From positions 25,927-89,926 of the forward strand of contig CAIKAF010000021.1 of NCBI GenBank assembly GCA_903825395.1: DNA of 64,000 nucleotides, written 5' to 3'. How positions within the stretch are numbered: position 1 is the stretch's first letter; each line of letters opens with the position of its first letter. This stretch comes from an uncultured Flavobacteriales bacterium (GTDB lineage: Bacteria; Bacteroidota; Bacteroidia; CAIKAF01). The notes under the pieces were generated by a model. It saw nothing but the letters and a program-made list of their open reading frames with translations. It searched no databases and was not told where the DNA came from. The position numbers and the translations under genes were made by a program. Shown here one piece after another: positions 1-64,000 of this stretch.

Positions 1-629
1 TCATACGATATTTAGATCAGAAATATGCATTAAACAGCCGTGGATTGGAATTGTCGTTATTTGCAGATGCCGGAGTTCCAAATGCATTGAACAGCCAAGT
101 TTCTTATTTGCGGTTCCTAATTAGCCTACGGAATGAAATTAATTTCGGATTGTTTGGTAAAAGCACGTTTTTAGTGCGTTCCGGATGGATGGCATTTGCC
201 AATGCGCTAACGTATCTTGATTTCACTCATTTTTTGGGCGATCAGACCTATTTTTTAGGAAACGCCCGAGAACGTGTTTCCCTTGATCAATTTCGAGCCC
301 TAGGTTACTACAAATATTCTACAAGAGGTTCTTATGTAGAGGGGCATTGGCAGCATGATTTCGAGCATACAGCGTTAAAAGAAATCCCCGTTTTACGTTC
401 ACTACGTTGGAATTACCTTGTTGGCGCCAACCTGCTCATGATGGCCGATGCCACCTTTACTCCCTATACTGAGGTGTTTTTTGGTGTAGATCGGCTATTG
501 GCAGCCGTACGGCCGCTGGAAATGTTTAACCTTCGTTTCGACATAGCCATGCAAGTCAATGAAACTGGTTTTCAGCCTCCCGTACTGCTGCTTGGCATTG
601 GCTCTAATTTTCATAAAGTACCCAAATAA
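1..629 (+). CDS. Partial CDS (C-terminal part), hypothetical protein. The reading frame is open back to the window edge, so the true start lies upstream of the window.
   Basis: No stop codon in frame between position 3 and the TTG at 45; ORF ends at 629. No recognisable motif. Confidence 0.4.
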   Translation, partial: IRYLDQKYALNSRGLELSLFADAGVPNALNSQVSYLRFLISLRNEINFGLFGKSTFLVRSGWMAFANALTYLDFTHFLGDQTYFLGNARERVSLDQFRALGYYKYSTRGSYVEGHWQHDFEHTALKEIPVLRSLRWNYLVGANLLMMADATFTPYTEVFFGVDRLLAAVRPLEMFNLRFDIAMQVNETGFQPPVLLLGIGSNFHKVPK

Positions 630-640
630 AATGTGGATGG

Positions 641-790
641 TGGCGGCTGCGGGCTTTCTCGGGTAGTACGCATCAGCAATGAGCTGGCCCAGCGGGTTTA
701 CGGTGGCTCCTAAAGTCGCCTCCGCACCTCGCGGGCCAGGTCATTGCTGCTTTGCGCGCTACCCTGATCAATCCCTGCCGCAGGCGGCGT
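641..790. repeat. GC-rich extragenic repeat element, copy 1 (orientation A: starts GGCGGCTGCGGGCTTTC, ends CAATCCCTGCCGCAGGCGGCG)
   Basis: Shares termini and a central box (GGCTCCTAAAGTCGCCTCCGCACC) with copies at 18153, 38163 and 52285, and with reverse-complement copies at 29680, 46566 and 54326. Confidence 0.7.
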
Positions 791-1641
791 TTAAACTTAT
801 GTTGGAACTAAAATCCTACAATGGGTGAATTTTGCTTTTTGGAATGTGGGGTGTGGGGTTAGGATCGGGAATAGGCATTTCTTTAAGACATGGTGTTAGG
901 GTTGAACGTTTTAAGGGGGTAGGGGGATTTTGGGTTTGGGGGGCGTTTAAGGGGTTGGGATTCCCTTTTTTGGGTTTGATGAGATACAATAGCGGTTTCC
1001 TGAAGGCTACGGTTCAGCTTTACCCAAAAAAGGTTGCTGAGCGCCCTTCGGGTCGCCGAATGTTTTTTACCATTTAAAGGAATCCTGAAATTCGATTTAT
1101 CCTCCTTTCTTTCCTCCCCTCCTGAAAAGGATGAATTTGCCAGTTCATCCAGTCTCATTCCCATGCTCCCGCTTCCTGCACCAGCAAAGTTGCCTTTGCA
1201 TGATTCAGAAAGCTTTTCTGAGACTCCCCAAGGCGAACTTGATACCGCTTTTCAGCGTCACCAAATTCCCGTAGTTCACTCCAAAAAGTTCCCTAACTGT
1301 TCTTCGCCACCCCAATACGTGACGAATCTATCCTTTTTAACGTTTCATCGATGAACTTCAAATTTACGCGAGGATTTTCAAAGTTTCAAGGGGAAATGGC
1401 ATTTTGGTGCAATTTTTTATTTGAACAATTAGAAAAAACTAAAATTCTACTCTATGTAAGTCATGCCTTTTAAGGCTTTATAGCTCAAACATAGAATAGA
1501 ACAAAAGTTTTGGCAATGATTAATCCTACCCGAAACCTTTTATTATTTGGCTCCAAATGATAACATAGCTTTCAATCGATAAAAACGGGCGACTTCAAAC
1601 CCAGAATAGGATTTCCCCCACAGTTCATTTAAAAAATGACC

Positions 1642-2373
1642 TTAGAAATTCGGTTTTAACGTGTATTTGCTGTAAAAATCTGTAATGATTTTCACCGCCT
1701 CGTCAGCTGAATCGGCCAATTGAAATAAATTCAAATCCTGTGGGCTTATGTTGCCTTCTGCTTCCAATAAAGATTTTTTAATCCAATCGATTAAGCCAGA
1801 CCAATACTCTGAACCCATTAAAACGATAGGGAATTTACCAATCTTAAAGGTCTGTATCAATGTTAACGATTCAAACAATTCATCCAGGGTTCCAAAGCCT
1901 CCGGGTAATACGATAAAACCTTGTGAGTATTTGACAAACATCACTTTACGGACGAAGAAATAATCAAAATTCAAGTTTTTATCGCTATCAATGTATGGAT
2001 TTGGCTCTTGTTCGAAAGGCAATTCAATGTTTAAACCAACAGATTTACCGCCTCCCTCACGGGCACCTTTATTGGCAGCCTCCATAATTCCAGGGCCGCC
2101 TCCAGAGATGATTCCAAATCCTTGTTGAGTTAATTTATGTGCCACTTCAGAAGCCAAAGCATAGTATTTGTTGTCAGTTTTTGTTCTGGCAGATCCAAAA
2201 ATGGAAACACAAGGGCCAATTTTGCTCATTTTTTCAAAGCCCTCAACAAACTCACCCATTATTTTAAACAAGGCCCAAGAGTCGTTGGTGCGAATTTCTG
2301 TCCAATCTTTTTCCTTAAAGGCATCCTTAATTTTGTCTTCGCCATTCATGGCGTATTCTTCTTTATCAATCAT
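1642..2373 (-). CDS. LOG family protein (TIGR00730 Rossmann-fold nucleotide-binding, cytokinin riboside 5'-monophosphate phosphoribohydrolase-like)
   Basis: Motifs GGGPGIMEA and PGGFGTLDELFE are typical of the LOG/YvdD family. Confidence 0.8.
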   Translation of the reverse strand: MIDKEEYAMNGEDKIKDAFKEKDWTEIRTNDSWALFKIMGEFVEGFEKMSKIGPCVSIFGSARTKTDNKYYALASEVAHKLTQQGFGIISGGGPGIMEAANKGAREGGGKSVGLNIELPFEQEPNPYIDSDKNLNFDYFFVRKVMFVKYSQGFIVLPGGFGTLDELFESLTLIQTFKIGKFPIVLMGSEYWSGLIDWIKKSLLEAEGNISPQDLNLFQLADSADEAVKIITDFYSKYTLKPNF

Positions 2374-2396
2374 ATTACGTTATTAGAGGCGAAAGA

Positions 2397-5213
2397 TCAC
2401 AATTCTTTTGCTAAAAAGCGAGCCGTATGGTTGTCGTGTAAGGAAACGAAATCTTCCGGCAGACCTTGAAATAGCACTTGGCCTCCTTGGTTACCGCCTT
2501 CCGGACCTAAATCAATCAAATAATCAGCAGACTTAATCACATCCATGTTGTGTTCAATAACCACGACGGAATTGCCCTTTTCCACCAATTTATTTAACAC
2601 ATTTAGTAGCAGACGTACATCTTCAAAATGCAATCCAGTAGTGGGTTCATCTAAAATATACATGGTGTTGCCTGTTCCGGGGCGTTGCAATTCGGTAGCC
2701 AATTTTACACGTTGAGCTTCACCGCCAGATAAGGTGGTGGAGCGTTGTCCTAGTGTTAGGTATCCAAGACCGATTTCATTCAAAACGGAAATTTTTTTAT
2801 AAATGGATGGTATGTGTTCAAAAAACGTCACGGCTGTTTCTAAATTCATATCCAAAACATCTGAAATGGAGGCCCCTTTATACCTCACTTCCAATGTCTC
2901 TGAATTGTAGCGCTTACCTTGACAGGTTGGACACATTACTTCCACGTCTGGAAGGAAATTCATTTCAATGACCTCAACACCTCCACCACCACAGGTTTCG
3001 CATCGGCCTCCTTTCACATTGAAGGAAAAGCGACCTGCTGAATAGCCTCTAATTTTAGATTCTGGAAGCAAAGCAAACAAGGAGCGTATATCATTAAAAA
3101 CTCCGGTATACGTAGCTGGGTTGCTTCTCGGGGTTCTACCAATGGGAGATTGATCTACCCGTATTACCTTATCTAAATTTGAAATACCTTTAAATGAATC
3201 GTAGCGTAGGTTCGGCAATTCAGCCCGATTTAGGGTGTTGGCCAACACGGGATACATGGTTTCATTGATCAACGTTGATTTGCCACTTCCTGAAACTCCC
3301 GTAATACATACAAAGCAGCCCAATGGAATAGAAACATTAACGGACTTCAGATTATTTCCACTCGCTCCCAAAATACGCAATTGTTTCCCATTGCCTTTCC
3401 GGCGGATGGTTGGAGTTGCTAAGGATAGTTTCCCTTTTAAATACTGGGCAGTAATGGAATCTAATTTCATCATTTCTTTTGGAGGACCAGATGCAACAAT
3501 GGTTCCTCCATGAACTCCAGCACCAGGCCCTACATCAATTAGGAAGTCTGATTCCAGCATGATGTCCTTATCGTGCTCAACAACCAAAATCGAGTTTCCT
3601 GTATCTCTAAGGCTTTTCAATGCCTTTATTAGCCTATGATTGTCGCGTTGGTGAAGACCTATAGACGGTTCGTCAAGAATATATAACACTCCAACTAATT
3701 TTGAACCAATTTGGGTCGCAAGGCGAATACGTTGAGCCTCGCCTCCAGATAGAGTTCTTGCTCCTCGATTTAAAGTCAAATATCCCAAGCCAACTTCCAA
3801 TAAAAACGATATCCGGTGTTTTAACTCCTTAATCACTTCTGCAGCTACAGCAAGTTGTTTTTTAGACAAATGAGCAGGTAAATCTTCAATGAATTCATCC
3901 AACTCTACAATACTAAGTTTACTTACATCAATGATAGAACTTGAATTTAGGACAAAATGTCTAGCTTCAGGTTTCAATCGACTACCCTGGCAAGCCGAGC
4001 ATTCTTTAAATTCCATAAACCCTTTTGCCCAACGGTTTAATCGACTGCTGTGGTCATTTTCGGCCTGCTCAACAATAAACGGAGCAATCCCATCGAACCG
4101 AAAACTGCCAGTAACCCCAGAAATTGGGCTTTTAAATTTCAGCGGTTCAGGATGACCATTTAATATGGTTGCTCGAATTTCTTCTGGTAAATCCCCAATG
4201 GCATCATCCAACGAAAAGCCAAGAGCCCATCCCGCTTGTTCCAACTGCTTAAACATCCAACCTTGTTTTTGAGCACCCAATGGGGCAATCCCCCCCTTTT
4301 TAATAGATAGATTTGGATTGGGGAATATTTTGTCTTCGGCAACGACATTGACCTGCCCAATTCCGTTGCAAGTGGAACAGGCTCCGTATGGGCTATTGAA
4401 TGAAAACAAATTTGGTGCAGGCTCATCAAATGAAATGCCAGAGGTAGGACACATCAAATTTTTTGAAAAGAAAACGGGAGTAGAACTGTCTTTTAAAAGA
4501 ACCATTACGCTCCCCTTACCTAATTTCAATGCTACATCTAAAGACCGATCTAGCCGTTTTGTTTTTTCTGCCTCCACCAGAAGTGAATCCACTGCAATTT
4601 CAATATCGTGGACCTTATACCGATCTACCTTGAGTCCATGGGTAATTTCTTTGAATTCTCCGTCAATACGAACTTTTAGAAAGCCAAGCTTTGCACATCG
4701 TTCAAAAAGCTCTCTATAGTGACCTTTTCTACCCTTTACCAATGGAGCTAATATTTGTATGGATTGCCCTTGGAACTGATTTAGAATTGCATCCAGCATT
4801 TGCTTTTGGCTGTATCGAACCATAGGTTCTCCGGTCACAGGCGATAAAGCAATGGAAGCCCGGGCATATAAAACCCTCAAAAAATCATAGATCTCAGTGA
4901 TAGTACCTACGGTAGAGCGGGGATTTTTATTGGTGGTTTTTTGCTCAATGGCTACCACAGGGCTCAACCCATGTATCCGATCTACATCTGGCCGCTCAAG
5001 ATTCCCTAAAAATTGACGTACATAGGCCGAGAAACTCTCTAAATACCGTCTTTGACCTTCGGCATAGATCGTATCAAATGCCAACGAAGATTTCCCCGAA
5101 CCCGATAAACCAGTAATTACAACGAGTGAATTACGTGGGAATTCAACATCAATGTTTTTCAAATTATGCTCACGGGCACCTTCAACCCTAAGGGTAGATT
5201 TTCTTTTATCCAT
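2397..5213 (-). CDS. uvrA: Excinuclease ABC subunit A
   Basis: 938 aa; two ABC ATPase modules ([24 protein letters not shown]), zinc-finger cysteines and LSGGEAQR signature motifs. Confidence 0.95.
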
Positions 5214-5261
5214 GCTTGAAAAACCCTAATTTGTAGAAAATGTTCAGGGGTTAATTTGGGT

Positions 5262-6365
5262 TTATTTTTGGCTGTCAGTAAACTCTGTTACTTTATTGCC
5301 CTTTTTAATGGTCAAGCTATAAATGCTAAAACTCATGCTTAAGATGATACCCAAAATCAACATGAAATAATAGACGTTTAGTTTGCTAAAGGTAAAAAGT
5401 ACCACGACTCCTGTTCCTGAGCATATTATAGAAATAGCAGAAAACACAATGGCCGTTTGGCGCTCACTAAACCCTTTATATACCATATGGTGGGTGGTAT
5501 GGTCTCGGCCACCAATAAATGGTGATTTCCCGGAAATCAATCTATTAATAGTAACAGTAGCCGTATCCGTTATTGGGATAAAGAAAAACAGATAAATAAG
5601 CAGAAAAGCCCAATGTATATTACCAATAAATAAACCCGAACTTAAGCCGGTTGAATTTCCATTCCAAATTAACGGAATGCTTAACCCTCCAATAAACACC
5701 CCGAGAAACATGCTTCCCGTATCGCCCATAAACATCTTAGATGGAGACCAATTATAAAATAAAAATGCCAATAAGGCGGCACTTTCTCCGGCAATCAAAG
5801 GAAAATAAAGAGCATTGCTATTAGGCAAAGACCGAACAGCCATAATTCCGGCCAACCCCAAAAGGATAACAAAGGAAACTGAACTGGTAATGCCATCCAT
5901 GTTATCCAACATGTTCAAAGAATTCATTATGCCCACAATCCACAAAACGGTAAGGGCAGAATCAAGTATGGAATGGTCAAAAAGGTGAATCTTCAAACCA
6001 GATGAGGTCAAAATCAATCCACAAAGAAATTGACCAGCAAATTTGAGCCATGGCTTTGTATTGTACGCATCATCAGCCAATCCAATAAGAAAACCCAGCG
6101 TTACGGCTCCAGCAAGACCTAACACCTCAGGTTTTACTACATCATCCGGATACATTAGCATTGAAAAAACCAAGGAGGTCAAGAAAACAATGAAAAATCC
6201 AATTCCTCCAACCGAAGGCTTTACTGTTGTTGACCAACGAATCAGGTTTCCTTGATTTCGATTGCCCAAATTCGATGAAAATTTCAACAACAAAGCATAA
6301 ATCAATAAAGCCAAGCTGCCACTAAAAACAACGAAAAGGCTATATACTACTTCCGGTTTAAACAC
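5262..6365 (-). CDS. Glycosyltransferase family 4 (MraY/WecA-like polyprenyl-phosphate HexNAc-1-phosphate transferase), initiating enzyme for glycan assembly
   Basis: Polytopic membrane protein, 367 aa, with conserved MraY/WecA-type motifs (DDxxD-like LADDAYN, NMLDNMDG). Confidence 0.8.
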   Translation of the reverse strand: MFKPEVVYSLFVVFSGSLALLIYALLLKFSSNLGNRNQGNLIRWSTTVKPSVGGIGFFIVFLTSLVFSMLMYPDDVVKPEVLGLAGAVTLGFLIGLADDAYNTKPWLKFAGQFLCGLILTSSGLKIHLFDHSILDSALTVLWIVGIMNSLNMLDNMDGITSSVSFVILLGLAGIMAVRSLPNSNALYFPLIAGESAALLAFLFYNWSPSKMFMGDTGSMFLGVFIGGLSIPLIWNGNSTGLSSGLFIGNIHWAFLLIYLFFFIPITDTATVTINRLISGKSPFIGGRDHTTHHMVYKGFSERQTAIVFSAISIICSGTGVVVLFTFSKLNVYYFMLILGIILSMSFSIYSLTIKKGNKVTEFTDSQK

Positions 6366-6373
6366 GCTACAAA

Positions 6374-6919
6374 TTAATTGAAGGGAGTTTGAAAATCAGA
6401 AAAAAGCCCAGCTCGCTTATCCTTTTCTGAAAGAATAGGATTTTGAATATCCCATTGTATGTTAAACGTAGGGTCATTCCATGCCAAACCATCCTCGGCA
6501 TCTTTACAATAAAAATTGCTGCATTTATAAGAAAAAAGAGTAGGGGTTTCTAAGGCCAGAAAACCATGCGCAAATCCCTCGGGAATAAATAGCATTTCTC
6601 TTTTTTTATCGTCCAAAAGGAAACTTCTATGATGACCATAGGTAGGAGAAGAGCGACGGATATCCACAACCACATCTAAGGCAGCACCCCGAATCACGCG
6701 AACCAATTTAGCTTGAGCATGAGGCGGATGTTGAAAATGCAATCCCCTTAAAACGCCCTTTTCTGATTGAGACTCGTTGTCTTGAACAAAATCAACATCC
6801 AAATTCAATCGATTGAATACAGAACGATTAAAACTCTCCATAAAATATCCCCGATCGTCTTCAAAAACTCTTGGACGGAGCAAAATTAAGCCACCAATGC
6901 CGGTTTCAATCTTTTCCAT
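6374..6919 (-). CDS. rfbC: dTDP-4-dehydrorhamnose 3,5-epimerase
   Basis: 181 aa cupin; GLHFQ, RGLHFQHPPHAQAKLVRV and IPEGFAHGF motifs typical of RmlC. Confidence 0.9.
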   Translation of the reverse strand: MEKIETGIGGLILLRPRVFEDDRGYFMESFNRSVFNRLNLDVDFVQDNESQSEKGVLRGLHFQHPPHAQAKLVRVIRGAALDVVVDIRRSSPTYGHHRSFLLDDKKREMLFIPEGFAHGFLALETPTLFSYKCSNFYCKDAEDGLAWNDPTFNIQWDIQNPILSEKDKRAGLFSDFQTPFN

Positions 6920-6926
6920 AGTTGGG

Positions 6927-9428
6927 TTAATCGTTTCTTCCAGACCGCTTTTTACTTGGAAATAACCTTCGACTTAAACCAGACCAACTCATTGGATTTT
7001 TTCTTGCCCTACGACGGCGAATTTCCTCTTCATTGTCGTCACTTGTGTACCCATATCCATATCCATAACCATACCCGTAACCATATCCATATCCGTATCC
7101 ATAACCGTAGGCATATCCATAACCATAGCCATATCCATAACCACTTCCTTTGCGTCTAAACGGCGGCAAACCATTAATGACATAACTGATTTTCTGAATT
7201 TGGTTGGTGTCGTGGAGCCGTTCTAAGTTATTAATAAAGAACTTTCTAGAATAAGAGGCCCTAAACACATAAATAGGGTAATCTGCACGCCGCAAAACAA
7301 ATACACCATCCGTTACAATTCCTACCGGTGGATTATCCACCACTACAAAATCATAGGTTTTTTGCAATTCATCCAACATGTCATCCATTCGATGGCCCAT
7401 AATCAATTCGGAAGGGTTTGGAGGAATCGGCCCAGCTGTAATGTAATCCAGGTTTTCAATTTCTGAGGTTTGGACGCAATCCTCAAAGGTGTCTCGACCA
7501 ATTAAGATGGTGCTTAAACCTTTTTTGTTGGGGGAATTGAATCCTAAGTGAATTTTAGGCTTACGCATGTCACCGTCAATAACCACGACGCGCTTGCCAG
7601 CTAAGGCAAGTATCCCTGCAATATTTAAGGCGATAAACGTTTTACCCTCCCCCGAAATCGTACTGGTAACAGCTATTAATTTACTTCCAGGGTCAGAATT
7701 GATGAAATCCAAATTGGCCCGAATATTCCTGAAGGCCTCTGCAATGGTTGATTTTGGTTTTTTATCGACAATTAACTGGGAAATGGGGAGTCCAATCTTA
7801 TATTGAAATACAATACCTAAAAATGGCACTGAAGTGTGCTTGCTAACATCAGCAATTGATAAAATTTGATTAAACAAAAGATATCTGACAACGACAATCA
7901 AAAAACTAATTATAAACCAACCAACAAAGCTTCCTCCAACAACCAATTTCTTATTTGGAGATACGGGCGTATCGTTCGGTCGGCTATACCTTAAAACCCT
8001 GTAATCGGGAGTGTAACCTTCTCTTGCCAATGAAAACTCAGCTTTCTGTTGAATTAATTCGTCGTAATACTTCTCATTAACTTCATACACACGCTCCAAA
8101 CGCGCCAATTCAATTTGGTCAGCAATACTCTTTTCAATAAAAAGTTTGCTTTCAAGATCCTTGATTCGCTGTTCGTTTTCTTTGGTTTTAAAATCTAAAC
8201 TCTCCAATTGATATTCAACAGCCTTGGCCATCCGATTTCGAATCACATCAATATGAAAATCCAATCGCTTTATCTGATTGCTAGATTCTTGGAAATTGTA
8301 TTGCATAAGCTCGCGCTGAAGCAACATATTTTGAATTTGTTGAACCAATGATGCAACACCAGGACTATTTTGAACCTGGCTTGCTAAAATGATTGCTTCT
8401 CCAACCGGTGTGCTTTTATCTAAAATCTTCTGATATACCGTTCTTGTAACTTGAAGGGTAAGTTTTAATTCTTCAATTTGTTTCTGCAATTCAAGCAATT
8501 TCCCAAAATCTCCGGCAGTAGTTAATTCAGTCGTTGGACCATCAAGACCATATTTTCGCTGATACGATTTTAAGCTTGAATCTGCTTCCTCCAACTTATC
8601 CTTGATTAAACCAAGCGTCTCATCAATATAAGTGAGCATTTTATTGGCGCTTTCTTGTTTTGAATCGATATAGAAACTCTCATAGGCCATCGCCACGGCA
8701 TTAACCATATCGGATGCTCTAAACGAGTTTACATCGGTGTACGCAATTTTAATGGTTTTGGCTTCCTCATTTTCAATTTCAATCTCAAGTCCAGGCAAAT
8801 ATTTGCCATTCAACGATTCAGGATCATTTATAACAAAGTAGTGGAAATCGTTGGTCTCGTAATAGAAATCTGGGGCCCGCCATACAACTGTCAATTCAAA
8901 ATATCCAAACTTTCTGGGCGTATTTAAAGATATAGTTTCCGTTTCCTTTGTCTCATCAATTTCAAATCGAACAGTAACCGTTCTGTCTTCATTAAAATCA
9001 ACATGGATTGGAACTCCAAAAATCAATGGATTAACCTTTTCAATTTTTATGTAGTATGGCGCCTTATTGTAATTATCCGAAGACATTATAGCTCCTTTTC
9101 GATAATACGTCACATCCAAGGGGAGTGTATCGATAACCCGTTGCAAAAACACTGGAGACCTAAGCAATTCAAGTTCTCTGGCTAAATTAAGATCAAAAAA
9201 ACTACCCTGATTCAAGTAGTCTTTCTTATCCTCATCCGCTTTGGTAAGCTGAATTACGCTAAAGGTCTCAAACGTAGGAGTCGTATACCTCAAAAATAAA
9301 AATGCAGCCGCAGCAGAAATAACACCAAGCAGCAAAATAATCCAAAGGGAACGTCGGAATATCATTCCCAGCAATGCTGGGTCTAAATCTTGGTTTATGG
9401 CGGTAACCGGCCTACGTTCGTCGCTCAT
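6927..9428 (-). CDS. Polysaccharide biosynthesis tyrosine autokinase (Wzc/BY-kinase family), with a Wzz-like N-terminal periplasmic domain
   Basis: N-terminal TM plus long coiled-coil region, second TM, C-terminal P-loop ATPase (STISGEGKTFIALNIAG, VVVIDGDMRKP). C-terminal tail is (GY)n, i.e. the tyrosine cluster. Confidence 0.85.
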   Translation of the reverse strand: MSDERRPVTAINQDLDPALLGMIFRRSLWIILLLGVISAAAAFLFLRYTTPTFETFSVIQLTKADEDKKDYLNQGSFFDLNLARELELLRSPVFLQRVIDTLPLDVTYYRKGAIMSSDNYNKAPYYIKIEKVNPLIFGVPIHVDFNEDRTVTVRFEIDETKETETISLNTPRKFGYFELTVVWRAPDFYYETNDFHYFVINDPESLNGKYLPGLEIEIENEEAKTIKIAYTDVNSFRASDMVNAVAMAYESFYIDSKQESANKMLTYIDETLGLIKDKLEEADSSLKSYQRKYGLDGPTTELTTAGDFGKLLELQKQIEELKLTLQVTRTVYQKILDKSTPVGEAIILASQVQNSPGVASLVQQIQNMLLQRELMQYNFQESSNQIKRLDFHIDVIRNRMAKAVEYQLESLDFKTKENEQRIKDLESKLFIEKSIADQIELARLERVYEVNEKYYDELIQQKAEFSLAREGYTPDYRVLRYSRPNDTPVSPNKKLVVGGSFVGWFIISFLIVVVRYLLFNQILSIADVSKHTSVPFLGIVFQYKIGLPISQLIVDKKPKSTIAEAFRNIRANLDFINSDPGSKLIAVTSTISGEGKTFIALNIAGILALAGKRVVVIDGDMRKPKIHLGFNSPNKKGLSTILIGRDTFEDCVQTSEIENLDYITAGPIPPNPSELIMGHRMDDMLDELQKTYDFVVVDNPPVGIVTDGVFVLRRADYPIYVFRASYSRKFFINNLERLHDTNQIQKISYVINGLPPFRRKGSGYGYGYGYGYAYGYGYGYGYGYGYGYGYGYGYTSDDNEEEIRRRRARKNPMSWSGLSRRLFPSKKRSGRND
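7048..7142 (-). repeat. Coding hexanucleotide microsatellite (GGN-TAY)n encoding about 16 Gly-Tyr dipeptide units (one Ala-Tyr) in the Wzc C-terminal tail
   Basis: catatcc/ataacc/gtatcc units visible on the plus strand. The other reading frames give spurious HIHIHN and MDMDM ORFs. Confidence 0.85.
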
Positions 9429-9431
9429 GAG

Positions 9432-10349
9432 TTATTTTAAATTAGCCACAACAATGATGGTAGTGACTGAACTGGCCAAAAATCCTAATGCTGTCAAATA
9501 GGGATTAATGGCAGCAAAGAAGGTTTCAATAGGTCGAATTCTAGGTTCAATGTAAACAATGTCGTTGGGCTGTAAGGTCAAATCAGCCATTTTCATTCCT
9601 TCAAGTGTTGAAATGTCCATTAAATATACCTGCGGATCTCTCAAATCGCCCCGAATCACCTTTATTCGATGTGCCTTGCCATTCGGAGAAATACCCCCCG
9701 ACATGGCAATAACTTCAAACAAATTCATATTCTCCAAAAACAAAGGAACAACTTGCGTACCAGACCCAGTTCCATTGAAAAGAAATATTCTCCGATTACC
9801 GACGCCCACCTGAACAAAAGGATTTTTAATTTCCAATTCCTTATACAACCCTTCCAAATAGGCCTCTGCCTCTCTATTTGTCATGCCAGCTAAAGGTACT
9901 CGACCTACAATCGGAAGCTTACAGGTTCCGTCAAATTCAACCAGGGCTGAGAACCCTCCACCTCCCATTCCCACTCCTCCGTTCATTCCCATGCCTCCGT
10001 TCATTCCCATACCTGCACCCATACCTCCACCAATGCCACCATTTATTCCCATACCCCCATTCATTCCAAATCCACCATTGCTAATCATTGGCGCCCCATA
10101 ATCTCCCAAAATGGAAAAATTCAACACATCATTTACAGCCAAACGATATACCGTATCTACTTTTTCAGGAATTTCATCGAACTGATAATTGGCCGGAGTC
10201 CGTAACATGAAATTAGGCTGAAAAACCCTACAACCACTGCCTCCAATAAGCAGTGCCATGGCCAACATTCCTAAAATGATTTTAGACCTTAATTTCATGA
10301 ACAACATATTCCCGCAAATGTAGGAATTATTAATGTGCTTCAATGGCAT
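9432..10349 (-). CDS. Polysaccharide export protein (Wza/GumB family outer-membrane auxiliary protein) with a Gly/Met-rich low-complexity insert
   Basis: Signal peptide with lipobox-like GGSGC. Conserved Wza-like segments (PIVGRVPLAGMT, NDIVYIEP, SBB-domain-like GEV motifs). Insert NGGFGMNGGMGINGGIGGGMGAGMGMNGGMGMNGGVGMGGGG. Confidence 0.75.
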   Translation of the reverse strand: MPLKHINNSYICGNMLFMKLRSKIILGMLAMALLIGGSGCRVFQPNFMLRTPANYQFDEIPEKVDTVYRLAVNDVLNFSILGDYGAPMISNGGFGMNGGMGINGGIGGGMGAGMGMNGGMGMNGGVGMGGGGFSALVEFDGTCKLPIVGRVPLAGMTNREAEAYLEGLYKELEIKNPFVQVGVGNRRIFLFNGTGSGTQVVPLFLENMNLFEVIAMSGGISPNGKAHRIKVIRGDLRDPQVYLMDISTLEGMKMADLTLQPNDIVYIEPRIRPIETFFAAINPYLTALGFLASSVTTIIVVANLK

Positions 10350-11559
10350 TCAGCACGCTATAATTGATTCCTTTTTCAACAAGCAATTCCTCATACAATG
10401 ATTTAACATCGGTCACCAACCTGGAATAGTGGAACCGCTGACTAACCCAATCCCAGCCTAAGTCCCCCATAGAAACCCGCAATTGTTGATCTGAAATTAA
10501 GGCCAACATGTGCTGGACGAATCCATTTAAATCTCCAGGCTCCGCCAACAAGGCCGTTTTCCCAGGCAAAACCACATTTTCAATTCCCCCAACACGCGTT
10601 GATACAATCGGTTTTCCTGAGGCCTGAGCCTCAATTAAACTTACTGGTGTTCCTTCGTTTAAAGAAGTTAAAGCTATAATATCCAATCCCGCATTAATTA
10701 CATCCACATCCTTCTGCCAACCTGCAAATACAACATCTGCATCCTTCGCCTTTTCTGGACTCGAGGCATGAATTAGCCCCAATGCATCGCAGACTTTTTC
10801 CAGTTCGTTTCTAAGCTCACCATCGCCCACCAAAATTGCTTTAATTCGTTTAAACGAACTTCGTTTTGCTTGAGCAAATGCCTGCAAAAAGAAGGTATGG
10901 TTTTTTATTGGAACCAATCTGCCAATTATTCCAATGGCTATTTCATCCGGAGCTATTTGAAAGGATCGGCGGAAAGCAATTCGCTTGTCATGCCGATTCT
11001 CTTGGAATCTGAACAAATCGAATCCCAATGGTATTACCGTTACTTTTTCTGAAGAACAAATGCGGTGCTCTTCTACCAATTCTGTTTTCTGAAGGTCCGA
11101 TAAGGCGATAATCCGGTCTGTCCGACGGGCCAATCGCCGTTCCACCGATTTGAAAAAATGGGTCTTCGCCTTATTGAAATAGGAATGAAAAACATGACCA
11201 TGAAAGGTATGCACTACAATCGGTACATTGCAGGCAAAAGCGGCCATACGCCCCAATCCCCCCGCCTTTGAGGCATGAGTATGAACAATGTCCGGCTTAA
11301 AACGCTCAATAATGGATTTTATCTTGAAATAGGCCTTGATGTCATTGTTGTAGTGGAGAGACCTCTGCATCTCAGGTATCAATAGGGGATGAACTCCCAC
11401 TTGCCTCAATATGAAATCCGAAGAATCTTCACTATCCTCTTTTTGACCACCCACCAAAAGTGAGGTATATTCCGCACCCAAATGCTTGGTTAAATAGGCC
11501 GCATTGTAGGTGGGCCCTCCCAAGTTAAATCGGTTGATGATGCGTAAAACTCTTGGCAT
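10330..11559 (-). CDS. Glycosyltransferase, group 1 (GT4 family)
   Basis: 409 aa; C-terminal GT-B motifs (EGTPVSLIEAQASGKPIVST). Overlaps the wza start by 20 nt, so operonic. Confidence 0.8.
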   Translation of the reverse strand: MPRVLRIINRFNLGGPTYNAAYLTKHLGAEYTSLLVGGQKEDSEDSSDFILRQVGVHPLLIPEMQRSLHYNNDIKAYFKIKSIIERFKPDIVHTHASKAGGLGRMAAFACNVPIVVHTFHGHVFHSYFNKAKTHFFKSVERRLARRTDRIIALSDLQKTELVEEHRICSSEKVTVIPLGFDLFRFQENRHDKRIAFRRSFQIAPDEIAIGIIGRLVPIKNHTFFLQAFAQAKRSSFKRIKAILVGDGELRNELEKVCDALGLIHASSPEKAKDADVVFAGWQKDVDVINAGLDIIALTSLNEGTPVSLIEAQASGKPIVSTRVGGIENVVLPGKTALLAEPGDLNGFVQHMLALISDQQLRVSMGDLGWDWVSQRFHYSRLVTDVKSLYEELLVEKGINYSVLNAIEAH

Positions 11560-11606
11560 TTTCCAAATTTTGGAATTATTTCCAAATTTAAAACAAAAAT
11601 AGATTT

Positions 11607-13496
11607 TTATTGGGATATTGTTTTGTCAAACCAGGTTTGCCAAACAAATAAACTCCATAATTTGAAATGCAATTCCCCGGGATCCTTGCTATCAAGCCGC
11701 TGTAGCTCAAGAGCTACAAGTTCTGGATTTAATATTTTTTGTGTTTTTATTTTTTCAAGGTCTAGGGTTTCTTTCAACAACCCTTTCAGCTCTCCACGAA
11801 ACCAAGGAAGCAATGGAACTTCAAATCCTTGCTTTCTTCGCTGCCAAATTTCTTGAGGCAATTCTTGCTTGAATGCATCAATTAAGAGCTTTTTCTTTCT
11901 TTTACCATCAATTTTAAATGATCTAGGCAACGCATGTACATATTGAACGAGTCTGTAGTCCAATAAAGGGACCCGAACTTCTAAAGAATTGGCCATACTC
12001 ATTAAATCAACCTTGGTAAGCATGTCAAATGGCAATACCAAGCGCAAATCAGCCTCTAAAACGGCATTGAAATCGAGTTCCAATGTTCCCCGACCATCGA
12101 TCAAAGGGCGCAACACATCAAGTTCACGCTCAACCAAATCAGGCTGCAACAACAATGCGTCAACCCAGGCATCATCAACCACACCCGCCCAAGCTCTATA
12201 CCTGTCAAATGCACTCTTTTGCCTTCCCTCATAAAATTTATTGATTTGCCGAATGGTGTTGCCCAGCTTGCCACTCCGACTGCCTTTGAAATTTTTGGTC
12301 AATGGATGAGCAAGGATAGCCAAACTGCGCTTTACTATGTCGTTCCGAATGGCCCATTCACCGGCATGCTTATGATATCCACTAAACAATTCGTCCCCGC
12401 CATCTCCAGACAATGCAACGGTAACGTGCTTTTTAGTCTCCTTCGATAATATAAATACTGGAAGAGCCGAACTGTCAGCAAATGGCATATCCAATTGTTG
12501 AAGCATTTCGGGAACATGACTCAATAAATCTTGATTGCATAACCTAAAGGTGGTGTGGTCTGTTCCATACAGTTTTGCTATATGCTCCGCATGCCTTGTT
12601 TCATCAAAGTAAGGTTGATCTTTAAAGCCAATGCTAAAGGTATGAAGCCCTTTTACCCGCTTTGCCGCTACAGAAACTACAATACTCGAATCTACACCTC
12701 CACTTAAAAAACTTCCCAAGGGTACATCCGAAACCAAGCGATCTGTTACGGAATCTTCTACCATTTTTTTTACTTGAATGCAGGCTTGTTCGTACGAGGG
12801 AATAGTGCTACTTCCTTCGCTCAACGTTTCCGGAAAACTCCACCACGCTATTGGCTGTCCAAAACCTTGCTCACTCAATTCCACCCAATGACCCGGCATT
12901 AATTGGTGCCCATTTCTAAATATGGAAAGTGGACCTGGAATATAACCCATCCGAAAGTAGGCACGTACTGCTGTCGGATTAATGTCTGGCCCCATCCCTA
13001 AAAAACGTAAAGCTTTATGTTCTGAACCGAAAAAATACCCTTGTTCTGTACTGCAAAGCCAAAGGGGTTTTATCCCCATTCGATCTCTACCCAACAAACA
13101 CACTTTTCTACTTCGATCAAAAAATGCAAACGCAAAAAAACCATTTAACCGAGGTAACAATTCGTTTCCCCATTGGATCAGACCAACCAATAAAACTTCC
13201 GTATCGCTTTCTGTCTTGAAGGAACGCCCCAAAGCTTCCAACTCAGTCCGAATTCTCCTGAAATTGTAGATTTCACCATTGTAGACTAAGGAATACCTCC
13301 CACAAGAGCTATTCATGGGTTGCTGAGCAGCTGAACTTAAATCTATTATGGCCAATCGAGCATGGCCCAAAAACCAGTTTTCAAAAAAAGCAACCTGCTG
13401 ATGGTCTGGTCCGCGAAGCTTTAGAGACTGAATCGAAGCTTCGGCAGCTGAAACGTTAATGGTTTCTTTAAAAAAACCGCCCGTTATACCACACAC
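11607..13496 (-). CDS. asnB: Asparagine synthase (glutamine-hydrolysing) family amidotransferase
   Basis: N-terminal MCGI (Cys2 nucleophile), class II glutamine amidotransferase domain, and synthetase domain with SGGVDSS PP-loop. Confidence 0.85.
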   Translation of the reverse strand: MCGITGGFFKETINVSAAEASIQSLKLRGPDHQQVAFFENWFLGHARLAIIDLSSAAQQPMNSSCGRYSLVYNGEIYNFRRIRTELEALGRSFKTESDTEVLLVGLIQWGNELLPRLNGFFAFAFFDRSRKVCLLGRDRMGIKPLWLCSTEQGYFFGSEHKALRFLGMGPDINPTAVRAYFRMGYIPGPLSIFRNGHQLMPGHWVELSEQGFGQPIAWWSFPETLSEGSSTIPSYEQACIQVKKMVEDSVTDRLVSDVPLGSFLSGGVDSSIVVSVAAKRVKGLHTFSIGFKDQPYFDETRHAEHIAKLYGTDHTTFRLCNQDLLSHVPEMLQQLDMPFADSSALPVFILSKETKKHVTVALSGDGGDELFSGYHKHAGEWAIRNDIVKRSLAILAHPLTKNFKGSRSGKLGNTIRQINKFYEGRQKSAFDRYRAWAGVVDDAWVDALLLQPDLVERELDVLRPLIDGRGTLELDFNAVLEADLRLVLPFDMLTKVDLMSMANSLEVRVPLLDYRLVQYVHALPRSFKIDGKRKKKLLIDAFKQELPQEIWQRRKQGFEVPLLPWFRGELKGLLKETLDLEKIKTQKILNPELVALELQRLDSKDPGELHFKLWSLFVWQTWFDKTISQ

Positions 13497-13508
13497 GCCA
13501 GAAACGAA

Positions 13509-14897
13509 TCACAAATGAATTACCTCACCATACGCAGCGGCTGCGGCCTCCATGACTGCTTCTGACATGGTAGGGTGGGGGTGAATGGCAGTGATGATTT
13601 CATGCCCGGTCGTCTCTAGTTTACGAGCCATTACAATTTCGGCAATCATTTCTGTCACATTGGCTCCCACCATATGCGCTCCAAGCAATTCACCATATTT
13701 TTCGTCAAAAATTAATTTGACAAAGCCGTCTTTGGCTCCAGCAGCGCTGGCTTTTCCAGAAGCACTAAAGGGGAATTTTCCAACCTTAATGGAATATCCT
13801 GCCTCTTTCGCTGATTTTTCGGTATATCCAACCGAAGCAACTTCCGGATAGGTGTATGTGCATCCAGGAATATTGGTGTAATCAATGGGATGTGGATTTT
13901 TCCCAGCTATTTTTTCAATGCAAACAATGGCTTCATGCGACGCCAAATGAGCTAGGGCCGGACCAGGAATTAGATCTCCAATGGCATATACCCCCGAAAC
14001 GTTGGTTTCATAGAATTCATTCACCAGTACTTTTCCCCGTTCTGTTTTAATTCCAACCTTTTCAATCCCCAAATGTTCAATGTTGGCTTCAATACCAACC
14101 GCAGATAACACTACGTCAGCAACCAACGTCTCTTTCTTTCCATCTTTTGATACCACAACTTCAACCTCTTTTCCTTTTACCGATGCCTTTTCTACAGTTG
14201 TGCCCGTCCGTATTTCTATGCCCTGCTTTTTGAAAATCTTCTCCATGGTTTTTGAAGATTCCTCATCCTCTACAGGAAGGATGTTGGGCATGTACTCAAT
14301 TAAGGTAACTTTCGTTCCTATGGCATTATAGAAATAGGAAAACTCACTACCTATTGCACCCGAACCCACTACAATCATTCGCTTGGGCTGCTCCTTCAAG
14401 GTCATAGCCTCACGGTATCCAATTATGCGTTCTCCGTCTTGAGGTATGCTATCAATTTTTCTCGACCGTGCTCCAGTTGCCAAAACAATGTGCTTGGCCT
14501 GATATAACACAGATTTACCCTCTGAATCAGTAACGGTTACAGCCCCTTTCCCCTCTAGTTTTCCTGACCCCATGATGACCTCAATTTTGTTTTTCCGCAT
14601 CAGGAATTGTACTCCCTTAGACATTCCATCGGCGACTTGTCTGGAACGCGAAATCATATCTCCAAATTGGGCTTCAATTTCTTTCACTTTTATGCCATAC
14701 TCTCCAGCATGTTTCAAGTAATCAAACACCTGAGCACTTTTTAAAAGAGCTTTGGTTGGAATACAACCCCAATTCAAACATATTCCACCCAAATTTTCAC
14801 GCTCAACCACAGCCACCTTTAAACCAAGTTGGGCCGCACGAATGGCTGCCACATACCCCCCAGGACCACTTCCAATTACCAAAACATCGTAGATCAT
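13509..14897 (-). CDS. lpdA: Dihydrolipoyl dehydrogenase (E3)
   Basis: FAD-binding GSGPGGY, redox-active disulfide GGICLNWGCIPTK, NAD-binding GSGAIGSE, and C-terminal dimerisation HAHPT. Confidence 0.9.
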   Translation of the reverse strand: MIYDVLVIGSGPGGYVAAIRAAQLGLKVAVVERENLGGICLNWGCIPTKALLKSAQVFDYLKHAGEYGIKVKEIEAQFGDMISRSRQVADGMSKGVQFLMRKNKIEVIMGSGKLEGKGAVTVTDSEGKSVLYQAKHIVLATGARSRKIDSIPQDGERIIGYREAMTLKEQPKRMIVVGSGAIGSEFSYFYNAIGTKVTLIEYMPNILPVEDEESSKTMEKIFKKQGIEIRTGTTVEKASVKGKEVEVVVSKDGKKETLVADVVLSAVGIEANIEHLGIEKVGIKTERGKVLVNEFYETNVSGVYAIGDLIPGPALAHLASHEAIVCIEKIAGKNPHPIDYTNIPGCTYTYPEVASVGYTEKSAKEAGYSIKVGKFPFSASGKASAAGAKDGFVKLIFDEKYGELLGAHMVGANVTEMIAEIVMARKLETTGHEIITAIHPHPTMSEAVMEAAAAAYGEVIHL

Positions 14898-15039
14898 TTC
14901 TTTTCAATTTTAGACCGCTAAAGTACATATTTTAAACCGAATTGTAGGGAATGCTTCCCCACAGGGTTGGGTAAAACCTGGATATGATTTAGGACCTTCC
15001 CCCTTTAATCTAAGTGGTTCAAGATGTTTCCGCTTATCT

Positions 15040-15579
15040 TTGGACTCAATATCAAAACGAATGAACCTACTGAAGTACACCTTAGAGATGAAATGGGCCA
15101 TCTTTTTCAACGTTATTTTATTAGCTTGGATGGTATTTGAACGAGTTTCAGGTTGGCACGATACGCACATTCACTTGCACCAAACCAGAACAAATCTTTT
15201 CGCCATTCCTGCTATCTTAATGTATTTGTTCGCGCTTTTAGATTTTAAACGGGATACTGCTTTTTTGCATCTGCCCTTTAAAATGGGTTTTTTATTTGGA
15301 TTCCGAACTACTCTTTTCATTACGGTACTTAGTCCATTTATGCAATTGATTGTCAGCTACGTCATTACTCCCCATTTTTTTGACAATGCCATTCAATATT
15401 CTGTGTCTAGCGGGTATTTCAGCCTTCCCGAAGCTGAAGCCTATTTTAATATTAAAAGTTACCTGATGATGAGTGTTATTGGCTCTCTAATTATGGGTAT
15501 AGCAACTTCAGCTCTCGTTTCAGGTTGCTTTTCTCTGTTTCAATTGATTAAAAAATCAGCCCATGGAAAAGTATCGTGA
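15040..15579 (+). CDS. Hypothetical polytopic membrane protein (possibly DUF4199-like)
   Basis: 179 aa with 4-5 hydrophobic segments. No catalytic motif recognised. Confidence 0.45.
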   Translation: MDSISKRMNLLKYTLEMKWAIFFNVILLAWMVFERVSGWHDTHIHLHQTRTNLFAIPAILMYLFALLDFKRDTAFLHLPFKMGFLFGFRTTLFITVLSPFMQLIVSYVITPHFFDNAIQYSVSSGYFSLPEAEAYFNIKSYLMMSVIGSLIMGIATSALVSGCFSLFQLIKKSAHGKVS

Positions 15580-16210
15580 AAACGGACCATTTTATTCCTT
15601 TGAGGGACATACCCCTTCTATTCACCCCACAGCGTTTGTACACCCTTCTGCATCGGTGATTGGTCGCGTTTGGATTGGCGAGGACGTTTTTATCGGCCCT
15701 GGAGCCGTGCTCCGCGGAGATTTCGGTAGTATTGAAGTTGAAGCAGGTGCCAACATTCAAGACAATTGTGTGGTTCATATGTTCCCGGGCGACACGGTTC
15801 GCATTTTAGAAGGAGCACACGTCGGACATGCTGCCGTGGTGCATGGAGCTCTGGTGGGCAAAAATGTCCTTATTGGCATGTCCTCTGTTCTTATGGATAA
15901 GGTTGAAATTGGCGACGAATCCATCGTTGGCGCCCTTTCGTTTGTTCCAACCGGAATGAAAATTCCAAGCAGAAAACTGCTGCTAGGAAATCCCGCAAGA
16001 ATCATCAAAGATGTTTCTCCAGAAATGCTGGAATGGAAAACACTCGGCACGCTATTGTACCAAAAACTACCCGCAGCCTGCCAGCAATCTTTGTCTTCAG
16101 TCCCACCAAGAATAATGGAATCCAACCCGGGATTTTCGCTCGACCATGGCCTGGCTGATACAGAATATAAAATTTGGAAAGAAAGTCAATCAAAAACCGA
16201 TAACAACTGA
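15563..16210 (+). CDS. Gamma carbonic anhydrase family / hexapeptide-repeat (left-handed beta-helix) protein
   Basis: Hexapeptide repeats (IGRVWIGEDVFIGPGAVL) and conserved His residues typical of gamma-CA-like proteins. Overlaps the upstream gene by 17 nt. Confidence 0.75.
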   Translation: MEKYRENGPFYSFEGHTPSIHPTAFVHPSASVIGRVWIGEDVFIGPGAVLRGDFGSIEVEAGANIQDNCVVHMFPGDTVRILEGAHVGHAAVVHGALVGKNVLIGMSSVLMDKVEIGDESIVGALSFVPTGMKIPSRKLLLGNPARIIKDVSPEMLEWKTLGTLLYQKLPAACQQSLSSVPPRIMESNPGFSLDHGLADTEYKIWKESQSKTDNN

Positions 16211-16317
16211 GCCATTTCAACTCCATGGTTTATTTTTGGCATTCTTTTTGGAATTACCCAACAGCTTTAACTACTGCATTGCTTTTAAAACCTTTATAAC
16301 TAATAACAAACACCACC

Positions 16318-17436
16318 ATGCGTTCAATCTACTTTTTAATTTTCTCGGTGCTCTTCCTTCCTGTTTTTTCATGGGCACAACCTTGTACTACTCCGATGTC
16401 AAATGCAGCATTCCAACAAGGTTTGGCTCGAGTCAAAACTGCAGGTTCAGAATTGGGTATGAGCCAATCCGCAGCCTTGTTGGCCAATCAATGCCTAAGC
16501 TCAGCCCAAGTAAAGGCCATTGTCCTACTTCTTCCTTCAGATCAAAGCAAGTATGATTTTGCTCTTATGGCATTTTCTAAAACGGTAGATAAGGTGAATT
16601 TTTATGACGTTTACGACGGTTTCGCATATTTTTCAACTGTTTTCAGACTCCACGATGCCACTGCAACCATTGGTCAACCAACCCCCCAACCCGAACCAAC
16701 TAAAATTGACTTCAAACAATCTAAAATGGTTGTAGAGTCCCCGAAAAAACGAAACTGGCCCGCTCTTGGATACCCTTCCATCGATAATTATCTAGGCAAT
16801 ACCGGCTGCATTGAGCCCATGCCCGAATCGGATTTTGATGAATTAACCAGGGACCTCCCTGCGACGGTTGCAGAAGATCAAGCCCAACGCCTTTGCCGCT
16901 CATTGATTGAAAAGAAACAATGCCTTTCTACTGCACAGATCATGAAGCTGTCCACTCTTATGAACCAACAGCAAAATCGCTTGAATTTCTTTAAAGATGC
17001 GATTAATATTGTATACGATGAAGACAATTATGCCCGCTGTGGCGATGCCCTCACTTTACCCAATTTGAAACGCGATTTCAGTATGTTCATCAATGGGCGT
17101 CCTTCTCCCAATGAACCCGCTACTCCAGCCACTCCAGCCTGCTCTGTCTCCGCTCAAGAACAAAAAGAAATGATAGACGAATTATCAAAAATTGCTTTTT
17201 CAAATACCAAATCAACGGTGGCTAGACAAGTTATTGCTTCCAAAAAATGCTTCACAACAGCTCAAATTATGGAAGTTCTTAATCTGTTTTCTTTTGAACA
17301 AGATAAACTCAATATGGCGAAATATGCCTACGCCTTCTGCATTGATAAAGGCAATTACTTTAAAATAAACAGTTTGTTCTCGTACAGCTCAAGCAAAGAA
17401 GAGCTAACTCGGTTTGTAAGTAACGCCGGACAATAA
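16318..17436 (+). CDS. Secreted protein with three tandem Cys-containing internal repeats (DUF4476-like)
   Basis: Signal peptide. Three degenerate repeats of about 100 aa, each beginning xQC(L/F)S(T/S)AQ(V/I)(K/M).. and ending in an aromatic-rich segment. Confidence 0.5.
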   Translation: MRSIYFLIFSVLFLPVFSWAQPCTTPMSNAAFQQGLARVKTAGSELGMSQSAALLANQCLSSAQVKAIVLLLPSDQSKYDFALMAFSKTVDKVNFYDVYDGFAYFSTVFRLHDATATIGQPTPQPEPTKIDFKQSKMVVESPKKRNWPALGYPSIDNYLGNTGCIEPMPESDFDELTRDLPATVAEDQAQRLCRSLIEKKQCLSTAQIMKLSTLMNQQQNRLNFFKDAINIVYDEDNYARCGDALTLPNLKRDFSMFINGRPSPNEPATPATPACSVSAQEQKEMIDELSKIAFSNTKSTVARQVIASKKCFTTAQIMEVLNLFSFEQDKLNMAKYAYAFCIDKGNYFKINSLFSYSSSKEELTRFVSNAGQ

Positions 17437-17444
17437 CCTTAGGT

Positions 17445-17951
17445 ATGCAGACGCCTCCCTCATTACCTCTTAAAGACCGACCATTTGATCGGTTTTTTAT
17501 GCTGGTTTTTACGCTGTTCTTTATCACCTCCATGATTTCAGATTCCATCCCTACTATTTTGGGAGAACCTATGGCGGCCGATAGCCCCAATATTTTGGTG
17601 CGATGGAACTATGCCTATGCCTACCAATGTGATCCACTTTTCTTAAATCCACCACACTGGATGCGCATGGTTACTGGCCTTAGCGCTTTCGTTTACGGCC
17701 CCTTTTATCTGGTTTTAGTATATGCCATCTGGAAAGGGCTAAATTGGATTCATGTTCCTGCTATTATGTATGCTACTGCAATCTCGGTGATAACAGGTGT
17801 TATCGTTTTTGGAGTTGAATTTTTTGGGGAACCAGAATGGCGCTGCCAAAATCCAGCCCGATTCCTTCCTCTAAATTTACCTTATGTGCTGATCCCCTTT
17901 TTGTTACTCATCCGTATGAGAAAACCATTTCCCTTTTCACGAAAATTTTAG
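17445..17951 (+). CDS. Hypothetical 4-TM membrane protein (possibly EXPERA/TMEM97-like fold)
   Basis: 168 aa, four hydrophobic helices, Trp/Tyr-rich loops. Assignment to EXPERA is a guess. Confidence 0.4.
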   Translation: MQTPPSLPLKDRPFDRFFMLVFTLFFITSMISDSIPTILGEPMAADSPNILVRWNYAYAYQCDPLFLNPPHWMRMVTGLSAFVYGPFYLVLVYAIWKGLNWIHVPAIMYATAISVITGVIVFGVEFFGEPEWRCQNPARFLPLNLPYVLIPFLLLIRMRKPFPFSRKF

Positions 17952-18041
17952 TGGTTTTTTTAAGGGAAGGATTTTGCAACGTAAAAAAAAGCCCTACATT
18001 TGCACTCCCGATTTCAGTTGAAATCATGTTCTTTTTATAAT

Positions 18042-18115
18042 GGTCCGGTAGTTCAGTTGGTTAGAATACATGCCTGTCACGCATGGGGTCGCGGGTTCGA
18101 GTCCCGTCCGGACCG
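18042..18115 (+). tRNA. tRNA-Asp (anticodon GUC)
   Basis: Cloverleaf folded by hand: acceptor GGTCCGG/CCGGACC, anticodon stem CATGC/GCATG with loop CTGTCAC, T-loop TTCGAGT, discriminator G. No encoded CCA. Confidence 0.85.
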
Positions 18116-18123
18116 CTAAAACT

Positions 18124-18149
18124 TCAAGGTTTCCCTTGGAGTTTTTTTT
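18124..18149 (+). terminator. Intrinsic terminator downstream of tRNA-Asp
   Basis: Hairpin CAAGG-tttc-CCTTG followed by T8. Confidence 0.45.
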
Positions 18150-18152
18150 GTT

Positions 18153-18306
18153 TTAGGGCGGGTACGGGCTTTCAGAGCTAGTCCGCGGTTCATGATTCGG
18201 ACTGCAGTGGCTTTAGGGTAGCTCCCAAGGTCGCTCCCTAAAGCGCACGCAGCCCAGAATCATGTCCCTTTCGGGCTAGCATCTTCAATCCCTCCCGCGG
18301 CGGCCC
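18153..18306. repeat. GC-rich extragenic repeat element, copy 2 (orientation A)
   Basis: GGGCGGGTACGGGCTTTCAGAGCTAGTCCGC ... GGTAGCTCCCAAGGTCGCTCC ... TTCAATCCCTCCCGCGGCGGCC. Lies 38 nt downstream of tRNA-Asp. Confidence 0.7.
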
Positions 18307-18697
18307 CACTAGTTTTAACCAAATGAAACAGCATGTGCCTGTTTTCGGCATCCAAATACAAGGGGAATTTTAAGTTTTTCCCTGCATCAAGACTAGATAG
18401 GGTGCTTACCCAATGCCCCTCTAATGATAAAAATGGGGCAACCTTAAGCGCCTTCTCAAACGCCTCTACTTCTTCACTACGTAAATCAATCATCCATAAG
18501 GTCGGACCTGCAGCTATGCCGGTCACAGCATTAAAACTACTCCGAACCTCACGCAATTCCACCCAAAATCCTTTTGAATAACAGGCCAATAAAAACGCCT
18601 CAGCAGCCTCTTTATTGGTGTATTCTCCAATGCAGACCCAGGGGGGCTGCTGAATCCCTAAAAAATGAATTATCAAATTTTTAAAACCCGCCAGCAT
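18260..18697 (-). CDS. Hypothetical protein (145 aa); the last ~15 codons and the stop lie inside repeat copy 2
   Basis: ORF only. The Ala/Gly-rich C-terminus (SGAAAGGIEDASPKGT) is encoded by the repeat element. Confidence 0.35.
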   Translation of the reverse strand: MLAGFKNLIIHFLGIQQPPWVCIGEYTNKEAAEAFLLACYSKGFWVELREVRSSFNAVTGIAAGPTLWMIDLRSEEVEAFEKALKVAPFLSLEGHWVSTLSSLDAGKNLKFPLYLDAENRHMLFHLVKTSGAAAGGIEDASPKGT

Positions 18698-18701
18698 TCC
18701 C

Positions 18702-20126
18702 TCAAGGCTTAAATGCTTTTAACCGCCATTTTTTAGATGTTATAAAGTACAATCCTTCTGGAAGAGAATACCTGGGATGTACGCTGATTTTCTCTCCATA
18801 AACACCGAATGAAAATGGGATTTGAGTCCCTCGGATATCCAACAACTGTAGGTCAGCCTCGCTAAAGTTCACCTCTGACCTGTTAATTTCCCAAGCCTGT
18901 AAGCCCCGATTCCAAACGGGAAAATCAGAATTTAATTTCACCATTTCCGTCTGCAATAATGCACTGAATCGACCCTGTAAATCCATCATTGAATCGGGCT
19001 GTACTTTCCAAATAAAATGCCGCTGGTTTAGGCTCCCAGAGGCATACATTTCTCCATTGGGCCGAAGCAGCAATCCATACGAAATGCCTATATATGGGAA
19101 ATTTAAACTGCTGTATCGTCCTCCTGAAAACGATTTATCCATTTTGATTATGTAAGGATTAATCGGCGAGCCCGGATAAAAGCTCGTGCTATAACCTGAA
19201 ACGAGCAGGGAGTCATCAGAAGTACAAACCAACGAGAATCCGGCTTCAGTACCTGTCCCGCCAAAATAACCCCACCGTTGCACATTTCCCTGTGTAGAGG
19301 TAGAAACAAGGAAGATGTCAAATGCTGGACCAGAATTGGTTGTAGATTCCCCGGCCATAAAAACCCTTCCTGCAGCATCAATCTCCAACACATAGTTGCC
19401 ATTGGCATTGGCATCTGAAATCAGGCTATCGCTAAGCCATTGTCCTTGGCTATCAATAAAAGCAAGATAATTTCCATACGAACTGGTTTCAAAATCACCC
19501 GAAATTGCCCAGGCTTGTTTTCCTGAATGCCACCGTATTCCATGCCCAACATCATTCAAAGGCCCACCCAGCGTCCGTTCCCACTCCAGATTCCCCAACG
19601 AATCCAATTGGCCAATCCATATATCGCTGCTGTTGTTTTGTCCAGAAGTTCGGTAGCCAACAAACCCTATTTTTCCTTGTGGTCCTATGCTGCTTCGCTT
19701 TATGCTGGATGAACCAAAAAATACAGGGAATTCTACAGATTTAATGGTGTCACCTTGTGTATCAAACCAAATCAATACTCCTACCGAATTGCCGGAAGGT
19801 AAATAATACCCACCACAGCCTAAAAACTCAGCTCCATTGGGCAACGGCTCTATTGTGCCTGGAAATGCAGGCCCCGGAAATAGATAGCGTTTGGAACTTA
19901 ACACATTTAAGGCGGTATCTACCTGATAGCTGACAAATGCATCCTGTGCATTGGCATCGCTGCGCTCTGTTCCAAAAAAAAGAAATGTACTTTGGCTCGA
20001 ATTCCAAACCATATTGCGCCCCTGACAAAATCCTTGGTCCGGTCCAAAAAAAACTGTCTGGCTGCTCAAGCTTAGGCTAAAACAGCATAAGATTAAATTA
20101 AAACGGACAACCAAGGTTGAATTCAT
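18702..20126 (-). CDS. Secreted protein, possible T9SS substrate (C-terminal sorting-domain-like segment)
   Basis: Signal peptide. C-terminal ~80 aa resemble a T9SS CTD (beta-sandwich ending ...GLYFITSKK...). Confidence 0.45.
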   Translation of the reverse strand: MNSTLVVRFNLILCCFSLSLSSQTVFFGPDQGFCQGRNMVWNSSQSTFLFFGTERSDANAQDAFVSYQVDTALNVLSSKRYLFPGPAFPGTIEPLPNGAEFLGCGGYYLPSGNSVGVLIWFDTQGDTIKSVEFPVFFGSSSIKRSSIGPQGKIGFVGYRTSGQNNSSDIWIGQLDSLGNLEWERTLGGPLNDVGHGIRWHSGKQAWAISGDFETSSYGNYLAFIDSQGQWLSDSLISDANANGNYVLEIDAAGRVFMAGESTTNSGPAFDIFLVSTSTQGNVQRWGYFGGTGTEAGFSLVCTSDDSLLVSGYSTSFYPGSPINPYIIKMDKSFSGGRYSSLNFPYIGISYGLLLRPNGEMYASGSLNQRHFIWKVQPDSMMDLQGRFSALLQTEMVKLNSDFPVWNRGLQAWEINRSEVNFSEADLQLLDIRGTQIPFSFGVYGEKISVHPRYSLPEGLYFITSKKWRLKAFKP

Positions 20127-20887
20127 GGGTTAGAGCTGCAATGTGTACTGATGCCAAATACAAAGTTTTCGATGGCCTGAATGGTTGGAGCAACTTCAGA
20201 CCCAATAAAACCACGAATATCAGAGTTGGAAAATTCAGCCCTGTATTTAGCCAAAAATGGACTGGATAAAGGCAAATAGCTCCAATGCCATTTTTCTTCT
20301 TCATATCCCGTCCGCTGCCCGTCCACCTTGGAAGAGTAAACCTGGCAAAAACCAAAATGCGCCGCATGTGTTTTTAACCACTCGTACACTCCACATCCTT
20401 CTTTTGTTTTAAAATAGGCATCATCAACGCTATTTATATCCAAATCTGTACCCCAATGATGCCTTGATGTTCCAGGCATGCTAGAGTATTTCATAATGAG
20501 CAATGCCTTTTGCTCGGCATTCAATCTCGATTTGGCCAAATTCCTGCCTTCAACTTTTCGTTCTCCTGTCCATTTGGCTTCCCATATTCTTTTTTGCCGA
20601 TCAAAATTTCGAATCCCACTAACAACCCTCAAAAAAACGCCTTCTTTTGCTGCCGAATCTGCCATCTTCAAAAAGGCAACAACCACCTCTTTTCTCAACC
20701 GTTGTTCACCCTCACTGCATTTGGAAGGAAGCAATAGAAATTGATCAGGAAAGGACAATGGCTCAAATTTCCCCATCAGGTAATCCCTAGCCGGGATTCC
20801 TACAAATATTGAATCCATGGAATCTTGTGCCCCCAATGATATCGAGGAAAAAAGACATCCAAAAAGCAAAACAATGCTATACTTCAT
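20123..20887 (-). CDS. Peptidase M15 family (VanY/D-Ala-D-Ala carboxypeptidase-like), secreted
   Basis: Signal peptide MKYSIVLLFGCLFSSISLGAQ, chosen as the start instead of the longer ORF that overlaps the divergent gene. Motifs SRHHWGTDLDIN and EKWHW match M15B zinc ligands. Confidence 0.7.
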   Translation of the reverse strand: MKYSIVLLFGCLFSSISLGAQDSMDSIFVGIPARDYLMGKFEPLSFPDQFLLLPSKCSEGEQRLRKEVVVAFLKMADSAAKEGVFLRVVSGIRNFDRQKRIWEAKWTGERKVEGRNLAKSRLNAEQKALLIMKYSSMPGTSRHHWGTDLDINSVDDAYFKTKEGCGVYEWLKTHAAHFGFCQVYSSKVDGQRTGYEEEKWHWSYLPLSSPFLAKYRAEFSNSDIRGFIGSEVAPTIQAIENFVFGISTHCSSNP

Positions 20888-20926
20888 GCGGTAAAGATGA
20901 GAATTCTTTGAGTTACCTTTGACTTC

Positions 20927-22375
20927 ATGCGGTTTAAGATAGAGTTTTTTTCGCCTTATTTCAAGCATACCTTGGGAATAATTCTCGGGATAGGATTCGC
21001 CGGTTTATGGGGTTGCAATCCAGATGCGACCACACCCGATGAGGAATCTACCCCGTTTGACTATAGCACTGTGGTGTCAATGCATCCAGACACGAATCTC
21101 CGTCCGGAATTCCAATGGATAAGTTCTTACCGCCTCCCTTTCTCAAAATATGGATTTGATTTTGCTTTTGACGGGGATTCTCAATCCTATTGGAGTACAC
21201 TTCCTGGCTTGAATCATTTGGAGGGTTTTGAGTGGACCTTTGAAACACCCGTTCAAGGTGCCAAGTTTCGGATTGGGTGGATGGAGGGCGATATGTTCTC
21301 TAAACCATCAAGGATCCTTTGTTTTACCGACCGAGGTGGAATAGAGGCCTATGTAAACACTTGGATAACTCTTCCAGATTCAATTCGGAAATTAAAATTG
21401 GTGTTTCTTCTAGATAACCAGTGGAGTAGGGTAGCCTTGGCATTGAACAATTCCCCTTTTTCATCTCAAGCGCGTGTAAAAAAAGGATTGGCGACCCTTT
21501 TTGAGTCCAAGCCCATAGGTATATCGGAAATTGAGTTTACTGTTGCAAATAAAAAAACAGCTCCCTTTAAAACTACAGACGGGTTTGTCCGAATCACCGA
21601 GCAACCCTCATCCGATGAGCGCTTTTCCTTAAACGACGGTCGAGAGTATTCAGGGATTGAATTAAACTCCTTGGTTAAAGAACGTCGAATATTTATTCAG
21701 TTTCCAGATTTAAGGGCCTTTCTAGGCTTCAGAGTTAAAGGTGAATCCGCATCTCCCTCCTGCGTTCAGCTTATTTGGCATAAGCCCAATGGATCAAGTC
21801 AAATATCCTATTTAAATACGGGTACAGTAGAACATAAATTCACCTTTGATACAGTAGCGACAAAAAACCTTTCTTTTACAGCTACTCTGCTTGAGGGAGA
21901 GTCCATCAACCTCATGGAATTTGATTTTTGGGACGGAGCAAAATGGTATAGAATTCAGGAAGATTCGCTTCAATTTAAGGCTCATTCCAGCAAATGGATG
22001 AGGTCTACTCCTCCAGATTGGCCACTAAATAAGGCCATTTGGTTTGATGAGGCTTGGTCCAAATCCGTTCCTGAAGCTCCCGATTGGGAAACGGAACGCG
22101 ATGCCACTGTGTCAGGCAGTTCAGGTCAGTGGGTGCAAGCGCTTTTTCGAGGAAATGGAACGTTTGATCTTTTGTGGAGTAGCTCTTCAAATGGAGATTC
22201 ATTCCCGTATTCCATGTATTCTGGTTCTTGGAACTGGACCGATAATGGGTTAAAATTAACCGGTTACTTCTGGACAGAAAACGGCAGACAAGAATTAAAT
22301 ACCATCTATCAACTTCAAGGCAAACGGCTCATCCCAGCATCACCCAATTTGCCTGAATTTGAATTCAGTTATTGA
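20927..22375 (+). CDS. Hypothetical lipoprotein (482 aa)
   Basis: Lipobox GLWGC; Trp-rich; no motif recognised. The start may lie slightly downstream. Confidence 0.5.
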   Translation: MRFKIEFFSPYFKHTLGIILGIGFAGLWGCNPDATTPDEESTPFDYSTVVSMHPDTNLRPEFQWISSYRLPFSKYGFDFAFDGDSQSYWSTLPGLNHLEGFEWTFETPVQGAKFRIGWMEGDMFSKPSRILCFTDRGGIEAYVNTWITLPDSIRKLKLVFLLDNQWSRVALALNNSPFSSQARVKKGLATLFESKPIGISEIEFTVANKKTAPFKTTDGFVRITEQPSSDERFSLNDGREYSGIELNSLVKERRIFIQFPDLRAFLGFRVKGESASPSCVQLIWHKPNGSSQISYLNTGTVEHKFTFDTVATKNLSFTATLLEGESINLMEFDFWDGAKWYRIQEDSLQFKAHSSKWMRSTPPDWPLNKAIWFDEAWSKSVPEAPDWETERDATVSGSSGQWVQALFRGNGTFDLLWSSSSNGDSFPYSMYSGSWNWTDNGLKLTGYFWTENGRQELNTIYQLQGKRLIPASPNLPEFEFSY

Positions 22376-22379
22376 TTTC

Positions 22380-24305
22380 TTATTTATTCCGACGGCCCTG
22401 TCTGTTTTTAGGTGCTGATTGCTGTTTCACCTGTTGTTCCCTCATTTTCTGCGCATCTTCTAGCCGCTGCATCCATTTGCTCTTCTTTTGAGGCTTTGCC
22501 TTATGGGCTTCCATCTTCAACCGAAGTTTGTTTTCATCAATAAACAAATATCGAATGGCCAAATAAATTAGAATGGAAACGACATTGGAAAGAAAATAGT
22601 AGTAATTCAAACCGGCACTATAGCTATTTAAAACCCCCAGAAAGACAATCGGCATGATGTACATCATTATTTTCATCTGCTGCATGTTCGCACCGGTTTG
22701 CATTTGAGAACTATTCAAATGAGTGTACAATATGGTAGTAGCAGTCATCAATAAGGTAAACAAGCTTACATGTGAACCATAAAACGGGATTTCAAACGGC
22801 AGGTTTAAAATGCTGTCGTACGTGGATAAATCCTCAGCCCACAAAAAACCCTGTTGCCTAAGTTCAATGGCAGAAGGGAAAAAGCTAAACATCGCCAGTA
22901 AAAAAGGCATTTGAACCAGCATGGGTAAACAACCCGCCAATGGATTCACCCCCGCTTGCCGATACAATTGCATTACGGCCTGTTGCTTCTTAATGGCTTC
23001 ATCGGGTTTGAATTTGGCATTTAATTCATCCAATTCAGGTTTTAATAACCTGATTTTTGCTGAAGAAACGAACATCTTAAAATTAAGCGGGGAAAGCAAT
23101 AATTTGATTATCAGGGTAAGCAATAAAATAATTAACCCATAGCCCAATCCCAGCTGCTCAAAGAAATTGAAAACGGGAATAACCAAGTACTTATTAATCA
23201 TTGAAAATAGGCCAATATACCCTAGGTCAATTTGCTCCTCCAATCCAATATTCATCGCCGACAGCGTCTGAAAATGCAACGGGGAAAAAATCCACTCCAT
23301 CGAAACTGACGAATTTGGAGCATAAGAGTAGGGAACAGACAAAAATGCTGTATACCCAATGTTCACACTGCTATCAGCCCAAGCTGGAATTTTGGTTTCA
23401 GCTTGTACTGGCCGCTTGAAAAGACCATTTTTAATGACTAAGGCATTGCAAAAAAATTGCTGTTTGAACGAAATCCATTCTACAGCCTCATCAATTTGCT
23501 CTGAATTCTCTCCCCCTCTTCCAATTCTAGACACAGACCCACTCTCCGTTTTATAGTATACGGTAGAAGTCGCTCGTTCGTTGGATAAATTCAATTCTTG
23601 TCTCGGTGCGATTTGAGTCCATTTCAAAGGCATATCGCTCTGTCCACGATCAACAATCGACTCCAAACCTACCATGCTTAATTCAACCCCTAATGAATAG
23701 CCCGCGGAAACCAACGAATACCTCCATTGAATATAACCCGTGGAATCATTGGTGTACGCTCTTAAAACCAATTCTTTATCTGTCTGACTATGAATAGCAA
23801 AGAATAAATCCTTGGTTTGTATCCTTTGATTGGCATGATAAAATTCCAAATCCAGAGCCGCAGAATCGTTCAAAATCAAATCCAAATCGGTTTTCTTGGA
23901 TTGGTTTTCTAAAAAACGATTTTTGTAGGTCTGCTCTCCCCGAATCTTGGCTGAAATTAATGAGCCACCTTTTGAGCTGAATGTTAAATGGATGGATTCA
24001 TTCCCAAGGCTTGCCGTTTGAGGCTTTCCATTGGCAGAACTTGTAAATTCCCCGAATTTCTTTTGCAATACAGGATCCACCACATTGGAATCCATTCCCT
24101 GCTCCATTGTATCAGAATTCACCGAGGGTGCAGCAGCCAAAAGCACACTGTCTCGTTCAGACTTGACAGAAATAGAACTGGCTGAAATGCTAGTGTCTTT
24201 ACCCTTAGCAGGAAGTTTTTCGGTTTTTGGAGTGTTGAAAATCAGAAAATAGGCCATCATTAGGCCACTGATCAAAAATAAACCGATTAATTGTCTTTTG
24301 TCCAT
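22380..24305 (-). CDS. yidC: Membrane protein insertase YidC (long Bacteroidota form)
   Basis: 641 aa. N-terminal TM, large periplasmic domain, and C-terminal 5-TM core with conserved YidC motifs (PLAGCLPMLVQMPFLLAMF). Confidence 0.9.
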   Translation of the reverse strand: MDKRQLIGLFLISGLMMAYFLIFNTPKTEKLPAKGKDTSISASSISVKSERDSVLLAAAPSVNSDTMEQGMDSNVVDPVLQKKFGEFTSSANGKPQTASLGNESIHLTFSSKGGSLISAKIRGEQTYKNRFLENQSKKTDLDLILNDSAALDLEFYHANQRIQTKDLFFAIHSQTDKELVLRAYTNDSTGYIQWRYSLVSAGYSLGVELSMVGLESIVDRGQSDMPLKWTQIAPRQELNLSNERATSTVYYKTESGSVSRIGRGGENSEQIDEAVEWISFKQQFFCNALVIKNGLFKRPVQAETKIPAWADSSVNIGYTAFLSVPYSYAPNSSVSMEWIFSPLHFQTLSAMNIGLEEQIDLGYIGLFSMINKYLVIPVFNFFEQLGLGYGLIILLLTLIIKLLLSPLNFKMFVSSAKIRLLKPELDELNAKFKPDEAIKKQQAVMQLYRQAGVNPLAGCLPMLVQMPFLLAMFSFFPSAIELRQQGFLWAEDLSTYDSILNLPFEIPFYGSHVSLFTLLMTATTILYTHLNSSQMQTGANMQQMKIMMYIMPIVFLGVLNSYSAGLNYYYFLSNVVSILIYLAIRYLFIDENKLRLKMEAHKAKPQKKSKWMQRLEDAQKMREQQVKQQSAPKNRQGRRNK

Positions 24306-24510
24306 TTGAGTTATTGCTGGAGGTTGGCAAAGGTAGGCCTTTGTACCAAAAGTCCCAACCTAAATCGTAAAGGAGTTCCCCCAATCCTTACATTTCATTG
24401 ATTTGCTCAACTAAGTGCGAATTTGAAATTAAATGCCCACTCAGGAATTGTTTTTAAACTTCCTTGGTGTTTAGGCCATTCCGTGCTACATTTGACTTCA
24501 TTTTTTTTCC

Positions 24511-26820
24511 ATGAAGCAAGCAGTTTGGTTTATTATTGGTTGGTGCCTTAGCCTATCGTCTATCGCTCAAAATTTAGCCACGGTAAAAGGCATCGTTCAA
24601 CAAACCAATACTCGAGAAGCCGTACCCTTTGCCTCGATTTCGATTAAAGAAAAATCCATTGGTACTACTTCAGATAACAATGGCTTTTTCTCCATCACCA
24701 AATTACCAGCCGGGAAATACACCTTGATTATTTCCGCCGTTGGATTCGAAACTTGGTCACAAGAAATCCAACTCAATCCAGACCAAATCCTTCAGGTTCG
24801 TCCCATGTTGGGCAATAAAACAACGGTCATTAAAGGGTTTGATTATACAGATGATCGCATTCAAGAAAAGCGAGAAAATACAGGAGTTTCAGTCATCAAA
24901 ATTTCACCAGAAGAAATGAAACGCATGCCTTCCTATGGGGGAGAGGCCGACGTTGCTCAAATGATGCAAATCATTCCGGGTGTAATTACAACAGGAGACC
25001 AGGGCGGTCAATTGTTCATCCGCGGCGGCCCTCCGGTTCAAAACAAAATGCTAATGGATGGAGCGGTTATTTACAATCCTTTTCACAGCATCGGCTTTTT
25101 CTCTGTATTCGATACGGATGTTCTAAGCAACATGGACGTATATGCAGGAGGCTTTTCTGCAGAATATGGAGGCAGAATCAGTTCCATCATGGACTTAAGT
25201 ACCCGAGACGGCAACCGAACCCGCTTGTCAGGGCGTGCAAATATCAACACCTTCACCGGAAAATTGATGCTTGAAGGACCTATGGGTAGGCTCAAAGATG
25301 GCGCAGCCAATGCCACTTTTTTACTTAGTGGTAAAGGTTCTTTCTTAAAACAAAGCTCGCAGGTGTTTTATCCGTATGCAGATAGCATCGGACTGCCCTT
25401 TAACTTTTTTGATGGGTACGGCAAAATGACCTTGTATGTTGGCAATAATGGTTCCAAATTGAATTTCTTTGGCTTTAGCCACAACGATTGGGTTACCTTT
25501 AATGAATCCTCTGATTTACAATGGAAGTCTGGTGGGGGTGGAGCCAATTTCTTTATCATTCCCGGCGAGGCCAATGTAAATATTGACGGCGTTTTCAGCT
25601 ATTCCAATTATGAAATTGGACTGACTGAATCTGTAACCCAACCCCGCAGTTCATCCATCAACGGATTTAACTTCAATGTCAATTTTCACCAATATTATGG
25701 TACCAACCGATTGACCTATGGGGTTGAAGCCAGTGGCTTCCAAACCAATTTTGACTATGTAAACGGTCAGTATAGAGAAATTAAACAACAGGACAATACC
25801 ACCGAGTTTGCCGCTTTTACTCGGTATAAGTTTATGGTTGGGCGGTTTATTTTTGATCCGAGTTTCCGAATACACTACTACGCCTCAATGGCTGAAGTGT
25901 CACCAGAACCCAGATTGTCAATTAAATACAACATCAGTGAACATTTTCGCTTGAAAATGGCCGGTGGATGGTATTCTCAAAACCTGATTGCAGCCAACTC
26001 CGACCGAGATGTAGTCAATTTATTTTACGGGTTTTTATCTGCCGGTGGAAGTATTGGATTATCAGACAATTTTCAGGGCGAACAACTGCAAAGCGATTTG
26101 CAAAAAGCCCGGCATGCCATTTTTGGAGCTGAATTCGAATTGTTCAAAAACATCGAATTCAACGTGGAAGGATATTACATGGACTTCTTCCAATTGATCA
26201 GCATGAACCGAGATAAACTCTATGAAGATACCCCCGGAAATTCTGCCATTCCCGATTATCAGAAAAAAGATTTGATTCGTGAAACAGGCTGGAGTGCCGG
26301 GTTAGATGTCCTGGTTAAAGCAGAGATAAAAAATTTATACCTATGGGTGGGCTACTCTTTAATGGCCCTTGAACGCTCCGATGAAGTTCGGGATTATGTT
26401 CCTCATTTTGACCGCCGGCACAATATGAATGTGGTCGCCTCATATCAATTTGGCAAAGACAAACAGTGGGAAATTAACGCCCGCTGGAATTTTGGAACTG
26501 GATTCCCTTTTACTCAAACCCAAGGCTTTTATGAAAATGTTGGGTTTGATGGAAATATTAATGGAGATTATACCAATCAAAATGGCGAACTGGGTGTTGA
26601 ATTAGGACAATTAAATTTGGGAAGGTTGCCCAATTATCACCGGCTGGACATCAACATTAAACGACGTTTTAATTTGGGCGAGAATACGAAATTGGAAGCC
26701 AATATCGGAGCTACCAATGTGTACAACCGAAACAACATTTTTTACGTAGATCGCATTACATTTAATAGGGTAGATCAATTGCCAATTATCCCTACTGTCG
26801 GATTAAATTTTGCTTTCTAA
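24511..26820 (+). CDS. TonB-dependent receptor with N-terminal carboxypeptidase-regulatory-like domain
   Basis: Signal peptide; CarbopepD_reg-like segment (ATVKGIVQQTNTREAVPFASISI); plug domain; C-terminal beta-barrel ending in Phe. Confidence 0.8.
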   Translation: MKQAVWFIIGWCLSLSSIAQNLATVKGIVQQTNTREAVPFASISIKEKSIGTTSDNNGFFSITKLPAGKYTLIISAVGFETWSQEIQLNPDQILQVRPMLGNKTTVIKGFDYTDDRIQEKRENTGVSVIKISPEEMKRMPSYGGEADVAQMMQIIPGVITTGDQGGQLFIRGGPPVQNKMLMDGAVIYNPFHSIGFFSVFDTDVLSNMDVYAGGFSAEYGGRISSIMDLSTRDGNRTRLSGRANINTFTGKLMLEGPMGRLKDGAANATFLLSGKGSFLKQSSQVFYPYADSIGLPFNFFDGYGKMTLYVGNNGSKLNFFGFSHNDWVTFNESSDLQWKSGGGGANFFIIPGEANVNIDGVFSYSNYEIGLTESVTQPRSSSINGFNFNVNFHQYYGTNRLTYGVEASGFQTNFDYVNGQYREIKQQDNTTEFAAFTRYKFMVGRFIFDPSFRIHYYASMAEVSPEPRLSIKYNISEHFRLKMAGGWYSQNLIAANSDRDVVNLFYGFLSAGGSIGLSDNFQGEQLQSDLQKARHAIFGAEFELFKNIEFNVEGYYMDFFQLISMNRDKLYEDTPGNSAIPDYQKKDLIRETGWSAGLDVLVKAEIKNLYLWVGYSLMALERSDEVRDYVPHFDRRHNMNVVASYQFGKDKQWEINARWNFGTGFPFTQTQGFYENVGFDGNINGDYTNQNGELGVELGQLNLGRLPNYHRLDINIKRRFNLGENTKLEANIGATNVYNRNNIFYVDRITFNRVDQLPIIPTVGLNFAF

Positions 26821-29646
26821 ATGACTATAATCCAGAACATTCGAAATTTTACACACCGCATTTGTTCTGTTCTGGTTGTTGTTTTTCCGTTTTCCTTTGG
26901 CCTTGCTCAAGTTGAAGACAATTTTAACGCTCGAAGTCACGTTTGGGAACATTCTTCCAACAGTGCAGATTGGCTGCCTGGACAATTAATCGTAAAACTC
27001 ACCCAGAGCACCTGGAATCGGGTACAGGCGGACTCATCTTTCCGAAATTTAATCTTTCCCGTAGGTGCCTCTTATACCTTACTTTTTCCTGGTTTTATCC
27101 CCGAACCAAAGTCCGTTTACCCCAACGTGGCTCCAACAGACTTATCTCGCCTTATAGAAGTTCGCTTTCATGATTCAATTTCAGTTTGGAACTGGGCCTA
27201 CCGGTTAAATAAGTCTGGATTGGTAGAATATGCAGAACCCCGATTTAAGGTAAGTCCACTGCTCAACCCCAATGACCCAGGATATGGGTTTCAATGGCAA
27301 ATCCCTCATATCGGAGCCGATTCCGTTTGGTCCGTTAGTACCGGCGATACCACCACCATCATTGCCGTTGTGGATGGAGGAACCAATTTTAGCCATCCCG
27401 ATTTGCAGGCGAACATTGCCTACAACTATGCCGACCCCATCGATGGACTAGACAACGATGGAGATGGATACATTGATAACTTCAGAGGATGGGATACCGG
27501 CGACAATGACAACAATCCCAATTATACCCCAAATGACAGCTACAATTCAAATCATGGGGTTTTAATGAGCGGATACATCGCTGCCACACCCAACAATCAA
27601 ATTGGAATTGCCGGAATTGGATACCACACAAAATACCTTCCGGTAAAAATGGTAAAGTCAAACGAAGGATGGAGTCGGGGATATGAGGGCATTGTTTATG
27701 CCGCTCGCAAAGGTGCTCATTTTATAAATTGTTCTTGGGGAGGAACAACTCCAAGCTTGTTTGCTCAAGATGTTTTAAAATACGCCGTCTTAGACAAAGG
27801 CTGTGTTGTCTTTGCCGCAGCTGGAAATTCAAACAATCAAACCATTTTGTATCCATCGGGCTACGAATTAACGGTGAGCGTGGGAGCCAGTACCAATGCC
27901 AATGTAAAAAGCAGCGGATCATCGTTTTACAGGCAGGTGAATATTCATGCCCCTGGAGTAAACACCTATTCCACCACAGGAAACAGCTACGGGTATGGTA
28001 CAGGAACCAGCGATGCATCAGCCATTACTACAGGAGCCGCAGGATTGCTGCATGGAGCCCTTCAGAATTTTTCTCCGGCTCAAATTTCTGACATTCTTCT
28101 AAATCACGCCCTACCCACCGATACCATTGCGGCCAATGCTGCGTTTATCGAAAAAATGGGAGAGGGGAGGGTAGATTTAATTCGAGCCGCCTTTCAACCC
28201 AAAAGGGCAAGACTGCATTTCATGAAAAGAACTTGGAACGACAGCGATGCCGATGGTGTATTTCTTCCCGGAGATACCGTTTACCTTGGCGGAGAATCGC
28301 TGAATCGACTTTTAGGTGCCCATGCTTCATTGACCATGCGCGTTCAAGCCTTTTCGCCTCATGTACTTTGGATTGATTCGCTGGCTCAGCCCGGAGCCGT
28401 ACCTGGTGGAGGAACAATTTCACATCCGTGGAATGAATTTCGTTTTATCGTTGGTCCAAATTGCCCCAACAATCTACGCGTTCATTTTAGAGCAACCTAT
28501 ACCGATACTGCAAAGGTCGGTCAAACTGATTTTTACCTGTTTTTAAATCCTGAACAATACGACTGGACTGAAAATGAAATCCATATTTCCATTGGCGCAA
28601 CAGGTAGATTGGGTTTCTCAGATAATTCTACCTATCAAGGCATTGGCTGGAGAAGGGGAGAAGGACCCAATCAATTGTTAGAAACATTTTTTAATCCCAT
28701 GGGATTTTGGTTGGGAACCGCCAACCAAGTCATGAACCAAACCCTGAGTGCCCCTTTTACGGGCTGCTGCCCCTTAACCACTCAAAATCACTTCACGGCT
28801 ACACAGCCCATTTTTACGGAAAAAGTAGATGGATTTGGTCTTCGTAGAGTCGTTTCAACCTTTTCTGATAACCTTCAAAACCGTTGGAGCATTGAAAGAA
28901 GGGCGTATGGCGATACCCTAAACTGGTTGAAAGGCATCTTGATTCTGGAACATCAAGTTAAAAACATCTCGAATCAAATGGCCGGACCGGTGTATATGGG
29001 TTATTTTGCCGATCAAGATATGCCCGACACCAATTTTTCCAGGGCAAACAACGAAGCGGGATATTATGCCAACGGAAAAATGGGTTGGCAGCGCAATGCG
29101 AACAGTGGAATCGTTCAGGGTGTAGTGCTGTTGCAACCGGGCCCAATCCATTATTATGCGCTTGAATCTACCGGAACCGGTGGATCCATTCAAACCACCA
29201 ATGGTTTCACCGATGCCGAAAAGTGGACATTAATGCAAGGAGGGATAGCTCGGGCATATAGTCCGCCGGGCGATGCCTCTCAATATTTAGGCGGATCCAT
29301 CGATTCCATACGTCCCGGTAGCTGCGCCATTTTTAATTATGCCATTTTGAGCGCAGCATCATTGACTCAAGCACAACAAATGGCCGACAGTTTAATGCAA
29401 ACCTATCAGAAAACCACAAATGTTTGGACGGGGAAGGCATTAACCGACAACTGGCATGATCCAGTGAATTGGAGTCAGAACCGAGTTCCCGATGAAAAGG
29501 ACCGAGTGTACATTGTTCCATCCTTGTATACTATTGGAACAGATCCTGTGGTACATTCAGGTAACGCCAAGGCCGGCATGATTGAAACACGTTGTGGTGG
29601 AAAATTGACTGTCCAAACTCCCTGGCTATTGGAAGTTGGGCCTTAG
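26821..29646 (+). CDS. S8 family serine peptidase (subtilisin-like), large secreted multi-domain protein
   Basis: Catalytic triad contexts: AVVDGG (Asp), HGVLMSG (His), GTGTSDASAITTGAAG (Ser). ATG overlaps the TAA of the upstream TonB receptor (TAAATG). Confidence 0.8.
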   Translation: MTIIQNIRNFTHRICSVLVVVFPFSFGLAQVEDNFNARSHVWEHSSNSADWLPGQLIVKLTQSTWNRVQADSSFRNLIFPVGASYTLLFPGFIPEPKSVYPNVAPTDLSRLIEVRFHDSISVWNWAYRLNKSGLVEYAEPRFKVSPLLNPNDPGYGFQWQIPHIGADSVWSVSTGDTTTIIAVVDGGTNFSHPDLQANIAYNYADPIDGLDNDGDGYIDNFRGWDTGDNDNNPNYTPNDSYNSNHGVLMSGYIAATPNNQIGIAGIGYHTKYLPVKMVKSNEGWSRGYEGIVYAARKGAHFINCSWGGTTPSLFAQDVLKYAVLDKGCVVFAAAGNSNNQTILYPSGYELTVSVGASTNANVKSSGSSFYRQVNIHAPGVNTYSTTGNSYGYGTGTSDASAITTGAAGLLHGALQNFSPAQISDILLNHALPTDTIAANAAFIEKMGEGRVDLIRAAFQPKRARLHFMKRTWNDSDADGVFLPGDTVYLGGESLNRLLGAHASLTMRVQAFSPHVLWIDSLAQPGAVPGGGTISHPWNEFRFIVGPNCPNNLRVHFRATYTDTAKVGQTDFYLFLNPEQYDWTENEIHISIGATGRLGFSDNSTYQGIGWRRGEGPNQLLETFFNPMGFWLGTANQVMNQTLSAPFTGCCPLTTQNHFTATQPIFTEKVDGFGLRRVVSTFSDNLQNRWSIERRAYGDTLNWLKGILILEHQVKNISNQMAGPVYMGYFADQDMPDTNFSRANNEAGYYANGKMGWQRNANSGIVQGVVLLQPGPIHYYALESTGTGGSIQTTNGFTDAEKWTLMQGGIARAYSPPGDASQYLGGSIDSIRPGSCAIFNYAILSAASLTQAQQMADSLMQTYQKTTNVWTGKALTDNWHDPVNWSQNRVPDEKDRVYIVPSLYTIGTDPVVHSGNAKAGMIETRCGGKLTVQTPWLLEVGP

Positions 29647-29679
29647 GCCGAGGTAAATACCAGCGATTTATGACTTGAG

Positions 29680-29835
29680 TTGGCTTGCGGGCGGGATTGA
29701 ACCGGGTAGCCCGCAAAGCCAAAGGCCCGCTTGGGCGCTAGCCATGCCGGGCGACCTTGGGAGCCACGGCAGGGCAGCAGCCCAAGGGCCTTTGGATGCG
29801 GACTACCGGTGAAAGCCCGAAATCCCGCCCAAAAT
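29680..29835. repeat. GC-rich extragenic repeat element, copy 3 (orientation B, reverse complement of A)
   Basis: GGCTTGCGGGCGGGATTGAACC ... GGCGACCTTGGGAGCCAC ... GGACTACCGGTGAAAGCCCGAAATCCCGCCC. Internal inverted repeat CCAAAGGCCC/GGGCCTTTGG. Confidence 0.75.
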
Positions 29836-29957
29836 CGAATGCTTTTTCAAATGAGAGGAAAAAAGTGGAATGTGGCCGAGAATGGAAACACACTAGTTAA
29901 CATAATATAAATTATCATAAAATCGGAGCGGCGTCAAATAGCCCAATCCGCTCCAGT

Positions 29958-30578
29958 TCAATCGGCTTTGGAAAGGCCAGAAATAATCCGTTGCAATTCG
30001 GCATTGAATCCTTCGGAATTCAAGGAATCGTACGGAATACCCAAGGACCGATTCCAATGCCCTTGTTGATACTCGTGTATGCTCTCATTTTTAAACTCCA
30101 GCAACCGATGTAAAAACACCTTGAAACTCTGAGCAATCAAACTCGAATTCCCAAACATGGCATTAAAATAACTCGCCTGAAAACCATACAATTCCCGATC
30201 TTGAAGCGATTTCTGTATGCTCTCAAGGTTCTCTCGAGTAATTGGTTTTGGAAAAATCCCTGAAATGCCGGCACGAATTAAATCCTGCACATCGTATTCA
30301 AAAAACTGTGCAGAAATTCCTACAAAAGGCATACTGCAGGCCGGATTGGCATCAAAATACGACTTCAACCATTTTCCTCCCTTTTGTGCATCCAAATGTT
30401 GATCTAACAGCACAAAATCGTACTTGTTGTGTTCTGTACTCAGCAATTTTTCGAGGCGTTCAACAGATTCACACCAGTCGCATTTCCATCCCAATTGTTC
30501 AGCGATAAGGCGAACTAAGATGGAATTTAGTTCGCTGTCTTCAACAATTAAGATTCGGCCATGCCAGCCTGCACTCAT
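29958..30578 (-). CDS. Response regulator receiver-domain protein without a recognisable DNA-binding domain (possible Hpt-like C-terminal half)
   Basis: Receiver signature ILIVEDSELNS ... FVLLDQHL (phospho-Asp context), 206 aa. No adjacent histidine kinase. Confidence 0.5.
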   Translation of the reverse strand: MSAGWHGRILIVEDSELNSILVRLIAEQLGWKCDWCESVERLEKLLSTEHNKYDFVLLDQHLDAQKGGKWLKSYFDANPACSMPFVGISAQFFEYDVQDLIRAGISGIFPKPITRENLESIQKSLQDRELYGFQASYFNAMFGNSSLIAQSFKVFLHRLLEFKNESIHEYQQGHWNRSLGIPYDSLNSEGFNAELQRIISGLSKAD

Positions 30579-31063
30579 TGAGGCTTGGCTTTAGATTTGC
30601 TGGATTTTTTGGTGCTGCCTTCTTCAACTTCTGCAGCCGCTTCCTCTGCCTTTGTGTCTTCTACCTTGGCTTGAAAAGATGCAGCCGAATCAAACCCATT
30701 GGCTACCAGTTGATTGTACCATTTAAACACCTTCCGAATGTCGCCATCGTACACCCGTTCGGCATCGTAATTGGGCAAAATTTCAGAAAAGCTGCTTCGA
30801 AGTGTCTGCATATCGGCTTTGTGAGAAAGAGCCACTTTACCTTCGAATTTTGAAGAAATACCAGCAAAAACATTTCGCAGCGGCTCTTCGCCATCAATAA
30901 TGTAAATGCTAATGTCTTTTAGGGTGCTCACCTGTTCTGCGGGACTTACCGCTTCGGGGCGCATGGTGTCTAAAGCTTTAGCAATCAATCCATTTTTCCC
31001 AGTGGCTACAATGGTGTATAAGGACGGTTTTCCTGCCCTGGCAATAATGCTTTCAAATTCCAT
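30575..31063 (-). CDS. Hypothetical protein with Lys/Ala/Glu-rich C-terminal tail (DUF5606-like?)
   Basis: ORF of 162 aa, 4-nt overlap with downstream gene. Family assignment is a guess. Confidence 0.4.
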   Translation of the reverse strand: MEFESIIARAGKPSLYTIVATGKNGLIAKALDTMRPEAVSPAEQVSTLKDISIYIIDGEEPLRNVFAGISSKFEGKVALSHKADMQTLRSSFSEILPNYDAERVYDGDIRKVFKWYNQLVANGFDSAASFQAKVEDTKAEEAAAEVEEGSTKKSSKSKAKPQ

Positions 31064-31109
31064 ATGATCGGTTTAAAGTATATCGGTTTGCAGTGCGCAT
31101 AGGTCTCAC

Positions 31110-32540
31110 CTATTTGCCGCCTTCCATTTCGGCTTTAATGGCGTTTCGTTTGGCGGCATCTTCCAATTTCGTGTACACTTGAAGAAGGGTTTTTTGGAAG
31201 GTATCAATGCGGTTTGGGTCGGCATCTGGTTTAGCCTTTTCCTTTGCATAGCCTTTTTCTAGAATGGTAGCGCTGTTGGAAAAGAACACTTTAGCTTCCT
31301 CTTTTAGCGCTTCATATTCCTTAACCTTACTAATATCAAGGTCATTTGCCTTTTTAATAAGGGCATTCGCCTTGATGATTTCAGCATTGGCCAACTGCAA
31401 ATAGGCAGCAGTATAATTCGCATCCAATTCTATGGTTTTTTCGTAACCAATTTTGGCCGCTACTCGGCGCTCCGCAATCTGAGCTGCGAGGCCTTTTGCA
31501 TCTTTTTTCTCTAAATTTTCGGCAATCTGGTCATTGATAACGCCTTTATTAAAATTCAAAACAAGCAAAATGGCTGGATCTGAAGAAAACGCAGAGATGG
31601 CTTGCTCAATGGCTTCAAGGGCTTTTTCATCGTTGCCTGCATTGAGGTAGAAGTTAACTTCTTCCAAAATAAACTCTGTTTTCAAGGCAGGAAATTCTTT
31701 CTTTCCATTTTCGATGAGCGTGGCAGCGCGATCGGTTTCTCCCCGTTCCATAGCCAATTTAACCTCAATTAGAGCCAAATCAGACAAGCTTCCAAAGCGT
31801 TTTTTAGCGGCATCAATGGCTATTTGAGCCTCAGAAAACTTTTGTGCGAAAATATTTAACCGTACCAAAGCCACTGCAAAAGCGGTGTCTTCGGGCGACA
31901 AATCAACGGCATTTTGAGCATAACCCAAGGCCTCATCTACCTTTTGGGCTTCGGCAGCAGCCACAGACTGATAGTAGCAGTAATATGCCATTTGACGTTG
32001 TAGGCTCCGGTTATCTGGGTCTTGCTTTGCTAAAATTTCCATGGCTGTTTTGGCCGCGCCAAACTCTGCAATGGCTTCAGCGTACTTTTTAGCCTTCAGA
32101 TTTTTTTGAGCTGATTCAGCGAATCGGGCTCCGATGCTTAGCATTCGATTCAGAATTTCATCGGGTTCTTCGACCTTGGGCTTGCCATTGGATTTGAATT
32201 CCACAACTAGAGCGCGCCCATAGGAAAACATTGCCGAATCCAAAGCCCCTTTTCTAGCCAAGACCAAACGAGGACTCGGATCGGTTCCCAAGAGCCAATA
32301 CACATCGCCACGGCGTTTCCATGTTTTTGATTTGGCTACCGTGGTTTCATGTTTTGCTGCGGCATCCATTTCCTTTTTTGCTTCTAATAGCGCATCAATG
32401 GCCACTTGTTCATTTACTTCCCGTTCGCGCTTAAAGGTATTTAGGTGTTCCCAAGCGGTTAAAACGGCGGCATCTTGAGCGAATGCTCCAACCGAAATTG
32501 AAATGAATCCAAGAGCAAGAAAATGACGTATTGTTTTCAT
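31110..32540 (-). CDS. Secreted TPR-repeat protein
   Basis: Signal peptide; Ala/Lys/Glu-rich helical repeats over 476 aa. Confidence 0.55.
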   Translation of the reverse strand: MKTIRHFLALGFISISVGAFAQDAAVLTAWEHLNTFKREREVNEQVAIDALLEAKKEMDAAAKHETTVAKSKTWKRRGDVYWLLGTDPSPRLVLARKGALDSAMFSYGRALVVEFKSNGKPKVEEPDEILNRMLSIGARFAESAQKNLKAKKYAEAIAEFGAAKTAMEILAKQDPDNRSLQRQMAYYCYYQSVAAAEAQKVDEALGYAQNAVDLSPEDTAFAVALVRLNIFAQKFSEAQIAIDAAKKRFGSLSDLALIEVKLAMERGETDRAATLIENGKKEFPALKTEFILEEVNFYLNAGNDEKALEAIEQAISAFSSDPAILLVLNFNKGVINDQIAENLEKKDAKGLAAQIAERRVAAKIGYEKTIELDANYTAAYLQLANAEIIKANALIKKANDLDISKVKEYEALKEEAKVFFSNSATILEKGYAKEKAKPDADPNRIDTFQKTLLQVYTKLEDAAKRNAIKAEMEGGK

Positions 32541-32579
32541 CGCGGTAAATTTCTTAACTGTTAAACAAGAATAATGCCG

Positions 32580-35144
32580 TTATTCAATGGTTGGCGCATC
32601 TGGGCTCAAATCAGATTCCTCAGAATTGGCAGCTCCGTCTGATAACTCTGCGGTTTCAGATTCATCAACGGCCTCCTTTTTTACACGTGCCACTGCGGCG
32701 ATTTCATCTCCGTTTTTCAAGTTGATCAGCCTAACTCCCTGAGTAGCTCTGCCCATTACCCGCATTTCTTCCACGGCCATACGGATAAGGGTTCCTTTCA
32801 TGGTAATGATCATCAGATGGTCCCCGTCCACCACTGCCTTCAGGGCAATTAAGGCTCCGGTTTTTTCGGTTACATTGATGGTACGTACTCCCTTCCCGCC
32901 GCGGTTGGTAATGCGGTACTCATCTAAATTTGAGCGTTTTCCGAATCCTTTTTCGCTCACCACCAGTACCTCGGCCGGATCTTTTGGATCTACAGTAATC
33001 AGCCCTACCACCTCATCGGTGGTTTCATTGGCCAATCGAACTCCCCGTACTCCCGTAGCGGTTCTTCCCATTGGTCGAACTTTCTCTTCCGGGAAACGAA
33101 TGGCGCGACCGCTTTTCAATGCCATCATTAGTTCATGGCTGCCATCGGTCAATTTAGCTTCCAACAATTCATCGTCTTCGCGAACGGAAATGGCATTAAT
33201 TCCACTGGCTCTTGGTCGGCTGTAGGCCTCAAGAGTTGTTTTCTTAATGATTCCCTTTTTGGTGCACATTACGATGAAATTGCTTTCTGTGTACTCTTTA
33301 TTATCCAATCCTTTGACAGCAATAAAGGCCTTCACCCTATCTCCTTGCTCAATTTGAATCAAGTTTTGAATGGGGCGACCTTTGGTGGCTTTTGCTCCCT
33401 CAGGAATTTCAAATACGCGAAGCCAGAAGCATCGACCACGTTCAGTAAAGAACAACATGTAGGCATGCGTATCTGCAATGAAAAGGTGTTCAAGGAAATC
33501 TTCATCGCGGGTAGCTGAACCTCTGGAACCCACTCCTCCCCTACTTTGTTGTCTGTATTCTTGGAGTTGAGTCCGTTTGATATACCCCAGGTGAGAAATG
33601 GTAACCACCACAGGTTCATCTGCAATAATGTCTTCAATTCTAAAATCTTCCGCAGAAAATACAATTTCAGTTCTTCGTTGATCGCCGTATTTCTCACGGA
33701 TTTCGCTAAGCTCATCTTTAATGATTTGCATGCGCAAGGGCTCCTCAGCCAATATCCGTTTCAAATAGGCAATTTGCTCCATAATTTCATTGAACTCGGC
33801 ACGGATTTTATCTCGTTCCATACCGGTTAAACGCTGCAACCTAAGCTCAAGAATGGCCTTTGCCTGAATTTCAGACAGGTTGAAATTTCCAATCAAACCT
33901 TCCTTTGCTTCATCTACGGTAGGACTTTTCCGTATCAGAGCAATAACCTCATCTAAATGGTCAAGGGCAATTAAATACCCTTCGAGAATATGGGCGCGTT
34001 TTTCAGCCTGATCCAGTTCATATTTGGCTCGCCGGGTCACCACCTCATGCCGGTGGTCCACAAACTCCCGAATCAAATCTTTTAGGTTTAACAACATTGG
34101 TCTGCCCTTAACCAAGGCAATATTGTTGACGCTAAATGAGGTTTGAAGCGAGGTGTATTTGTACAACTGATTCAGAACCACATTGGTAACCGCATCGCGC
34201 TTCAATTCAAATACCAAGCGCATTCCATTCCTATCTGATTCCAAACGAATATCTGAAATCCCTTCAATTTTCTTCTCGTTCACCAAATCAGCGGCCTTGA
34301 TTTGAATTTCTGCCGGATTGACTTGATATGGAACCTCGGTTACAACGATTTGTTCTTTTCCGTTATCTAAAGTTTCAATGTTGGTTTTTGCCCGAATAAC
34401 AATCCGGCCTCTGCCTGTTTCAAATGCATCTTTAACTCCTTCGTAGCCATAAATGATACCTCCTGTTGGGAAATCCGGAGCTTTCACGTGCTGCATCAAT
34501 CCTGCCACATCAATATCTGTGTTATCGATGTAGGCCATGATTCCGTCAATCACCTCAGTTAGGTTATGAGGAGCCATATTGGTGGCCATTCCTACCGCAA
34601 TTCCTGCAGCTCCGTTCACCAACAAATTGGGGATTCGTGCAGGCAGAACGGTTGGCTCTTGCAGAGAATCGTCAAAATTCAGCCTAAAATCGATGGTATC
34701 TTTATCGATATCCGACAGCATTTCTTCCGCTGTCTTCTTTAGCCTGGCCTCGGTGTAACGCATGGCGGCCGGACTATCGCCTTCCATAGAGCCAAAGTTA
34801 CCCTGACCATCAACCAGTGGATAGCGCAGCGACCAGTCTTGAGCCATACGCACCATAGCATCGTACACCGAGCTATCTCCATGCGGGTGGTATTTTCCCA
34901 ATACTTCCCCGACGATACGGGCTGATTTCTTATAGGGTCTGTTGGATAAAACACCCAAGTCCAACATGCCAAACAACACCCTTCGGTGAACGGGCTTCAT
35001 CCCATCACGCACATCTGGAAGGGCCCTGGAAACAATCACCGACATCGAGTAATCGATGTACGCTGACTTCATTTCCTCTTCAATATTAATAGGAACGATG
35101 CGGCTTCCACCTGCCGCGGGATCAATCAAGTTTTCGTCTGCCAT
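32580..35144 (-). CDS. gyrA: DNA gyrase subunit A
   Basis: 854 aa; active-site AMRYTEARL; GyrA box and beta-pinwheel repeats; acidic C-terminal tail. Confidence 0.95.
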
Positions 35145-35359
35145 TTTTTCAGTCGATTAGTTGGGCACAAATTTTGTTTTAACGAAAGCGAAAATACGCA
35201 TTACCTATGTTAAATCGTCGTTTTTTCATGGAAAGATATGGACACAATGTTAACAACCTCATAATACCCATGACAGATATGAGGTGAATTTAGAAAAGCC
35301 GTACCTTGCACTCAAGTAATTTCATTCAATTAAAGAACCCCTAGCCCTAAATAATTCGT

Positions 35360-37867
35360 ATGGAAGCTCGTTTTTCTCCCAGAGTTAAAGATGTAATCAC
35401 CTTTAGTAGAGAAGAAGCCTTGCGCCTTGGCCATGATTATATCGGTACCGAGCACCTCTTGCTAGGTATGATTCGGGAAGGCGAAGGTATGGGGATCAAA
35501 ATCCTTAAATCGCTTGGAGTCCAAATGGATGACTTGAGAAAGGAAATTGAAACCTCAATTCGACCGCATTCAAAAAATACCGTCAATATTGGCAACATCC
35601 CCTTGGTTAAGCAAGCTGAAAAGGCGCTAAAAGTGACCTATCTTGAGGCCAAACTGTTCAACTCGGCCATAATTGGTACCGAGCATCTCCTACTGGCCAT
35701 CTTAAAAGATGAAGACAGCATTGTTACTCGAATTTTAAAACGATATAGGGTGGATTATTCCTCCGTTAAAGACGAAATTGATTTTATGGCAAGCGATAAA
35801 CCAAAGGCAGAAGCCCCAAGAAATGAACCGGAAGAAGAACCCGAAGACATGGGGGGTGGCTTCAGCAAAAAGAACCTGGATCCCAAAAGCAAAACTCCGG
35901 TTCTTGACAATTTTGGCCGAGATTTGTCAAATTTGGCAGAGTCGGGAAAATTGGACCCCATCATTGGCCGAGACAAAGAAATTGAACGGGTATCTCAGAT
36001 CCTATCCCGCAGAAAGAAAAACAACCCCATTTTAATCGGAGAACCAGGAGTTGGAAAATCGGCCATTGCTGAAGGATTGGCCCTTCGAATTTCTCAAAAG
36101 AAGGTGGCGCGAAATCTGTTCACCAAGCGGGTTGTTTCTCTTGACCTGGGTTCATTGGTAGCCGGTACAAAGTACCGCGGCCAATTTGAAGAACGCATGA
36201 AAGCCCTAATGAATGAACTTGAAAAATCACCGGATGTGATTTTATTTATCGACGAAATCCATACCATTATTGGAGCTGGAGGAGCCAGCGGTTCGTTGGA
36301 TGCCTCAAACATGTTTAAACCCGCCTTGGCCAGAGGCGAAATTCAGTGCATCGGAGCCACAACTCTAGATGAATACCGACAATTTATTGAAAAGGATGGG
36401 GCTTTAGACCGCCGTTTTCAAAAGGTGATGGTAGAACCTACCACCGAAGAGGAAACCCTTCAAATTCTTAAGAACATTAAGGACAGGTATGAGGACCACC
36501 ACAATGTAAATTACACTGAAGATGCGCTCAAGGCCTGTGTAAGCTTAACCAGCCGCTACATTACCGACCGGTTCTTGCCAGACAAAGCCATTGATGCCCT
36601 TGATGAGGCTGGAGCCCGTGTCCACATCACCAACATTAAGGTACCCAAAGAAATTGAAGAGATTGAACGGGAGATTGAAGAGGTAAAAGTTGAAAAAACC
36701 CGCGTGGTTAAAAGTCAACGCTATGAAAAGGCCGCCGAACTGCGCGATAAAGAACGGCAGCTTTCCGAGAAACTCGAAAGCGCAAAACGGCGCTGGGAAG
36801 AAGAAAATCGGCAAAACCGCGAAGTGGTTGGCGAAGATGAAGTAGCCCAGGTGGTTGCTATGATGACAGGAATCCCCGTCCAAAAGGTGGCACAAAGCGA
36901 AAGCAATGTGCTCGCGAAAATGTTTGATGTGGTAAAAGGGAAGGTGATTGGCCAAGACGATGCGGTTAAAAAGGTGGTTCGCGCCATTCAACGCAACCGT
37001 GCAGGCCTGAAAGACCCCAATAAACCCATCGGAAGTTTCATTTTCTTAGGCCCAACCGGAGTAGGAAAAACCCAATTGGCTAAGGTTTTGTCTAAAACCC
37101 TGTTTAACAGCGAAGACGCACTGATTCGAATTGACATGTCAGAATACATGGAGAAATTTGCTGTATCGCGTTTAATTGGTGCGCCTCCCGGATATGTCGG
37201 ATATGAAGAAGGTGGACAACTCACCGAAAAGGTGCGCCGAAAACCCTACTCAGTAGTTCTTTTGGACGAAATAGAAAAAGCACACCCCGATGTGTTCAAT
37301 CTTCTGCTGCAAGCCTTAGACGATGGTGTTTTGACCGATTCACTCGGTCGTAAAATTGATTTTAAAAACACCATTATTATCATGACTTCGAACATCGGAT
37401 CCCGAGATTTGAAAGAATTCGGTCAAGGAGTTGGTTTCAAAACTTCAGCACGCGAAAAGCAAGCCGATGAATACTCTGGCGCTGTGATTCAAAATGCACT
37501 GAAAAAGGCCTTCGCTCCAGAGTTTCTGAACCGAATCGACGATGTTATTCTATTCGCTTCCTTGAAGCAAGAAGACATTCACCAAATTATCGATTTGGAG
37601 TTGGCCGCTTTAATACAGCGCATCGAAACCAACGGATATAAAATGAACATTAGTCCCGAGGCCAAAGATTTCATTGCGCAAAAAGGATTTGATCCACACT
37701 ATGGAGCCAGGCCTTTAAAGCGCGCCATTCAAAAATTCATCGAAGATTCGTTGGCCGAAGAAATCATCAGCGGCCGCATTTCTGAGGGAGATACCATTAC
37801 CGTTCAATTGGACGGGGAGGAAATCAAAATCACCAAGGCTAAAATCCGCAAAAAGAAAAATTCATAA
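35360..37867 (+). CDS. clpC: ATP-dependent Clp protease ATP-binding subunit ClpC/ClpA family (class I AAA+)
   Basis: Two Clp_N repeats, two Walker A motifs (GEPGVGKSAIAEGLA, GPTGVGKTQLAKVL), UVR-like coiled coil, ClpB_D2-small domain. Confidence 0.9.
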   Translation: MEARFSPRVKDVITFSREEALRLGHDYIGTEHLLLGMIREGEGMGIKILKSLGVQMDDLRKEIETSIRPHSKNTVNIGNIPLVKQAEKALKVTYLEAKLFNSAIIGTEHLLLAILKDEDSIVTRILKRYRVDYSSVKDEIDFMASDKPKAEAPRNEPEEEPEDMGGGFSKKNLDPKSKTPVLDNFGRDLSNLAESGKLDPIIGRDKEIERVSQILSRRKKNNPILIGEPGVGKSAIAEGLALRISQKKVARNLFTKRVVSLDLGSLVAGTKYRGQFEERMKALMNELEKSPDVILFIDEIHTIIGAGGASGSLDASNMFKPALARGEIQCIGATTLDEYRQFIEKDGALDRRFQKVMVEPTTEEETLQILKNIKDRYEDHHNVNYTEDALKACVSLTSRYITDRFLPDKAIDALDEAGARVHITNIKVPKEIEEIEREIEEVKVEKTRVVKSQRYEKAAELRDKERQLSEKLESAKRRWEEENRQNREVVGEDEVAQVVAMMTGIPVQKVAQSESNVLAKMFDVVKGKVIGQDDAVKKVVRAIQRNRAGLKDPNKPIGSFIFLGPTGVGKTQLAKVLSKTLFNSEDALIRIDMSEYMEKFAVSRLIGAPPGYVGYEEGGQLTEKVRRKPYSVVLLDEIEKAHPDVFNLLLQALDDGVLTDSLGRKIDFKNTIIIMTSNIGSRDLKEFGQGVGFKTSAREKQADEYSGAVIQNALKKAFAPEFLNRIDDVILFASLKQEDIHQIIDLELAALIQRIETNGYKMNISPEAKDFIAQKGFDPHYGARPLKRAIQKFIEDSLAEEIISGRISEGDTITVQLDGEEIKITKAKIRKKKNS

Positions 37868-37905
37868 TCGGATGGGTTTTGTATCTTTAACATCAAATAT
37901 CACGT

Positions 37906-38115
37906 ATGAAACAGCTTAAAAACCTTCTTGCTCTCAGCGTTTTGGTGGTTGCACTCAGCAGCTGCGAAGAAGAAATCTGCATCCATTGTTTTCCAAACGG
38001 AGAAACACATTCCAGTCCGAATGCAGTTGAATTTTGTTCTACAGACGGAAATGCACGAATGGATTTTCAGGTTGAATACATTGATAAATCCTACAATTGC
38101 GTTCAGGCCGAGTAA
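37906..38115 (+). CDS. Small Cys-rich lipoprotein (69 aa), hypothetical
   Basis: Lipobox LSSC; 6 further Cys; followed by a strong intrinsic terminator. Confidence 0.4.
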   Translation: MKQLKNLLALSVLVVALSSCEEEICIHCFPNGETHSSPNAVEFCSTDGNARMDFQVEYIDKSYNCVQAE

Positions 38116-38138
38116 CCTTTGTCCTGTAATCATGAAAT

Positions 38139-38165
38139 AGCCCTTCGTTGAAGGGCTTTTTTTTT
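38139..38165 (+). terminator. Intrinsic terminator
   Basis: Stem AGCCCTT/AAGGGCT (7 bp), loop CGTTG, then T9. Confidence 0.65.
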
Positions 38166-38310
38166 GGGCGGCTGCGGGCTTTCTCAGGTAGTCCGCCGCT
38201 TCCCGGTGGCTGGGGCAGCGGGTTTGCGTGGGCTCCCAAGGTCGCCTCCGCACCACGCGCCCCAGGCACCGGTCTTCCGGCGTTCTACCTTGTTCAATCC
38301 CTGCCGCAAC
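38163..38310. repeat. GC-rich extragenic repeat element, copy 4 (orientation A)
   Basis: TTTGGGCGGCTGCGGGCTTTCTCAGGTAGTCCGCC ... GGCTCCCAAGGTCGCCTCCGCACC ... GTTCAATCCCTGCCGCAACTC. Near-identical termini to copy 1. Confidence 0.75.
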
Positions 38311-38379
38311 TCAAACCCTTAACCCAACACAAAAAAAAGCCCCACTCAATGGCGGGGCTGAAAAAAAATCGTTTGGCAC

Positions 38380-38943
38380 TTATTTCATCGCCTCAACCCG
38401 AATGGAGTATTTAATCTTCAGGCGGTATTCCTGTTGAGAATTATCGGTAACGGTAACCATGCGTGTATCAAAACGGGTGATAAAGGTATCGGTCAACCAG
38501 GGTTGAATGTCTCCGTAATTTACGGCCAATTCTTCCTTATTACCCCGATTGGCAACGTCATTTCCAAAGCCACCAGCAGCTCCGGTAGGATTGTGCTTGT
38601 AGGCCACCAAAACCTGTTTCCCGGGCTCGGATCTTGACACAAAGAAAATCTCGTATTTCTTAAACGGCCATAAGGTAGTATCAGGACTCACCATTTCTAC
38701 AAAGGCGCTATCCATACTTACTTTATCGATGTTGTCAAAGGTCATTCCGTAATTCACCAAATAATCGCGGAGGTATTCCATGTCAACGGTATCGACATTG
38801 ACCATAAACTCTCCGTTCTTATAATTCCCAGGAATTACAATTTCGTTTTCAAAGGGGACAACTATCTGAAACCGATCTGGACCACAGGCCGCAACAACCG
38901 TTCCTAGAAGAGCTAAAAAAGCGTAGTTCTTAAATTTTCCCAT
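38380..38943 (-). CDS. Hypothetical lipoprotein
   Basis: Start chosen at MGKFKNYAFLALLGTVVAACG (lipobox). No catalytic motif. Confidence 0.5.
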   Translation of the reverse strand: MGKFKNYAFLALLGTVVAACGPDRFQIVVPFENEIVIPGNYKNGEFMVNVDTVDMEYLRDYLVNYGMTFDNIDKVSMDSAFVEMVSPDTTLWPFKKYEIFFVSRSEPGKQVLVAYKHNPTGAAGGFGNDVANRGNKEELAVNYGDIQPWLTDTFITRFDTRMVTVTDNSQQEYRLKIKYSIRVEAMK

Positions 38944-38966
38944 GTTACAAAAGTATAAACCTTTTG

Positions 38967-39776
38967 TCAAGATACAAATTTTTCCATTAAGTCGGCGGAA
39001 ATACCCGTAGAGCTGAATCCCCCGTCATGGAATAGATTCTGCATGGTTACCATTTTTGTTAAATCTGAAAACAGGCTTATGCAATAATTGGCACAATCGT
39101 CGGCCGAAGCATTTCCAAGGGGCGACATTTTATCGGCATAATCAAAAAATGCATCAAAGCCTCCTACCCCACTTCCGGCCGTGGTTTTGGTCGGTGATTG
39201 GGAAATGGTGTTAACCCGTACTTGATTCTTTTTTCCATAATGGTAACCAAAACCCCGGGCTATGCTTTCCAAAACGGCTTTGGCATCAGCCATATCTCCA
39301 TAATCAGGGAAAGTCCGTTGGGCTGCGATGTAACTCAATCCAACCACACTACCCCATTGTTTTATGGCGTCTTTTTGATAGGCCACCTGCAGCATTCTAT
39401 GAAAGGATAAGGCCGAAATATCAAGGCTTTTTTGATACCAATCGTAATTCAAATTGGTGTAGTGTTTTCCTTTCCGCACATTGGGCGACATGCCAATGGA
39501 ATGCAGCACAAAGTCGATTTGGCCTCCGGCATGATTCATAGCCTCATCAAACAGATTTTCAACGTCTTGCTGTGAGGTGGCATCCGCTCCAACAACGGGA
39601 GCGCCACACTGTTCAGCTAGGGTGTGAATGGTACCCATTCTCAAGGCAACGGGTGCGTTGGACAGGATGATTTTCGCCCCTTGCTCATGGGCTTTCAGAG
39701 CTACTTTCCAGGCAATAGATTGCTCATCTAAAGCTCCTGTAATAATGCCGGTTTTTCCGGTTAAAATTCCTTGCAT
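38967..39776 (-). CDS. fabI: Enoyl-[acyl-carrier-protein] reductase (NADH)
   Basis: SDR fold; GKTGIITGALDEQSIAW N-terminus and Tyr/Lys catalytic region typical of FabI. Confidence 0.85.
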   Translation of the reverse strand: MQGILTGKTGIITGALDEQSIAWKVALKAHEQGAKIILSNAPVALRMGTIHTLAEQCGAPVVGADATSQQDVENLFDEAMNHAGGQIDFVLHSIGMSPNVRKGKHYTNLNYDWYQKSLDISALSFHRMLQVAYQKDAIKQWGSVVGLSYIAAQRTFPDYGDMADAKAVLESIARGFGYHYGKKNQVRVNTISQSPTKTTAGSGVGGFDAFFDYADKMSPLGNASADDCANYCISLFSDLTKMVTMQNLFHDGGFSSTGISADLMEKFVS

Positions 39777-39807
39777 AGGATGTTTATTTAGTGCGAAAGA
39801 ACAAAAT

Positions 39808-41451
39808 TCAATTGGTTTTTAATAATTCTCTGGCATGCTCGAGGGCATTCTCGGTGGTTATTTCAGCGCTAAGCATACCGGCAAGTTCGGTAATTCGTTC
39901 CTCATGGCTCAATTCCCGAATTCGGGTGCTGCCCTCTACTTTTTCCACTTTAAAATGCCGTTTTCCTTTCGATGCAATCTGAGGAAGGTGCGTAATGGCC
40001 ATTATTTGCATGTCGGTACCTACCTCGTTTAAAAGCTGTCCCATTTTACCGGCAATTTTGCCTGAAATACCGGTATCAATTTCATCAAAAATAAGCGTAG
40101 GCTGCACCTTTTTCTTGGCTGCCAACAGCTTAAAAATGAGCATTATTCTAGATAATTCTCCTCCAGATGCTATGTTTTCCAACGGCTTGGCTTCAAGCTT
40201 TGGATGTGGGCTGTATAAAAACTGAACTTCTTCAAATCCATGTGCGGTGGGTTGGTTCAATGGATTGAGCTGCAGGCTTAGCGTGGAATCATGCAAACCC
40301 AATTCGGATAAGATGGGGCGAATGGCGGCTTCGGCTTCCTTTGCACCAGAAGTTCTGAGTTTGGTTAATGTAGTTCCCAGTTTCAGAAGTACAGAATCCC
40401 AATGCTGTATTTCTTTATCCCATTCATCCTGAGCCATTTCAACCCGTTCGAGTTCGGTTTTTTCTTTTAGCCAGGTGGCACTTAAGGTGACCATTTCGCT
40501 TTCATTCATGCAATGGTGCTTGCGCAGTACATTCAAATAGGCGGAATAGCGTTCTTGAAGATGATTGAGTTTTAATGGATCGGGAGCAAATTCAGTTTCC
40601 AAGCGCTGCAATTCCAATCCCAAATCTGCTAGATCAATGCGGGCCGATTCCAAGCGATTTAGCATTTCCACGTTCTCAGGTACGAATGGAGCTAGTTTCT
40701 GTGCGATGGAAGAGGCGCGTCGAAGTTCATCTACAATGTGTTGGTCCTCCAACAGCAATTCCAAAACATGCTTTAGAGCGGCTTGCAGCGATTCCGCCTG
40801 TTGAAGTTGTTCCAATCGGGTTTCAAGTTCTGCCTGCTCGCCATCATTCCATTTTAAGGCCTGCCATTCCTCGAGCTGATGGGCTAAGAAGTCGAGTTTC
40901 CGTTGATTTTCGGCCTTTTCACTGTGGTACTTGTTCTTTAAATCAAGCAATTTGGCTCGGGCGGACATGGCCTGGGAAAATTCATGTGCAACCAGATCTG
41001 AGCCAGAAATGGTGTCCAACCAAGCCAATCGGTAGGTCTTATTTTTGAGCGATAGCGATTCATGCTGTCCATGCACATCCAGTACCTGATCTGAAAATTC
41101 TTTTAATTGCTGAATGGTCACTGGACTGTCGTTGATAAATCCGCGGCTCTTTCCATTGGGCCAAATTTCTCGCCGCAGAATGCAGGTCAAATCAAATTCC
41201 AGTTCTTGGGCTTCAAACCAAGGCTTTAATTCATCCGATTCCAGGTGAAATATGGCCTCTGAAATGCATTTTTTGTTTTTATCGATTAAGATGGATGAAT
41301 CTGCCCTTTTCCCCATGACCAATCCAAGGGCGCCGAGGAAAATACTTTTCCCTGCCCCAGTTTCACCCGTAAAAACATGAAATCCGTTTGAAAAATTCAA
41401 TCGGGCTTCCTGAATTAGGGCGTAATTCGATATGTACAATTCATGAATCAT
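39808..41451 (-). CDS. recN: DNA repair protein RecN
   Basis: SMC-like; N-terminal Walker A GETGAGKSI, long coiled coil, C-terminal signature SGGELSRIML and Walker B LIFDEID. Confidence 0.9.
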   Translation of the reverse strand: MIHELYISNYALIQEARLNFSNGFHVFTGETGAGKSIFLGALGLVMGKRADSSILIDKNKKCISEAIFHLESDELKPWFEAQELEFDLTCILRREIWPNGKSRGFINDSPVTIQQLKEFSDQVLDVHGQHESLSLKNKTYRLAWLDTISGSDLVAHEFSQAMSARAKLLDLKNKYHSEKAENQRKLDFLAHQLEEWQALKWNDGEQAELETRLEQLQQAESLQAALKHVLELLLEDQHIVDELRRASSIAQKLAPFVPENVEMLNRLESARIDLADLGLELQRLETEFAPDPLKLNHLQERYSAYLNVLRKHHCMNESEMVTLSATWLKEKTELERVEMAQDEWDKEIQHWDSVLLKLGTTLTKLRTSGAKEAEAAIRPILSELGLHDSTLSLQLNPLNQPTAHGFEEVQFLYSPHPKLEAKPLENIASGGELSRIMLIFKLLAAKKKVQPTLIFDEIDTGISGKIAGKMGQLLNEVGTDMQIMAITHLPQIASKGKRHFKVEKVEGSTRIRELSHEERITELAGMLSAEITTENALEHARELLKTN

Positions 41452-41488
41452 GCGCAGAAAGAAAGGAATGACTTTCGTTCATCAACCA

Positions 41489-42415
41489 TTATTTAGCAGC
41501 TTCATCGTATTTGGAGCCTTGAGCCGGATCTGTTTTCTTGAGAATAGGAATTAAGGTTGTCTTTTCCGCAGCCGGGGTATTCTTCAAAACATTCAAGATT
41601 TCTTGGCGCTTGGCGTTATAAAAAACCTGAAGTAAAAAGGCGTTTGGCCGCTGATCCCAAATTTTATCCAATTTTTCCAATGCTTTTAGGCAAGCTTGGC
41701 GACCGGTTTTGAAATCAGAAACCAGCACATCCATCCCTAGGCGGTGGTAATCGTACATGAGTTCACGCAATGGAGAAAAAGCCTGATTCAGATAGTCGTT
41801 GATAATCCAATACCGGTTGTTGTTGTTTTCAGATGAGCGCCATCCGGGTTCACCCAAATTTTGACTGTTGTTTACCACCGCTTGGGCTTTTAGCAATTCT
41901 GCATCTCCACCTTTGGGAGCCATCGCATCTTTATCCAGCCCTATAATCAGGTAGGCATAAAAGGCCAAAACGCTGGTCAAATTTGATTGGCTGGCATTTT
42001 CAGAGAAGAAGAACGCTTGATTTGGTAAATAAGTAAACGCAAACGCTTTGTCTTGGTGATTGAGCAAGGGGCTATCAAAGGCGCTGTTGTAAATTCGACG
42101 CTGAGCAATGATGGTTAGAGTTCCTGAATATGAATTGGGCACCAGCTGTCCGGTAGCTGACTTTTCTTGGTTGGTGACATTAATAAAGACCTGACACTGG
42201 ATTTTTTCAATCTCCTCGTACTCCTCGTCTGTCCATTTGGTGTTGTTCATAAACTCCCGAACTCCGGTTTCAAATCCTTCAAAAATGGATTGATCGGCCT
42301 GGGCGATTTGATTGGTATTGATTTTTACCTCACAGCGCAATTCCTGAGACTGTAGCAGAATCGATGTACAGAGAAAAAAGAGCGCGCTTAAACTTGACTT
42401 GATTTCAACTTGCAT
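41489..42415 (-). CDS. DUF4835-family secreted protein
   Basis: Signal peptide. Conserved position between coaBC and recN as in other Bacteroidota (from memory). Confidence 0.55.
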   Translation of the reverse strand: MQVEIKSSLSALFFLCTSILLQSQELRCEVKINTNQIAQADQSIFEGFETGVREFMNNTKWTDEEYEEIEKIQCQVFINVTNQEKSATGQLVPNSYSGTLTIIAQRRIYNSAFDSPLLNHQDKAFAFTYLPNQAFFFSENASQSNLTSVLAFYAYLIIGLDKDAMAPKGGDAELLKAQAVVNNSQNLGEPGWRSSENNNNRYWIINDYLNQAFSPLRELMYDYHRLGMDVLVSDFKTGRQACLKALEKLDKIWDQRPNAFLLQVFYNAKRQEILNVLKNTPAAEKTTLIPILKKTDPAQGSKYDEAAK

Positions 42416-43599
42416 TCAGCTACAATATTAAGTATTTCTACTGCAATTTCAGTTTTCGATTTCAGGCTCAATTCGTAGGTTGAGTCATGTGTAATCAGCG
42501 TCATTTTATTGGTATCGGTTCCAAATCCGGCACCGGAGTCGGTCAACGAATTTAAGGCCAAGGCGTCTGCTCCTTTTTGAAGGAGTTTCAACCGTGCATC
42601 TTGAACATTTCCATTGGATTCTAAGGCAAAGCCCAGCAGAAAATAAGGCCGATTTTCTTGAGCCAATCCCTTTAGAATATCTGGATTCTCAACCCAAATT
42701 AGATGGTTTAAACCCTGGTCTTTCTTCTTTAATTTTTGGAGCGAGGGTTGATCCACTCGGAAATCGGCAACGGCTGCGGCCATACAAATGACATCTTGTT
42801 CGTTGGCCATTCCTGAAATGGCCGATTGCATCTGAAGGGCGGTTTCTACTTCAATGCAATTGATATTTTTAAAATAGGGCATTTTAGAACCTCGGGTTCG
42901 AACCAGTGTAACTTGTGCCCCGGCGCAATAAGCGGCTTCGGCCAAAGCTACCCCCATTTTTCCTGAACTTTGATTGCTAATAAAGCGAACCGGGTCAATG
43001 GCTTCTCGGGTTCCACCGCTGCTGATCAACACCTTTTTGCCTTTCCACCAGCTGTGGCATTGCTGAAACAGAGTCAAAAACTGAAGCATGGCGGGAGGTT
43101 CAGGCATTCTACCCTGCCCTATTAATCCAGAAGCCAAGGCTCCATATTCAGGACGCATCAACGCATAGCCCATGGCTTCCGCTTTTTGAATATTATTCAG
43201 CGTACTTTGATGCTCCCACATATCATGATCCATAGCAGGAACCAAGACCACAGGGCATCGGGTGCATAAGGCGGTAACCAAAACGGCGTTGTCGGTTTTT
43301 CCATTCACCAGACCGGCCAAACTGTTGGCCGTAAGGGGAGCAATCACCATAACATCGGCCCACAAGGCCAATTCAACATGGTTCACCCAGGTTCCTGAGT
43401 GGGCATCAAAGAGAGAAACAACCACCGGATTCCCAGAGGTTGTTGCCAGGGTGAGCGGAGTAACAAAATCAAGGGACTGAGGGGTACAAACCACCTTCAC
43501 TTCGGCACCTTCGGCCCTCAGCAATCGAATGAATTCCGGAATTTTATACGCTGCTATTCCTCCGGTAATACCAAGAAGAATGCGTTTTCCGGCCAACAT
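42388..43599 (-). CDS. coaBC: Bifunctional phosphopantothenoylcysteine decarboxylase / phosphopantothenate-cysteine ligase
   Basis: N-terminal flavoprotein domain (GITGGIAAYK) and C-terminal CoaB domain (ISSGGTRE, SSGKMG). Confidence 0.9.
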   Translation of the reverse strand: MLAGKRILLGITGGIAAYKIPEFIRLLRAEGAEVKVVCTPQSLDFVTPLTLATTSGNPVVVSLFDAHSGTWVNHVELALWADVMVIAPLTANSLAGLVNGKTDNAVLVTALCTRCPVVLVPAMDHDMWEHQSTLNNIQKAEAMGYALMRPEYGALASGLIGQGRMPEPPAMLQFLTLFQQCHSWWKGKKVLISSGGTREAIDPVRFISNQSSGKMGVALAEAAYCAGAQVTLVRTRGSKMPYFKNINCIEVETALQMQSAISGMANEQDVICMAAAVADFRVDQPSLQKLKKKDQGLNHLIWVENPDILKGLAQENRPYFLLGFALESNGNVQDARLKLLQKGADALALNSLTDSGAGFGTDTNKMTLITHDSTYELSLKSKTEIAVEILNIVAECKLKSSQV

Positions 43600-43613
43600 G
43601 AAGTAGGAACAGA

Positions 43614-43961
43614 TTATTGCTCAGTTCCAGCGGAACCGTGCCCTGTAGTTTCATTGCGGAAATAAATCTGACCTTCCAGCCATTCCTGATATGCAAAGGC
43701 GTTGGGCTTTGGAAGACGCTCGTAATAGCGGCTGATTTCAATTTGCTCCCGGTTTTCAAGAACTTCATCTAGGTTGTCGCTAACGCTGACAAATTCTTCC
43801 AATTTGTCTTTTATTTCTTCTTTCAATTGAACCTGAATCTGGTTGGCCCGGCGACCGATGATGGTCAAGGATTCATAGATGTTACCGGTTTTTTCGTTCA
43901 GTTTGCTGATGTCACGCGTAATGGTGGACATTTCAGCATTCATTTTTTTGAAGTTCGCCAT
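43614..43961 (-). CDS. rpoZ: DNA-directed RNA polymerase subunit omega-like protein
   Basis: 115 aa; motif NIYESLTIIGRRANQI matches the RpoZ core; sits between bamD and coaBC. Confidence 0.5.
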   Translation of the reverse strand: MANFKKMNAEMSTITRDISKLNEKTGNIYESLTIIGRRANQIQVQLKEEIKDKLEEFVSVSDNLDEVLENREQIEISRYYERLPKPNAFAYQEWLEGQIYFRNETTGHGSAGTEQ

Positions 43962-43973
43962 GGTATCTGACTC

Positions 43974-44813
43974 TTAATTTTCTTGTGTTGCGTATGCGTC
44001 GCGTTGTTTTTCCGCTTCCGTTTTAATTAGATTGGCTTTTGCAGCCATCTCAGTATCACGAAAAGCAGATGCAAATTTAGTGTAATATTTTAAGACTTCC
44101 TCATACCTTTCCTTTCTCTTACTGCGGATGCTTTTATCGGCATATTTCTTCTGGGCCTGCAAAATCAACACATACATCTGCTCTCGGCGTTTGGTATCTG
44201 GAAAATCTGCCATCAACACTTCAAAGGTGGTAATCGCAGAGGTGTATTCCATGCGGTCATAGTGCAACATTCCCTGAGCAAACAGTTTGGTTTCGAGCTT
44301 TGACCGCAGCTCCTCAATTAATTTAGTAGCCTCTTCTACCCTACCGCTTTCTGGAAAATAATCGGTAAAGGCCTGCAATTTATCAATGGCTTTCTTGGTA
44401 GAGGTCTGGTCTAAATTGAATCTAGGGCTTTCCTTGTACAGGCAAAATGCCGACATAAAATAGGCCTCTTCCCGCTTTGCACTTTTTGGGAAATTCTGGA
44501 CAAAAGAATCAAAATAATAACTGGCCAACAACATGTCTTTCACTCCATAGTGGCAGTATGCTAGATAATAATGAATCTCTTCTGCGGTAGAGCTTCCACG
44601 AATAACCCCAAAAAGTTCGTCAAACAAGGGCAAGGCTTTTGCGTACTTTCCCTTTTCATACAATTCAACGGCCAATTTCCGTTTTGCCGGATAATCTGAA
44701 CTCTTTATCGTCTTATTGTAATCCCCGCAGGAAGTCGAGAGCACCAGCATCAGGCATACGAATCCCAGTTTGGAAATAAATAGCTTGAACGGATTTGAGG
44801 GGAAATTCAGCAT
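43974..44813 (-). CDS. bamD: Outer membrane protein assembly factor BamD-like TPR lipoprotein
   Basis: Lipobox LSTSCG, TPR-like repeats, conserved position upstream of rpoZ-coaBC. Confidence 0.6.
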   Translation of the reverse strand: MLNFPSNPFKLFISKLGFVCLMLVLSTSCGDYNKTIKSSDYPAKRKLAVELYEKGKYAKALPLFDELFGVIRGSSTAEEIHYYLAYCHYGVKDMLLASYYFDSFVQNFPKSAKREEAYFMSAFCLYKESPRFNLDQTSTKKAIDKLQAFTDYFPESGRVEEATKLIEELRSKLETKLFAQGMLHYDRMEYTSAITTFEVLMADFPDTKRREQMYVLILQAQKKYADKSIRSKRKERYEEVLKYYTKFASAFRDTEMAAKANLIKTEAEKQRDAYATQEN

Positions 44814-44868
44814 GCCACCAAAAATATCTTATACTTTTGCACAAAGTTACGATTAAGTTACCTACAAT

Positions 44869-46122
44869 ATGGGAGATATTTTCGATAAAATCATCAAAAA
44901 CCCGGGGCCCTTAGGCCAATACGCCAAAGTAGCTCATGGGTATTTTGCCTTTCCAAAGCTGGAGGGCGATATTTCCAACCGCATGAAATTTCGTGGAAAG
45001 GATGTCTTGGTTTGGTCTTTGAACAATTATTTGGGACTAGGAAATCATCCGGAAGTGCGAAAGGCCGATGAAGAAGCTACCCGACAATACGGTTTAGCCT
45101 ATCCGATGGGGGCCAGAATGATGACCGGTGAGAGCGAGCATCATGAACGCTTGGAACAAGAACTGGCGGCCTTTGTAGATAAAAAAGCTGGAATGCTTGT
45201 CAACTATGGTTACCAGGGAGTTATGAGCGTGGTGGATGCCCTACTTGGTCGCCACGACGTAGTGGTTTATGATGCGGAAAGCCACGCCTGTTTGGTGGAC
45301 GGAGTGCGCATGCACCAAGGAAAACGCTTTGTTTATAAGCACAACGACATGGAATCGTTGGAAAAGCAATTGCAGCATGCTGAAAACGTCACCAAAACCA
45401 CCGGTGGAGGCATACTTGTTATAACCGAAGGTGTATTTGGAATGGCGGGAGACCAAGGGGATTTAAAAGGAGTGGTAGAACTTAAAAAGAAATATGGTTT
45501 CCGATTGTTGGTGGACGATGCACATGGGGTTGGAACCATGGGACCAAGATTGGGAGGCACCGGACAAGAGCAAGGAGTACAAGACGATATCGATGTTTAC
45601 TTTGGTACCTTTGCCAAAAGTTTTGCTTTAATTGGAGGCTTCATCGCTGCTGATCCTGAGATAATTGGATTTTTAAAATACAATACCCGCTCGCAGATAT
45701 TTGCCAAATCCTTGCCCATGCCCCTAGTGCTGGGAGCCCAAAAGCGTTTGGAAATGATGCGCGACCGGCCTGAGTTCAAGGAAAAACTTTGGACCATCGT
45801 ACATGCCTTGCAATCAGGATTGAAAAATGCCGGTTTGGATTTAGGCAATACCAATTCTCCCGTTACCCCGGTTTATTTAAAGGGCGGACCTGCAGAAGCT
45901 TCCAATTTGGTGGTTGATTTGCGAGAAAACTACGGGATTTTTTGCTCTGTTGTTATGTATCCGGTTGTTCCTAAAGGAGTTATTATTTTGAGGCTTATTC
46001 CCACAGCGGTTCATACCATGGAAGACGTAAATTACACCGTTAAGGCCTTTTCTGAAATTCAATCTAAGCTTAGTCAGGGATTGTATGACCGGGAAAATTA
46101 TGCCGTAGGATTGGGCGGCTGA
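44869..46122 (+). CDS. Alpha-oxoamine synthase family PLP-dependent acyltransferase (BioF/Kbl/serine palmitoyltransferase-like)
   Basis: 417 aa; fold-type I aminotransferase with PLP-lysine context GTFAKSFALIGGF and substrate-binding His motifs. Could be SPT-like sphingolipid/sulfonolipid head-group condensing enzyme, Kbl or BioF. Confidence 0.8.
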   Translation: MGDIFDKIIKNPGPLGQYAKVAHGYFAFPKLEGDISNRMKFRGKDVLVWSLNNYLGLGNHPEVRKADEEATRQYGLAYPMGARMMTGESEHHERLEQELAAFVDKKAGMLVNYGYQGVMSVVDALLGRHDVVVYDAESHACLVDGVRMHQGKRFVYKHNDMESLEKQLQHAENVTKTTGGGILVITEGVFGMAGDQGDLKGVVELKKKYGFRLLVDDAHGVGTMGPRLGGTGQEQGVQDDIDVYFGTFAKSFALIGGFIAADPEIIGFLKYNTRSQIFAKSLPMPLVLGAQKRLEMMRDRPEFKEKLWTIVHALQSGLKNAGLDLGNTNSPVTPVYLKGGPAEASNLVVDLRENYGIFCSVVMYPVVPKGVIILRLIPTAVHTMEDVNYTVKAFSEIQSKLSQGLYDRENYAVGLGG

Positions 46123-46148
46123 GCCTAAGCGAACCTACTTACAACATG

Positions 46149-46191
46149 CAACTCCGTTTGAAATTTAATTTCAAGCGGAGTTGTTTTTTTT
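46149..46191 (+). terminator. Intrinsic terminator downstream of the alpha-oxoamine synthase gene
   Basis: CAACTCCG ... CGGAGTTG stem with extended inner pairing, followed by T8. Confidence 0.7.
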
Positions 46192-46527
46192 ATTTCCTGA
46201 CTTGTCCACTTTAGTTCAACAAATGCCGCAATGAAGTCGCAAAAAGAACTGAGGGGGATGACGGCAAATTTTCTATTCCAAATCCTACAAGGTATTCCAC
46301 GATAATGTCACCTACAATAATGTCACCCCTACGGGGTTCTGATGTCCTGAGCTCCAATCTGTTCTACTTTGGTCTTATTAATAGTTCTCTAAGACTTCGT
46401 CATGCAATCCATAGAGGCCAGGTGCTCTGAGCTTGTCCACTTTAGTACAACAAATGCCGCAGGACAGGAAATGCAATTCCACGATAACAAATAAGTTATA
46501 AAAAAACCCAAAAAAGGGTGGACAAGT
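46192..46527. repeat. Candidate small non-autonomous insertion (MITE-like) with 11-12 bp terminal inverted repeats TGACTTGTCCAC / GTGGACAAGTCA, flanked by an 18-bp direct duplication CAAGCGGAGTTGTTTTTT
   Basis: Direct repeat at 46174-46191 and 46528-46545; TIRs at 46198-46209 and 46519-46530; internal direct repeats (CTTGTCCACTTTAGTWCAACAAATGCCGCA x2, ATTCCACGATAA x2). Confidence 0.35.
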
Positions 46528-46565
46528 CAAGCGGAGTTGTTTTTTAATTTGACTTAAGTTTTGAG

Positions 46566-46714
46566 GTGGCTTGCGGCAGGGATTGAACACGGTAGCCCGG
46601 ACACGGTGGGTGCCAAAGCCGCGTGGCGCGGAGGCGACCTTGGGAGCCACCGCAAGCCCGCTGGCTTTGCCACCCAGCGGGGAGGACTACCGGTGAAAGC
46701 CCGTTTGCCGCCCA
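46566..46714. repeat. GC-rich extragenic repeat element, copy 5 (orientation B)
   Basis: GGCTTGCGGCAGGGATTGAACACGGTAGCCCGG ... GGCGACCTTGGGAGCCACC ... GGACTACCGGTGAAAGCCCGTTTGCCGCCC. Ends 5 nt from the uvrB stop codon. Confidence 0.75.
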
Positions 46715-46718
46715 ACAC

Positions 46719-48734
46719 CTAAGCCTCTGACTCGGCCGCCTGCAATTCAAACAAAATATCTCTCCATTTGGCCGCTTCCATAAAATCGAGCGATTTGGCT
46801 GCATTTTCCATGTTGCGCCTGACCTCTTCCATTTTCTTTTTGCGCTGAGCGGGAGTCAAAAATGCGGGACTTGGCTCGGCAGCGGCGGTAGATTCACCGG
46901 GCTTTGAATAGGTCTTTGGCGCCTTGCCCGGCGACACCGAAGCCGCCTTCAAAATGCTTTCCTTGCTGGTTTGCAGAGCGGTCGGCCTCATGCCATGCTC
47001 AAGGTTGTAGCGCATTTGCTTTTCCCTGCGGCGATCGGTTTCATCAATGGCCCGTTGCATGCTGTCTGTCATTCGGTCGGCATACATAATTACCTTCCCA
47101 TTGATGTGACGGGCGGCTCGCCCAATGGTTTGAATCAATGAACGCTGATTGCGCAAAAACCCCTCTTTATCGGCATCTAAAATGGCCACCAACGACACTT
47201 CCGGCAAGTCCAACCCTTCTCGAAGTAAATTCACTCCAATCAACACATCAAAAATGCCCAGGCGCAAATCCCGAATGATTTCCACGCGCTCCAAGGTATC
47301 TACTTCCGAGTGGATATAGCGGCAGCGAATGTGGAGTTTACTGAAGAACTTTTCCAGCTCTTCGGCCATGCGTTTGGTCAAGGTGGTGACCAAAATCCGT
47401 TCATCTTTATCGGCCCGAAGATGAATTTCCTCCATCAAATCATCAATTTGATGTTTGGTAGGCCTGACTTCAATTTCTGGATCAAGCAAACCGGTTGGAC
47501 GGATGATTTGTTCTACAACAAAACCTTCCGAGCGCTCTAATTCATAATCGCCCGGTGTTGCGCTGACGTAAATGGCTTGGTGCGTCAGGGCCTCGAACTC
47601 CTCGAATTTCAATGGGCGGTTGTCCAAGGCTGAGGGCAATCGGAAGCCGTATTCTACAAGGTTCAGTTTGCGTTTGCGGTCGCCGTTGTACATGGCTCGG
47701 ATTTGAGGAATGGTGACGTGGCTTTCATCCACCATCAGCAACCAATCGTCGGGGAAATAATCCAACAGACAGAAAGGGCGTGTTCCTGCATTTCTGCCAT
47801 CGAAATAGCGGGAATAGTTTTCAATTCCTGAGCAATATCCCAGCTCTCTGATCATTTCTAAATCGTACTCTACCCGCTGTTGCAGTCGTTTGGCTTCCAG
47901 GGGTTTTCCATGCTGTTGAAAAAATTCAATTTGAGCCGTTAAATCATCGGCAATGATGGATGAGGCCGCTTTTATCCGCTCGCGCGTGGTCACAAACAAA
48001 TTGGCCGGACTAACCACAAACTTTTCTATGGAATCCAATTGCTGCCCTGTAATGGGATCTATCAAGCTCATCTCATCGATGGAATCGCCCCAGAACTGAA
48101 TGCGCAGGGCCTGCTCTGACTGCGCCAAATACACATCTACCGTATCTCCCTTCACCCTAAACGTACCGCGCTTAAAATCCTCTTCTGTACGGGCATACAG
48201 CGCATCCACTAATTTGAACAGAACGGCGTTCCGACTTGTTTTTAAGCCCACATGCAAGCGGACCGTTTGCGCATGAAAATCTTCAGGATTTCCCATGCCG
48301 TAGATGCAAGAAACAGAAGAAACCACCAACACATCGCGGCGACCGCTCAGCAAGGAGGAGGTGGCTGAAATCCTCAGTTTTTCAATTTCATCGTTGATGC
48401 TTAAATCCTTTTCTATGTAGGTATCGCTGCTGGGAATGTATGCCTCTGGCTGGTAGTAATCGTAGTATGAAACAAAGTATTCCACGGCATTTTCCGGGAA
48501 AAAGTGTTTAAACTCACCATACAGCTGAGCCGCCAATGTTTTGTTGTGGCTTAAAACCAGCGTGGGCCTGTTGACTTCATGAATCACATTGGCCATGGTG
48601 AAGGTTTTACCGGTTCCGGTAGCCCCCAACAAGGTTAAATTTGGCAGCTCTTTATTAAGGCCATCTACCAATTCCCGGATTGCAGAAGGCTGATCACCCG
48701 TAGGCTTATAAGGTTCAAAGAGTTTAAACTTCAT
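46719..48734 (-). CDS. uvrB: Excinuclease ABC subunit B
   Basis: Start set at MKFKLFEPYKPTGDQPSAI (canonical UvrB N-terminus). Helicase motifs GATGTGKT, DESH; UvrB/UvrC-interaction C-terminus. Confidence 0.95.
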   Translation of the reverse strand: MKFKLFEPYKPTGDQPSAIRELVDGLNKELPNLTLLGATGTGKTFTMANVIHEVNRPTLVLSHNKTLAAQLYGEFKHFFPENAVEYFVSYYDYYQPEAYIPSSDTYIEKDLSINDEIEKLRISATSSLLSGRRDVLVVSSVSCIYGMGNPEDFHAQTVRLHVGLKTSRNAVLFKLVDALYARTEEDFKRGTFRVKGDTVDVYLAQSEQALRIQFWGDSIDEMSLIDPITGQQLDSIEKFVVSPANLFVTTRERIKAASSIIADDLTAQIEFFQQHGKPLEAKRLQQRVEYDLEMIRELGYCSGIENYSRYFDGRNAGTRPFCLLDYFPDDWLLMVDESHVTIPQIRAMYNGDRKRKLNLVEYGFRLPSALDNRPLKFEEFEALTHQAIYVSATPGDYELERSEGFVVEQIIRPTGLLDPEIEVRPTKHQIDDLMEEIHLRADKDERILVTTLTKRMAEELEKFFSKLHIRCRYIHSEVDTLERVEIIRDLRLGIFDVLIGVNLLREGLDLPEVSLVAILDADKEGFLRNQRSLIQTIGRAARHINGKVIMYADRMTDSMQRAIDETDRRREKQMRYNLEHGMRPTALQTSKESILKAASVSPGKAPKTYSKPGESTAAAEPSPAFLTPAQRKKKMEEVRRNMENAAKSLDFMEAAKWRDILFELQAAESEA

Positions 48735-48741
48735 TCCGCTT

Positions 48742-49593
48742 TTATTTACCAGAGGCCTCAATCTGCCGCTGACTTCGGGTGTACAACCAAAGGCCCAATA
48801 GTACGGACAGAACAACCAAAGACATACCTAGGTAACGCTGGAACGCGGATATTGGTTGAATTTTCTCCCTCCTAAATTGAACGGCCTCCTGCAATTGCGG
48901 ATTTATCTTCAATGCTTCATTGAACCATTCGATTGCAATATCTTCTTCTCCAATAAGATATGAATATTCACCCATATCCATAAACATCCAAGAAATCCAG
49001 ATGGAATCGGATTTATACACCCAAAGGCGCTGGTTTAACCAATTGAACAATTCGGTCCTTTTCGATTTCCAAAGCTCCAGTTGTTTGGGGTTGGTTTGGG
49101 CATTCCGGACCTGTTCCAAACTAAATTGGCTATACACTCCATTTACCTTTTCCGGGCGGCCAAGGGGATTTACCTTGGTGCGCAGGTAGCGCAGTTCTTG
49201 AGCCATGGAATTGTGGCCCAAGTTGGCGTTGCGTCGCTGTGCATTTTCCATGGATAGCAGCGCCTTTTTGGTATTTCCTTGAAGGGAGTACGCCGTGCTT
49301 AATAGGAACAAGCCTTGGGCTGTTCCTCCGTCTTTAATTTGCCAATCTTCAAGCGTGGCAATGGCTTCGTGGGTATAACCCGACTGAATTTCAAGCGCCA
49401 GGAAGGTCAAAATGGCATCCACATCTTTATGCTGAAGAATCTGCTCCAATTGTTTTTCCTTCAGTTTTGCATATCCGGTGGTATCTAAATTCCAAGACAA
49501 AGCAGATGGCAATGGTTGGGTTTGAGATTGGCAGGGCTCAATCCATGAGCTCCATGTCAGCACCACAAGGGAAAACATCCAAAGGTTCTTCAT
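48742..49593 (-). CDS. TPR-repeat protein with signal peptide and C-terminal transmembrane anchor
   Basis: 283 aa; TPR-like repeats; C-terminal hydrophobic segment LGMSLVVLSVLLGLWLYT. Confidence 0.5.
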   Translation of the reverse strand: MKNLWMFSLVVLTWSSWIEPCQSQTQPLPSALSWNLDTTGYAKLKEKQLEQILQHKDVDAILTFLALEIQSGYTHEAIATLEDWQIKDGGTAQGLFLLSTAYSLQGNTKKALLSMENAQRRNANLGHNSMAQELRYLRTKVNPLGRPEKVNGVYSQFSLEQVRNAQTNPKQLELWKSKRTELFNWLNQRLWVYKSDSIWISWMFMDMGEYSYLIGEEDIAIEWFNEALKINPQLQEAVQFRREKIQPISAFQRYLGMSLVVLSVLLGLWLYTRSQRQIEASGK

Positions 49594-49719
49594 GCTGCAA
49601 AGGTAGGGGAAAAATAGTGGCCTAAATTCACTTGTTTTTGGTTAGAAAGCCGAGTCGGCAGCTAAATTTTAGTAACCTTAACACCTAGAAGCAATAAAAC
49701 CGAATCGATTCCGCTACCT

Positions 49720-50055
49720 TTGCATAAAAATATAATTATGGCACTAGAAATAACCGACAGCAACTTTGAGGAGCTGGTTAAAAATTCAGACAAACCCGTA
49801 CTAATTGACTTTTGGGCAGAATGGTGTGGTCCTTGCAAAATGATTGGACCCGTGGTTGAGGAATTGGCTAAAGAGTTTGAAGGGAAAGCCGTTATCGGAA
49901 AAGTAGATGTAGATTCCAATCCAATTGTGGCTTCCAGTCTTGGCATACGGGCTATCCCTACTCTATTGTTTTTTAAAAATGGGGAAATGGTAGATCGCAG
50001 TGTTGGAGTAGTTCCTAAAACGGAGCTTGCCAATAAATTGAACTCCATGTTATAA
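49720..50055 (+). CDS. trxA: Thioredoxin
   Basis: WAEWCGPCK active site; 111 aa. Confidence 0.9.
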   Translation: MHKNIIMALEITDSNFEELVKNSDKPVLIDFWAEWCGPCKMIGPVVEELAKEFEGKAVIGKVDVDSNPIVASSLGIRAIPTLLFFKNGEMVDRSVGVVPKTELANKLNSML

Positions 50056-50074
50056 CGCATTTTTTTTGGTTTTG

Positions 50075-50100
50075 GCCGGCCTTAGTGCCGGCTTTTTTTT
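50075..50100 (+). terminator. Intrinsic terminator downstream of trxA
   Basis: GCCGGC-cttagt-GCCGGC followed by T8. Confidence 0.65.
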
Positions 50101-50118
50101 GCCCATTTCCAACGGAGT

Positions 50119-52230
50119 TTACCACCAGCGGCAGCGAATTCCTAGTCCGATTCTTCGTGGTGCTCCGGGCCCATACACATAATTCGGGTCGCGATGTATG
50201 CCTTGCCCATAATCGGTTTGCAGCGCATTGGTCAAGTTGTGTACGCTCAACTCCCCTTCCACTGAAAAACGTTCGGCCAACAGCCATTGTTTTCTGGCGG
50301 TCAGTGCCAATTCCAGCAACTCAGGACTGAGGACAACTGTTGGCCATTCATGCGCATGGTTTGGCATGCGCAGTACATCCATGGGACCCCAGAAACGCAT
50401 ATACCCTGCGACAGACCAGCGATTTTGAGAACCCGGAAACCATTCCGCTCGGACTAAACCGGACCAATGCGGAACCTGCAGCAATCGGTCATGCCAGCCG
50501 GGAATTCCCCATTCTGATTCATCCCAAAGGGATTGGGGTTCATCTAAGGATTGAACATTGGCCGTTCCCTGAGCTTGAAGTTTCCATTGAGTGCCGCTCA
50601 ATTCAAAGTTCATACTGGGCGACACCATCCATAAACCACTGCCGTTGGTTTTCTCTTTTAAAAAATACAGTTCTTCGGCGCTTGTATTTTCCCAAATAAA
50701 AATGCCCGACAACCGCTGAACGGTACAGCGGAGTTGCAATTCCGTGTGCAGGCCCTTGCCCAATTTTCTTTTCCATCTTGCCCAAACCAAGGCCTGGTGG
50801 CCCCGTTCTGGCTTTAAATCGCTTTGCCAAACCACAAAAATGGGCTGAGCTCCCAACATACTTAAATGAATGTCTTCTTCAAAAATTTGTGGTGCCCGCT
50901 GGGTCATTCTATAGCTAACACCCATCTGCCACCGTTCACCAGGCTTCCATTCCAGACCTATTGCGGGAAGCAATGCCGGGAAAAGGGTATTGGAAGTCCA
51001 AGACAGGGAATCTAAGCCGAGCCTTCCTTGGAAAAAATTGGCTAAGCCTTGAATTCCCGCGACCAATTCTAGAATCGGTTTCGGCTTCCACCGCAGCTGA
51101 ATTCCTGCCGAGCCATTCCAAGCCCATTGCTGGAGTTTCCGTTGAAAGCCGGGTGTTGCATCCCTCAGTACATCTCGACCCAATGAGGCATTGAAATTCA
51201 GTTGAAGCCTTGCATTCAATTTCAGTTCAGATTTCCAACCGCCCAGCAGCCAAAATTGATGGCTATCTCCGGCATACTTCAGGGCTTGCCCGGTGGTATC
51301 CGGGCCGGCCACTTCCAATCCATTGCCTCCATAATAACTTTGACGGTTCAGCCCGTTCATAAGCAGAAATGTGGATTGGGAAAAATGAGGGCGAACGGTG
51401 TGGTTCCAAACCAGGTCAGCCGATACCCATTGGTGGCCTATGGTTTCAGCAATCCGGCGTTCCACCGTCGGCAAATGCATATCGCTGCCTCCGCTGCGTG
51501 CATCTACAAGACCTCGAACATTGCATTCCAAGGTATGGTTTGAATTCAGAGCTTGAATCACCTGAAAACCAAAAGTGTTTAATTGAAGTTTAGGGCTTTC
51601 TGAAAACCCGTCGGGATGCACATCCCAGGCCGTTCGATCGCGCCGGCTAAGCCAAATTGAAGCCTGGGTTTTCTTTCCAACCAGAGGTTGGTACAAAGTA
51701 ATCTGCCTATCGCCGGCTCCACCTTCCCAAAGGCTTTGGCGCACAGAAAATACGGCCGTTTGAAGCGCCGGCATATCGGTTTGCAGCTGAATGAGTCCGG
51801 CGGGGAAATTACCGGCCCACTCTTGATGGGCAAGGCCGCTGCGGTCTAGAGAAAGAGAAGACAGAAGTTCAGATGGTAATAATTCAAGGCCATACACCAA
51901 AGCCAATGAGGGCAGAAAGGGCCGACCATTTAACAGCAGACCGGTGTAGGGGCCATTTAGTCCGTCGGTTTGCAATCGACTAAATCCACAGCTTTGACAT
52001 GCATCGGCAACGAACACGCCATTGAGCAGGTGCAGCAGTTCCTTGGCTGAAGGCTGCTGCAAATTCCTTAGCTCGGCAGCTGTCAATTCAATGCCATCAA
52101 GTGCTGCAGAGCCGTATTTCGTATTGGACTGAAAATCAAATGATTTTAAATGAATGGACCGGTTAATACTGTCGGATTTCTGAGCAAGAATGGTGTGTGA
52201 GAGCAATAAAAAAACAAAGACAATCTTCAT
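50119..52230 (-). CDS. TonB-dependent receptor-like outer-membrane beta-barrel protein (compositionally atypical, GC-rich)
   Basis: Signal peptide, plug-like N-terminal region, C-terminal ...IRCRWW aromatic terminus. About 52-60% GC against a roughly 40-45% background; rich in Leu/Gln/Trp/Arg. Confidence 0.65.
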   Translation of the reverse strand: MKIVFVFLLLSHTILAQKSDSINRSIHLKSFDFQSNTKYGSAALDGIELTAAELRNLQQPSAKELLHLLNGVFVADACQSCGFSRLQTDGLNGPYTGLLLNGRPFLPSLALVYGLELLPSELLSSLSLDRSGLAHQEWAGNFPAGLIQLQTDMPALQTAVFSVRQSLWEGGAGDRQITLYQPLVGKKTQASIWLSRRDRTAWDVHPDGFSESPKLQLNTFGFQVIQALNSNHTLECNVRGLVDARSGGSDMHLPTVERRIAETIGHQWVSADLVWNHTVRPHFSQSTFLLMNGLNRQSYYGGNGLEVAGPDTTGQALKYAGDSHQFWLLGGWKSELKLNARLQLNFNASLGRDVLRDATPGFQRKLQQWAWNGSAGIQLRWKPKPILELVAGIQGLANFFQGRLGLDSLSWTSNTLFPALLPAIGLEWKPGERWQMGVSYRMTQRAPQIFEEDIHLSMLGAQPIFVVWQSDLKPERGHQALVWARWKRKLGKGLHTELQLRCTVQRLSGIFIWENTSAEELYFLKEKTNGSGLWMVSPSMNFELSGTQWKLQAQGTANVQSLDEPQSLWDESEWGIPGWHDRLLQVPHWSGLVRAEWFPGSQNRWSVAGYMRFWGPMDVLRMPNHAHEWPTVVLSPELLELALTARKQWLLAERFSVEGELSVHNLTNALQTDYGQGIHRDPNYVYGPGAPRRIGLGIRCRWW

Positions 52231-52284
52231 TTTTTTTAGTCAAATCTAAATATTTTTCTTGAAACGACTAATAATTATTTTTTG

Positions 52285-52438
52285 TTGGGGCGCAATTCCG
52301 GCTGTCATAGGTAGCGTCAATGTACTTGCTGTGGCCGAAAGGGGCTGCGGTGGCTTCCTCTGGTCGCCTCCTCGCCCGTTCGGCCAAACAGCAAGTACGA
52401 TTGCCGGCTACCTTATTCCATCCGGGCGCCGGGCCGCG
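52285..52438. repeat. GC-rich extragenic repeat element, copy 7 (orientation A, diverged)
   Basis: TTGGGGCGCAATTCCGGCTGTCATAGGTAGCGTC ... GGCTTCCTCTGGTCGCCTCCTCGCCC ... with internal inverted repeat GTACTTGCTGTGGCC/GGCCAAACAGCAAGTAC. Matches the consensus with more substitutions. Confidence 0.5.
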
Positions 52439-52705
52439 TAAAAATTAAAGGCCGAAGAAAAAATCCCTTTTGCCCCTGTTGCGATACTTAAATTTTAAAC
52501 TGTGAATTTTTTCTATTCTAGTTCATTTCAGAGATCTGTTCATTAGCGGATTTTATTTGGACAATTCATGCCATAAAAATCAACCACAACATGAACGAGT
52601 AGGAATAAAGGCCGGGCTTAACTTAGCCCAAAAAATAATGACGCTATAAAATACAATGCCCCAGCGATTGCAGCTGGGGCTTTTTTTGTTGGGTTTAGAT
52701 ATGCA

Positions 52706-54199
52706 TCAATACGTAAAAACAACCAATCCATGGCCTTGACGTTGGCCATTTTGCATACTTGCATTGCTAACCCCGCCAGTGTATCCAGATCCACCGCCTC
52801 CGCCAACGGCATAGGAACTTCCGCCTCCGTACCAACCTCCGCCACCGCCGCCAACGTGGTATGAACCCTGGCTGCTGCCCCCCTGACCAAATGAGCCTGG
52901 ATTTCCACCACCGCAACCTGCGGCGCCGCCGGCACTTTGGGTCCCACCTTGTCCTGGGCAGGCTCCATTCCCCGGACCGTTGATACCGGGACTTCCAGCA
53001 TTTCCGCCACCTGCGCCCCCGAATCCATGATCTGGCCCACCGGAGTTTCCTCCGCCTCCTCCTCCGGCAACAATGACTCTATTGTTGAGGGTTTGTCCAT
53101 TGGTACGGACGTCTGAGGCTCCGCCTCCACCTCCGCCATATTGGCCATCGCCACCACCACCATTCCAGCCGCCGGGTCCGTTGGTGGCGGAAGCCGGCTT
53201 TTCGCCAACATAAATGTAAAGTACTTGTCCCGGAGTAACAGACAGATTTCCTTTTGCATATCCGCCATAGCCCCCGTCGTCAGCAAAAGTACCGCCATCG
53301 CCGGGTCCACCTTGTGCGCCATAGCATTCAATTTGAACTGTATTTACGCAGGCTGGAACGGTCCACGACTGAACGTTTCCTGTATAATTAAACGTTGCGG
53401 TATTGCCACCGAAGGGTGGGCAATTGTTGACCGTAATCTGAAGGCTATCTGATGTGGTGCAACCTGCCGAGCTGGTAACCGATAGAAACACCCAGTAGTT
53501 TCCGGCCTGAGTCCATTGTACAACAGGATTTTGAGCTGTAGAGGTGGCTGGATTTCCTGAGCTAAACGACCAGGAATACGAAGCGCCTTGTCCGGTAAAG
53601 GTGGGCGAAAAAGTGGTATTTAAATTAATAGAGGGCGTTGCGGGAGAAAGTGAAAATGTGGAGCTAGGGACTGCAACAGAAATGGAAACAGATCGAGGGG
53701 GAGATTGTCCGCAGGCATTTTGAGAAGAGACTTGTAGTGTACCACCTGTATTACCGAATGTAATTAAAACACTATCCGTATTTGTTCCTGAAACAAGGCT
53801 AGCTCCGCCGGGCAGGGTCCAAACGTAGCCGGTTGCACCTGCAACCGGTAAAATTGAATATCCTACAGAATCGGCGCCAGGGCAATTGAGTAAGGGTCCT
53901 GTAATGGCTGTTGGCTGTGCTGGGGGTGCGGTGCATTCGCAGGCGACGATACCCCAACCATTTGAAAAAAACGCTTCAATGCAATGAGAGGTTAAATTGT
54001 AGATTTCAAGTCCGATGGCAGGAGATTGAATGCTATCTCGTGCTCCGGTGGTTAATCGGGGCAACAACAACCCTTTAGAAGAAGATTTTAATTCCAATAC
54101 AGCACTTGAATGTGGGGCTACAGAATCACCAATCAAAACCCCTTGTCCAATCAAAGCCAAGTTGAAAAAAGAAATAAAAAGAATGGATGCAACTTTCAT
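52706..54199 (-). CDS. Secreted protein with Cys-containing Ig/PKD-like N-terminal region and an extremely glycine-rich C-terminal domain (poly-Gly punctuated by Tyr/Trp)
   Basis: Signal peptide. C-terminal ~200 aa are about 45% Gly (GGGGGNSGGPDHGFGGAGGGNAG..., YHVGGGGGGWYGGGSSYAVGGGGGSGYTGG). The GC-rich DNA also yields a spurious overlapping Ala/Pro-rich ORF in another frame. Confidence 0.6.
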   Translation of the reverse strand: MKVASILFISFFNLALIGQGVLIGDSVAPHSSAVLELKSSSKGLLLPRLTTGARDSIQSPAIGLEIYNLTSHCIEAFFSNGWGIVACECTAPPAQPTAITGPLLNCPGADSVGYSILPVAGATGYVWTLPGGASLVSGTNTDSVLITFGNTGGTLQVSSQNACGQSPPRSVSISVAVPSSTFSLSPATPSINLNTTFSPTFTGQGASYSWSFSSGNPATSTAQNPVVQWTQAGNYWVFLSVTSSAGCTTSDSLQITVNNCPPFGGNTATFNYTGNVQSWTVPACVNTVQIECYGAQGGPGDGGTFADDGGYGGYAKGNLSVTPGQVLYIYVGEKPASATNGPGGWNGGGGDGQYGGGGGGASDVRTNGQTLNNRVIVAGGGGGGNSGGPDHGFGGAGGGNAGSPGINGPGNGACPGQGGTQSAGGAAGCGGGNPGSFGQGGSSQGSYHVGGGGGGWYGGGSSYAVGGGGGSGYTGGVSNASMQNGQRQGHGLVVFTY

Positions 54200-54325
54200 A
54201 GAACTAAGGTATTGAAATAAAAAAAACCAATGGAATAAGAAATGATTTCGCCCACAGAAAATCCGGAGAGCGGTTCATTGTAAAGCTGCTGAATGGCGAT
54301 TTATGTAGAGGCTATACGTTTTGAG

Positions 54326-54476
54326 GGGGCTTGCGGCAGGGATTGAAGAGGCTTGCCCGTAACGGAGGCCTGCAGAGCTGCGCGAGGCGGCAGGAGCGAC
54401 CTTGGGAGCTACCTGCCGGCCGCTGCAGCTGTGCAGGGCAACGGCGGACAAGCCCTGAAAGCCCGTCTGCCGCCTT
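54326..54476. repeat. GC-rich extragenic repeat element, copy 6 (orientation B)
   Basis: GGCTTGCGGCAGGGATTGAAGAGGCTTGCCCG ... AGCGACCTTGGGAGCTACC ... GGACAAGCCCTGAAAGCCCGTCTGCCGCC. Lies immediately 3' of tRNA-Cys on the minus strand. Confidence 0.75.
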
Positions 54477-54479
54477 AAA

Positions 54480-54507
54480 ACAAAAAAGCCCGGTATTCAC
54501 CGAGCTT
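54480..54507 (-). terminator. Intrinsic terminator downstream of tRNA-Cys
   Basis: On the minus strand: AGCTCGG-tgaata-CCGGGCT (one G-U pair) followed by T6. Confidence 0.4.
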
Positions 54508-54516
54508 TAAAGTTAG

Positions 54517-54587
54517 AGGTCCCGAGCGGATTCGAACCGCTGTAGCAGCTTTTGCAGAGCTGAGCCTAGCCACTCGGCCACAGGACC
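54517..54587 (-). tRNA. tRNA-Cys (anticodon GCA)
   Basis: Reverse complement folds as acceptor GGTCCTG/CGGGACC, anticodon stem CAGCT/AGCTG with loop CTGCAAA, T-loop TTCGAAT, discriminator U73 (as expected for tRNA-Cys). No encoded CCA. Confidence 0.8.
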
Positions 54588-54615
54588 AATGGGCTGCAAA
54601 TATACAAGTTTTTGG

Positions 54616-54993
54616 TTAAAACTGTCCGGTATGCAACAGAACTAAGGTACAAGCCGTTTCAATTTGAATTCCAGCTGCCTGCAAGGCCTGAGCCAAGGCG
54701 GGGTTTTCTGTGCCCGGATTAAACATAATCCGCTTGGGCTTCAGCGCAATAAGCTCCTGAAGAAGCGCATTGGAGCGCTGCGCATTGATGTACAGGGTTA
54801 CCGTGTGTATGGAATTGCTGATCGGGAAATCGGGCTGAATGGGAATGCCTTGAATGCTGCCCCTGCGAATGCCATTGAGCTGAACAGAATACCCCTTTTG
54901 CAGCAGCAAAACTGCTGCTTTGTACGCATAGCGACTGGGGTCGGGATGTGCGCCCAAGACCAACACCGGAGTGGAAGAAGGAGGATTAATCAT
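54616..54993 (-). CDS. CoA-binding domain protein (YccU-like)
   Basis: 125 aa; Rossmann-like CoA-binding fold motifs (VLGAHPDPSRYAYKA, KRIMFNPGTEN). Confidence 0.65.
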   Translation of the reverse strand: MINPPSSTPVLVLGAHPDPSRYAYKAAVLLLQKGYSVQLNGIRRGSIQGIPIQPDFPISNSIHTVTLYINAQRSNALLQELIALKPKRIMFNPGTENPALAQALQAAGIQIETACTLVLLHTGQF

Positions 54994-56134
54994 GTGAATG
55001 TGTTGAAGTCTTATCTGGGAAAATCCGTTCCAGATTTTTGAATAAAGCCTCAGCAGATTGTTCCCAGGAAAATTGGGAGGACCTGTTCAATCCCTTTTCA
55101 ATGCATTGTTGACGCAGTTCTTGGTTGTACAACAGCTGTTCAATGCCCTGTTTAATGTGTTGAACATCGGTAGGATTCACCAGCACTGCGGCATCTGCGG
55201 CCACTTCTGGCAGCGAAGTTGAATTGGAGGTCAGCACGGGAACGCCGCAGGCCATGGCCTCCAGAACCGGAATGCCAAACCCTTCAAACAGCGAGGGCAG
55301 CAATAGTCCGTCAGCGGCACCAATGACCTCGGCCACCTGAGGCCGTTGCAGGCGGCCGGTAAAATTCAATTTGTTTGGATTTTTCATGGTTTTCACCACC
55401 GAATTCAATTCAGTTCCGGACCACATGGGTTCACCTACCAGCAGCAGATTGGGAGCCTGGGGATTTTCCGACCAGATGGCATCCAAGGCTTGGAGCAAAC
55501 GAGGAATGTTTTTTCTTGGCAATTGAGCCCCTACAAAAACCAGGTAAGGCTTCCCCTGATTAAACTGAGCTTGAATTTGGTTGATTTTAGACTCTTCCAA
55601 TGGCTTAAAATCAGTCCCGGCGGCATTGTAAACAACAGAAACTTTGGAAGCTGGGATACCAAGCCTCTGCTGAATATCTAGGGCGGAAAATTGGGAAACA
55701 GTAACCAAAACCTGGGCTTGCCGCGCATAAATGGGGAAAAAGTGCTTAAAGTAAAGGCGGGTAAGCAGGGGAATATTTTCGGGAGCTTCTAGAAAATTTA
55801 AATCGTGGAGCACCACCAATTTGGGGAGGGCGGACGGGACGCTCCAGCCATCGGGCGATAGAAAAACGTCAGCCCCGTATTTTTTTAAAATGCGTGGTAT
55901 TTCCCAGTGAAAGCGCAAATACCAAAGAAGGGGGTGGCGGCTGGGCAATCGGGTAGAAATCCAGTGTACATTGTTGGGGAAATTCCACCGGGCATCTGTA
56001 GGGCGGTCGCTGATAAACAGAAAATCATGCTCCGGATGGTTAGAACACATCCTCCACAGCGTTTCATAGGCAAATCGACCGATCCCTTCCAGGCGGTCGA
56101 ACAAAAGCAATTGAGCATTTACGGCTATTTTCAC
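54986..56134 (-). CDS. Glycosyltransferase, group 1 (GT4 family)
   Basis: C-terminal GT-B motifs (EGFGIPVLEAMACGVPVLTSN); 382 aa. Confidence 0.8.
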   Translation of the reverse strand: MKIAVNAQLLLFDRLEGIGRFAYETLWRMCSNHPEHDFLFISDRPTDARWNFPNNVHWISTRLPSRHPLLWYLRFHWEIPRILKKYGADVFLSPDGWSVPSALPKLVVLHDLNFLEAPENIPLLTRLYFKHFFPIYARQAQVLVTVSQFSALDIQQRLGIPASKVSVVYNAAGTDFKPLEESKINQIQAQFNQGKPYLVFVGAQLPRKNIPRLLQALDAIWSENPQAPNLLLVGEPMWSGTELNSVVKTMKNPNKLNFTGRLQRPQVAEVIGAADGLLLPSLFEGFGIPVLEAMACGVPVLTSNSTSLPEVAADAAVLVNPTDVQHIKQGIEQLLYNQELRQQCIEKGLNRSSQFSWEQSAEALFKNLERIFPDKTSTHSHD

Positions 56135-56165
56135 CTACCTTTGGACTTAGAACAAAAGTACCGCA

Positions 56166-56939
56166 TTGAACGGGAATATGACAGCAAAAACGCGCATAGA
56201 AAACGAAAAGGCGTTCCATAACGAATCTTTTTCAACGGGATTAAGGAGCCAAATCGATTCGTATTACGAGATATTTATTGGTATTCGGGCTGAATTTAAA
56301 AAACGGGTATCTCATTCTATTCAAGGAAAAAGAGCCTTGGAATTGGGCTGTGGACCCACCACCTTTAGTCCGGAGTTTTCGCATTTGGCTTCGCACATTA
56401 AAGGGATTGACATTTCGGAGGAAGCCGTTCGGCAGTCGGAGGAAATTGCGAAAAAAAACGGATTGAATAACGTTGATTTTGAGGTTATGAATGCCGAAGA
56501 ATTAAGCCTGCCTGCGCAGTCAATCCACCTAATCTTTGGTTCAGGGATTATTCATCACCTAGATTTGACCGCCTTTTACATGGAGGCTCGCCGGGTACTT
56601 GTACCCGAGGGGAGAATATTATTTATGGAGCCGCTTGGCCACAATCCCATCATCAATGCCTACCGTAAATTAACGCCCGGCATGCGCACTCCCGACGAAC
56701 ACCCCTTATTAAAAAAAGATTTAATTCAATTGTCTCAAAACTTTGAAAATCTGAACATTAAATACTATTATTTTTGGTCATTATTTGCCATTCCACTCCG
56801 CAGATTTAAGCTATTCAAACCGGCATTGCGTGTACTAGACGGGTTGGATCAACTGATGTTCAAATGGATTCCGGGAAGCAAGAATTGGGCTTGGTATGCT
56901 CTTTTGGATGCCTCGAACCCAAAACCTTTACCCCAATGA
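56166..56939 (+). CDS. Class I SAM-dependent methyltransferase
   Basis: Motif I ALELGCGPTT, motif II/III spacing, 257 aa. Confidence 0.75.
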   Translation: MNGNMTAKTRIENEKAFHNESFSTGLRSQIDSYYEIFIGIRAEFKKRVSHSIQGKRALELGCGPTTFSPEFSHLASHIKGIDISEEAVRQSEEIAKKNGLNNVDFEVMNAEELSLPAQSIHLIFGSGIIHHLDLTAFYMEARRVLVPEGRILFMEPLGHNPIINAYRKLTPGMRTPDEHPLLKKDLIQLSQNFENLNIKYYYFWSLFAIPLRRFKLFKPALRVLDGLDQLMFKWIPGSKNWAWYALLDASNPKPLPQ

Positions 56940-57604
56940 AAAAGTGGTTAATCTTCATAGGGCTGGCGGTGTTGAGTTCTGTGCTAACCGCTCAAAAAAC
57001 CCAGTTGGCCGTATTGAAATACAATGGCGGGGGGGATTGGTATGCCAATCCCACTTCCCTACCCAATTTGGTTCGATTTTGTCAAAAAGAATTGGGGATG
57101 AACCTGAACTCAGAGGTGGCCGTGGTGGAGCCCGGCAGTTCGGAATTGTACCGCTATCCTTGGATTCATGCTACAGGGCATGGTAACTTTAAATTGAGCA
57201 ATTCCGAAATTCAGCAGCTTCGAACCTATCTGCTGTCGGGGGGATTTTTACATATTGATGACAATTATGGCATGGACAGCTATGTTCGAGCCGAATTAAA
57301 GCGCTTGTTTCCTGATAAAACCTTAGAGGCATTGGGCAGGAACCATCCTATATTTAAAGAGCCATATTCATTTCCACAAGGTTTGCCTAAAATTCACGAG
57401 CACGATGGAAAAGCTCCAGAGGCCTTGGCCATCATGCATGAAGGACGAATTTTGCTTTTATACACCTTTGAATGCGATTTGGGCGATGGTTGGGAAGACC
57501 CAGAGGTGCATGGAGATTCCCCTGAGACACGCTTAAAGGCCTTAAGAATGGGGGCCAACATTCTTCATTGGGTCTTTATGGGCCAGCAATACATGGGTAA
57601 TTAA
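56936..57604 (+). CDS. DUF4159-like secreted protein
   Basis: Signal peptide MKKWLIFIGLAVLSSVLTAQ; conserved KYNGGGDWYANP segment. Start overlaps the methyltransferase stop (ATGA). Confidence 0.5.
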   Translation: MKKWLIFIGLAVLSSVLTAQKTQLAVLKYNGGGDWYANPTSLPNLVRFCQKELGMNLNSEVAVVEPGSSELYRYPWIHATGHGNFKLSNSEIQQLRTYLLSGGFLHIDDNYGMDSYVRAELKRLFPDKTLEALGRNHPIFKEPYSFPQGLPKIHEHDGKAPEALAIMHEGRILLLYTFECDLGDGWEDPEVHGDSPETRLKALRMGANILHWVFMGQQYMGN

Positions 57605-57641
57605 ACACCAGGCATTGACCCAACTCGAAGAAATTGGGTAC

Positions 57642-58190
57642 TTAATTATACTGAACCCAGCGTTGTGCCTTTAGATACCTGAACACCTTCGCTTTTTCAG
57701 ACCTGTAAATCCATTGAAAGGAAGCGTTGGTAAATGCATACATTAGAATAATAGGCAGAAGCCAAACCAACACATTCAGCCATGGATTTAAAAAAGGTTT
57801 AGGATAAATCCACCAATACAGCCCATAAACGACACCCAGGTAAAAAACATTAAATGGAGAAAAAGGGTTTGACATTTGAAGTCGTACGATGCTTCCTTTT
57901 TCAGCCTGGGGTTTTGGCTGCCACTGAATACGGATTTTAATTCTGCGCTGCCAGGGGTTTTGGGCATTGCGCACGGCTACCAAACTGTTGGCACGAAACC
58001 GACCGGAGTACGGAAATTCGGGAGATCCTGAACGCATAAAGTACAAAGGGTCAGGTTGCACTACCCTGCTTAATTCAAGCCTTAATTGATCTATATTCAA
58101 ATCTGATTTTAGAACATACGACCTAAAAGGCAGCAATCGCAACCAAGCTCGACGGTACCAAAAACGTAAGGCATGAACAAACACACTCAA
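57642..58190 (-). CDS. Hypothetical membrane protein
   Basis: 182 aa; two or three hydrophobic helices in the C-terminal half; no motif. Confidence 0.4.
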   Translation of the reverse strand: MSVFVHALRFWYRRAWLRLLPFRSYVLKSDLNIDQLRLELSRVVQPDPLYFMRSGSPEFPYSGRFRANSLVAVRNAQNPWQRRIKIRIQWQPKPQAEKGSIVRLQMSNPFSPFNVFYLGVVYGLYWWIYPKPFLNPWLNVLVWLLPIILMYAFTNASFQWIYRSEKAKVFRYLKAQRWVQYN

Positions 58191-58280
58191 AGTTACCTAA
58201 AACTTAGTTACCGAATTAAGGGTGCATGATGGATCTGGGATAAGCGGCCAAGAGGAGCAGGTTTTGTATCTTGTAAAACC

Positions 58281-58988
58281 ATGACTAAAAATCCCTTTTA
58301 TTTGGTGAGCATTCAGGCCCTAATGTTCATGATATTGCCCATGCTGGCTTATGTATGGATGCCTGGGCATCAATCTCCATGGTACACATTTGGCATTTAT
58401 CCCAGGGAAATTCATGGACTTTGGGGGTTGATTTTCGCTCCCTTCATTCATGGCAATACTTCTCATTTATTTAGCAATGTATTGCCCTTGGGCGTATTGA
58501 GTTTTTTAAGTCTTTGGGTGATCCGAAGGCACTTTTATACACTGACCTTGGGGATACTTGTATTGGGAGGATTGCTTACTTGGTTCATTGGTCGGCCTTC
58601 CTGGCATATCGGAGCAAGTGGTTTGATCTATGGGTATGTTGGGTTTTTGATTGCTTCGGGCATCGTAGCGGAAAATGTTCGGTTGTTGGGGCTAACCCTA
58701 CTTACTGTTTTCCTGTATGGCTCCTTGGTTTGGGGATTGTTGCCTCTTCAGCCAGATATTTCCTTTGAAAGCCATATTTCAGGAGGGATAGCGGGTTTAG
58801 CCTTGGCCTTTTTATTTCGGTCTAAACTGCCAAAAAAGAAAACCTATGCTTGGGAGCATGAAGAGGATTTGGAAGAGCAGCCAAATTCATTGGCAGAGGA
58901 GGAATCCCACCCATTGCCACCTTCCGTTCGGGTGCAGTATGAATGGGTATCGCAGCGCAAAAATCAGGACATTAAACCTCAAGAATAA
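58281..58988 (+). CDS. Rhomboid family intramembrane serine protease
   Basis: GASGLIYG (catalytic Ser in GxSG) and downstream His in TM6 (ESHISGGIAG); 6 TM helices. Confidence 0.8.
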   Translation: MTKNPFYLVSIQALMFMILPMLAYVWMPGHQSPWYTFGIYPREIHGLWGLIFAPFIHGNTSHLFSNVLPLGVLSFLSLWVIRRHFYTLTLGILVLGGLLTWFIGRPSWHIGASGLIYGYVGFLIASGIVAENVRLLGLTLLTVFLYGSLVWGLLPLQPDISFESHISGGIAGLALAFLFRSKLPKKKTYAWEHEEDLEEQPNSLAEEESHPLPPSVRVQYEWVSQRKNQDIKPQE

Positions 58989-59022
58989 AAATTAGCCCAA
59001 AGGGAAATATTACCTTTGGTGC

Positions 59023-60408
59023 ATGGCAAATCAATCCCTTCCCCTCAGCCCTCCCAAGGGCATGCGCGATTTTGGTTCAGAAGAAATGCGGAAAAGGCAA
59101 TTTATTTTTGACCGCTTACGCTCCGTATTTTTGACCTTTGGATATGAAGGCATAGAAACACCCAGCATGGAGCGTTTGGATGTACTCACCGGCAAATATG
59201 GGCAAGAAGGCGACCGGTTGATATTCAAAGTGTTGAATAGTGGGGATTTTATGAAGCCAGTAGCAGAAAATCAGGGTTCCGGTTTAGAAAGCAAGCAAAT
59301 TGTCGGACTGATTTCCGAAAAAGCCCTCAGGTATGATTTAACCATTCCCTTTGCCCGATTTGTTTCGGCGAACCGTGGAACCTTGAGTTTTCCATTTAAG
59401 CGGCATCAAATTCAACCCGTTTGGAGGGCTGATCAACCTCAAAAAGGCAGGTATAGAGAATTTTATCAATGCGATGTTGATGTAGTTGGAAGTACATCGT
59501 TGTGGCAAGAGGTAGAATTAATCCGGGTATTTGCAGAGGGCTTTGAATCCTTGGGAATTCAAGGGGCTGAAATACATATAAACCACCGGAGCCTCTTGAT
59601 GGGTTTGGCTGAATTTTTAGGATTTGCAGAGCGTGCCGGGGCCATTATAGGGATTTTAGATAAAAGCGATAAAATCAGTCCCGAACAACTCGTCGAATTG
59701 CTGCGCAAAGAGGGCTTTACTGCGGAACACTTAGAAAAAATCGAGCCGATATTAAATTGGAGCAAAGGTGGGCTTCCTGAGCACCTCAGCGGTTCGATGT
59801 TGGAACAAACCCAGGTGGCCCATGGGCTTCGGGAATTAAGCTGGGTGATGGAAAAGTGTTTGAATTTGGGAGCCTTGCCGGGGGGAGCAAAACTTCTATT
59901 CAATCCAAAATTGGCCCGCGGTCTTGACTATTATACCGGTTGCATTTTTGAGGTTGTCATTCCGGGTAGTGGATTGGGAAGTATTGGCGGCGGAGGTCGG
60001 TACGACAACCTAACAGACATGTTTGGCGTTCCGAATCTTTCGGGTGTTGGAATTTCATTTGGAGCGGAGCGGATTTACGATTTTTTGCAGCAAACCAATT
60101 TATGGCCGGATGAGATCAAATCTGGCCTAGACTATTTCTTCTTGAACTTTGATGATTCAGGGGCAGAGATTGCCATGCAATTCATGGCTAAATTGCGTTC
60201 TGCCGGGGCACGTTGCGATATGTATCCTGAGGCCTCAAAAATTCAAAAGCAAATGAAATATGCCCATCAGCGACAAGCCAACTATGTGGTGTACATTGGT
60301 GAACGGGAAATTGAAAATCAGGAAGTGGGATTAAAAAATATGGAAAGTGGGCAGCAGATTAATCTACCATGGGACCAGTTACTTACACATTACACCAACC
60401 ATCCATGA
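59023..60408 (+). CDS. hisS: Histidine--tRNA ligase
   Basis: Class II aaRS motifs (KGMRDF, FRAEQPQKGRYREFYQCD), anticodon-binding C-terminal domain. Confidence 0.95.
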   Translation: MANQSLPLSPPKGMRDFGSEEMRKRQFIFDRLRSVFLTFGYEGIETPSMERLDVLTGKYGQEGDRLIFKVLNSGDFMKPVAENQGSGLESKQIVGLISEKALRYDLTIPFARFVSANRGTLSFPFKRHQIQPVWRADQPQKGRYREFYQCDVDVVGSTSLWQEVELIRVFAEGFESLGIQGAEIHINHRSLLMGLAEFLGFAERAGAIIGILDKSDKISPEQLVELLRKEGFTAEHLEKIEPILNWSKGGLPEHLSGSMLEQTQVAHGLRELSWVMEKCLNLGALPGGAKLLFNPKLARGLDYYTGCIFEVVIPGSGLGSIGGGGRYDNLTDMFGVPNLSGVGISFGAERIYDFLQQTNLWPDEIKSGLDYFFLNFDDSGAEIAMQFMAKLRSAGARCDMYPEASKIQKQMKYAHQRQANYVVYIGEREIENQEVGLKNMESGQQINLPWDQLLTHYTNHP

Positions 60409-61904
60409 ACCCGTTAGAACTGAATTGCGAGCCCTTATCGCTGCACCACTTGTTCCTGCTGGGAAAAAGCGAAACACGCCTACATTTAGGTGAGGAATTT
60501 AAACGGCGGGTGAAGGCATCGAGGGCAACCCTTGAAAAGGCAATTGGGGAAAAGGGTGGCACCTATTACGGAATAAACACCGGATTTGGCGCCCTTTATA
60601 CCACACGAATTCCAGCTGAAGACAGCTCTAGGCTACAGGAAAATCTGGTTAAATCTCATGCTTGTGGGGTTGGAAAACCGGTATCAGAAAGTGTTGTTAG
60701 AACCATGCTTGGTTTAAAAATCCTTTCATTCGGGTGGGGGCATAGCGGAATTCGTTTGGAAGTCGTTCAGCGGTTACTGGATTTTTATCGTTTGGACATA
60801 CTTCCAGAAATTCCTGAAAGTGGTTCATTGGGGGCGAGTGGAGATCTAGCTCCCCTAGCCCATTTGGCGCTGCCCTTGCTTGGCTTGGGATATTTCCATC
60901 ACAACGGGAATAGATATCCAAGCTCTTTCATTGAAGAAAAATTTGGGTTAAAACCACTTACTCTGGTTGAAAAAGAAGGCTTGGCCTTATTGAATGGGAC
61001 TCAATACATGTTGGCTCAAGGTATTGTTGCTTTAGAAGAAGGTTTTAAAGCTTGGAATTGGGCTCAGATCAATGCAGCCAGCAGCTTGGATGCCTATTCC
61101 GGCAACTTGGATGCATTTCGGCCAGCCATTCATGCAGTTCGCCCACATCCGGGTCAGATTGCCTCGGCTCAGCACATTTTGGATATCCTATCGGATTCCG
61201 AATTGCAAAGCAAAGGAGAAAAATTTCTTCAAGATCCGTATTCGTTTCGCTGTGTACCACAGGTGCATGGAGCTATTTTAGACAGTTTAAACTTTGTTGC
61301 TCGCACCCTAGAAATTGAGGCTCAATCTACCACAGACAATCCCCTGATTTTTAGCGAAAGTGGTGAAATCCTTTCTGGCGGTAATTTTCATGGGGAGCCA
61401 CTGGCTTTAGCCATGGATTATTTTAAAATTGCCATGGCAGAATTGGGCAGCATTTCAGAACGAAGGATTTATAAATTGATTCATGGGGAGCGAAATTTGC
61501 CCGCCTTTTTGAGTCCCAATCCGGGATTAAATTCCGGCTTTATGATTCTGCAATACAGTGCCGCGGCGTTGGTAAGTCAATGCAAGCAAGGGGCAAGTCC
61601 GGCTTCTGTTGATACCATTGACTCTAGCCGTGGTCAAGAGGATCATGTCAGTATGGGAGCCAATGCGGCGCTTCAAGCCCAAGAGCAAATTCAGCGGGTT
61701 TGGACCATTCTTGGCATGGAGTGGTTTGCGGCATGCCAAGCCTTGGATTTTCATTTGCCTGCCATCAGCTCAAGCCAAATTGAGGCCTTGCGGACCAAAT
61801 TTCGATTGGAGGTTCCATTTTTAGAGCAGGACGCCGAAATGTATCCTTACATTCAAGCCTCCGTGAATTACATTCGAAACCATGCCCATGCTGAAGTGGG
61901 TTAA
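60405..61904 (+). CDS. hutH: Histidine ammonia-lyase (aromatic amino acid lyase family, MIO cofactor)
   Basis: MIO-forming tripeptide in GSLGASGDLAPLAHL; about 500 aa. Start ATG overlaps the hisS stop (ATGA). Confidence 0.85.
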   Translation: MNPLELNCEPLSLHHLFLLGKSETRLHLGEEFKRRVKASRATLEKAIGEKGGTYYGINTGFGALYTTRIPAEDSSRLQENLVKSHACGVGKPVSESVVRTMLGLKILSFGWGHSGIRLEVVQRLLDFYRLDILPEIPESGSLGASGDLAPLAHLALPLLGLGYFHHNGNRYPSSFIEEKFGLKPLTLVEKEGLALLNGTQYMLAQGIVALEEGFKAWNWAQINAASSLDAYSGNLDAFRPAIHAVRPHPGQIASAQHILDILSDSELQSKGEKFLQDPYSFRCVPQVHGAILDSLNFVARTLEIEAQSTTDNPLIFSESGEILSGGNFHGEPLALAMDYFKIAMAELGSISERRIYKLIHGERNLPAFLSPNPGLNSGFMILQYSAAALVSQCKQGASPASVDTIDSSRGQEDHVSMGANAALQAQEQIQRVWTILGMEWFAACQALDFHLPAISSSQIEALRTKFRLEVPFLEQDAEMYPYIQASVNYIRNHAHAEVG

Positions 61905-62517
61905 ACTACTATTGGGGTTGGTTTTCGGATGGCAAGGCCTTGGGCTGCATGCCTGCGATTGTGGTGGAGTCTTGGCCGATTGGAAAGCCGAATCTGTTCA
62001 AAACAGCTTTGCAGTAGCCCGAATTCGCATTGATTCCATGGTAACCGGAGAAAAAACACAATGCATGGTTTGGGGTTCTGGGTTGGAATTGTTTTGGGGT
62101 GATTTGCCTTCCGTGATGCCTATTGAATACGACTGCCAAAGTTCATGTGCCATGGCATTTTTACCTGGGGAGGAATGGCTGGTATATTTGGAACAGAACC
62201 CCAATAAAAGCCTTCGGATTCATTTTTGCAGTCGGAGCCGAAAGCGGCCTGGCAAGGGCCAACGGGATGAAGGAGTATTGGCCTCACGTATAGGCTATGA
62301 AGAGGAATTGATTAAAATAAAATCAACATTCCCCGTTCGGAAATTTATGGAGCCAAATGAATGGCAGCGGTTTATACAGGGTGAAGTTCGAACCCTAAAT
62401 GAGCGTAGAGTTATGCCCTATCCAGACCGGAAAGAAGCAGCCCTATTATTGGCTGTTTCAGTTGCCGCCTTCTTTTTTATTGAGTGGTTATTAAAGCGTT
62501 TCGTTTTCAGGAAATGA
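61882..62517 (+). CDS. Hypothetical secreted/membrane-anchored protein
   Basis: N-terminal signal-like segment, 6 Cys, C-terminal hydrophobic helix; no motif. Confidence 0.4.
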   Translation: MPMLKWVKLLLGLVFGWQGLGLHACDCGGVLADWKAESVQNSFAVARIRIDSMVTGEKTQCMVWGSGLELFWGDLPSVMPIEYDCQSSCAMAFLPGEEWLVYLEQNPNKSLRIHFCSRSRKRPGKGQRDEGVLASRIGYEEELIKIKSTFPVRKFMEPNEWQRFIQGEVRTLNERRVMPYPDRKEAALLLAVSVAAFFFIEWLLKRFVFRK

Positions 62518-63183
62518 AAGCGTTTTAAATTGTGCCAAACGGGTAATACCGCCGGTAACAACATCTCCAATTTCTACTCGAAATTCAGTATCAAGGGGAA
62601 GATACAAATCTACGCGTGAACCAAACTTAATGAATCCCATTTCCTCGTTTTGGGGTACTCGGACGCCCTGAACAGCATAGCAACAGATTTTTCGGGCCAG
62701 GACTCCTGCCACTTGGCGTACGAGCAATTTTTGACCGCTGTGGGTTGAGATACCGATTGAAGAGCGTTCATTTTCGGTGCTGCTTTTGGGGTGCCATGCA
62801 ACCAAGTACTTTCCCGGGTGGTATTGATAATAATCGACCTCTCCGTCTATCGGATACCAATTGATATGTACATTCAAAGGACTCATAAAAACAGACAACT
62901 GCCAACATTCCTCCTTCATGTATTCGGGTTCAAACACCTTTTCAAGCACCACCACCTTACCATCGCAAGGGCTCAATACAAATTCAGGTTGTTTTTTCAT
63001 TTTCCGATCGGGAATACGAAAGAACTGAATGAGCATAAGCATCCAGGCTAATCCCAGAACAGTTGCCAGGAGGGATAATATGTGGGTTGGACCGAACTGG
63101 TACATCAGTCCGGAAATCAAACTTACCACCAACAGCAAGGAAACACCGATCCAGAGATTTCCTTCTTTGTGAATGCCGTTCAT
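62491..63183 (-). CDS. psd: Phosphatidylserine decarboxylase proenzyme
   Basis: N-terminal TM; C-terminal FGSR self-cleavage-site-like motif (IKFGSRVD); 230 aa. Confidence 0.85.
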   Translation of the reverse strand: MNGIHKEGNLWIGVSLLLVVSLISGLMYQFGPTHILSLLATVLGLAWMLMLIQFFRIPDRKMKKQPEFVLSPCDGKVVVLEKVFEPEYMKEECWQLSVFMSPLNVHINWYPIDGEVDYYQYHPGKYLVAWHPKSSTENERSSIGISTHSGQKLLVRQVAGVLARKICCYAVQGVRVPQNEEMGFIKFGSRVDLYLPLDTEFRVEIGDVVTGGITRLAQFKTLSFPENETL

Positions 63184-63986
63184 ACGAGTAGGTTAAGTAT
63201 ATAAATGTAGGTTAATGGAACCGCAAAGATAAAGGAATCAAAGCGATCTAAGGCCCCCCCGTGGCCCGGCATGATTTTTCCACTGTCTTTGACGCCTGCC
63301 TTGCGTTTCAAATGGCTTTCAAAAAAATCTCCGGCAACGGCCAAAGGAACATAAATAATAGCGAAACCCATCCAGGGAATTGGATTGGTATCCAGCCAAA
63401 ATTTTGCGAGAAGATAAACAAGCAAGGTAGAGCCAATTAAGCCGGCCACAAAACCTTCTACTGATTTGGAGGGAGAAATGCTGGGGGCGATTTTCGTTTT
63501 ACCCCAAAAGCTACCGGCCAGATAAGCCAGTGTATCGTTTATCCAAGTAAGGAAAAACAGAATCAGCATTATTTTAACAGGAAAGGGGTCATGCCAGCCC
63601 AGGCGGGCCATTATCCAGAATGGCAATTGAACCAAAATACCCAAACCCAGCCAGAGGGCTGAGGCTTTGGTTTTTTCAAATCGCCACAAAAGAAGCAGCG
63701 CGATAAAAACAGCCAAAAGGCTTCCTGCTTCTATTAGGGGAAGACCGTTGCCGAATAACATAAGGATAGGTAGGATTCCAAAAATCGGGCTAACCCAGAC
63801 ATTTGGAGAGGAGTTCATTCCTTTTTTCACCAATCCAAACGCTTCTTGGGCCACTAAAATGGAAAACACCGCCATTCCAATTTGGAAAAAGGGAGCTTTC
63901 AGAAAAATCAGGGCTAAAACCAAGGCCACATAAACAAGGCCCGAAGCCGAGCGAACGAGGACCTCCTTTCTGGACTTGGCAGACAT
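63180..63986 (-). CDS. cdsA: Phosphatidate cytidylyltransferase
   Basis: Polytopic membrane protein with C-terminal CTP-transferase signature (GHGGALDRFDSFIFAVP). Confidence 0.85.
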   Translation of the reverse strand: MSAKSRKEVLVRSASGLVYVALVLALIFLKAPFFQIGMAVFSILVAQEAFGLVKKGMNSSPNVWVSPIFGILPILMLFGNGLPLIEAGSLLAVFIALLLLWRFEKTKASALWLGLGILVQLPFWIMARLGWHDPFPVKIMLILFFLTWINDTLAYLAGSFWGKTKIAPSISPSKSVEGFVAGLIGSTLLVYLLAKFWLDTNPIPWMGFAIIYVPLAVAGDFFESHLKRKAGVKDSGKIMPGHGGALDRFDSFIFAVPLTYIYILNLLV

Positions 63987-64000
63987 TGGCCTTTACTCAG

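Follow-up and report, generated by a model that had tools for sequence, protein, structure and literature searches.

A hairpin-forming, GC-rich repeat of about 150 bases makes up a genuine family, previously undescribed as far as we found, with seven copies in the window (the whole stretch of 64,000 nucleotides analysed here). The copies are best read, with about even confidence, as an interspersed hairpin element of DNA, specific to its lineage and non-autonomous, that is REPIN- or PATE-like and mobilised in trans. The initial annotation had left the choice between a noncoding RNA and a MITE, and the evidence now leans clearly to hairpin DNA, based on the scarcity of promoters and terminators, a near-random orientation towards genes, a fold that is equal on both strands, an orientation bias with respect to GC skew, and the turnover of sites.

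Results

Copies in the window and their spread

As the initial annotation had suggested, we built a covariance model from the seven copies and scanned both the window and related genomes. With filters off, the model recovers exactly seven copies in the window (117–168 bits, E ≤ 3e-31), and the matches that rank next (≤16 bits) lie on the opposite strand of these seven. Alignment and model agree with the positions and orientations reported earlier. The core unit was defined as GGGCGGC...GCCGC, and model matches extend beyond it. Copies are numbered as in the initial annotation:

641..781, plus strand: copy 1, core TGGCGGC to GCCGC (model match 638-803 including the GC-rich 3' tail, 164 bits)
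18042..18116, plus strand: tRNA-Asp (GTC), context only, outside the element
18118..18155, plus strand: flank of copy 2, tRNA-Asp terminator hairpin then T-tract TTTTTTTTGTTTTA, adjoining the 5' end of the element
18156..18298, plus strand: copy 2, core (model match 18153-18320, 146 bits)
29687..29830, minus strand: copy 5, core (model match 29665-29833, 153 bits)
38130..38165, plus strand: flank of copy 3, terminator hairpin AGCCCTTCGTTGAAGGGC and T9, from alignment with relative L079
38166..38307, plus strand: copy 3, core (model match 38163-38324, 150 bits)
46573..46713, minus strand: copy 6, core (model match 46551-46716, 167.5 bits)
52287..52430, plus strand: copy 4, core, divergent subtype (model match 52285-52452, 117 bits)
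54333..54475, minus strand: copy 7, core (model match 54311-54478, 163.5 bits)
54476..54515, minus strand: flank of copy 7, tRNA-Cys terminator hairpin then T-tract CTTTTTTGTTTTAA
54516..54587, minus strand: tRNA-Cys (GCA), context only, outside the element

Together the seven copies occupy ~1.8% of the window, and their GC content is 60–69%, against 39–50% per 2 kb for the window. Their neighbours in this freshwater Flavobacteriales genome are ordinary genes (encoding ClpB-like, UvrB, TonB-dependent receptor, subtilase and response regulator proteins) and tRNAs, and no transposase was found near them, as had been noted before. Copy 1 lies 12 nt downstream of a DUF5686-family ORF (45-629), and the core of copy 6, which is nearest to the family consensus, begins 5 nt past the uvrB stop codon. 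The description of all copies as intergenic is nearly right, except that copy 2 runs with its last 39–60 nt into the 3' end of a 145-aa ORF (18260-18697, minus strand), which is unannotated and has no Pfam match. The three conserved blocks described earlier are real, with variants in copy 1 and especially in copy 4, whose subtype features are a terminal helix GGGCGC/GCGCC, an apical GGCTTCCTCTGGTCGCC and also TTCCATCCGGGCGCC.

Beyond the window, the model identified at least 106 further copies in ~0.57 Mb from three related freshwater Bacteroidetes/Flavobacteriales metagenome-assembled genomes (MAGs), giving a family alignment of 113 copies (7 from the window and 106 among the matches listed). 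In a scan of genome collections, the matches listed came only from these three MAGs, apart from one chance match. The family is present at high copy number (hundreds of copies) and restricted by lineage, with a fairly regular spacing between operons of about one copy per 5–9 kb and a median pairwise identity of only 59%. A more distant lineage, with UvrB 75% identical, has a divergent member in which UU/AA in helix P2 is replaced by CC/GG; a relative with 73% identical UvrB has zero copies in 22 kb. The repeat had not been recognised as a named family, and this still holds: zero Rfam 15 families match it at gathering score or at E ≤ 10, nothing resembling it was found in phage, plasmid and viral collections, and a literature search returned no description of it.

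A conserved rod-like fold

The core unit (~140–145 nt) is followed by a weakly conserved, GC-rich tail of 8 nt. When single-stranded, the unit adopts a rod-like fold of four parts: a conserved base (P1, GCGGC/GCCGC); P2 (GGG-C-UU / AA-U-CCC), which contains a 2×2 internal loop; P3 (GGUAGUCCGC/GCGGGCUACC); and a middle section that evolves fast with compensation and carries a conserved apical stem-loop, GGCUCCCAAGGUCGCC. RNAalifold predicted 41 pairs from the seven window copies, 25 of them with compensatory changes. The fold is strongly supported across all 113 copies, where 92.8% of cells pair versus 72.0% in shuffles, double changes occur in 40 of 47 pairs, and the covariation score is 0.458 compared to 0.114 in shuffles and no more than 0.13 when partners are slid. 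Pairing far above shuffles bears out the earlier claim that stems are kept by compensatory change, and covariation of the terminal pairing is evident at column 10/187 (CG 67, GC 21, UA 17).

Compensated stems do not by themselves point to RNA, however. Within the variable stems G-U is no more frequent than A-C (the two are about equally rare, at roughly 1% each), and both strands fold alike (−82.2 versus −82.0 kcal/mol under RNA parameters), while under DNA parameters the reverse strand comes out ahead by 2.4 kcal/mol. Set against this are two fixed wobble positions (U-G in 87/113 copies and G-U in 53/113) and an excess of pyrimidine-pyrimidine mismatches on the strand that carries a 5' T-tract, which together amount to a mildly RNA-like strand asymmetry. 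These features, the very strong covariation and the conserved loops would suit a structured RNA family whose copies arose by duplication and are each kept by selection, either in cis within read-through transcripts (as a 3'-UTR stabiliser, a processing site or a protein-binding site) or as processed small RNAs, with loops that bind protein or RNA. The 3' block GUUCAAUCC also agrees with what we take to be the tRNA T-loop consensus. We nevertheless consider an RNA family unlikely, for reasons that lie largely in the genomic context of the copies.

Orientation and transcription

A Bacteroidetes-type promoter box (TAnnTTTG) is found upstream of only 5 of 93 copies, and only 2 of 97 have a co-oriented terminator downstream. 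Orientation relative to the upstream gene is near random (63 same and 40 opposite, with coding sequence at 282 kb versus 262 kb). Lacking a promoter, a 3' terminator and a consistent gene orientation, the copies are not a transcription unit. Where the upstream gene is co-oriented, a median of 19 nt separates its stop codon from the copy, so that many copies must be co-transcribed, which would suit a structured RNA. On the other hand, ~11% of copies come directly after a terminator, and copy 3 is flanked by one terminator on each side.

Polarity follows GC skew and not genes, which also counts against RNA. The T-tract strand is the locally C-rich strand in 65 copies versus 19 (p = 5e-7), and in 37 versus 5 where GC skew is strong. 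Gene orientation has no bearing on this polarity (intercept −0.037 ± 0.006, slope ~0). Such a pattern, together with the equal folding of both strands, the fairly regular spacing and long-lived sites with conserved blocks, is in keeping with a DNA structure selected by the host for the replication fork or for chromosome organisation. A host protein would bind a polar hairpin or cruciform, much as gyrase or IHF binds at BIMEs; the hairpins of single-strand origins and primosomes and the RRS elements of E. coli are further parallels. As a precedent, structured, GC-rich elements of chromosomes are reported to influence how the replisome passes (PMC10592627). Yet the family is confined to a few species-level lineages, with none of its copies in the 22 kb from the 73% relative, and this narrow range makes an essential chromosome function unlikely. 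Copies are also gained and lost between close relatives, and no binding protein is known; we regard a host-selected element as rather improbable.

Ends of the element and its target site

The ends of the element are sharp. Among close paralogs (85–88% identical) similarity begins at ~GGGCGGC, and in the CAILUT trio it ends at GCCGC; between copy 5 and its paralog L042 (88% identical) it runs from the ~GGGCGG 5' end past GCCGC into the short 3' tail, ~20 nt further than in the trio, and then ends. Over ~8–12 nt the 5' flank is rich in T and poor in C, and the T-tract at the 5' end varies in length from 3 to 9 nt. A co-oriented terminator lies upstream of 17 of 97 copies, and 11 of these terminators end within 13 nt of the element; in the window, copies 2 and 7 come after tRNA-Asp and tRNA-Cys, respectively, each with its terminator. 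Copy 3 begins exactly after a terminator T9 tract. Because the terminator hairpin and T9 are kept in L079, where the element is absent, the T-tract at this site is older than the element. Neither target duplication, at the copies examined, nor pairing between flanks was found. All six pairs of adjacent copies are tail-to-tail, with zero head-to-head and zero tandem, as expected from insertion after the T-tracts of convergent genes.

A variable T-tract exactly at one end, its strand on the C-rich (inferred lagging) strand and the lack of visible target duplication could also be explained by a retroposed, SINE-like element, in which a reverse-strand RNA with an A-run at its end is reverse-transcribed from the 3'-OH of a nascent lagging-strand T-tract, so that the cDNA strand keeps the T-tract at its 5' end. 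We consider this extremely improbable, given that the T9 at the copy 3 site was there before the element, at an unchanged length in the empty relative, that copy 6 has no T-run, that neither a reverse transcriptase nor a promoter-bearing master copy was seen, and that there is no bacterial precedent.

Gain, loss and persistence of sites

Some copies are lineage-specific, having been gained or lost, and others are ancient and orthologous. Copy 6 is absent in four relatives with 89–90% identical UvrB, where the gap between uvrB and the aminotransferase gene is only 49–68 nt, and copy 3 is also absent from relatives at this distance. Likewise, the copies at L009:3641-3808 and L025:2914-3081 are missing from the syntenic partner. 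No filled and empty pair with identical flanks, and hence no clean empty site, was obtained among the relatives compared. This turnover, in one lineage with hundreds of copies, argues against a structured RNA as well.

Conversely, copies 2, 4 and 7 are kept at the same sites in genomes that are only ~73% identical. Copy 2 has orthologs in L015 (99% identical) and L025 (73% identical), with conserved blocks intact; copy 4 has orthologs with the same subtype features in L057 and L079 (2187-2352); and copy 7 has orthologs in L057 and L079 (446-610). Copy 5 has an ortholog in L056 (93% identical). In the old orthologs of copies 2, 4 and 7 the conserved blocks are 100% intact, while the variable stems have been completely rewritten. 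Inert transposon relics would be expected to decay, so intact blocks require that each locus stays under selection, keeps being recognised or undergoes gene conversion. Retention of blocks in old copies, across ~27% nucleotide divergence, suits a host function or an RNA function equally well.

Search for a mobilising enzyme

No transposase, RAYT or other candidate enzyme was found in the 0.8 Mb of carrier-lineage DNA searched, nor was a split or autonomous version of the element, so the RAYT search suggested by the initial annotation came back negative. A related Flavobacteriales contig, L083, has a Y1_Tnp gene with GTAG-type repeats on either side. These were rejected as members of the same family: they belong to a different one, which the covariance model does not match.

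Discussion

Comparison with known systems

On strict criteria the repeat does not qualify as a REP, a MITE or an attC site, but several known systems share features with it. REPINs, described with RAYT/TnpA_REP in Pseudomonas and E. coli, are likewise extragenic, present in hundreds of copies without an adjacent transposase, and persistent at fixed sites. They too form a symmetrical hairpin of two conserved arms and a variable spacer that stays paired through compensatory changes (PMC3116915). Bacteroidetes have RAYTs of subclass 2.4, shared with Cyanobacteria and linked to 'double-foot' GTAG...CTAC REPs, and of subclass 2.6, linked to atypical structures (PMC6006769), and P3 (G-GTAG-TCCGC ... 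GCGGG-CTAC-C) can be read as such a double foot. These likenesses, and the L083 gene, would favour a true REP/REPIN family whose cognate RAYT moves it, for example one of subclass 2.4 or 2.6. We find this doubtful, and the earlier suggestion of a REP-type element did not hold up. GTAG here is base-paired in a helix and covaries to GTTG/CAAC, instead of forming a fixed, unpaired guide tetranucleotide, and the unit of ~150 nt (~145–165 nt) is 4–7 times as long as a REP (20–40 nt) and has, in addition, an apical stem-loop that is conserved and two further helices on the outside. Its 5' end adjoins a T-tract, the DNA searched holds no RAYT, and the median identity of 59% contrasts with typical REPIN populations, which are much more alike.

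The PATEs of IS200/IS605 and the elements IS608 and ISDra2 share hairpin recognition and a replication-related orientation bias (PMC3333891), the lack of classical terminal inverted repeats and of target duplication, and insertion on one side beside a short T-rich target. They differ in having two distinct subterminal hairpins instead of one long hairpin, and a fixed tetra- or pentanucleotide target instead of a loose T-tract; neither TnpA nor TnpB was found here. ERIC/IRU, YPAL, Correia/NEMIS and other long palindromic miniature insertion sequences are similar as imperfect palindromes of ~100–170 bp, intergenic near gene ends and numerous in each genome, which may fold as RNA when co-transcribed. 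Some ERIC copies are also orthologous between species. However, their sequences are unrelated and from a different phylum, and the repeat described here lacks a TA or other target duplication and is much more divergent, with block-wise conservation. To our knowledge, polarity relative to GC skew has not been reported for them. In integron attC sites, structure is conserved above sequence, folding occurs in single-stranded DNA and strand placement relative to replication matters, all of which recall the present family. Unlike attC, the repeat has no R/L boxes (RYYYAAC/GTTRRRY) and no integrase, and its copies are scattered in both orientations among housekeeping genes and not in co-oriented cassette arrays.

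A possible route of mobilisation

Besides the negative enzyme search, the intact blocks of old copies, the mild strand asymmetry and the want of a clean empty site, two observations are awkward for the favoured reading, a mobile hairpin DNA element. The IS608 model puts the top strand on the G-rich lagging-strand template, so that, if the T-tract strand is the active top strand, its observed place on the C-rich strand is opposite in sign. In addition, the conserved apical loop and several internal loops exceed what known Y1 enzymes recognise.

The mechanism that we infer works on single-stranded DNA. A structure- and strand-specific enzyme encoded in trans would recognise loops and mismatches that are conserved in the folded strand, at moments when the DNA is single-stranded, as at the replication fork. 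The most plausible candidate would be an HUH/Y1 nuclease of the IS200/RAYT superfamily; Y1 transposases act on single-stranded-DNA hairpins at the lagging-strand template (PMC3333891). The enzyme would copy or move the unit into intergenic DNA directly 3' of a T-tract, often that of an intrinsic terminator or a run just past a stop codon, without target duplication. Inserted copies would thereafter persist for very long. On this best reading, the family behaves as a long-lived miniature mobile DNA element and not as a stand-alone RNA gene.

A clade-restricted family of hairpin repeats

Over the whole window with filters off, R1, the covariance model built from the seven window copies (c1–c4 on the plus strand, c5–c7 on the minus strand), recovered exactly these seven (117–168 bits, E ≤ 3 × 10^-31), which bears out the seven homologous elements of the initial annotation; the next-best matches (≤16 bits) were antisense strands of the same copies. 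The copies span ~165 alignment columns with a mean column identity of 68–70%, share the three conserved blocks previously described for them, and have a GC content of 60–69% versus 39–50% per 2 kb of the window. Their description as wholly intergenic is nearly correct, except that c2 runs at its 3' end into the final part of an unannotated 145-aa open reading frame (ORF); the core unit of c6 (GGGCGGC to GCCGC) begins 5 nt past the uvrB stop codon. The window holds only two standard RNA genes, tRNA-Asp and tRNA-Cys, and c2 and c7 lie just 3' of them.

Outside the window, a pattern scan (GCTCCCAAGGTCGC-N38-60-TTCAATCC, one genome per species) returned at least 78 loci. Among the matches listed, a single one lay outside three freshwater Bacteroidetes/Flavobacteriales metagenome-assembled genomes (MAGs; casp15-mb.160, K_DeepCast_35m_m2_130 and ErkenSummer bin-6618), in whose loci R1 recognised at least 106 copies. 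A Thiocapsa locus was rejected as a chance pattern match unrecognised by R1, as were eight metagenomic matches to a subfamily typified by locus L081 (0/8 recognised). The window is 93–97% identical to the casp15 MAG and syntenic with the K_DeepCast MAG at ~72–75% identity. Across the window and loci, elements account for ~2% of the DNA examined and occur about once per 5–9 kb, a density that extrapolates to a few hundred copies per genome.

Rfam 15 covariance models gave no element match at gathering score or E ≤ 10 over the whole window, nor against c6 alone with lax filters, which sets aside known RNA families (tRNA, tmRNA and every Rfam family). Similar sequences were absent from IMG/VR, plasmid and phage collections, and a phage or plasmid origin was rejected on this basis. 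The repeat family is real, well defined and outside every named family, and we found no description of it in the literature.

The fold is maintained by compensatory change

Across 113 copies (seven from the window and 106 from related MAGs), the consensus fold is a rod of 47 pairs with the following parts:

P1: rod base, GCGGC/GCCGC
P2: next to P1, GGG-(C)-UU / AA-(U)-CCC, then a 2x2 UC/UC internal loop
P3: beyond P2, GGUAGUCCGC/GCGGGCUACC, with one fixed U-G
Two variable helices: between P3 and P6
P6 and conserved apical stem-loop: rod tip, GGC-U-CC-CAA-GG-UC-GCC

In these copies, standard pairs fill 92.8% of cells versus 72.0% in column shuffles and ≤51% with slid partners, double changes occur in 40 of the 47 pairs, and the covariation score is 0.458 versus 0.114 when shuffled. 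The rod keeps a conserved base, whereas its middle helices vary and show double changes in all 18 of their pairs; single copies fold at about -82 kcal/mol (z-scores -4.3 to -6.2). The fold is exceptionally well supported, and the compensated stems first noticed in the window copies are fully confirmed. Three further structures were considered and rejected. The block GUUCAAUCC matches the tRNA T-loop consensus; its adjoining bases form no T-stem and it pairs with CGGGCUUUCA. An extra outer helix formed by the two flanks (5' T-rich, 3' A/C-rich) was not copy specific (matched -7.25 versus mismatched -7.36 kcal/mol), and there was no signal of a pseudoknot or direct repeat with the 3' tail.

Sharp ends and placement after T-tracts

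While the median pairwise identity between copies is 59%, two sets are closer paralogs: L038a, L038b and L037, loci from one genome (~85% identical), and c5 with locus L042 (88% identical). Similarity begins at about GGGCGGC in both sets and ends at GCCGC in the trio and ~20 nt further into the 3' tail in c5/L042; the flanks are unrelated. Downstream of GCCGC lie a loosely conserved GC-rich 8-mer (RGSCSNCC) and then G-poor sequence. There was no sign of a target duplication or of pairing by the flanks or the tail, and direct repeats between the 5' end or flank and the 3' tail showed no excess over unmatched copies.

The T-tract at the 5' flank varies in length, and 37 of 94 copies have no unbroken run of at least three T within 4 nt of the G-run. 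The relative L079, which lacks c3 and keeps c4 and c7, retains the terminator hairpin and T9 of a small gene 3' of clpB; c3 in the window directly abuts that T9 (GGGCTTTTTTTTT followed by GGGCGGC), where L079 has unrelated sequence. The 5' T-tract is a flank older than the element, and a T9 that was already there, and is no longer in the window than in L079, all but excludes retroposition. Each of four different tRNA genes (Asp, Cys, Ala and Met) has a terminator 3' of it and then a co-oriented element. Adjacent copies form six pairs, all tail-to-tail (no head-to-head or tandem pairs), as would be expected if elements inserted behind the T-tracts of both members of a convergent gene pair. Neighbours are housekeeping genes, with no recurrent protein family, gene or transposase beside the elements. 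Open frames traverse every copy, so gene callers will mis-annotate the family.

Arguments against a stand-alone RNA gene

Several independent lines of observation speak against the element being an RNA gene in its own right. The only conserved upstream motif is a T-rich, C-poor tract, and only 5 of 93 copies have the Bacteroidetes -7 box TAnnTTTG upstream; a Bacteroidetes promoter within the T-tract was rejected on these two grounds. A terminator-like site follows only 2 of 97 copies, and intrinsic terminator function was rejected because the T-run is 5' of the hairpin and no U-tract lies 3' of it on either strand. Judged by sequence, the elements thus appear to lack the promoter and terminator of an independent sRNA gene. 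About 11% of copies start immediately 3' of a terminator T-tract, and c3 is flanked by terminators on both sides. Orientation relative to genes is near random (upstream gene on the same strand in 63 cases and on the opposite strand in 40), and nearby coding sequence amounts to 282 kb in the element's own orientation versus 262 kb against it.

Folding energies provide no thermodynamic asymmetry that would point to the folded strand: the two strands give -82.2 versus -82.0 kcal/mol with RNA parameters, and the reverse strand is better by 2.4 kcal/mol with DNA parameters. In genuine RNA families, G-U is tolerated much more readily than A-C. The variable helices show no excess of G-U over A-C (~1% each), and nearly all wobble pairs stem from two fixed positions. 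On the T-tract strand, pyrimidine-pyrimidine mismatches outnumber purine-purine ones; on the reverse strand, the conserved pyrimidine mismatches could be read from the bases as an A-G mismatch and tandem GA/GA. Because the two fixed wobbles and the mismatch excess leave some asymmetry, we cannot say with confidence which strand folds.

Polarity relative to GC skew

On MAG contigs, the T-tract/GGGCGGC strand coincides with the locally C-rich strand in 65 versus 19 cases (p = 5 × 10^-7), and in 37 versus 5 in the strong-skew subset. When skew was regressed on coding-strand balance, the slope was about 0 and the intercept -0.037 ± 0.006, indicating that polarity is independent of gene orientation. 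With GC skew on MAG contigs taken as a proxy for replication direction, the T-tract strand would usually be the lagging strand. Such polarity is a hallmark of fork processes that use single-stranded DNA (PMC3333891). If the T-tract strand is taken as active, the sign of the polarity is the reverse of that predicted by a simple IS608 model: the active strand of an IS200/IS605 PATE is expected on the lagging-strand template, whereas here the T-tract strand is on the C-rich strand. Survivorship might produce this sign, if copies with the active strand on the lagging template are excised more often.

Within the window, top-strand GC skew is mainly negative at 1–24 kb and positive after about 54 kb, with the change at ~52000–54000; c4 (plus strand) and c7 (minus strand) lie on opposite sides of it and both obey the polarity rule. 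A replication origin at this switch, near 53 kb, was rejected for lack of a DnaA-box cluster.

Old copies, gains, losses and rearrangements

Same-site orthologs of c2, c4 and c7 exist in a genome ~73% identical to the window. Their conserved blocks are 100% intact, copy-specific variants included, and their variable stems are completely different with pairing kept. Intact blocks in such old copies are the main weakness of a selfish-element reading, since they require ongoing selection, recognition or gene conversion, and this keeps two rivals alive. One is a role as RNA, which we consider unlikely; the other, a DNA-structural role for the host, is very unlikely in our judgement.

In ~20 syntenic comparisons among MAGs, the element was present in both partners in all but two. 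By contrast, c6 is absent from four relatives with 89–90% identical UvrB, where the gap between uvrB and the aminotransferase gene is only 49–68 nt. On a contig whose UvrB is 75% identical, a divergent member lies 10 nt 3' of uvrB, with UU/AA in P2 replaced by CC/GG, and another contig, with UvrB at 73% identity, has no family member in 22 kb. Site conservation combined with lineage-specific copies therefore indicates a family that is old, slow to proliferate and restricted to one clade. Precise empty sites were not obtained, intergenic alignments at 70–80% identity being uninformative, and a metagenome scan yielded no empty c6 allele.

Some differences between genomes have elements at their boundaries. 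The c4–c7 segment of the window (1.86 kb, 52453–54310) carries the following gene:

52706–54199, minus strand: PKD / ALK_LTK glycine-rich-domain protein gene

This segment is absent from the K_DeepCast MAG, whose c4 and c7 orthologs lie 20 nt apart, tail-to-tail, and present in L079. Since L079 shares the window arrangement, the gene difference is a simple indel, and a composite transposon formed by c4 and c7 was rejected. Between loci L070 and L077 of two related genomes, a block containing the peptidase M16 gene differs in both position and orientation with respect to the KMO-Sir2 genes, with breakpoints at elements, which suggests that the repeats mediate rearrangements. With both indel and rearrangement boundaries at elements, the family probably influences how genomes of this lineage are structured.

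Insertion may also have remodelled two protein C-termini. UvrB ends in ...AAESEA* in the window (46716–46735) versus ...AAQ* in relatives without c6, and the last 13–20 codons of the minus-strand ORF at 18260–18697 come from the c2 reverse strand (18260–18320).

Other features of the window and related contigs

The intergenic region next to the aminotransferase gene (44869–46122), which includes 46123–46550 between that gene and c6, is 596 nt long in the window versus 49–68 nt in the four relatives. Besides c6 it contains a ~345-nt insert between direct repeats AAAAAACAACTCCGCTTGA (near 46535 and 46190), the second of which belongs to the aminotransferase terminator. The insert has internal direct repeats, GCGGCATTTGTTGnACTAAAGTGGACAAG, and appears to be another inserted element, unrelated to c6. 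The window also has a single copy of a REP-like sequence tagged with GTAG, CCCGTAGGGGTGACATTATTGTAGGTGACATT (~46290–46340), which is present in locus L022 as well. Near-identical units, CCCGTAGGGGCGACATTTT, flank a Y1_Tnp (PF01797) gene at L083:12050–13010, on a contig of 1.4 Mb from a related Flavobacteriales genome, where the gene lies 3' of uvrB. This gene and its GTAG repeats appear to be a classical REP/RAYT system separate from the hairpin element.

A small conserved ORF (~70 aa, 37905–38118, plus strand) 3' of the clpB-like gene starts with MKQLKNLLALSVLVVALSSCEEE and has its own terminator; a gene is called at the equivalent position in L079, and from its sequence the product looks like a lipoprotein. 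A weak match to the fluoride riboswitch model (37751–37810, minus strand; 23.4 bits against a gathering score of 34, E = 0.037) is probably a false positive because it lies antisense inside the ClpB-like ORF. Weak, sub-threshold matches to the RyhB, SorX and Bp1_781 sRNA models at 49991–50100 (plus strand; E 0.4–2.8) fall in a 58-nt gap between two minus-strand genes and most likely reflect just a hairpin.

Comparison with known element classes

REP sequences are palindromes of 20–40 nt whose 5' foot bears a conserved GT[AG]G that is unpaired. In the element, GTAG lies in P3 (GGTAGTCCGC), is base-paired with CTACC and covaries (column 33/169: AU 81, UA 16; a GTTG/CAAC subfamily exists), and the unit is several-fold longer, at about 145–165 nt. 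The element does share the inverted-doublet hairpin of REPINs, in which the arms are conserved and the spacer varies with compensatory changes (PMC3116915), but its conserved apical loop is atypical for them. Among the RAYTs of Bacteroidetes are subclasses whose repeats are either atypical or of the 'double-foot' GTAG...CTAC type (PMC6006769). A search for the RAYT-like transposase envisaged in the initial annotation, run on 0.64–0.8 Mb of carrier DNA, returned neither a HUH...Y motif nor a tblastn match to three Y1 proteins. Strict REP/REPIN-RAYT membership fails on the paired and covarying GTAG, the longer unit and the conserved apical loop, and the search of that DNA found no RAYT.

Classical MITEs have flanking target-site duplications, which the element lacks. 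Their terminal inverted repeats are shared with a parent insertion sequence that encodes a transposase; here the whole unit is one inverted repeat, and no parent insertion sequence, split element or half element was found in the carrier DNA examined. IS200/IS605 PATEs insert 3' of a fixed tetra- or pentanucleotide and have two different subterminal hairpins (left and right end), whereas the element follows a variable T-tract and forms a single long hairpin. Integron attC sites have R''/L''...L'/R' boxes and lie in co-oriented arrays beside intI, whereas the element ends lack GTTRRRY/RYYYAAC and copies of mixed orientation are scattered among housekeeping genes.

Interpretation

The element works like known hairpin repeats, and the best-supported reading, to which we give an even chance, is that of a non-autonomous, REPIN/PATE-like hairpin element. 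A trans-encoded, structure- and strand-specific enzyme would recognise its conserved loops and mismatches in single-stranded form and would place it 3' of T-tracts without target duplication. A quite unlikely alternative is that the elements are a host-maintained polar single-strand class, with hundreds of paralogs each under purifying selection and a dedicated partner protein co-evolving with the loops. Under host maintenance they could be fork DNA hairpins (priming, gap-forming or protein-loading) or an unusually large family of protein-binding RNAs.

The carriers of these non-autonomous hairpin candidates are a widespread group of uncultured freshwater Flavobacteriales. The family is an unusual mix of features usually found separately, joining the distribution, sharp ends and turnover of mobile elements to block conservation and covariation as in a functional structured nucleic acid, retained at orthologous sites despite deep divergence. 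If a cognate nuclease exists, REPIN/RAYT-type 'genomic symbionts' extend to Bacteroidetes with a far more elaborate substrate; if none exists, the replication polarity points to a previously undescribed DNA-level role.

Follow-up and report, generated by a model that had tools for sequence, protein, structure and literature searches.

The tyrosine-rich tract near the C-terminus of a kinase encoded in the 64,000-nt stretch of DNA analysed here (the window) is most probably (at roughly 80%) the Bacteroidota form of the C-terminal tyrosine cluster (Y-cluster) in a membrane-bound Wzc/Ptk1-type kinase, and not a slippage-driven contingency repeat. In this form, a disordered Gly-Tyr run makes up the cluster, and an acidic patch and then a basic amphipathic C-terminal end come after it. 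By homology, phosphorylation of the tract, ring formation of the kinase and a link to polysaccharide length would be expected.

The kinase gene and its domains and motifs are located as follows:

6927..9428, minus strand: Wzc/Ptk1-type BY-kinase gene, an ORF of 833 aa plus stop codon
9285..9347, minus strand: transmembrane helix 1 (aa 28-48), hydrophobic LWIILLLGVISAAAAFLFL, AlphaFold2 helix H28-48, inside the Wzz match
7953..9284, minus strand: periplasmic domain (aa 49-492 as listed), Pfam Wzz and GNVR, long coiled helices in the model
aa 440-516, minus strand: GNVR region (Pfam), listed with the periplasmic domain
7875..7952, minus strand: transmembrane helix 2 (aa 493-518), AlphaFold2 helix H493-518, aligned by BLASTP with the TM2 region of E. 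coli Wzc
7719..7739, minus strand: oligomerisation motif E-x2-R-x2-R, EAFRNIR (E564, R567, R570), aligned with E. coli EAIRSLR
7638..7652, minus strand: Walker A core GEGKT (aa 593-597), found by regular expression, G595 and K596 invariant in alignment A2
7563..7586, minus strand: Walker A' VVIDGDMR (aa 615-622), found by regular expression, D620 invariant and R622 nearly invariant in A2
7326..7346, minus strand: Walker B VVVDNPP (aa 695-701), found by regular expression, D698 invariant in A2

According to sequence, motifs and fold, the gene encodes a Wzc-type tyrosine autokinase, in agreement with a preliminary description of this DNA. The NCBIfam profile search resulted in a match to TIGR01007 (polysaccharide biosynthesis tyrosine autokinase) with 163.9 bits (cutoff 108.05), while the protein remained far under the cutoffs of the E. 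coli-specific equivalog models NF008568 and NF007350, and it is therefore regarded as a family member and not as an orthologue of E. coli Wzc or Etk. In Pfam, GNVR was detected over its cutoff (30.5 bits), Wzz at aa 19-102 slightly under it (23 bits, cutoff 25.5), and AAA_31 was also found. The best sequence match among solved structures is S. aureus CapA/CapB (kinase domain aa 518-768, E 1.5e-49), and E. coli Wzc was matched with 3e-44. For the AlphaFold2 model (pLDDT 79.3), the best Foldseek matches are the E. coli Wzc entries 9exo/7nhr (E ~2e-37), and the model aligns to full-length Wzc structures. The N-terminal activator layout, consisting of two transmembrane helices around a periplasmic Wzz/GNVR domain, is present. 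The ExxRxxR oligomerisation motif has been defined on helix alpha2 (PMC9800525); by BLASTP, E564, R567 and R570 pair with E508, R511 and R514 of E. coli, and they show almost no variation in alignment A2, which comprises 47 sequences.

The kinase gene belongs to a small Wza-Wzc locus for polysaccharide export in an uncultured freshwater bacterium of the Flavobacteriales (Bacteroidota), with the following neighbouring genes:

10330..11559, minus strand: group-1 glycosyltransferase gene upstream of the Wza-like gene (Pfam Glycos_transf_1 and Glyco_transf_4)
9432..10349, minus strand: Wza-like outer-membrane polysaccharide export gene, directly upstream of the kinase (Pfam Poly_export and SLBB)
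6374..6919, minus strand: RmlC (dTDP-4-dehydrorhamnose 3,5-epimerase) gene, directly downstream of the kinase (PF00908, E 6.9e-69)
5262..6365, minus strand: Glycos_transf_4 family gene of the polyprenyl-phosphate sugar-phosphate transferase type (PF00953, E 2.7e-28)

The order GT1, Wza-like, kinase, RmlC, GT4 is the same in L084, L085 and L087. In the search for a cognate phosphatase, the C-x5-R signature of LMW-PTP was absent from all six-frame ORFs of at least 90 aa in the window, and no PHP or LMW-PTP domain was detected in the 24 window ORFs scanned with Pfam; such a gene could be located beyond the window. Ptk1 of P. gingivalis is the target of two phosphatases, and for one of them no position beside ptk1 is described.

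The tract is located just past the catalytic domain:

7047..7142, minus strand: (X-Tyr)16 tract (aa 763-794, 15 GY and 1 AY), putative tyrosine cluster and autophosphorylation substrate

Residues 763-794 read GYGYGYGYGYAYGYGYGYGYGYGYGYGYGYGY and consist of 16 X-Tyr dipeptides with AY at unit 6. The content of 15 GY and 1 AY units had been given correctly before, with a start at 7048 that is one base short of the true start at 7047. The kinase does not end in the repeat as was assumed, since a tail of 39 residues (795-833, TSDDNEEEIRRRRARKNPMSWSGLSRRLFPSKKRSGRND) comes after it. Tandem Repeats Finder reported positions 7051-7143 with a period of 6 (15.5 copies, 78% matches, score 102) and with a period of 18 (5.2 copies, 82%, score 123). 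The pattern (GGNTAY)x4 has nine matches in the window, all of them within the tract, and none in 100 dinucleotide-preserving shuffles. Eight different hexamers are used, namely GGATAT six times, GGTTAT four times, and GGCTAT, GCCTAC, GGATAC, GGTTAC, GGGTAT and GGGTAC once each. With an identical tandem of at most two units and 78% matches at period 6, the term microsatellite from the preliminary description does not fit. The tract is predicted to be disordered (AlphaFold2 pLDDT <50 over aa 758-800).

Repeats can in principle be mis-assembled, and a sequencing or assembly artefact was considered, with no specific support being found. The 96-bp imperfect repeat sits in an intact 833-aa reading frame, and L001, L081, L082 and dozens of further genomes carry homologous tracts. 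L084 and L085, in which an identical tract is present, agree with the window across 5,502 nt (0 and 1 mismatches), and this occurrence of the same sequence in independent assemblies refutes the artefact, the probability of which is practically nil. Furthermore, exact-protein look-up, a method that cannot reveal length variants, yielded the identical 833-aa protein on 10 or more contigs belonging to several assemblies, L084 and L085 being two of them. The repeat is consequently real.

The assignment of the tract as a tyrosine cluster is supported by homology. In the BLASTP alignment, FRRKGSGYGYGY of the window kinase is aligned with FRRASAYQDYGY of E. coli Wzc (the E. coli side is also given as FRRASAYQDYGYYEYEY), so that the start of the tract corresponds to the start of the E. 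coli Y-cluster. This positional homology supports the earlier claim of an extended tyrosine cluster.

In a mechanism transferred from Wzc of E. coli and Ptk1 of P. gingivalis, the kinase domains would assemble as a ring via the conserved ExxRxxR motif, and the flexible tail would feed its tyrosines singly into the neighbouring subunit's active site. Owing to the alternating glycines, the chain would stay flexible and all tyrosines would be equally accessible. The ring would break as negative charge builds up and would be reset by a phosphatase, and this cycling would couple to polysaccharide polymerisation and export. The 16 tyrosines of each chain could be expected to allow graded phosphorylation to a larger extent than the six of E. 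coli. According to reviews, it is the overall level of phosphorylation that governs ring disassembly and not specific tyrosines, and about four phosphates per monomer are estimated to break the E. coli ring (PMC9800525). The number of tyrosines in the tract is far above this threshold, and for this reason the tract may have an additional role, e.g., as a spacer or tether.

For the comparison within the clade, 77 complete homologues from Bacteroidota MAGs were used as a family sample. The last 75 aa contain 12 Tyr in the median (range 5-19; 16 in the window kinase). The longest X-Tyr run has a median of 8 units, reaching at least 10 units in 28 and at least 16 units in three of the 77 homologues; two others of the 77 reach 17 units, and the unit number spans 0 to 17 across the family. 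The clade norm is a GY tract of some 5 to 17 units. The statement that the tract is longer and more regular than that of Wzc holds against E. coli, yet not within the clade, where long tracts are common. The window tract is a well-conserved example of a known Gly-Tyr cluster type, of which equal or longer ones are already present in public genomes.

Tract length was compared across relatives, as had been suggested in connection with slippage. The evidence on length stability comes from four lineages and from near-identical assemblies found by the exact-protein look-up, which is blind to length variants. In this small sample, the repeat number is 16 in the window, L084, L085 and L081, and 15 in L001 and L082. 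L081 has a gap-free DNA identity of 90.4% to the window gene and also carries AY at unit 6; within the tract, 13 of the 32 codons differ (41%), all 13 synonymously and none non-synonymously. L001 and L082, which are 99% identical to each other, have 77-80% DNA identity to the window and SY at the aligned position, and besides a short alignment gap at the 5'-end, one 6-bp unit of the tract is the sole indel in the gene. In clusters of at least 60% identity, the number of Tyr is constant or differs by 1-3. At the protein level, purifying selection maintains both sequence and length of the tract, in accordance with what was proposed earlier.

The preliminary description had taken the tract as a coding microsatellite in which frequent slippage varies the tyrosine number and tunes capsule/EPS chain length in the manner of a contingency locus. 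The 6-bp period, which preserves the reading frame, the single unit by which the 16-unit lineages (window, L081) and the 15-unit lineages (L001, L082) are separated, and the wide range of unit numbers in the family are in line with this explanation, as is a weak excess of identical hexamers two units apart (z 2.4), which suggests past growth by duplication of 12-bp blocks. However, the runs of identical hexamers are far too short for slippage at a high rate: two units here, one or two units in 30 of the 34 family tracts and four at maximum. The tract length is identical in independent assemblies and unchanged at 90% DNA identity despite the synonymous changes in 41% of its codons, and a change of one unit is seen at 77%.

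In 25 de-replicated lineages, codon shuffling revealed that adjacent Gly codons are identical 51 times versus 70 expected (P ~3e-4) and adjacent Tyr codons 87 times versus 102 expected (P ~0.005), whereas recent slippage predicts the opposite. The codon usage in the runs equals that outside the runs and in the gene as a whole, which points to an old, equilibrated sequence. Tuning by slippage is therefore very unlikely. The unit number shifts slowly and over evolutionary time only. Synonymous codons appear to alternate in the tracts in a way that would suppress slippage, by which the tyrosine count would be protected and not varied. This codon alternation is a small but clear case of a protein-level repeat that is encoded to avoid being a repeat at the DNA level.

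The tail after the tract is composed of the following segments:

7023..7046, minus strand: acidic patch TSDDNEEE (aa 795-802), read from the sequence
6999..7022, minus strand: polybasic stretch IRRRRARK (aa 803-810), read from the sequence, within the low-confidence AlphaFold2 helix H797-809
6960..6986, minus strand: MinD-MTS-like amphipathic motif WSGLSRRLF (aa 815-823), F823 invariant in alignment A1
6930..6959, minus strand: terminal basic residues PSKKRSGRND (aa 824-833), read from the sequence, Lys/Arg-rich ends being the family norm

Across the family, this tail resembles the membrane-targeting helix of MinD (KKGFLKRLF). The first five residues past the cluster are mostly E or D in the 77 relatives. 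The family consensus K-K-G-[FL]-[LF]-K-[RK]-[LI]-F-[GKS] is located 0-5 residues from the C-terminus in most relatives, with acidic residues before it. Compared with the MinD sequence, the family C-termini have a median best BLOSUM62 score of 13, and 32% score at least 20. The C-termini of 611 control ORFs have a median of 1 (0.7% with at least 20; Mann-Whitney P 1e-22), and those of 24 non-Bacteroidota BY-kinases a median of 0 (P 3e-7). The window motif WSGLSRRLFPS scores 16 against KKGFLKRLFGG of E. coli MinD (z 2.5 relative to shuffled versions of its own tail); it is a weaker match than in many relatives and is preceded by an 11-residue insertion. In the AlphaFold2 model, a short helix is placed at aa 817-822 with a pLDDT of ~47-48, and the hydrophobic-moment calculation was non-discriminating.

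The C-terminal motif of the family is thus comparable to the membrane-targeting sequence of MinD (E. coli ...EEEKKGFLKRLFGG), which is a membrane-binding amphipathic helix (PMC8155659). BY-kinases and MinD have a common P-loop ATPase ancestry (PMC4007543), and the resemblance may reflect either homology or convergence. In contrast to MinD, the window kinase is already an integral membrane protein, and membrane binding by its tail is putative.

A function of the tract mainly as a flexible spacer, by which the basic amphipathic segment reaches the membrane or a partner and to which Tyr phosphorylation is secondary, is compatible with the cluster assignment. The predicted disorder, the conserved acidic patch and MinD-like motif that come after the tract in most relatives, and a tract length beyond that needed for ring disassembly in E. 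coli are consistent with such a function. A pure spacer, however, would have no need for Tyr at each second position, a pattern that has persisted over deep divergence: compared with L081, none of the 16 Tyr is changed at the amino-acid level, and the columns Y764 to Y794 are invariant in A1. Moreover, the tract occupies the Y-cluster position, and the equally spaced cluster of Ptk1 is reported to be phosphorylated. A predominant spacer role is for these reasons unlikely.

Tyr/Gly-rich low-complexity domains of eukaryotes self-associate, and the composition and predicted disorder of the tract would also fit a self-association of the kinase complex via Tyr-Tyr contacts, with phosphorylation dissolving the assemblies. 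This is highly improbable, as the established ExxRxxR ring interface is present and is sufficient in homologues, and no literature was found that links GY tracts to BY-kinase clustering.

As an extension of the tyrosine-cluster reading, it is conceivable, if rather doubtful, that the Bacteroidota BY-kinases constitute a distinct architectural variant in which the cluster, instead of ending freely, is a long and flexible Gly-Tyr loop whose far end is tethered to the inner membrane by the MinD-like helix after the acidic patch and the polybasic stretch. Progressive phosphorylation would then shift the electrostatics of the tail relative to both the anionic membrane and its own basic segment and add a step of membrane release or tail capture to the ring cycle, the alternating codons protecting the tyrosine count.

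The finding itself is ordinary and its value is comparative. Models of BY-kinases rest almost wholly on E. coli Wzc, in which six irregular tyrosines stand at a free C-terminus and some four phosphates make up the threshold, whereas the Bacteroidota form has 10-19 regularly spaced tyrosines and a conserved acidic/basic extension resembling the MinD anchor. No discussion of either the regularly spaced cluster or the MinD-like extension of Bacteroidota BY-kinases was found in the searchable literature. If the tail binds the membrane, the model of assembly and disassembly would be extended, and the naturally graded tract lengths of the family could be used to test how the number of phosphorylatable tyrosines sets cycle timing and polysaccharide chain length.

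Among known systems, coding simple-sequence contingency loci share with the window tract the in-frame 6-bp tandem period and the gain or loss of one unit between related lineages. The window tract differs in that it has no long perfect repeat, is stable among close relatives and is encoded with a codon alternation that lowers the repetitiveness of the DNA.

S. aureus CapA/CapB has 35-38% identity to the window kinase in Foldseek. In this Firmicute-type system, activator and kinase are split into two proteins, with a short Tyr cluster, whereas the window kinase is a single chain with a large periplasmic domain.

E. coli Wzc (K-12/K30) is similar in its fold, with 29% identity over the C-terminal 380 residues, the Walker and ExxRxxR motifs, a Y-cluster that begins past the homologous FRR motif, and an adjacent gene for the Wza partner. 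Its tail AYQDYGYYEYEYKSDAK, however, contains six irregularly spaced Tyr without GY periodicity and only five residues after them. The acidic-then-basic amphipathic extension is missing (score of 2 for the MinD-like motif versus 16 in the window kinase), and the phosphatase gene wzb is located between wza and wzc, with no equivalent at the window locus.

The characterised Bacteroidota BY-kinase Ptk1 of P. gingivalis (PGN_1524) was compared by its published description. It has 821 aa versus 833 aa here, and the PHP-family phosphatase gene php1 adjoins ptk1, whereas none was found near the window kinase. Six phosphotyrosines are reported (Y775, Y782, Y784, Y786, Y788 and Y790; PMC6759763), the cluster being described as fully phosphorylated, versus the 16 tract tyrosines of the window kinase. 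Both share the architecture of transmembrane and kinase parts in a single chain, the Walker A, A' and B motifs and a wza neighbour, Ptk1 being encoded beside a wza homologue (PMC4082711). Five of the Ptk1 phosphotyrosines (Y782-Y790) are spaced two apart, with about 30 residues after the cluster (PMC6759763), and as far as positions are compared, this is the same two-residue spacing as in the X-Tyr repeat of the window kinase.

The tract could be located near the C-terminus of the predicted kinase, one base away from where the preliminary description had placed it. The features are as follows, in window positions and, for residues, in the numbering of the respective protein.

6927..9428, (-): kinase ORF, 833 residues
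aa 593-597 of the kinase: Walker A, GEGKT
aa 615-622 of the kinase: Walker A', VVIDGDMR
aa 695-701 of the kinase: Walker B, VVVDNPP
7047..7142, (-): GY tract GYGYGYGYGYAYGYGYGYGYGYGYGYGYGYGY, residues 763-794, sixteen X-Tyr units (15 GY and one AY, unit 6)
6930..7046, (-): tail following the tract, aa 795-833, acidic patch and then basic amphipathic motif
9432..10349, (-): Wza-like exporter
9966..10079, (-): insert of the exporter, 18-bp periodic DNA, aa ~88-132 of the Wza-like protein

Contrary to what had been proposed, the repeat is not the end of the protein; 39 residues (TSDDNEEEIRRRRARKNPMSWSGLSRRLFPSKKRSGRND) come after it. Tandem Repeats Finder reported the array with a period of 6 (15.5 copies, 78% matches, score 102) and ranked a period of 18 slightly higher (5.2 copies, 82% matches, score 123). 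The pattern (GGNTAY)x4 was matched nine times, always inside the tract, and was absent from 100 dinucleotide-preserving shuffles of the window; accordingly, the GY repeat is real and far in excess of chance. Its DNA consists of eight different hexamers, with at most two identical units standing next to each other.

The first eight units (7095..7142, (-)) approximate (GGTTAT GGATAT GSCTAY) x2.7, in line with the 18-bp period preferred by Tandem Repeats Finder, and this pattern suggests that a block of three units was duplicated long ago. A lag analysis of hexamer identity over the whole family resulted in a weak excess at lag 2 (z 2.4) and no signal at lag 3, despite the 18-bp preference in the window. 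Two ORFs in alternative frames across the repeat, 6956..7159 (+) and 6989..7183 (-), were rejected as by-products of the periodic sequence and do not warrant annotation as genes; one is rich in His/Ile/Asn (HIHIHNH...), the other in Met/Asp/Val (DMDMVMD...).

Judged by its sequence and its predicted structure, the window protein is a single-chain bacterial tyrosine autokinase (BY-kinase) of the Wzc type. It contains the Pfam domains Wzz, GNVR and AAA_31, and the NCBIfam model TIGR01007 (polysaccharide biosynthesis tyrosine autokinase) was matched with 163.9 bits (cutoff 108); the protein scored far under the cutoffs of the NCBIfam equivalog models that are specific to Wzc and Etk of E. coli. 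The ExxRxxR motif, by which BY-kinases form rings (PMC9800525), is found as E564/R567/R570 and is aligned to E508/R511/R514 of E. coli. Among solved structures, S. aureus CapAB (E 1.5e-49) is the closest by sequence, followed by E. coli Wzc (E 3e-44). In the AlphaFold2 model (mean pLDDT 79.3), the kinase domain is predicted with confidence, along with two transmembrane helices and a periplasmic domain that is helical; Foldseek matched this model best to E. coli Wzc structures of full length (E ~2e-37).

The neighboring genes fit a polysaccharide locus: upstream, the Wza-like exporter directly adjoins the kinase gene with a group-1 glycosyltransferase beyond, and downstream RmlC is followed by a Glycos_transf_4 enzyme. 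A cognate phosphatase was not found by a C-x5-R regular expression or by Pfam scans of 24 window ORFs. The exporter carries a Gly/Met/Asn-rich low-complexity insert of ~45 aa (GGFGMNGGMGINGGIGGGMGAGMGMNGGMGMNGGVGMGGGGF) within its Poly_export domain. Among 15 relatives checked, such an insert is restricted to the window and L001, a locus from an uncultured Flavobacteriales MAG of Lake Erken, and the two copies differ substantially, so that the insert appears to be lineage-specific and fast-evolving. Furthermore, for some homologs (the locus L087, ENA ERZ10646678 contig_27111, genes 1404-2984 and 3001-3807, and the proteins P0092, P0105 and P0106) a kinase of ~200-290 aa is called separately after a separate Wzz-domain protein. 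These calls stem from Bacteroidota assemblies on very long contigs with otherwise syntenic genes (GT1, Wza, Wzz, kinase, RmlC, GT4) and could reflect either a genuine split, Firmicute-like architecture or frameshift errors from long-read assembly.

The interpretation of the repeat as an extended tyrosine cluster (Y-cluster) of such a kinase is well supported by homology. E. coli K-12 wzc (translated from NC_000913.3) ends in ...ILNSIFRRASAYQDYGYYEYEYKSDAK, and in the BLASTP alignment the window segment INGLPPFRRKGSGYGYGYGYAY is placed on this stretch; the start of the GY tract therefore lies where, by homology, the E. coli Y-cluster begins. Residues 758-800, which span the tract, have a pLDDT below 50 in the AlphaFold2 model, and the tract is thus predicted to be disordered, in line with the flexibility described for the Wzc tail. 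Experimentally, the best precedent is Ptk1 (821 aa) of P. gingivalis, which belongs to the same phylum and for which the C-terminal residues Y775, Y782, Y784, Y786, Y788 and Y790 were all reported to be phosphorylated (PMC6759763). Five of the cluster tyrosines of Ptk1 are two residues apart, as in the X-Tyr repeat, and ~30 residues come after them.

The 16 regularly spaced tyrosines of the tract are unusual in comparison to the six irregular ones of E. coli Wzc, but not within the clade of the protein itself, where long X-Tyr runs are common; the tract is therefore not exceptional in the way that had been assumed. For the family scan, a GTDB-based collection with one genome per species was searched with the protein and its first homologs as an aligned query. 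In total, 80 loci were obtained, almost all of them from MAGs labelled Bacteroidota, and 77 of the loci encode complete proteins. These share a common tail plan, in which a GY-rich cluster is followed by an acidic patch (typically YYEED) and a Lys/Arg-rich end with hydrophobic residues. The last 75 residues contain 5-19 tyrosines, with a median of 12. The median length of the longest X-Tyr run is 8 units; runs of at least 10 are present in 28 of the 77 proteins and runs of at least 16 in three, namely the window protein and the homologs L004 (17 pure GY units) and L013 (17). Farther, non-Bacteroidota homologs have YYYY-type clusters in place of GY. The kinase is thus a Bacteroidota (Ptk1-like) BY-kinase with a tract at the long end of a widespread distribution.

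That the number and spacing of the cluster tyrosines vary across the BY-kinase family has been reviewed (PMC9800525, PMC4007543); the literature searched, including the pairing of 'GYGYGY' with 'tyrosine kinase' and of BY-kinase with Flavobacterium, Y-cluster or glycine repeat, contained no mention of GY repeats in BY-kinases. A protein search with the full-length query returned 48 matches, its word pre-filter apparently being swamped by GY-repeat words, and a search with the kinase domain alone returned 775, mostly fragments on short contigs. Two of the 80 loci (L048 and L054) come from bins labelled Candidatus Saccharibacteria, yet their kinases cluster with Bacteroidota, and species names like 'Chitinophaga pinensis' or 'Chryseobacterium gleum' are attached to several other MAGs; these cases are likely to be due to wrong binning or labelling.

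An assembly artefact, named as a possible objection to the repeat, is ruled out because independent assemblies contain an identical tract. The exact window protein is present on at least 10 contigs from independent assemblies, and two of the contigs encoding it showed 0 and 1 mismatches to the window over 5.5 kb with an identical tract. The gene occurs in its exact form in, for example, the metagenome ERR4195123 and the runs underlying ERZ18644304 and ERZ1426837. The exact-protein look-up returns identical proteins alone and therefore says little on length polymorphism. For this question, four related lineages were compared. Among them, L081, a metagenome contig retrieved by a pattern in the flanking DNA, is more divergent than the independent assemblies, with 90.4% DNA identity over the whole gene in a gap-free alignment. 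Its tract likewise consists of 16 units, the sixth with Ala, and 13 of the 32 codons differ, all synonymously, as do all 46 differing codons among the 200 upstream of the tract. The locus L001 shares 91% amino-acid and 77% DNA identity with the window; in L001 and in L082 the tract counts 15 units and is interrupted by Ser at the aligned position. Besides a short alignment gap at the 5′ end, one 6-bp unit in the tract is the single indel between these genes and that of the window.

The same picture emerged from the codons across the family. Of the 34 tracts with six or more pure GY units, 30 have at longest 1-2 identical hexamers in a row, and none has more than four; the usage of Gly and Tyr codons in these tracts equals that outside. 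After de-replication to 25 lineages, identical codons were found at 51 neighboring Gly positions against 70 expected from shuffling within tracts (P ~3e-4) and at 87 neighboring Tyr positions against 102 expected (P ~0.005); these P values are approximate due to the remaining relatedness of the 25 lineages. Identical adjacent hexamers were also fewer than expected by codon shuffling in all 34 loci (34 against 48, P 0.004); this whole-hexamer signal became non-significant in the 25 de-replicated lineages (P 0.10), and for this reason the codon-level tests were relied on. The number of tyrosines is constant or differs by 1-3 among proteins clustered at 60% identity or more. The comparison with L081, L001 and L082 and the codon tests thus show that the tract is old and that its sequence and approximate length are held at the protein level, as the preliminary description had read from the synonymous variation. 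Slippage as a mechanism tuning the number of tyrosines, which had also been proposed, is not supported, since 16 units are kept at 90.4% DNA identity and neighboring codons are identical less often than expected. If anything, the tract DNA is less repetitive than by chance, and units are gained or lost, though over times in which nucleotide sequences diverge by tens of percent.

The acidic patch and the basic amphipathic motif behind the tract also occur in the homologous loci L003, L004, L011, L013, L015, L041, L051 and others, and are exemplified by ...KKGNRFLKRLFKGRYD in a relative with a strong consensus. Many relatives end in sequences like EEEAEKKGNRFLKRLFKGRYD, EEDETENKGGLLKRFFSKKS or KKKGGLLAKLFGRL, which closely resemble the end of E. 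coli MinD, EEEKKGFLKRLFGG (translated from NC_000913.3), a membrane-targeting amphipathic helix (PMC8155659). The last 25 residues were scored against KKGFLKRLFGG. The Bacteroidota family tails reached a median of 13, with scores of at least 20 in 32%, whereas the C-termini of 611 control ORFs had a median of 1, with 0.7% at that level (Mann-Whitney P 1e-22), and 24 non-Bacteroidota BY-kinases had a median of 0 (Mann-Whitney P 3e-7). Compared to shuffles of their own tails, the family members had a mean z of 1.96, and z exceeded 2 in 47%. By these scores, the putative MinD-like motif shows specificity for the Bacteroidota family relative to both control sets.

The consensus of 47 proteins scoring at least 10 is K-K-G-[FL]-[LF]-K-[RK]-[LI]-F-[GKS], mostly located 0-5 residues before the C-terminus. 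The window copy, WSGLSRRLF (aa 815-823), is a weaker match (score 16) after an 11-residue insertion, and F823 is invariant among close homologs. The homolog P0085 is without the basic tail. A common ancestry of BY-kinases and MinD is known (PMC4007543). AlphaFold2 predicted low-confidence helices alone for the tail region, a hydrophobic-moment calculation did not separate MinD from the tails of the window protein and its relatives, and nothing relevant on a membrane-targeting sequence in Wzc or BY-kinase tails was found in the literature searched. If the tail were a real membrane anchor, which we consider rather unlikely, both ends of the GY tract would be tethered, making it a loop instead of a free tail.

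The interest of these results lies chiefly in the clade-wide tail architecture and the pattern of codon alternation, and less in the locus of the window itself. Following E. coli Wzc and Ptk1, the kinase domains would assemble as a ring in which tail tyrosines are fed into the adjacent subunit's active site. The ring would be broken by the total phosphate load, not by particular sites, and restored by a phosphatase, in a cycle coupled to polymerisation and export. The alternating glycines plausibly keep the tail flexible and each tyrosine equally accessible. For the E. coli ring, ~4 phosphates are estimated to suffice for breakage, whereas the 16 sites of the window tract would offer a much larger graded capacity, and this excess of tyrosines suggests an altered threshold or timing in comparison to E. 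coli, or an additional role of the tract as a spacer.
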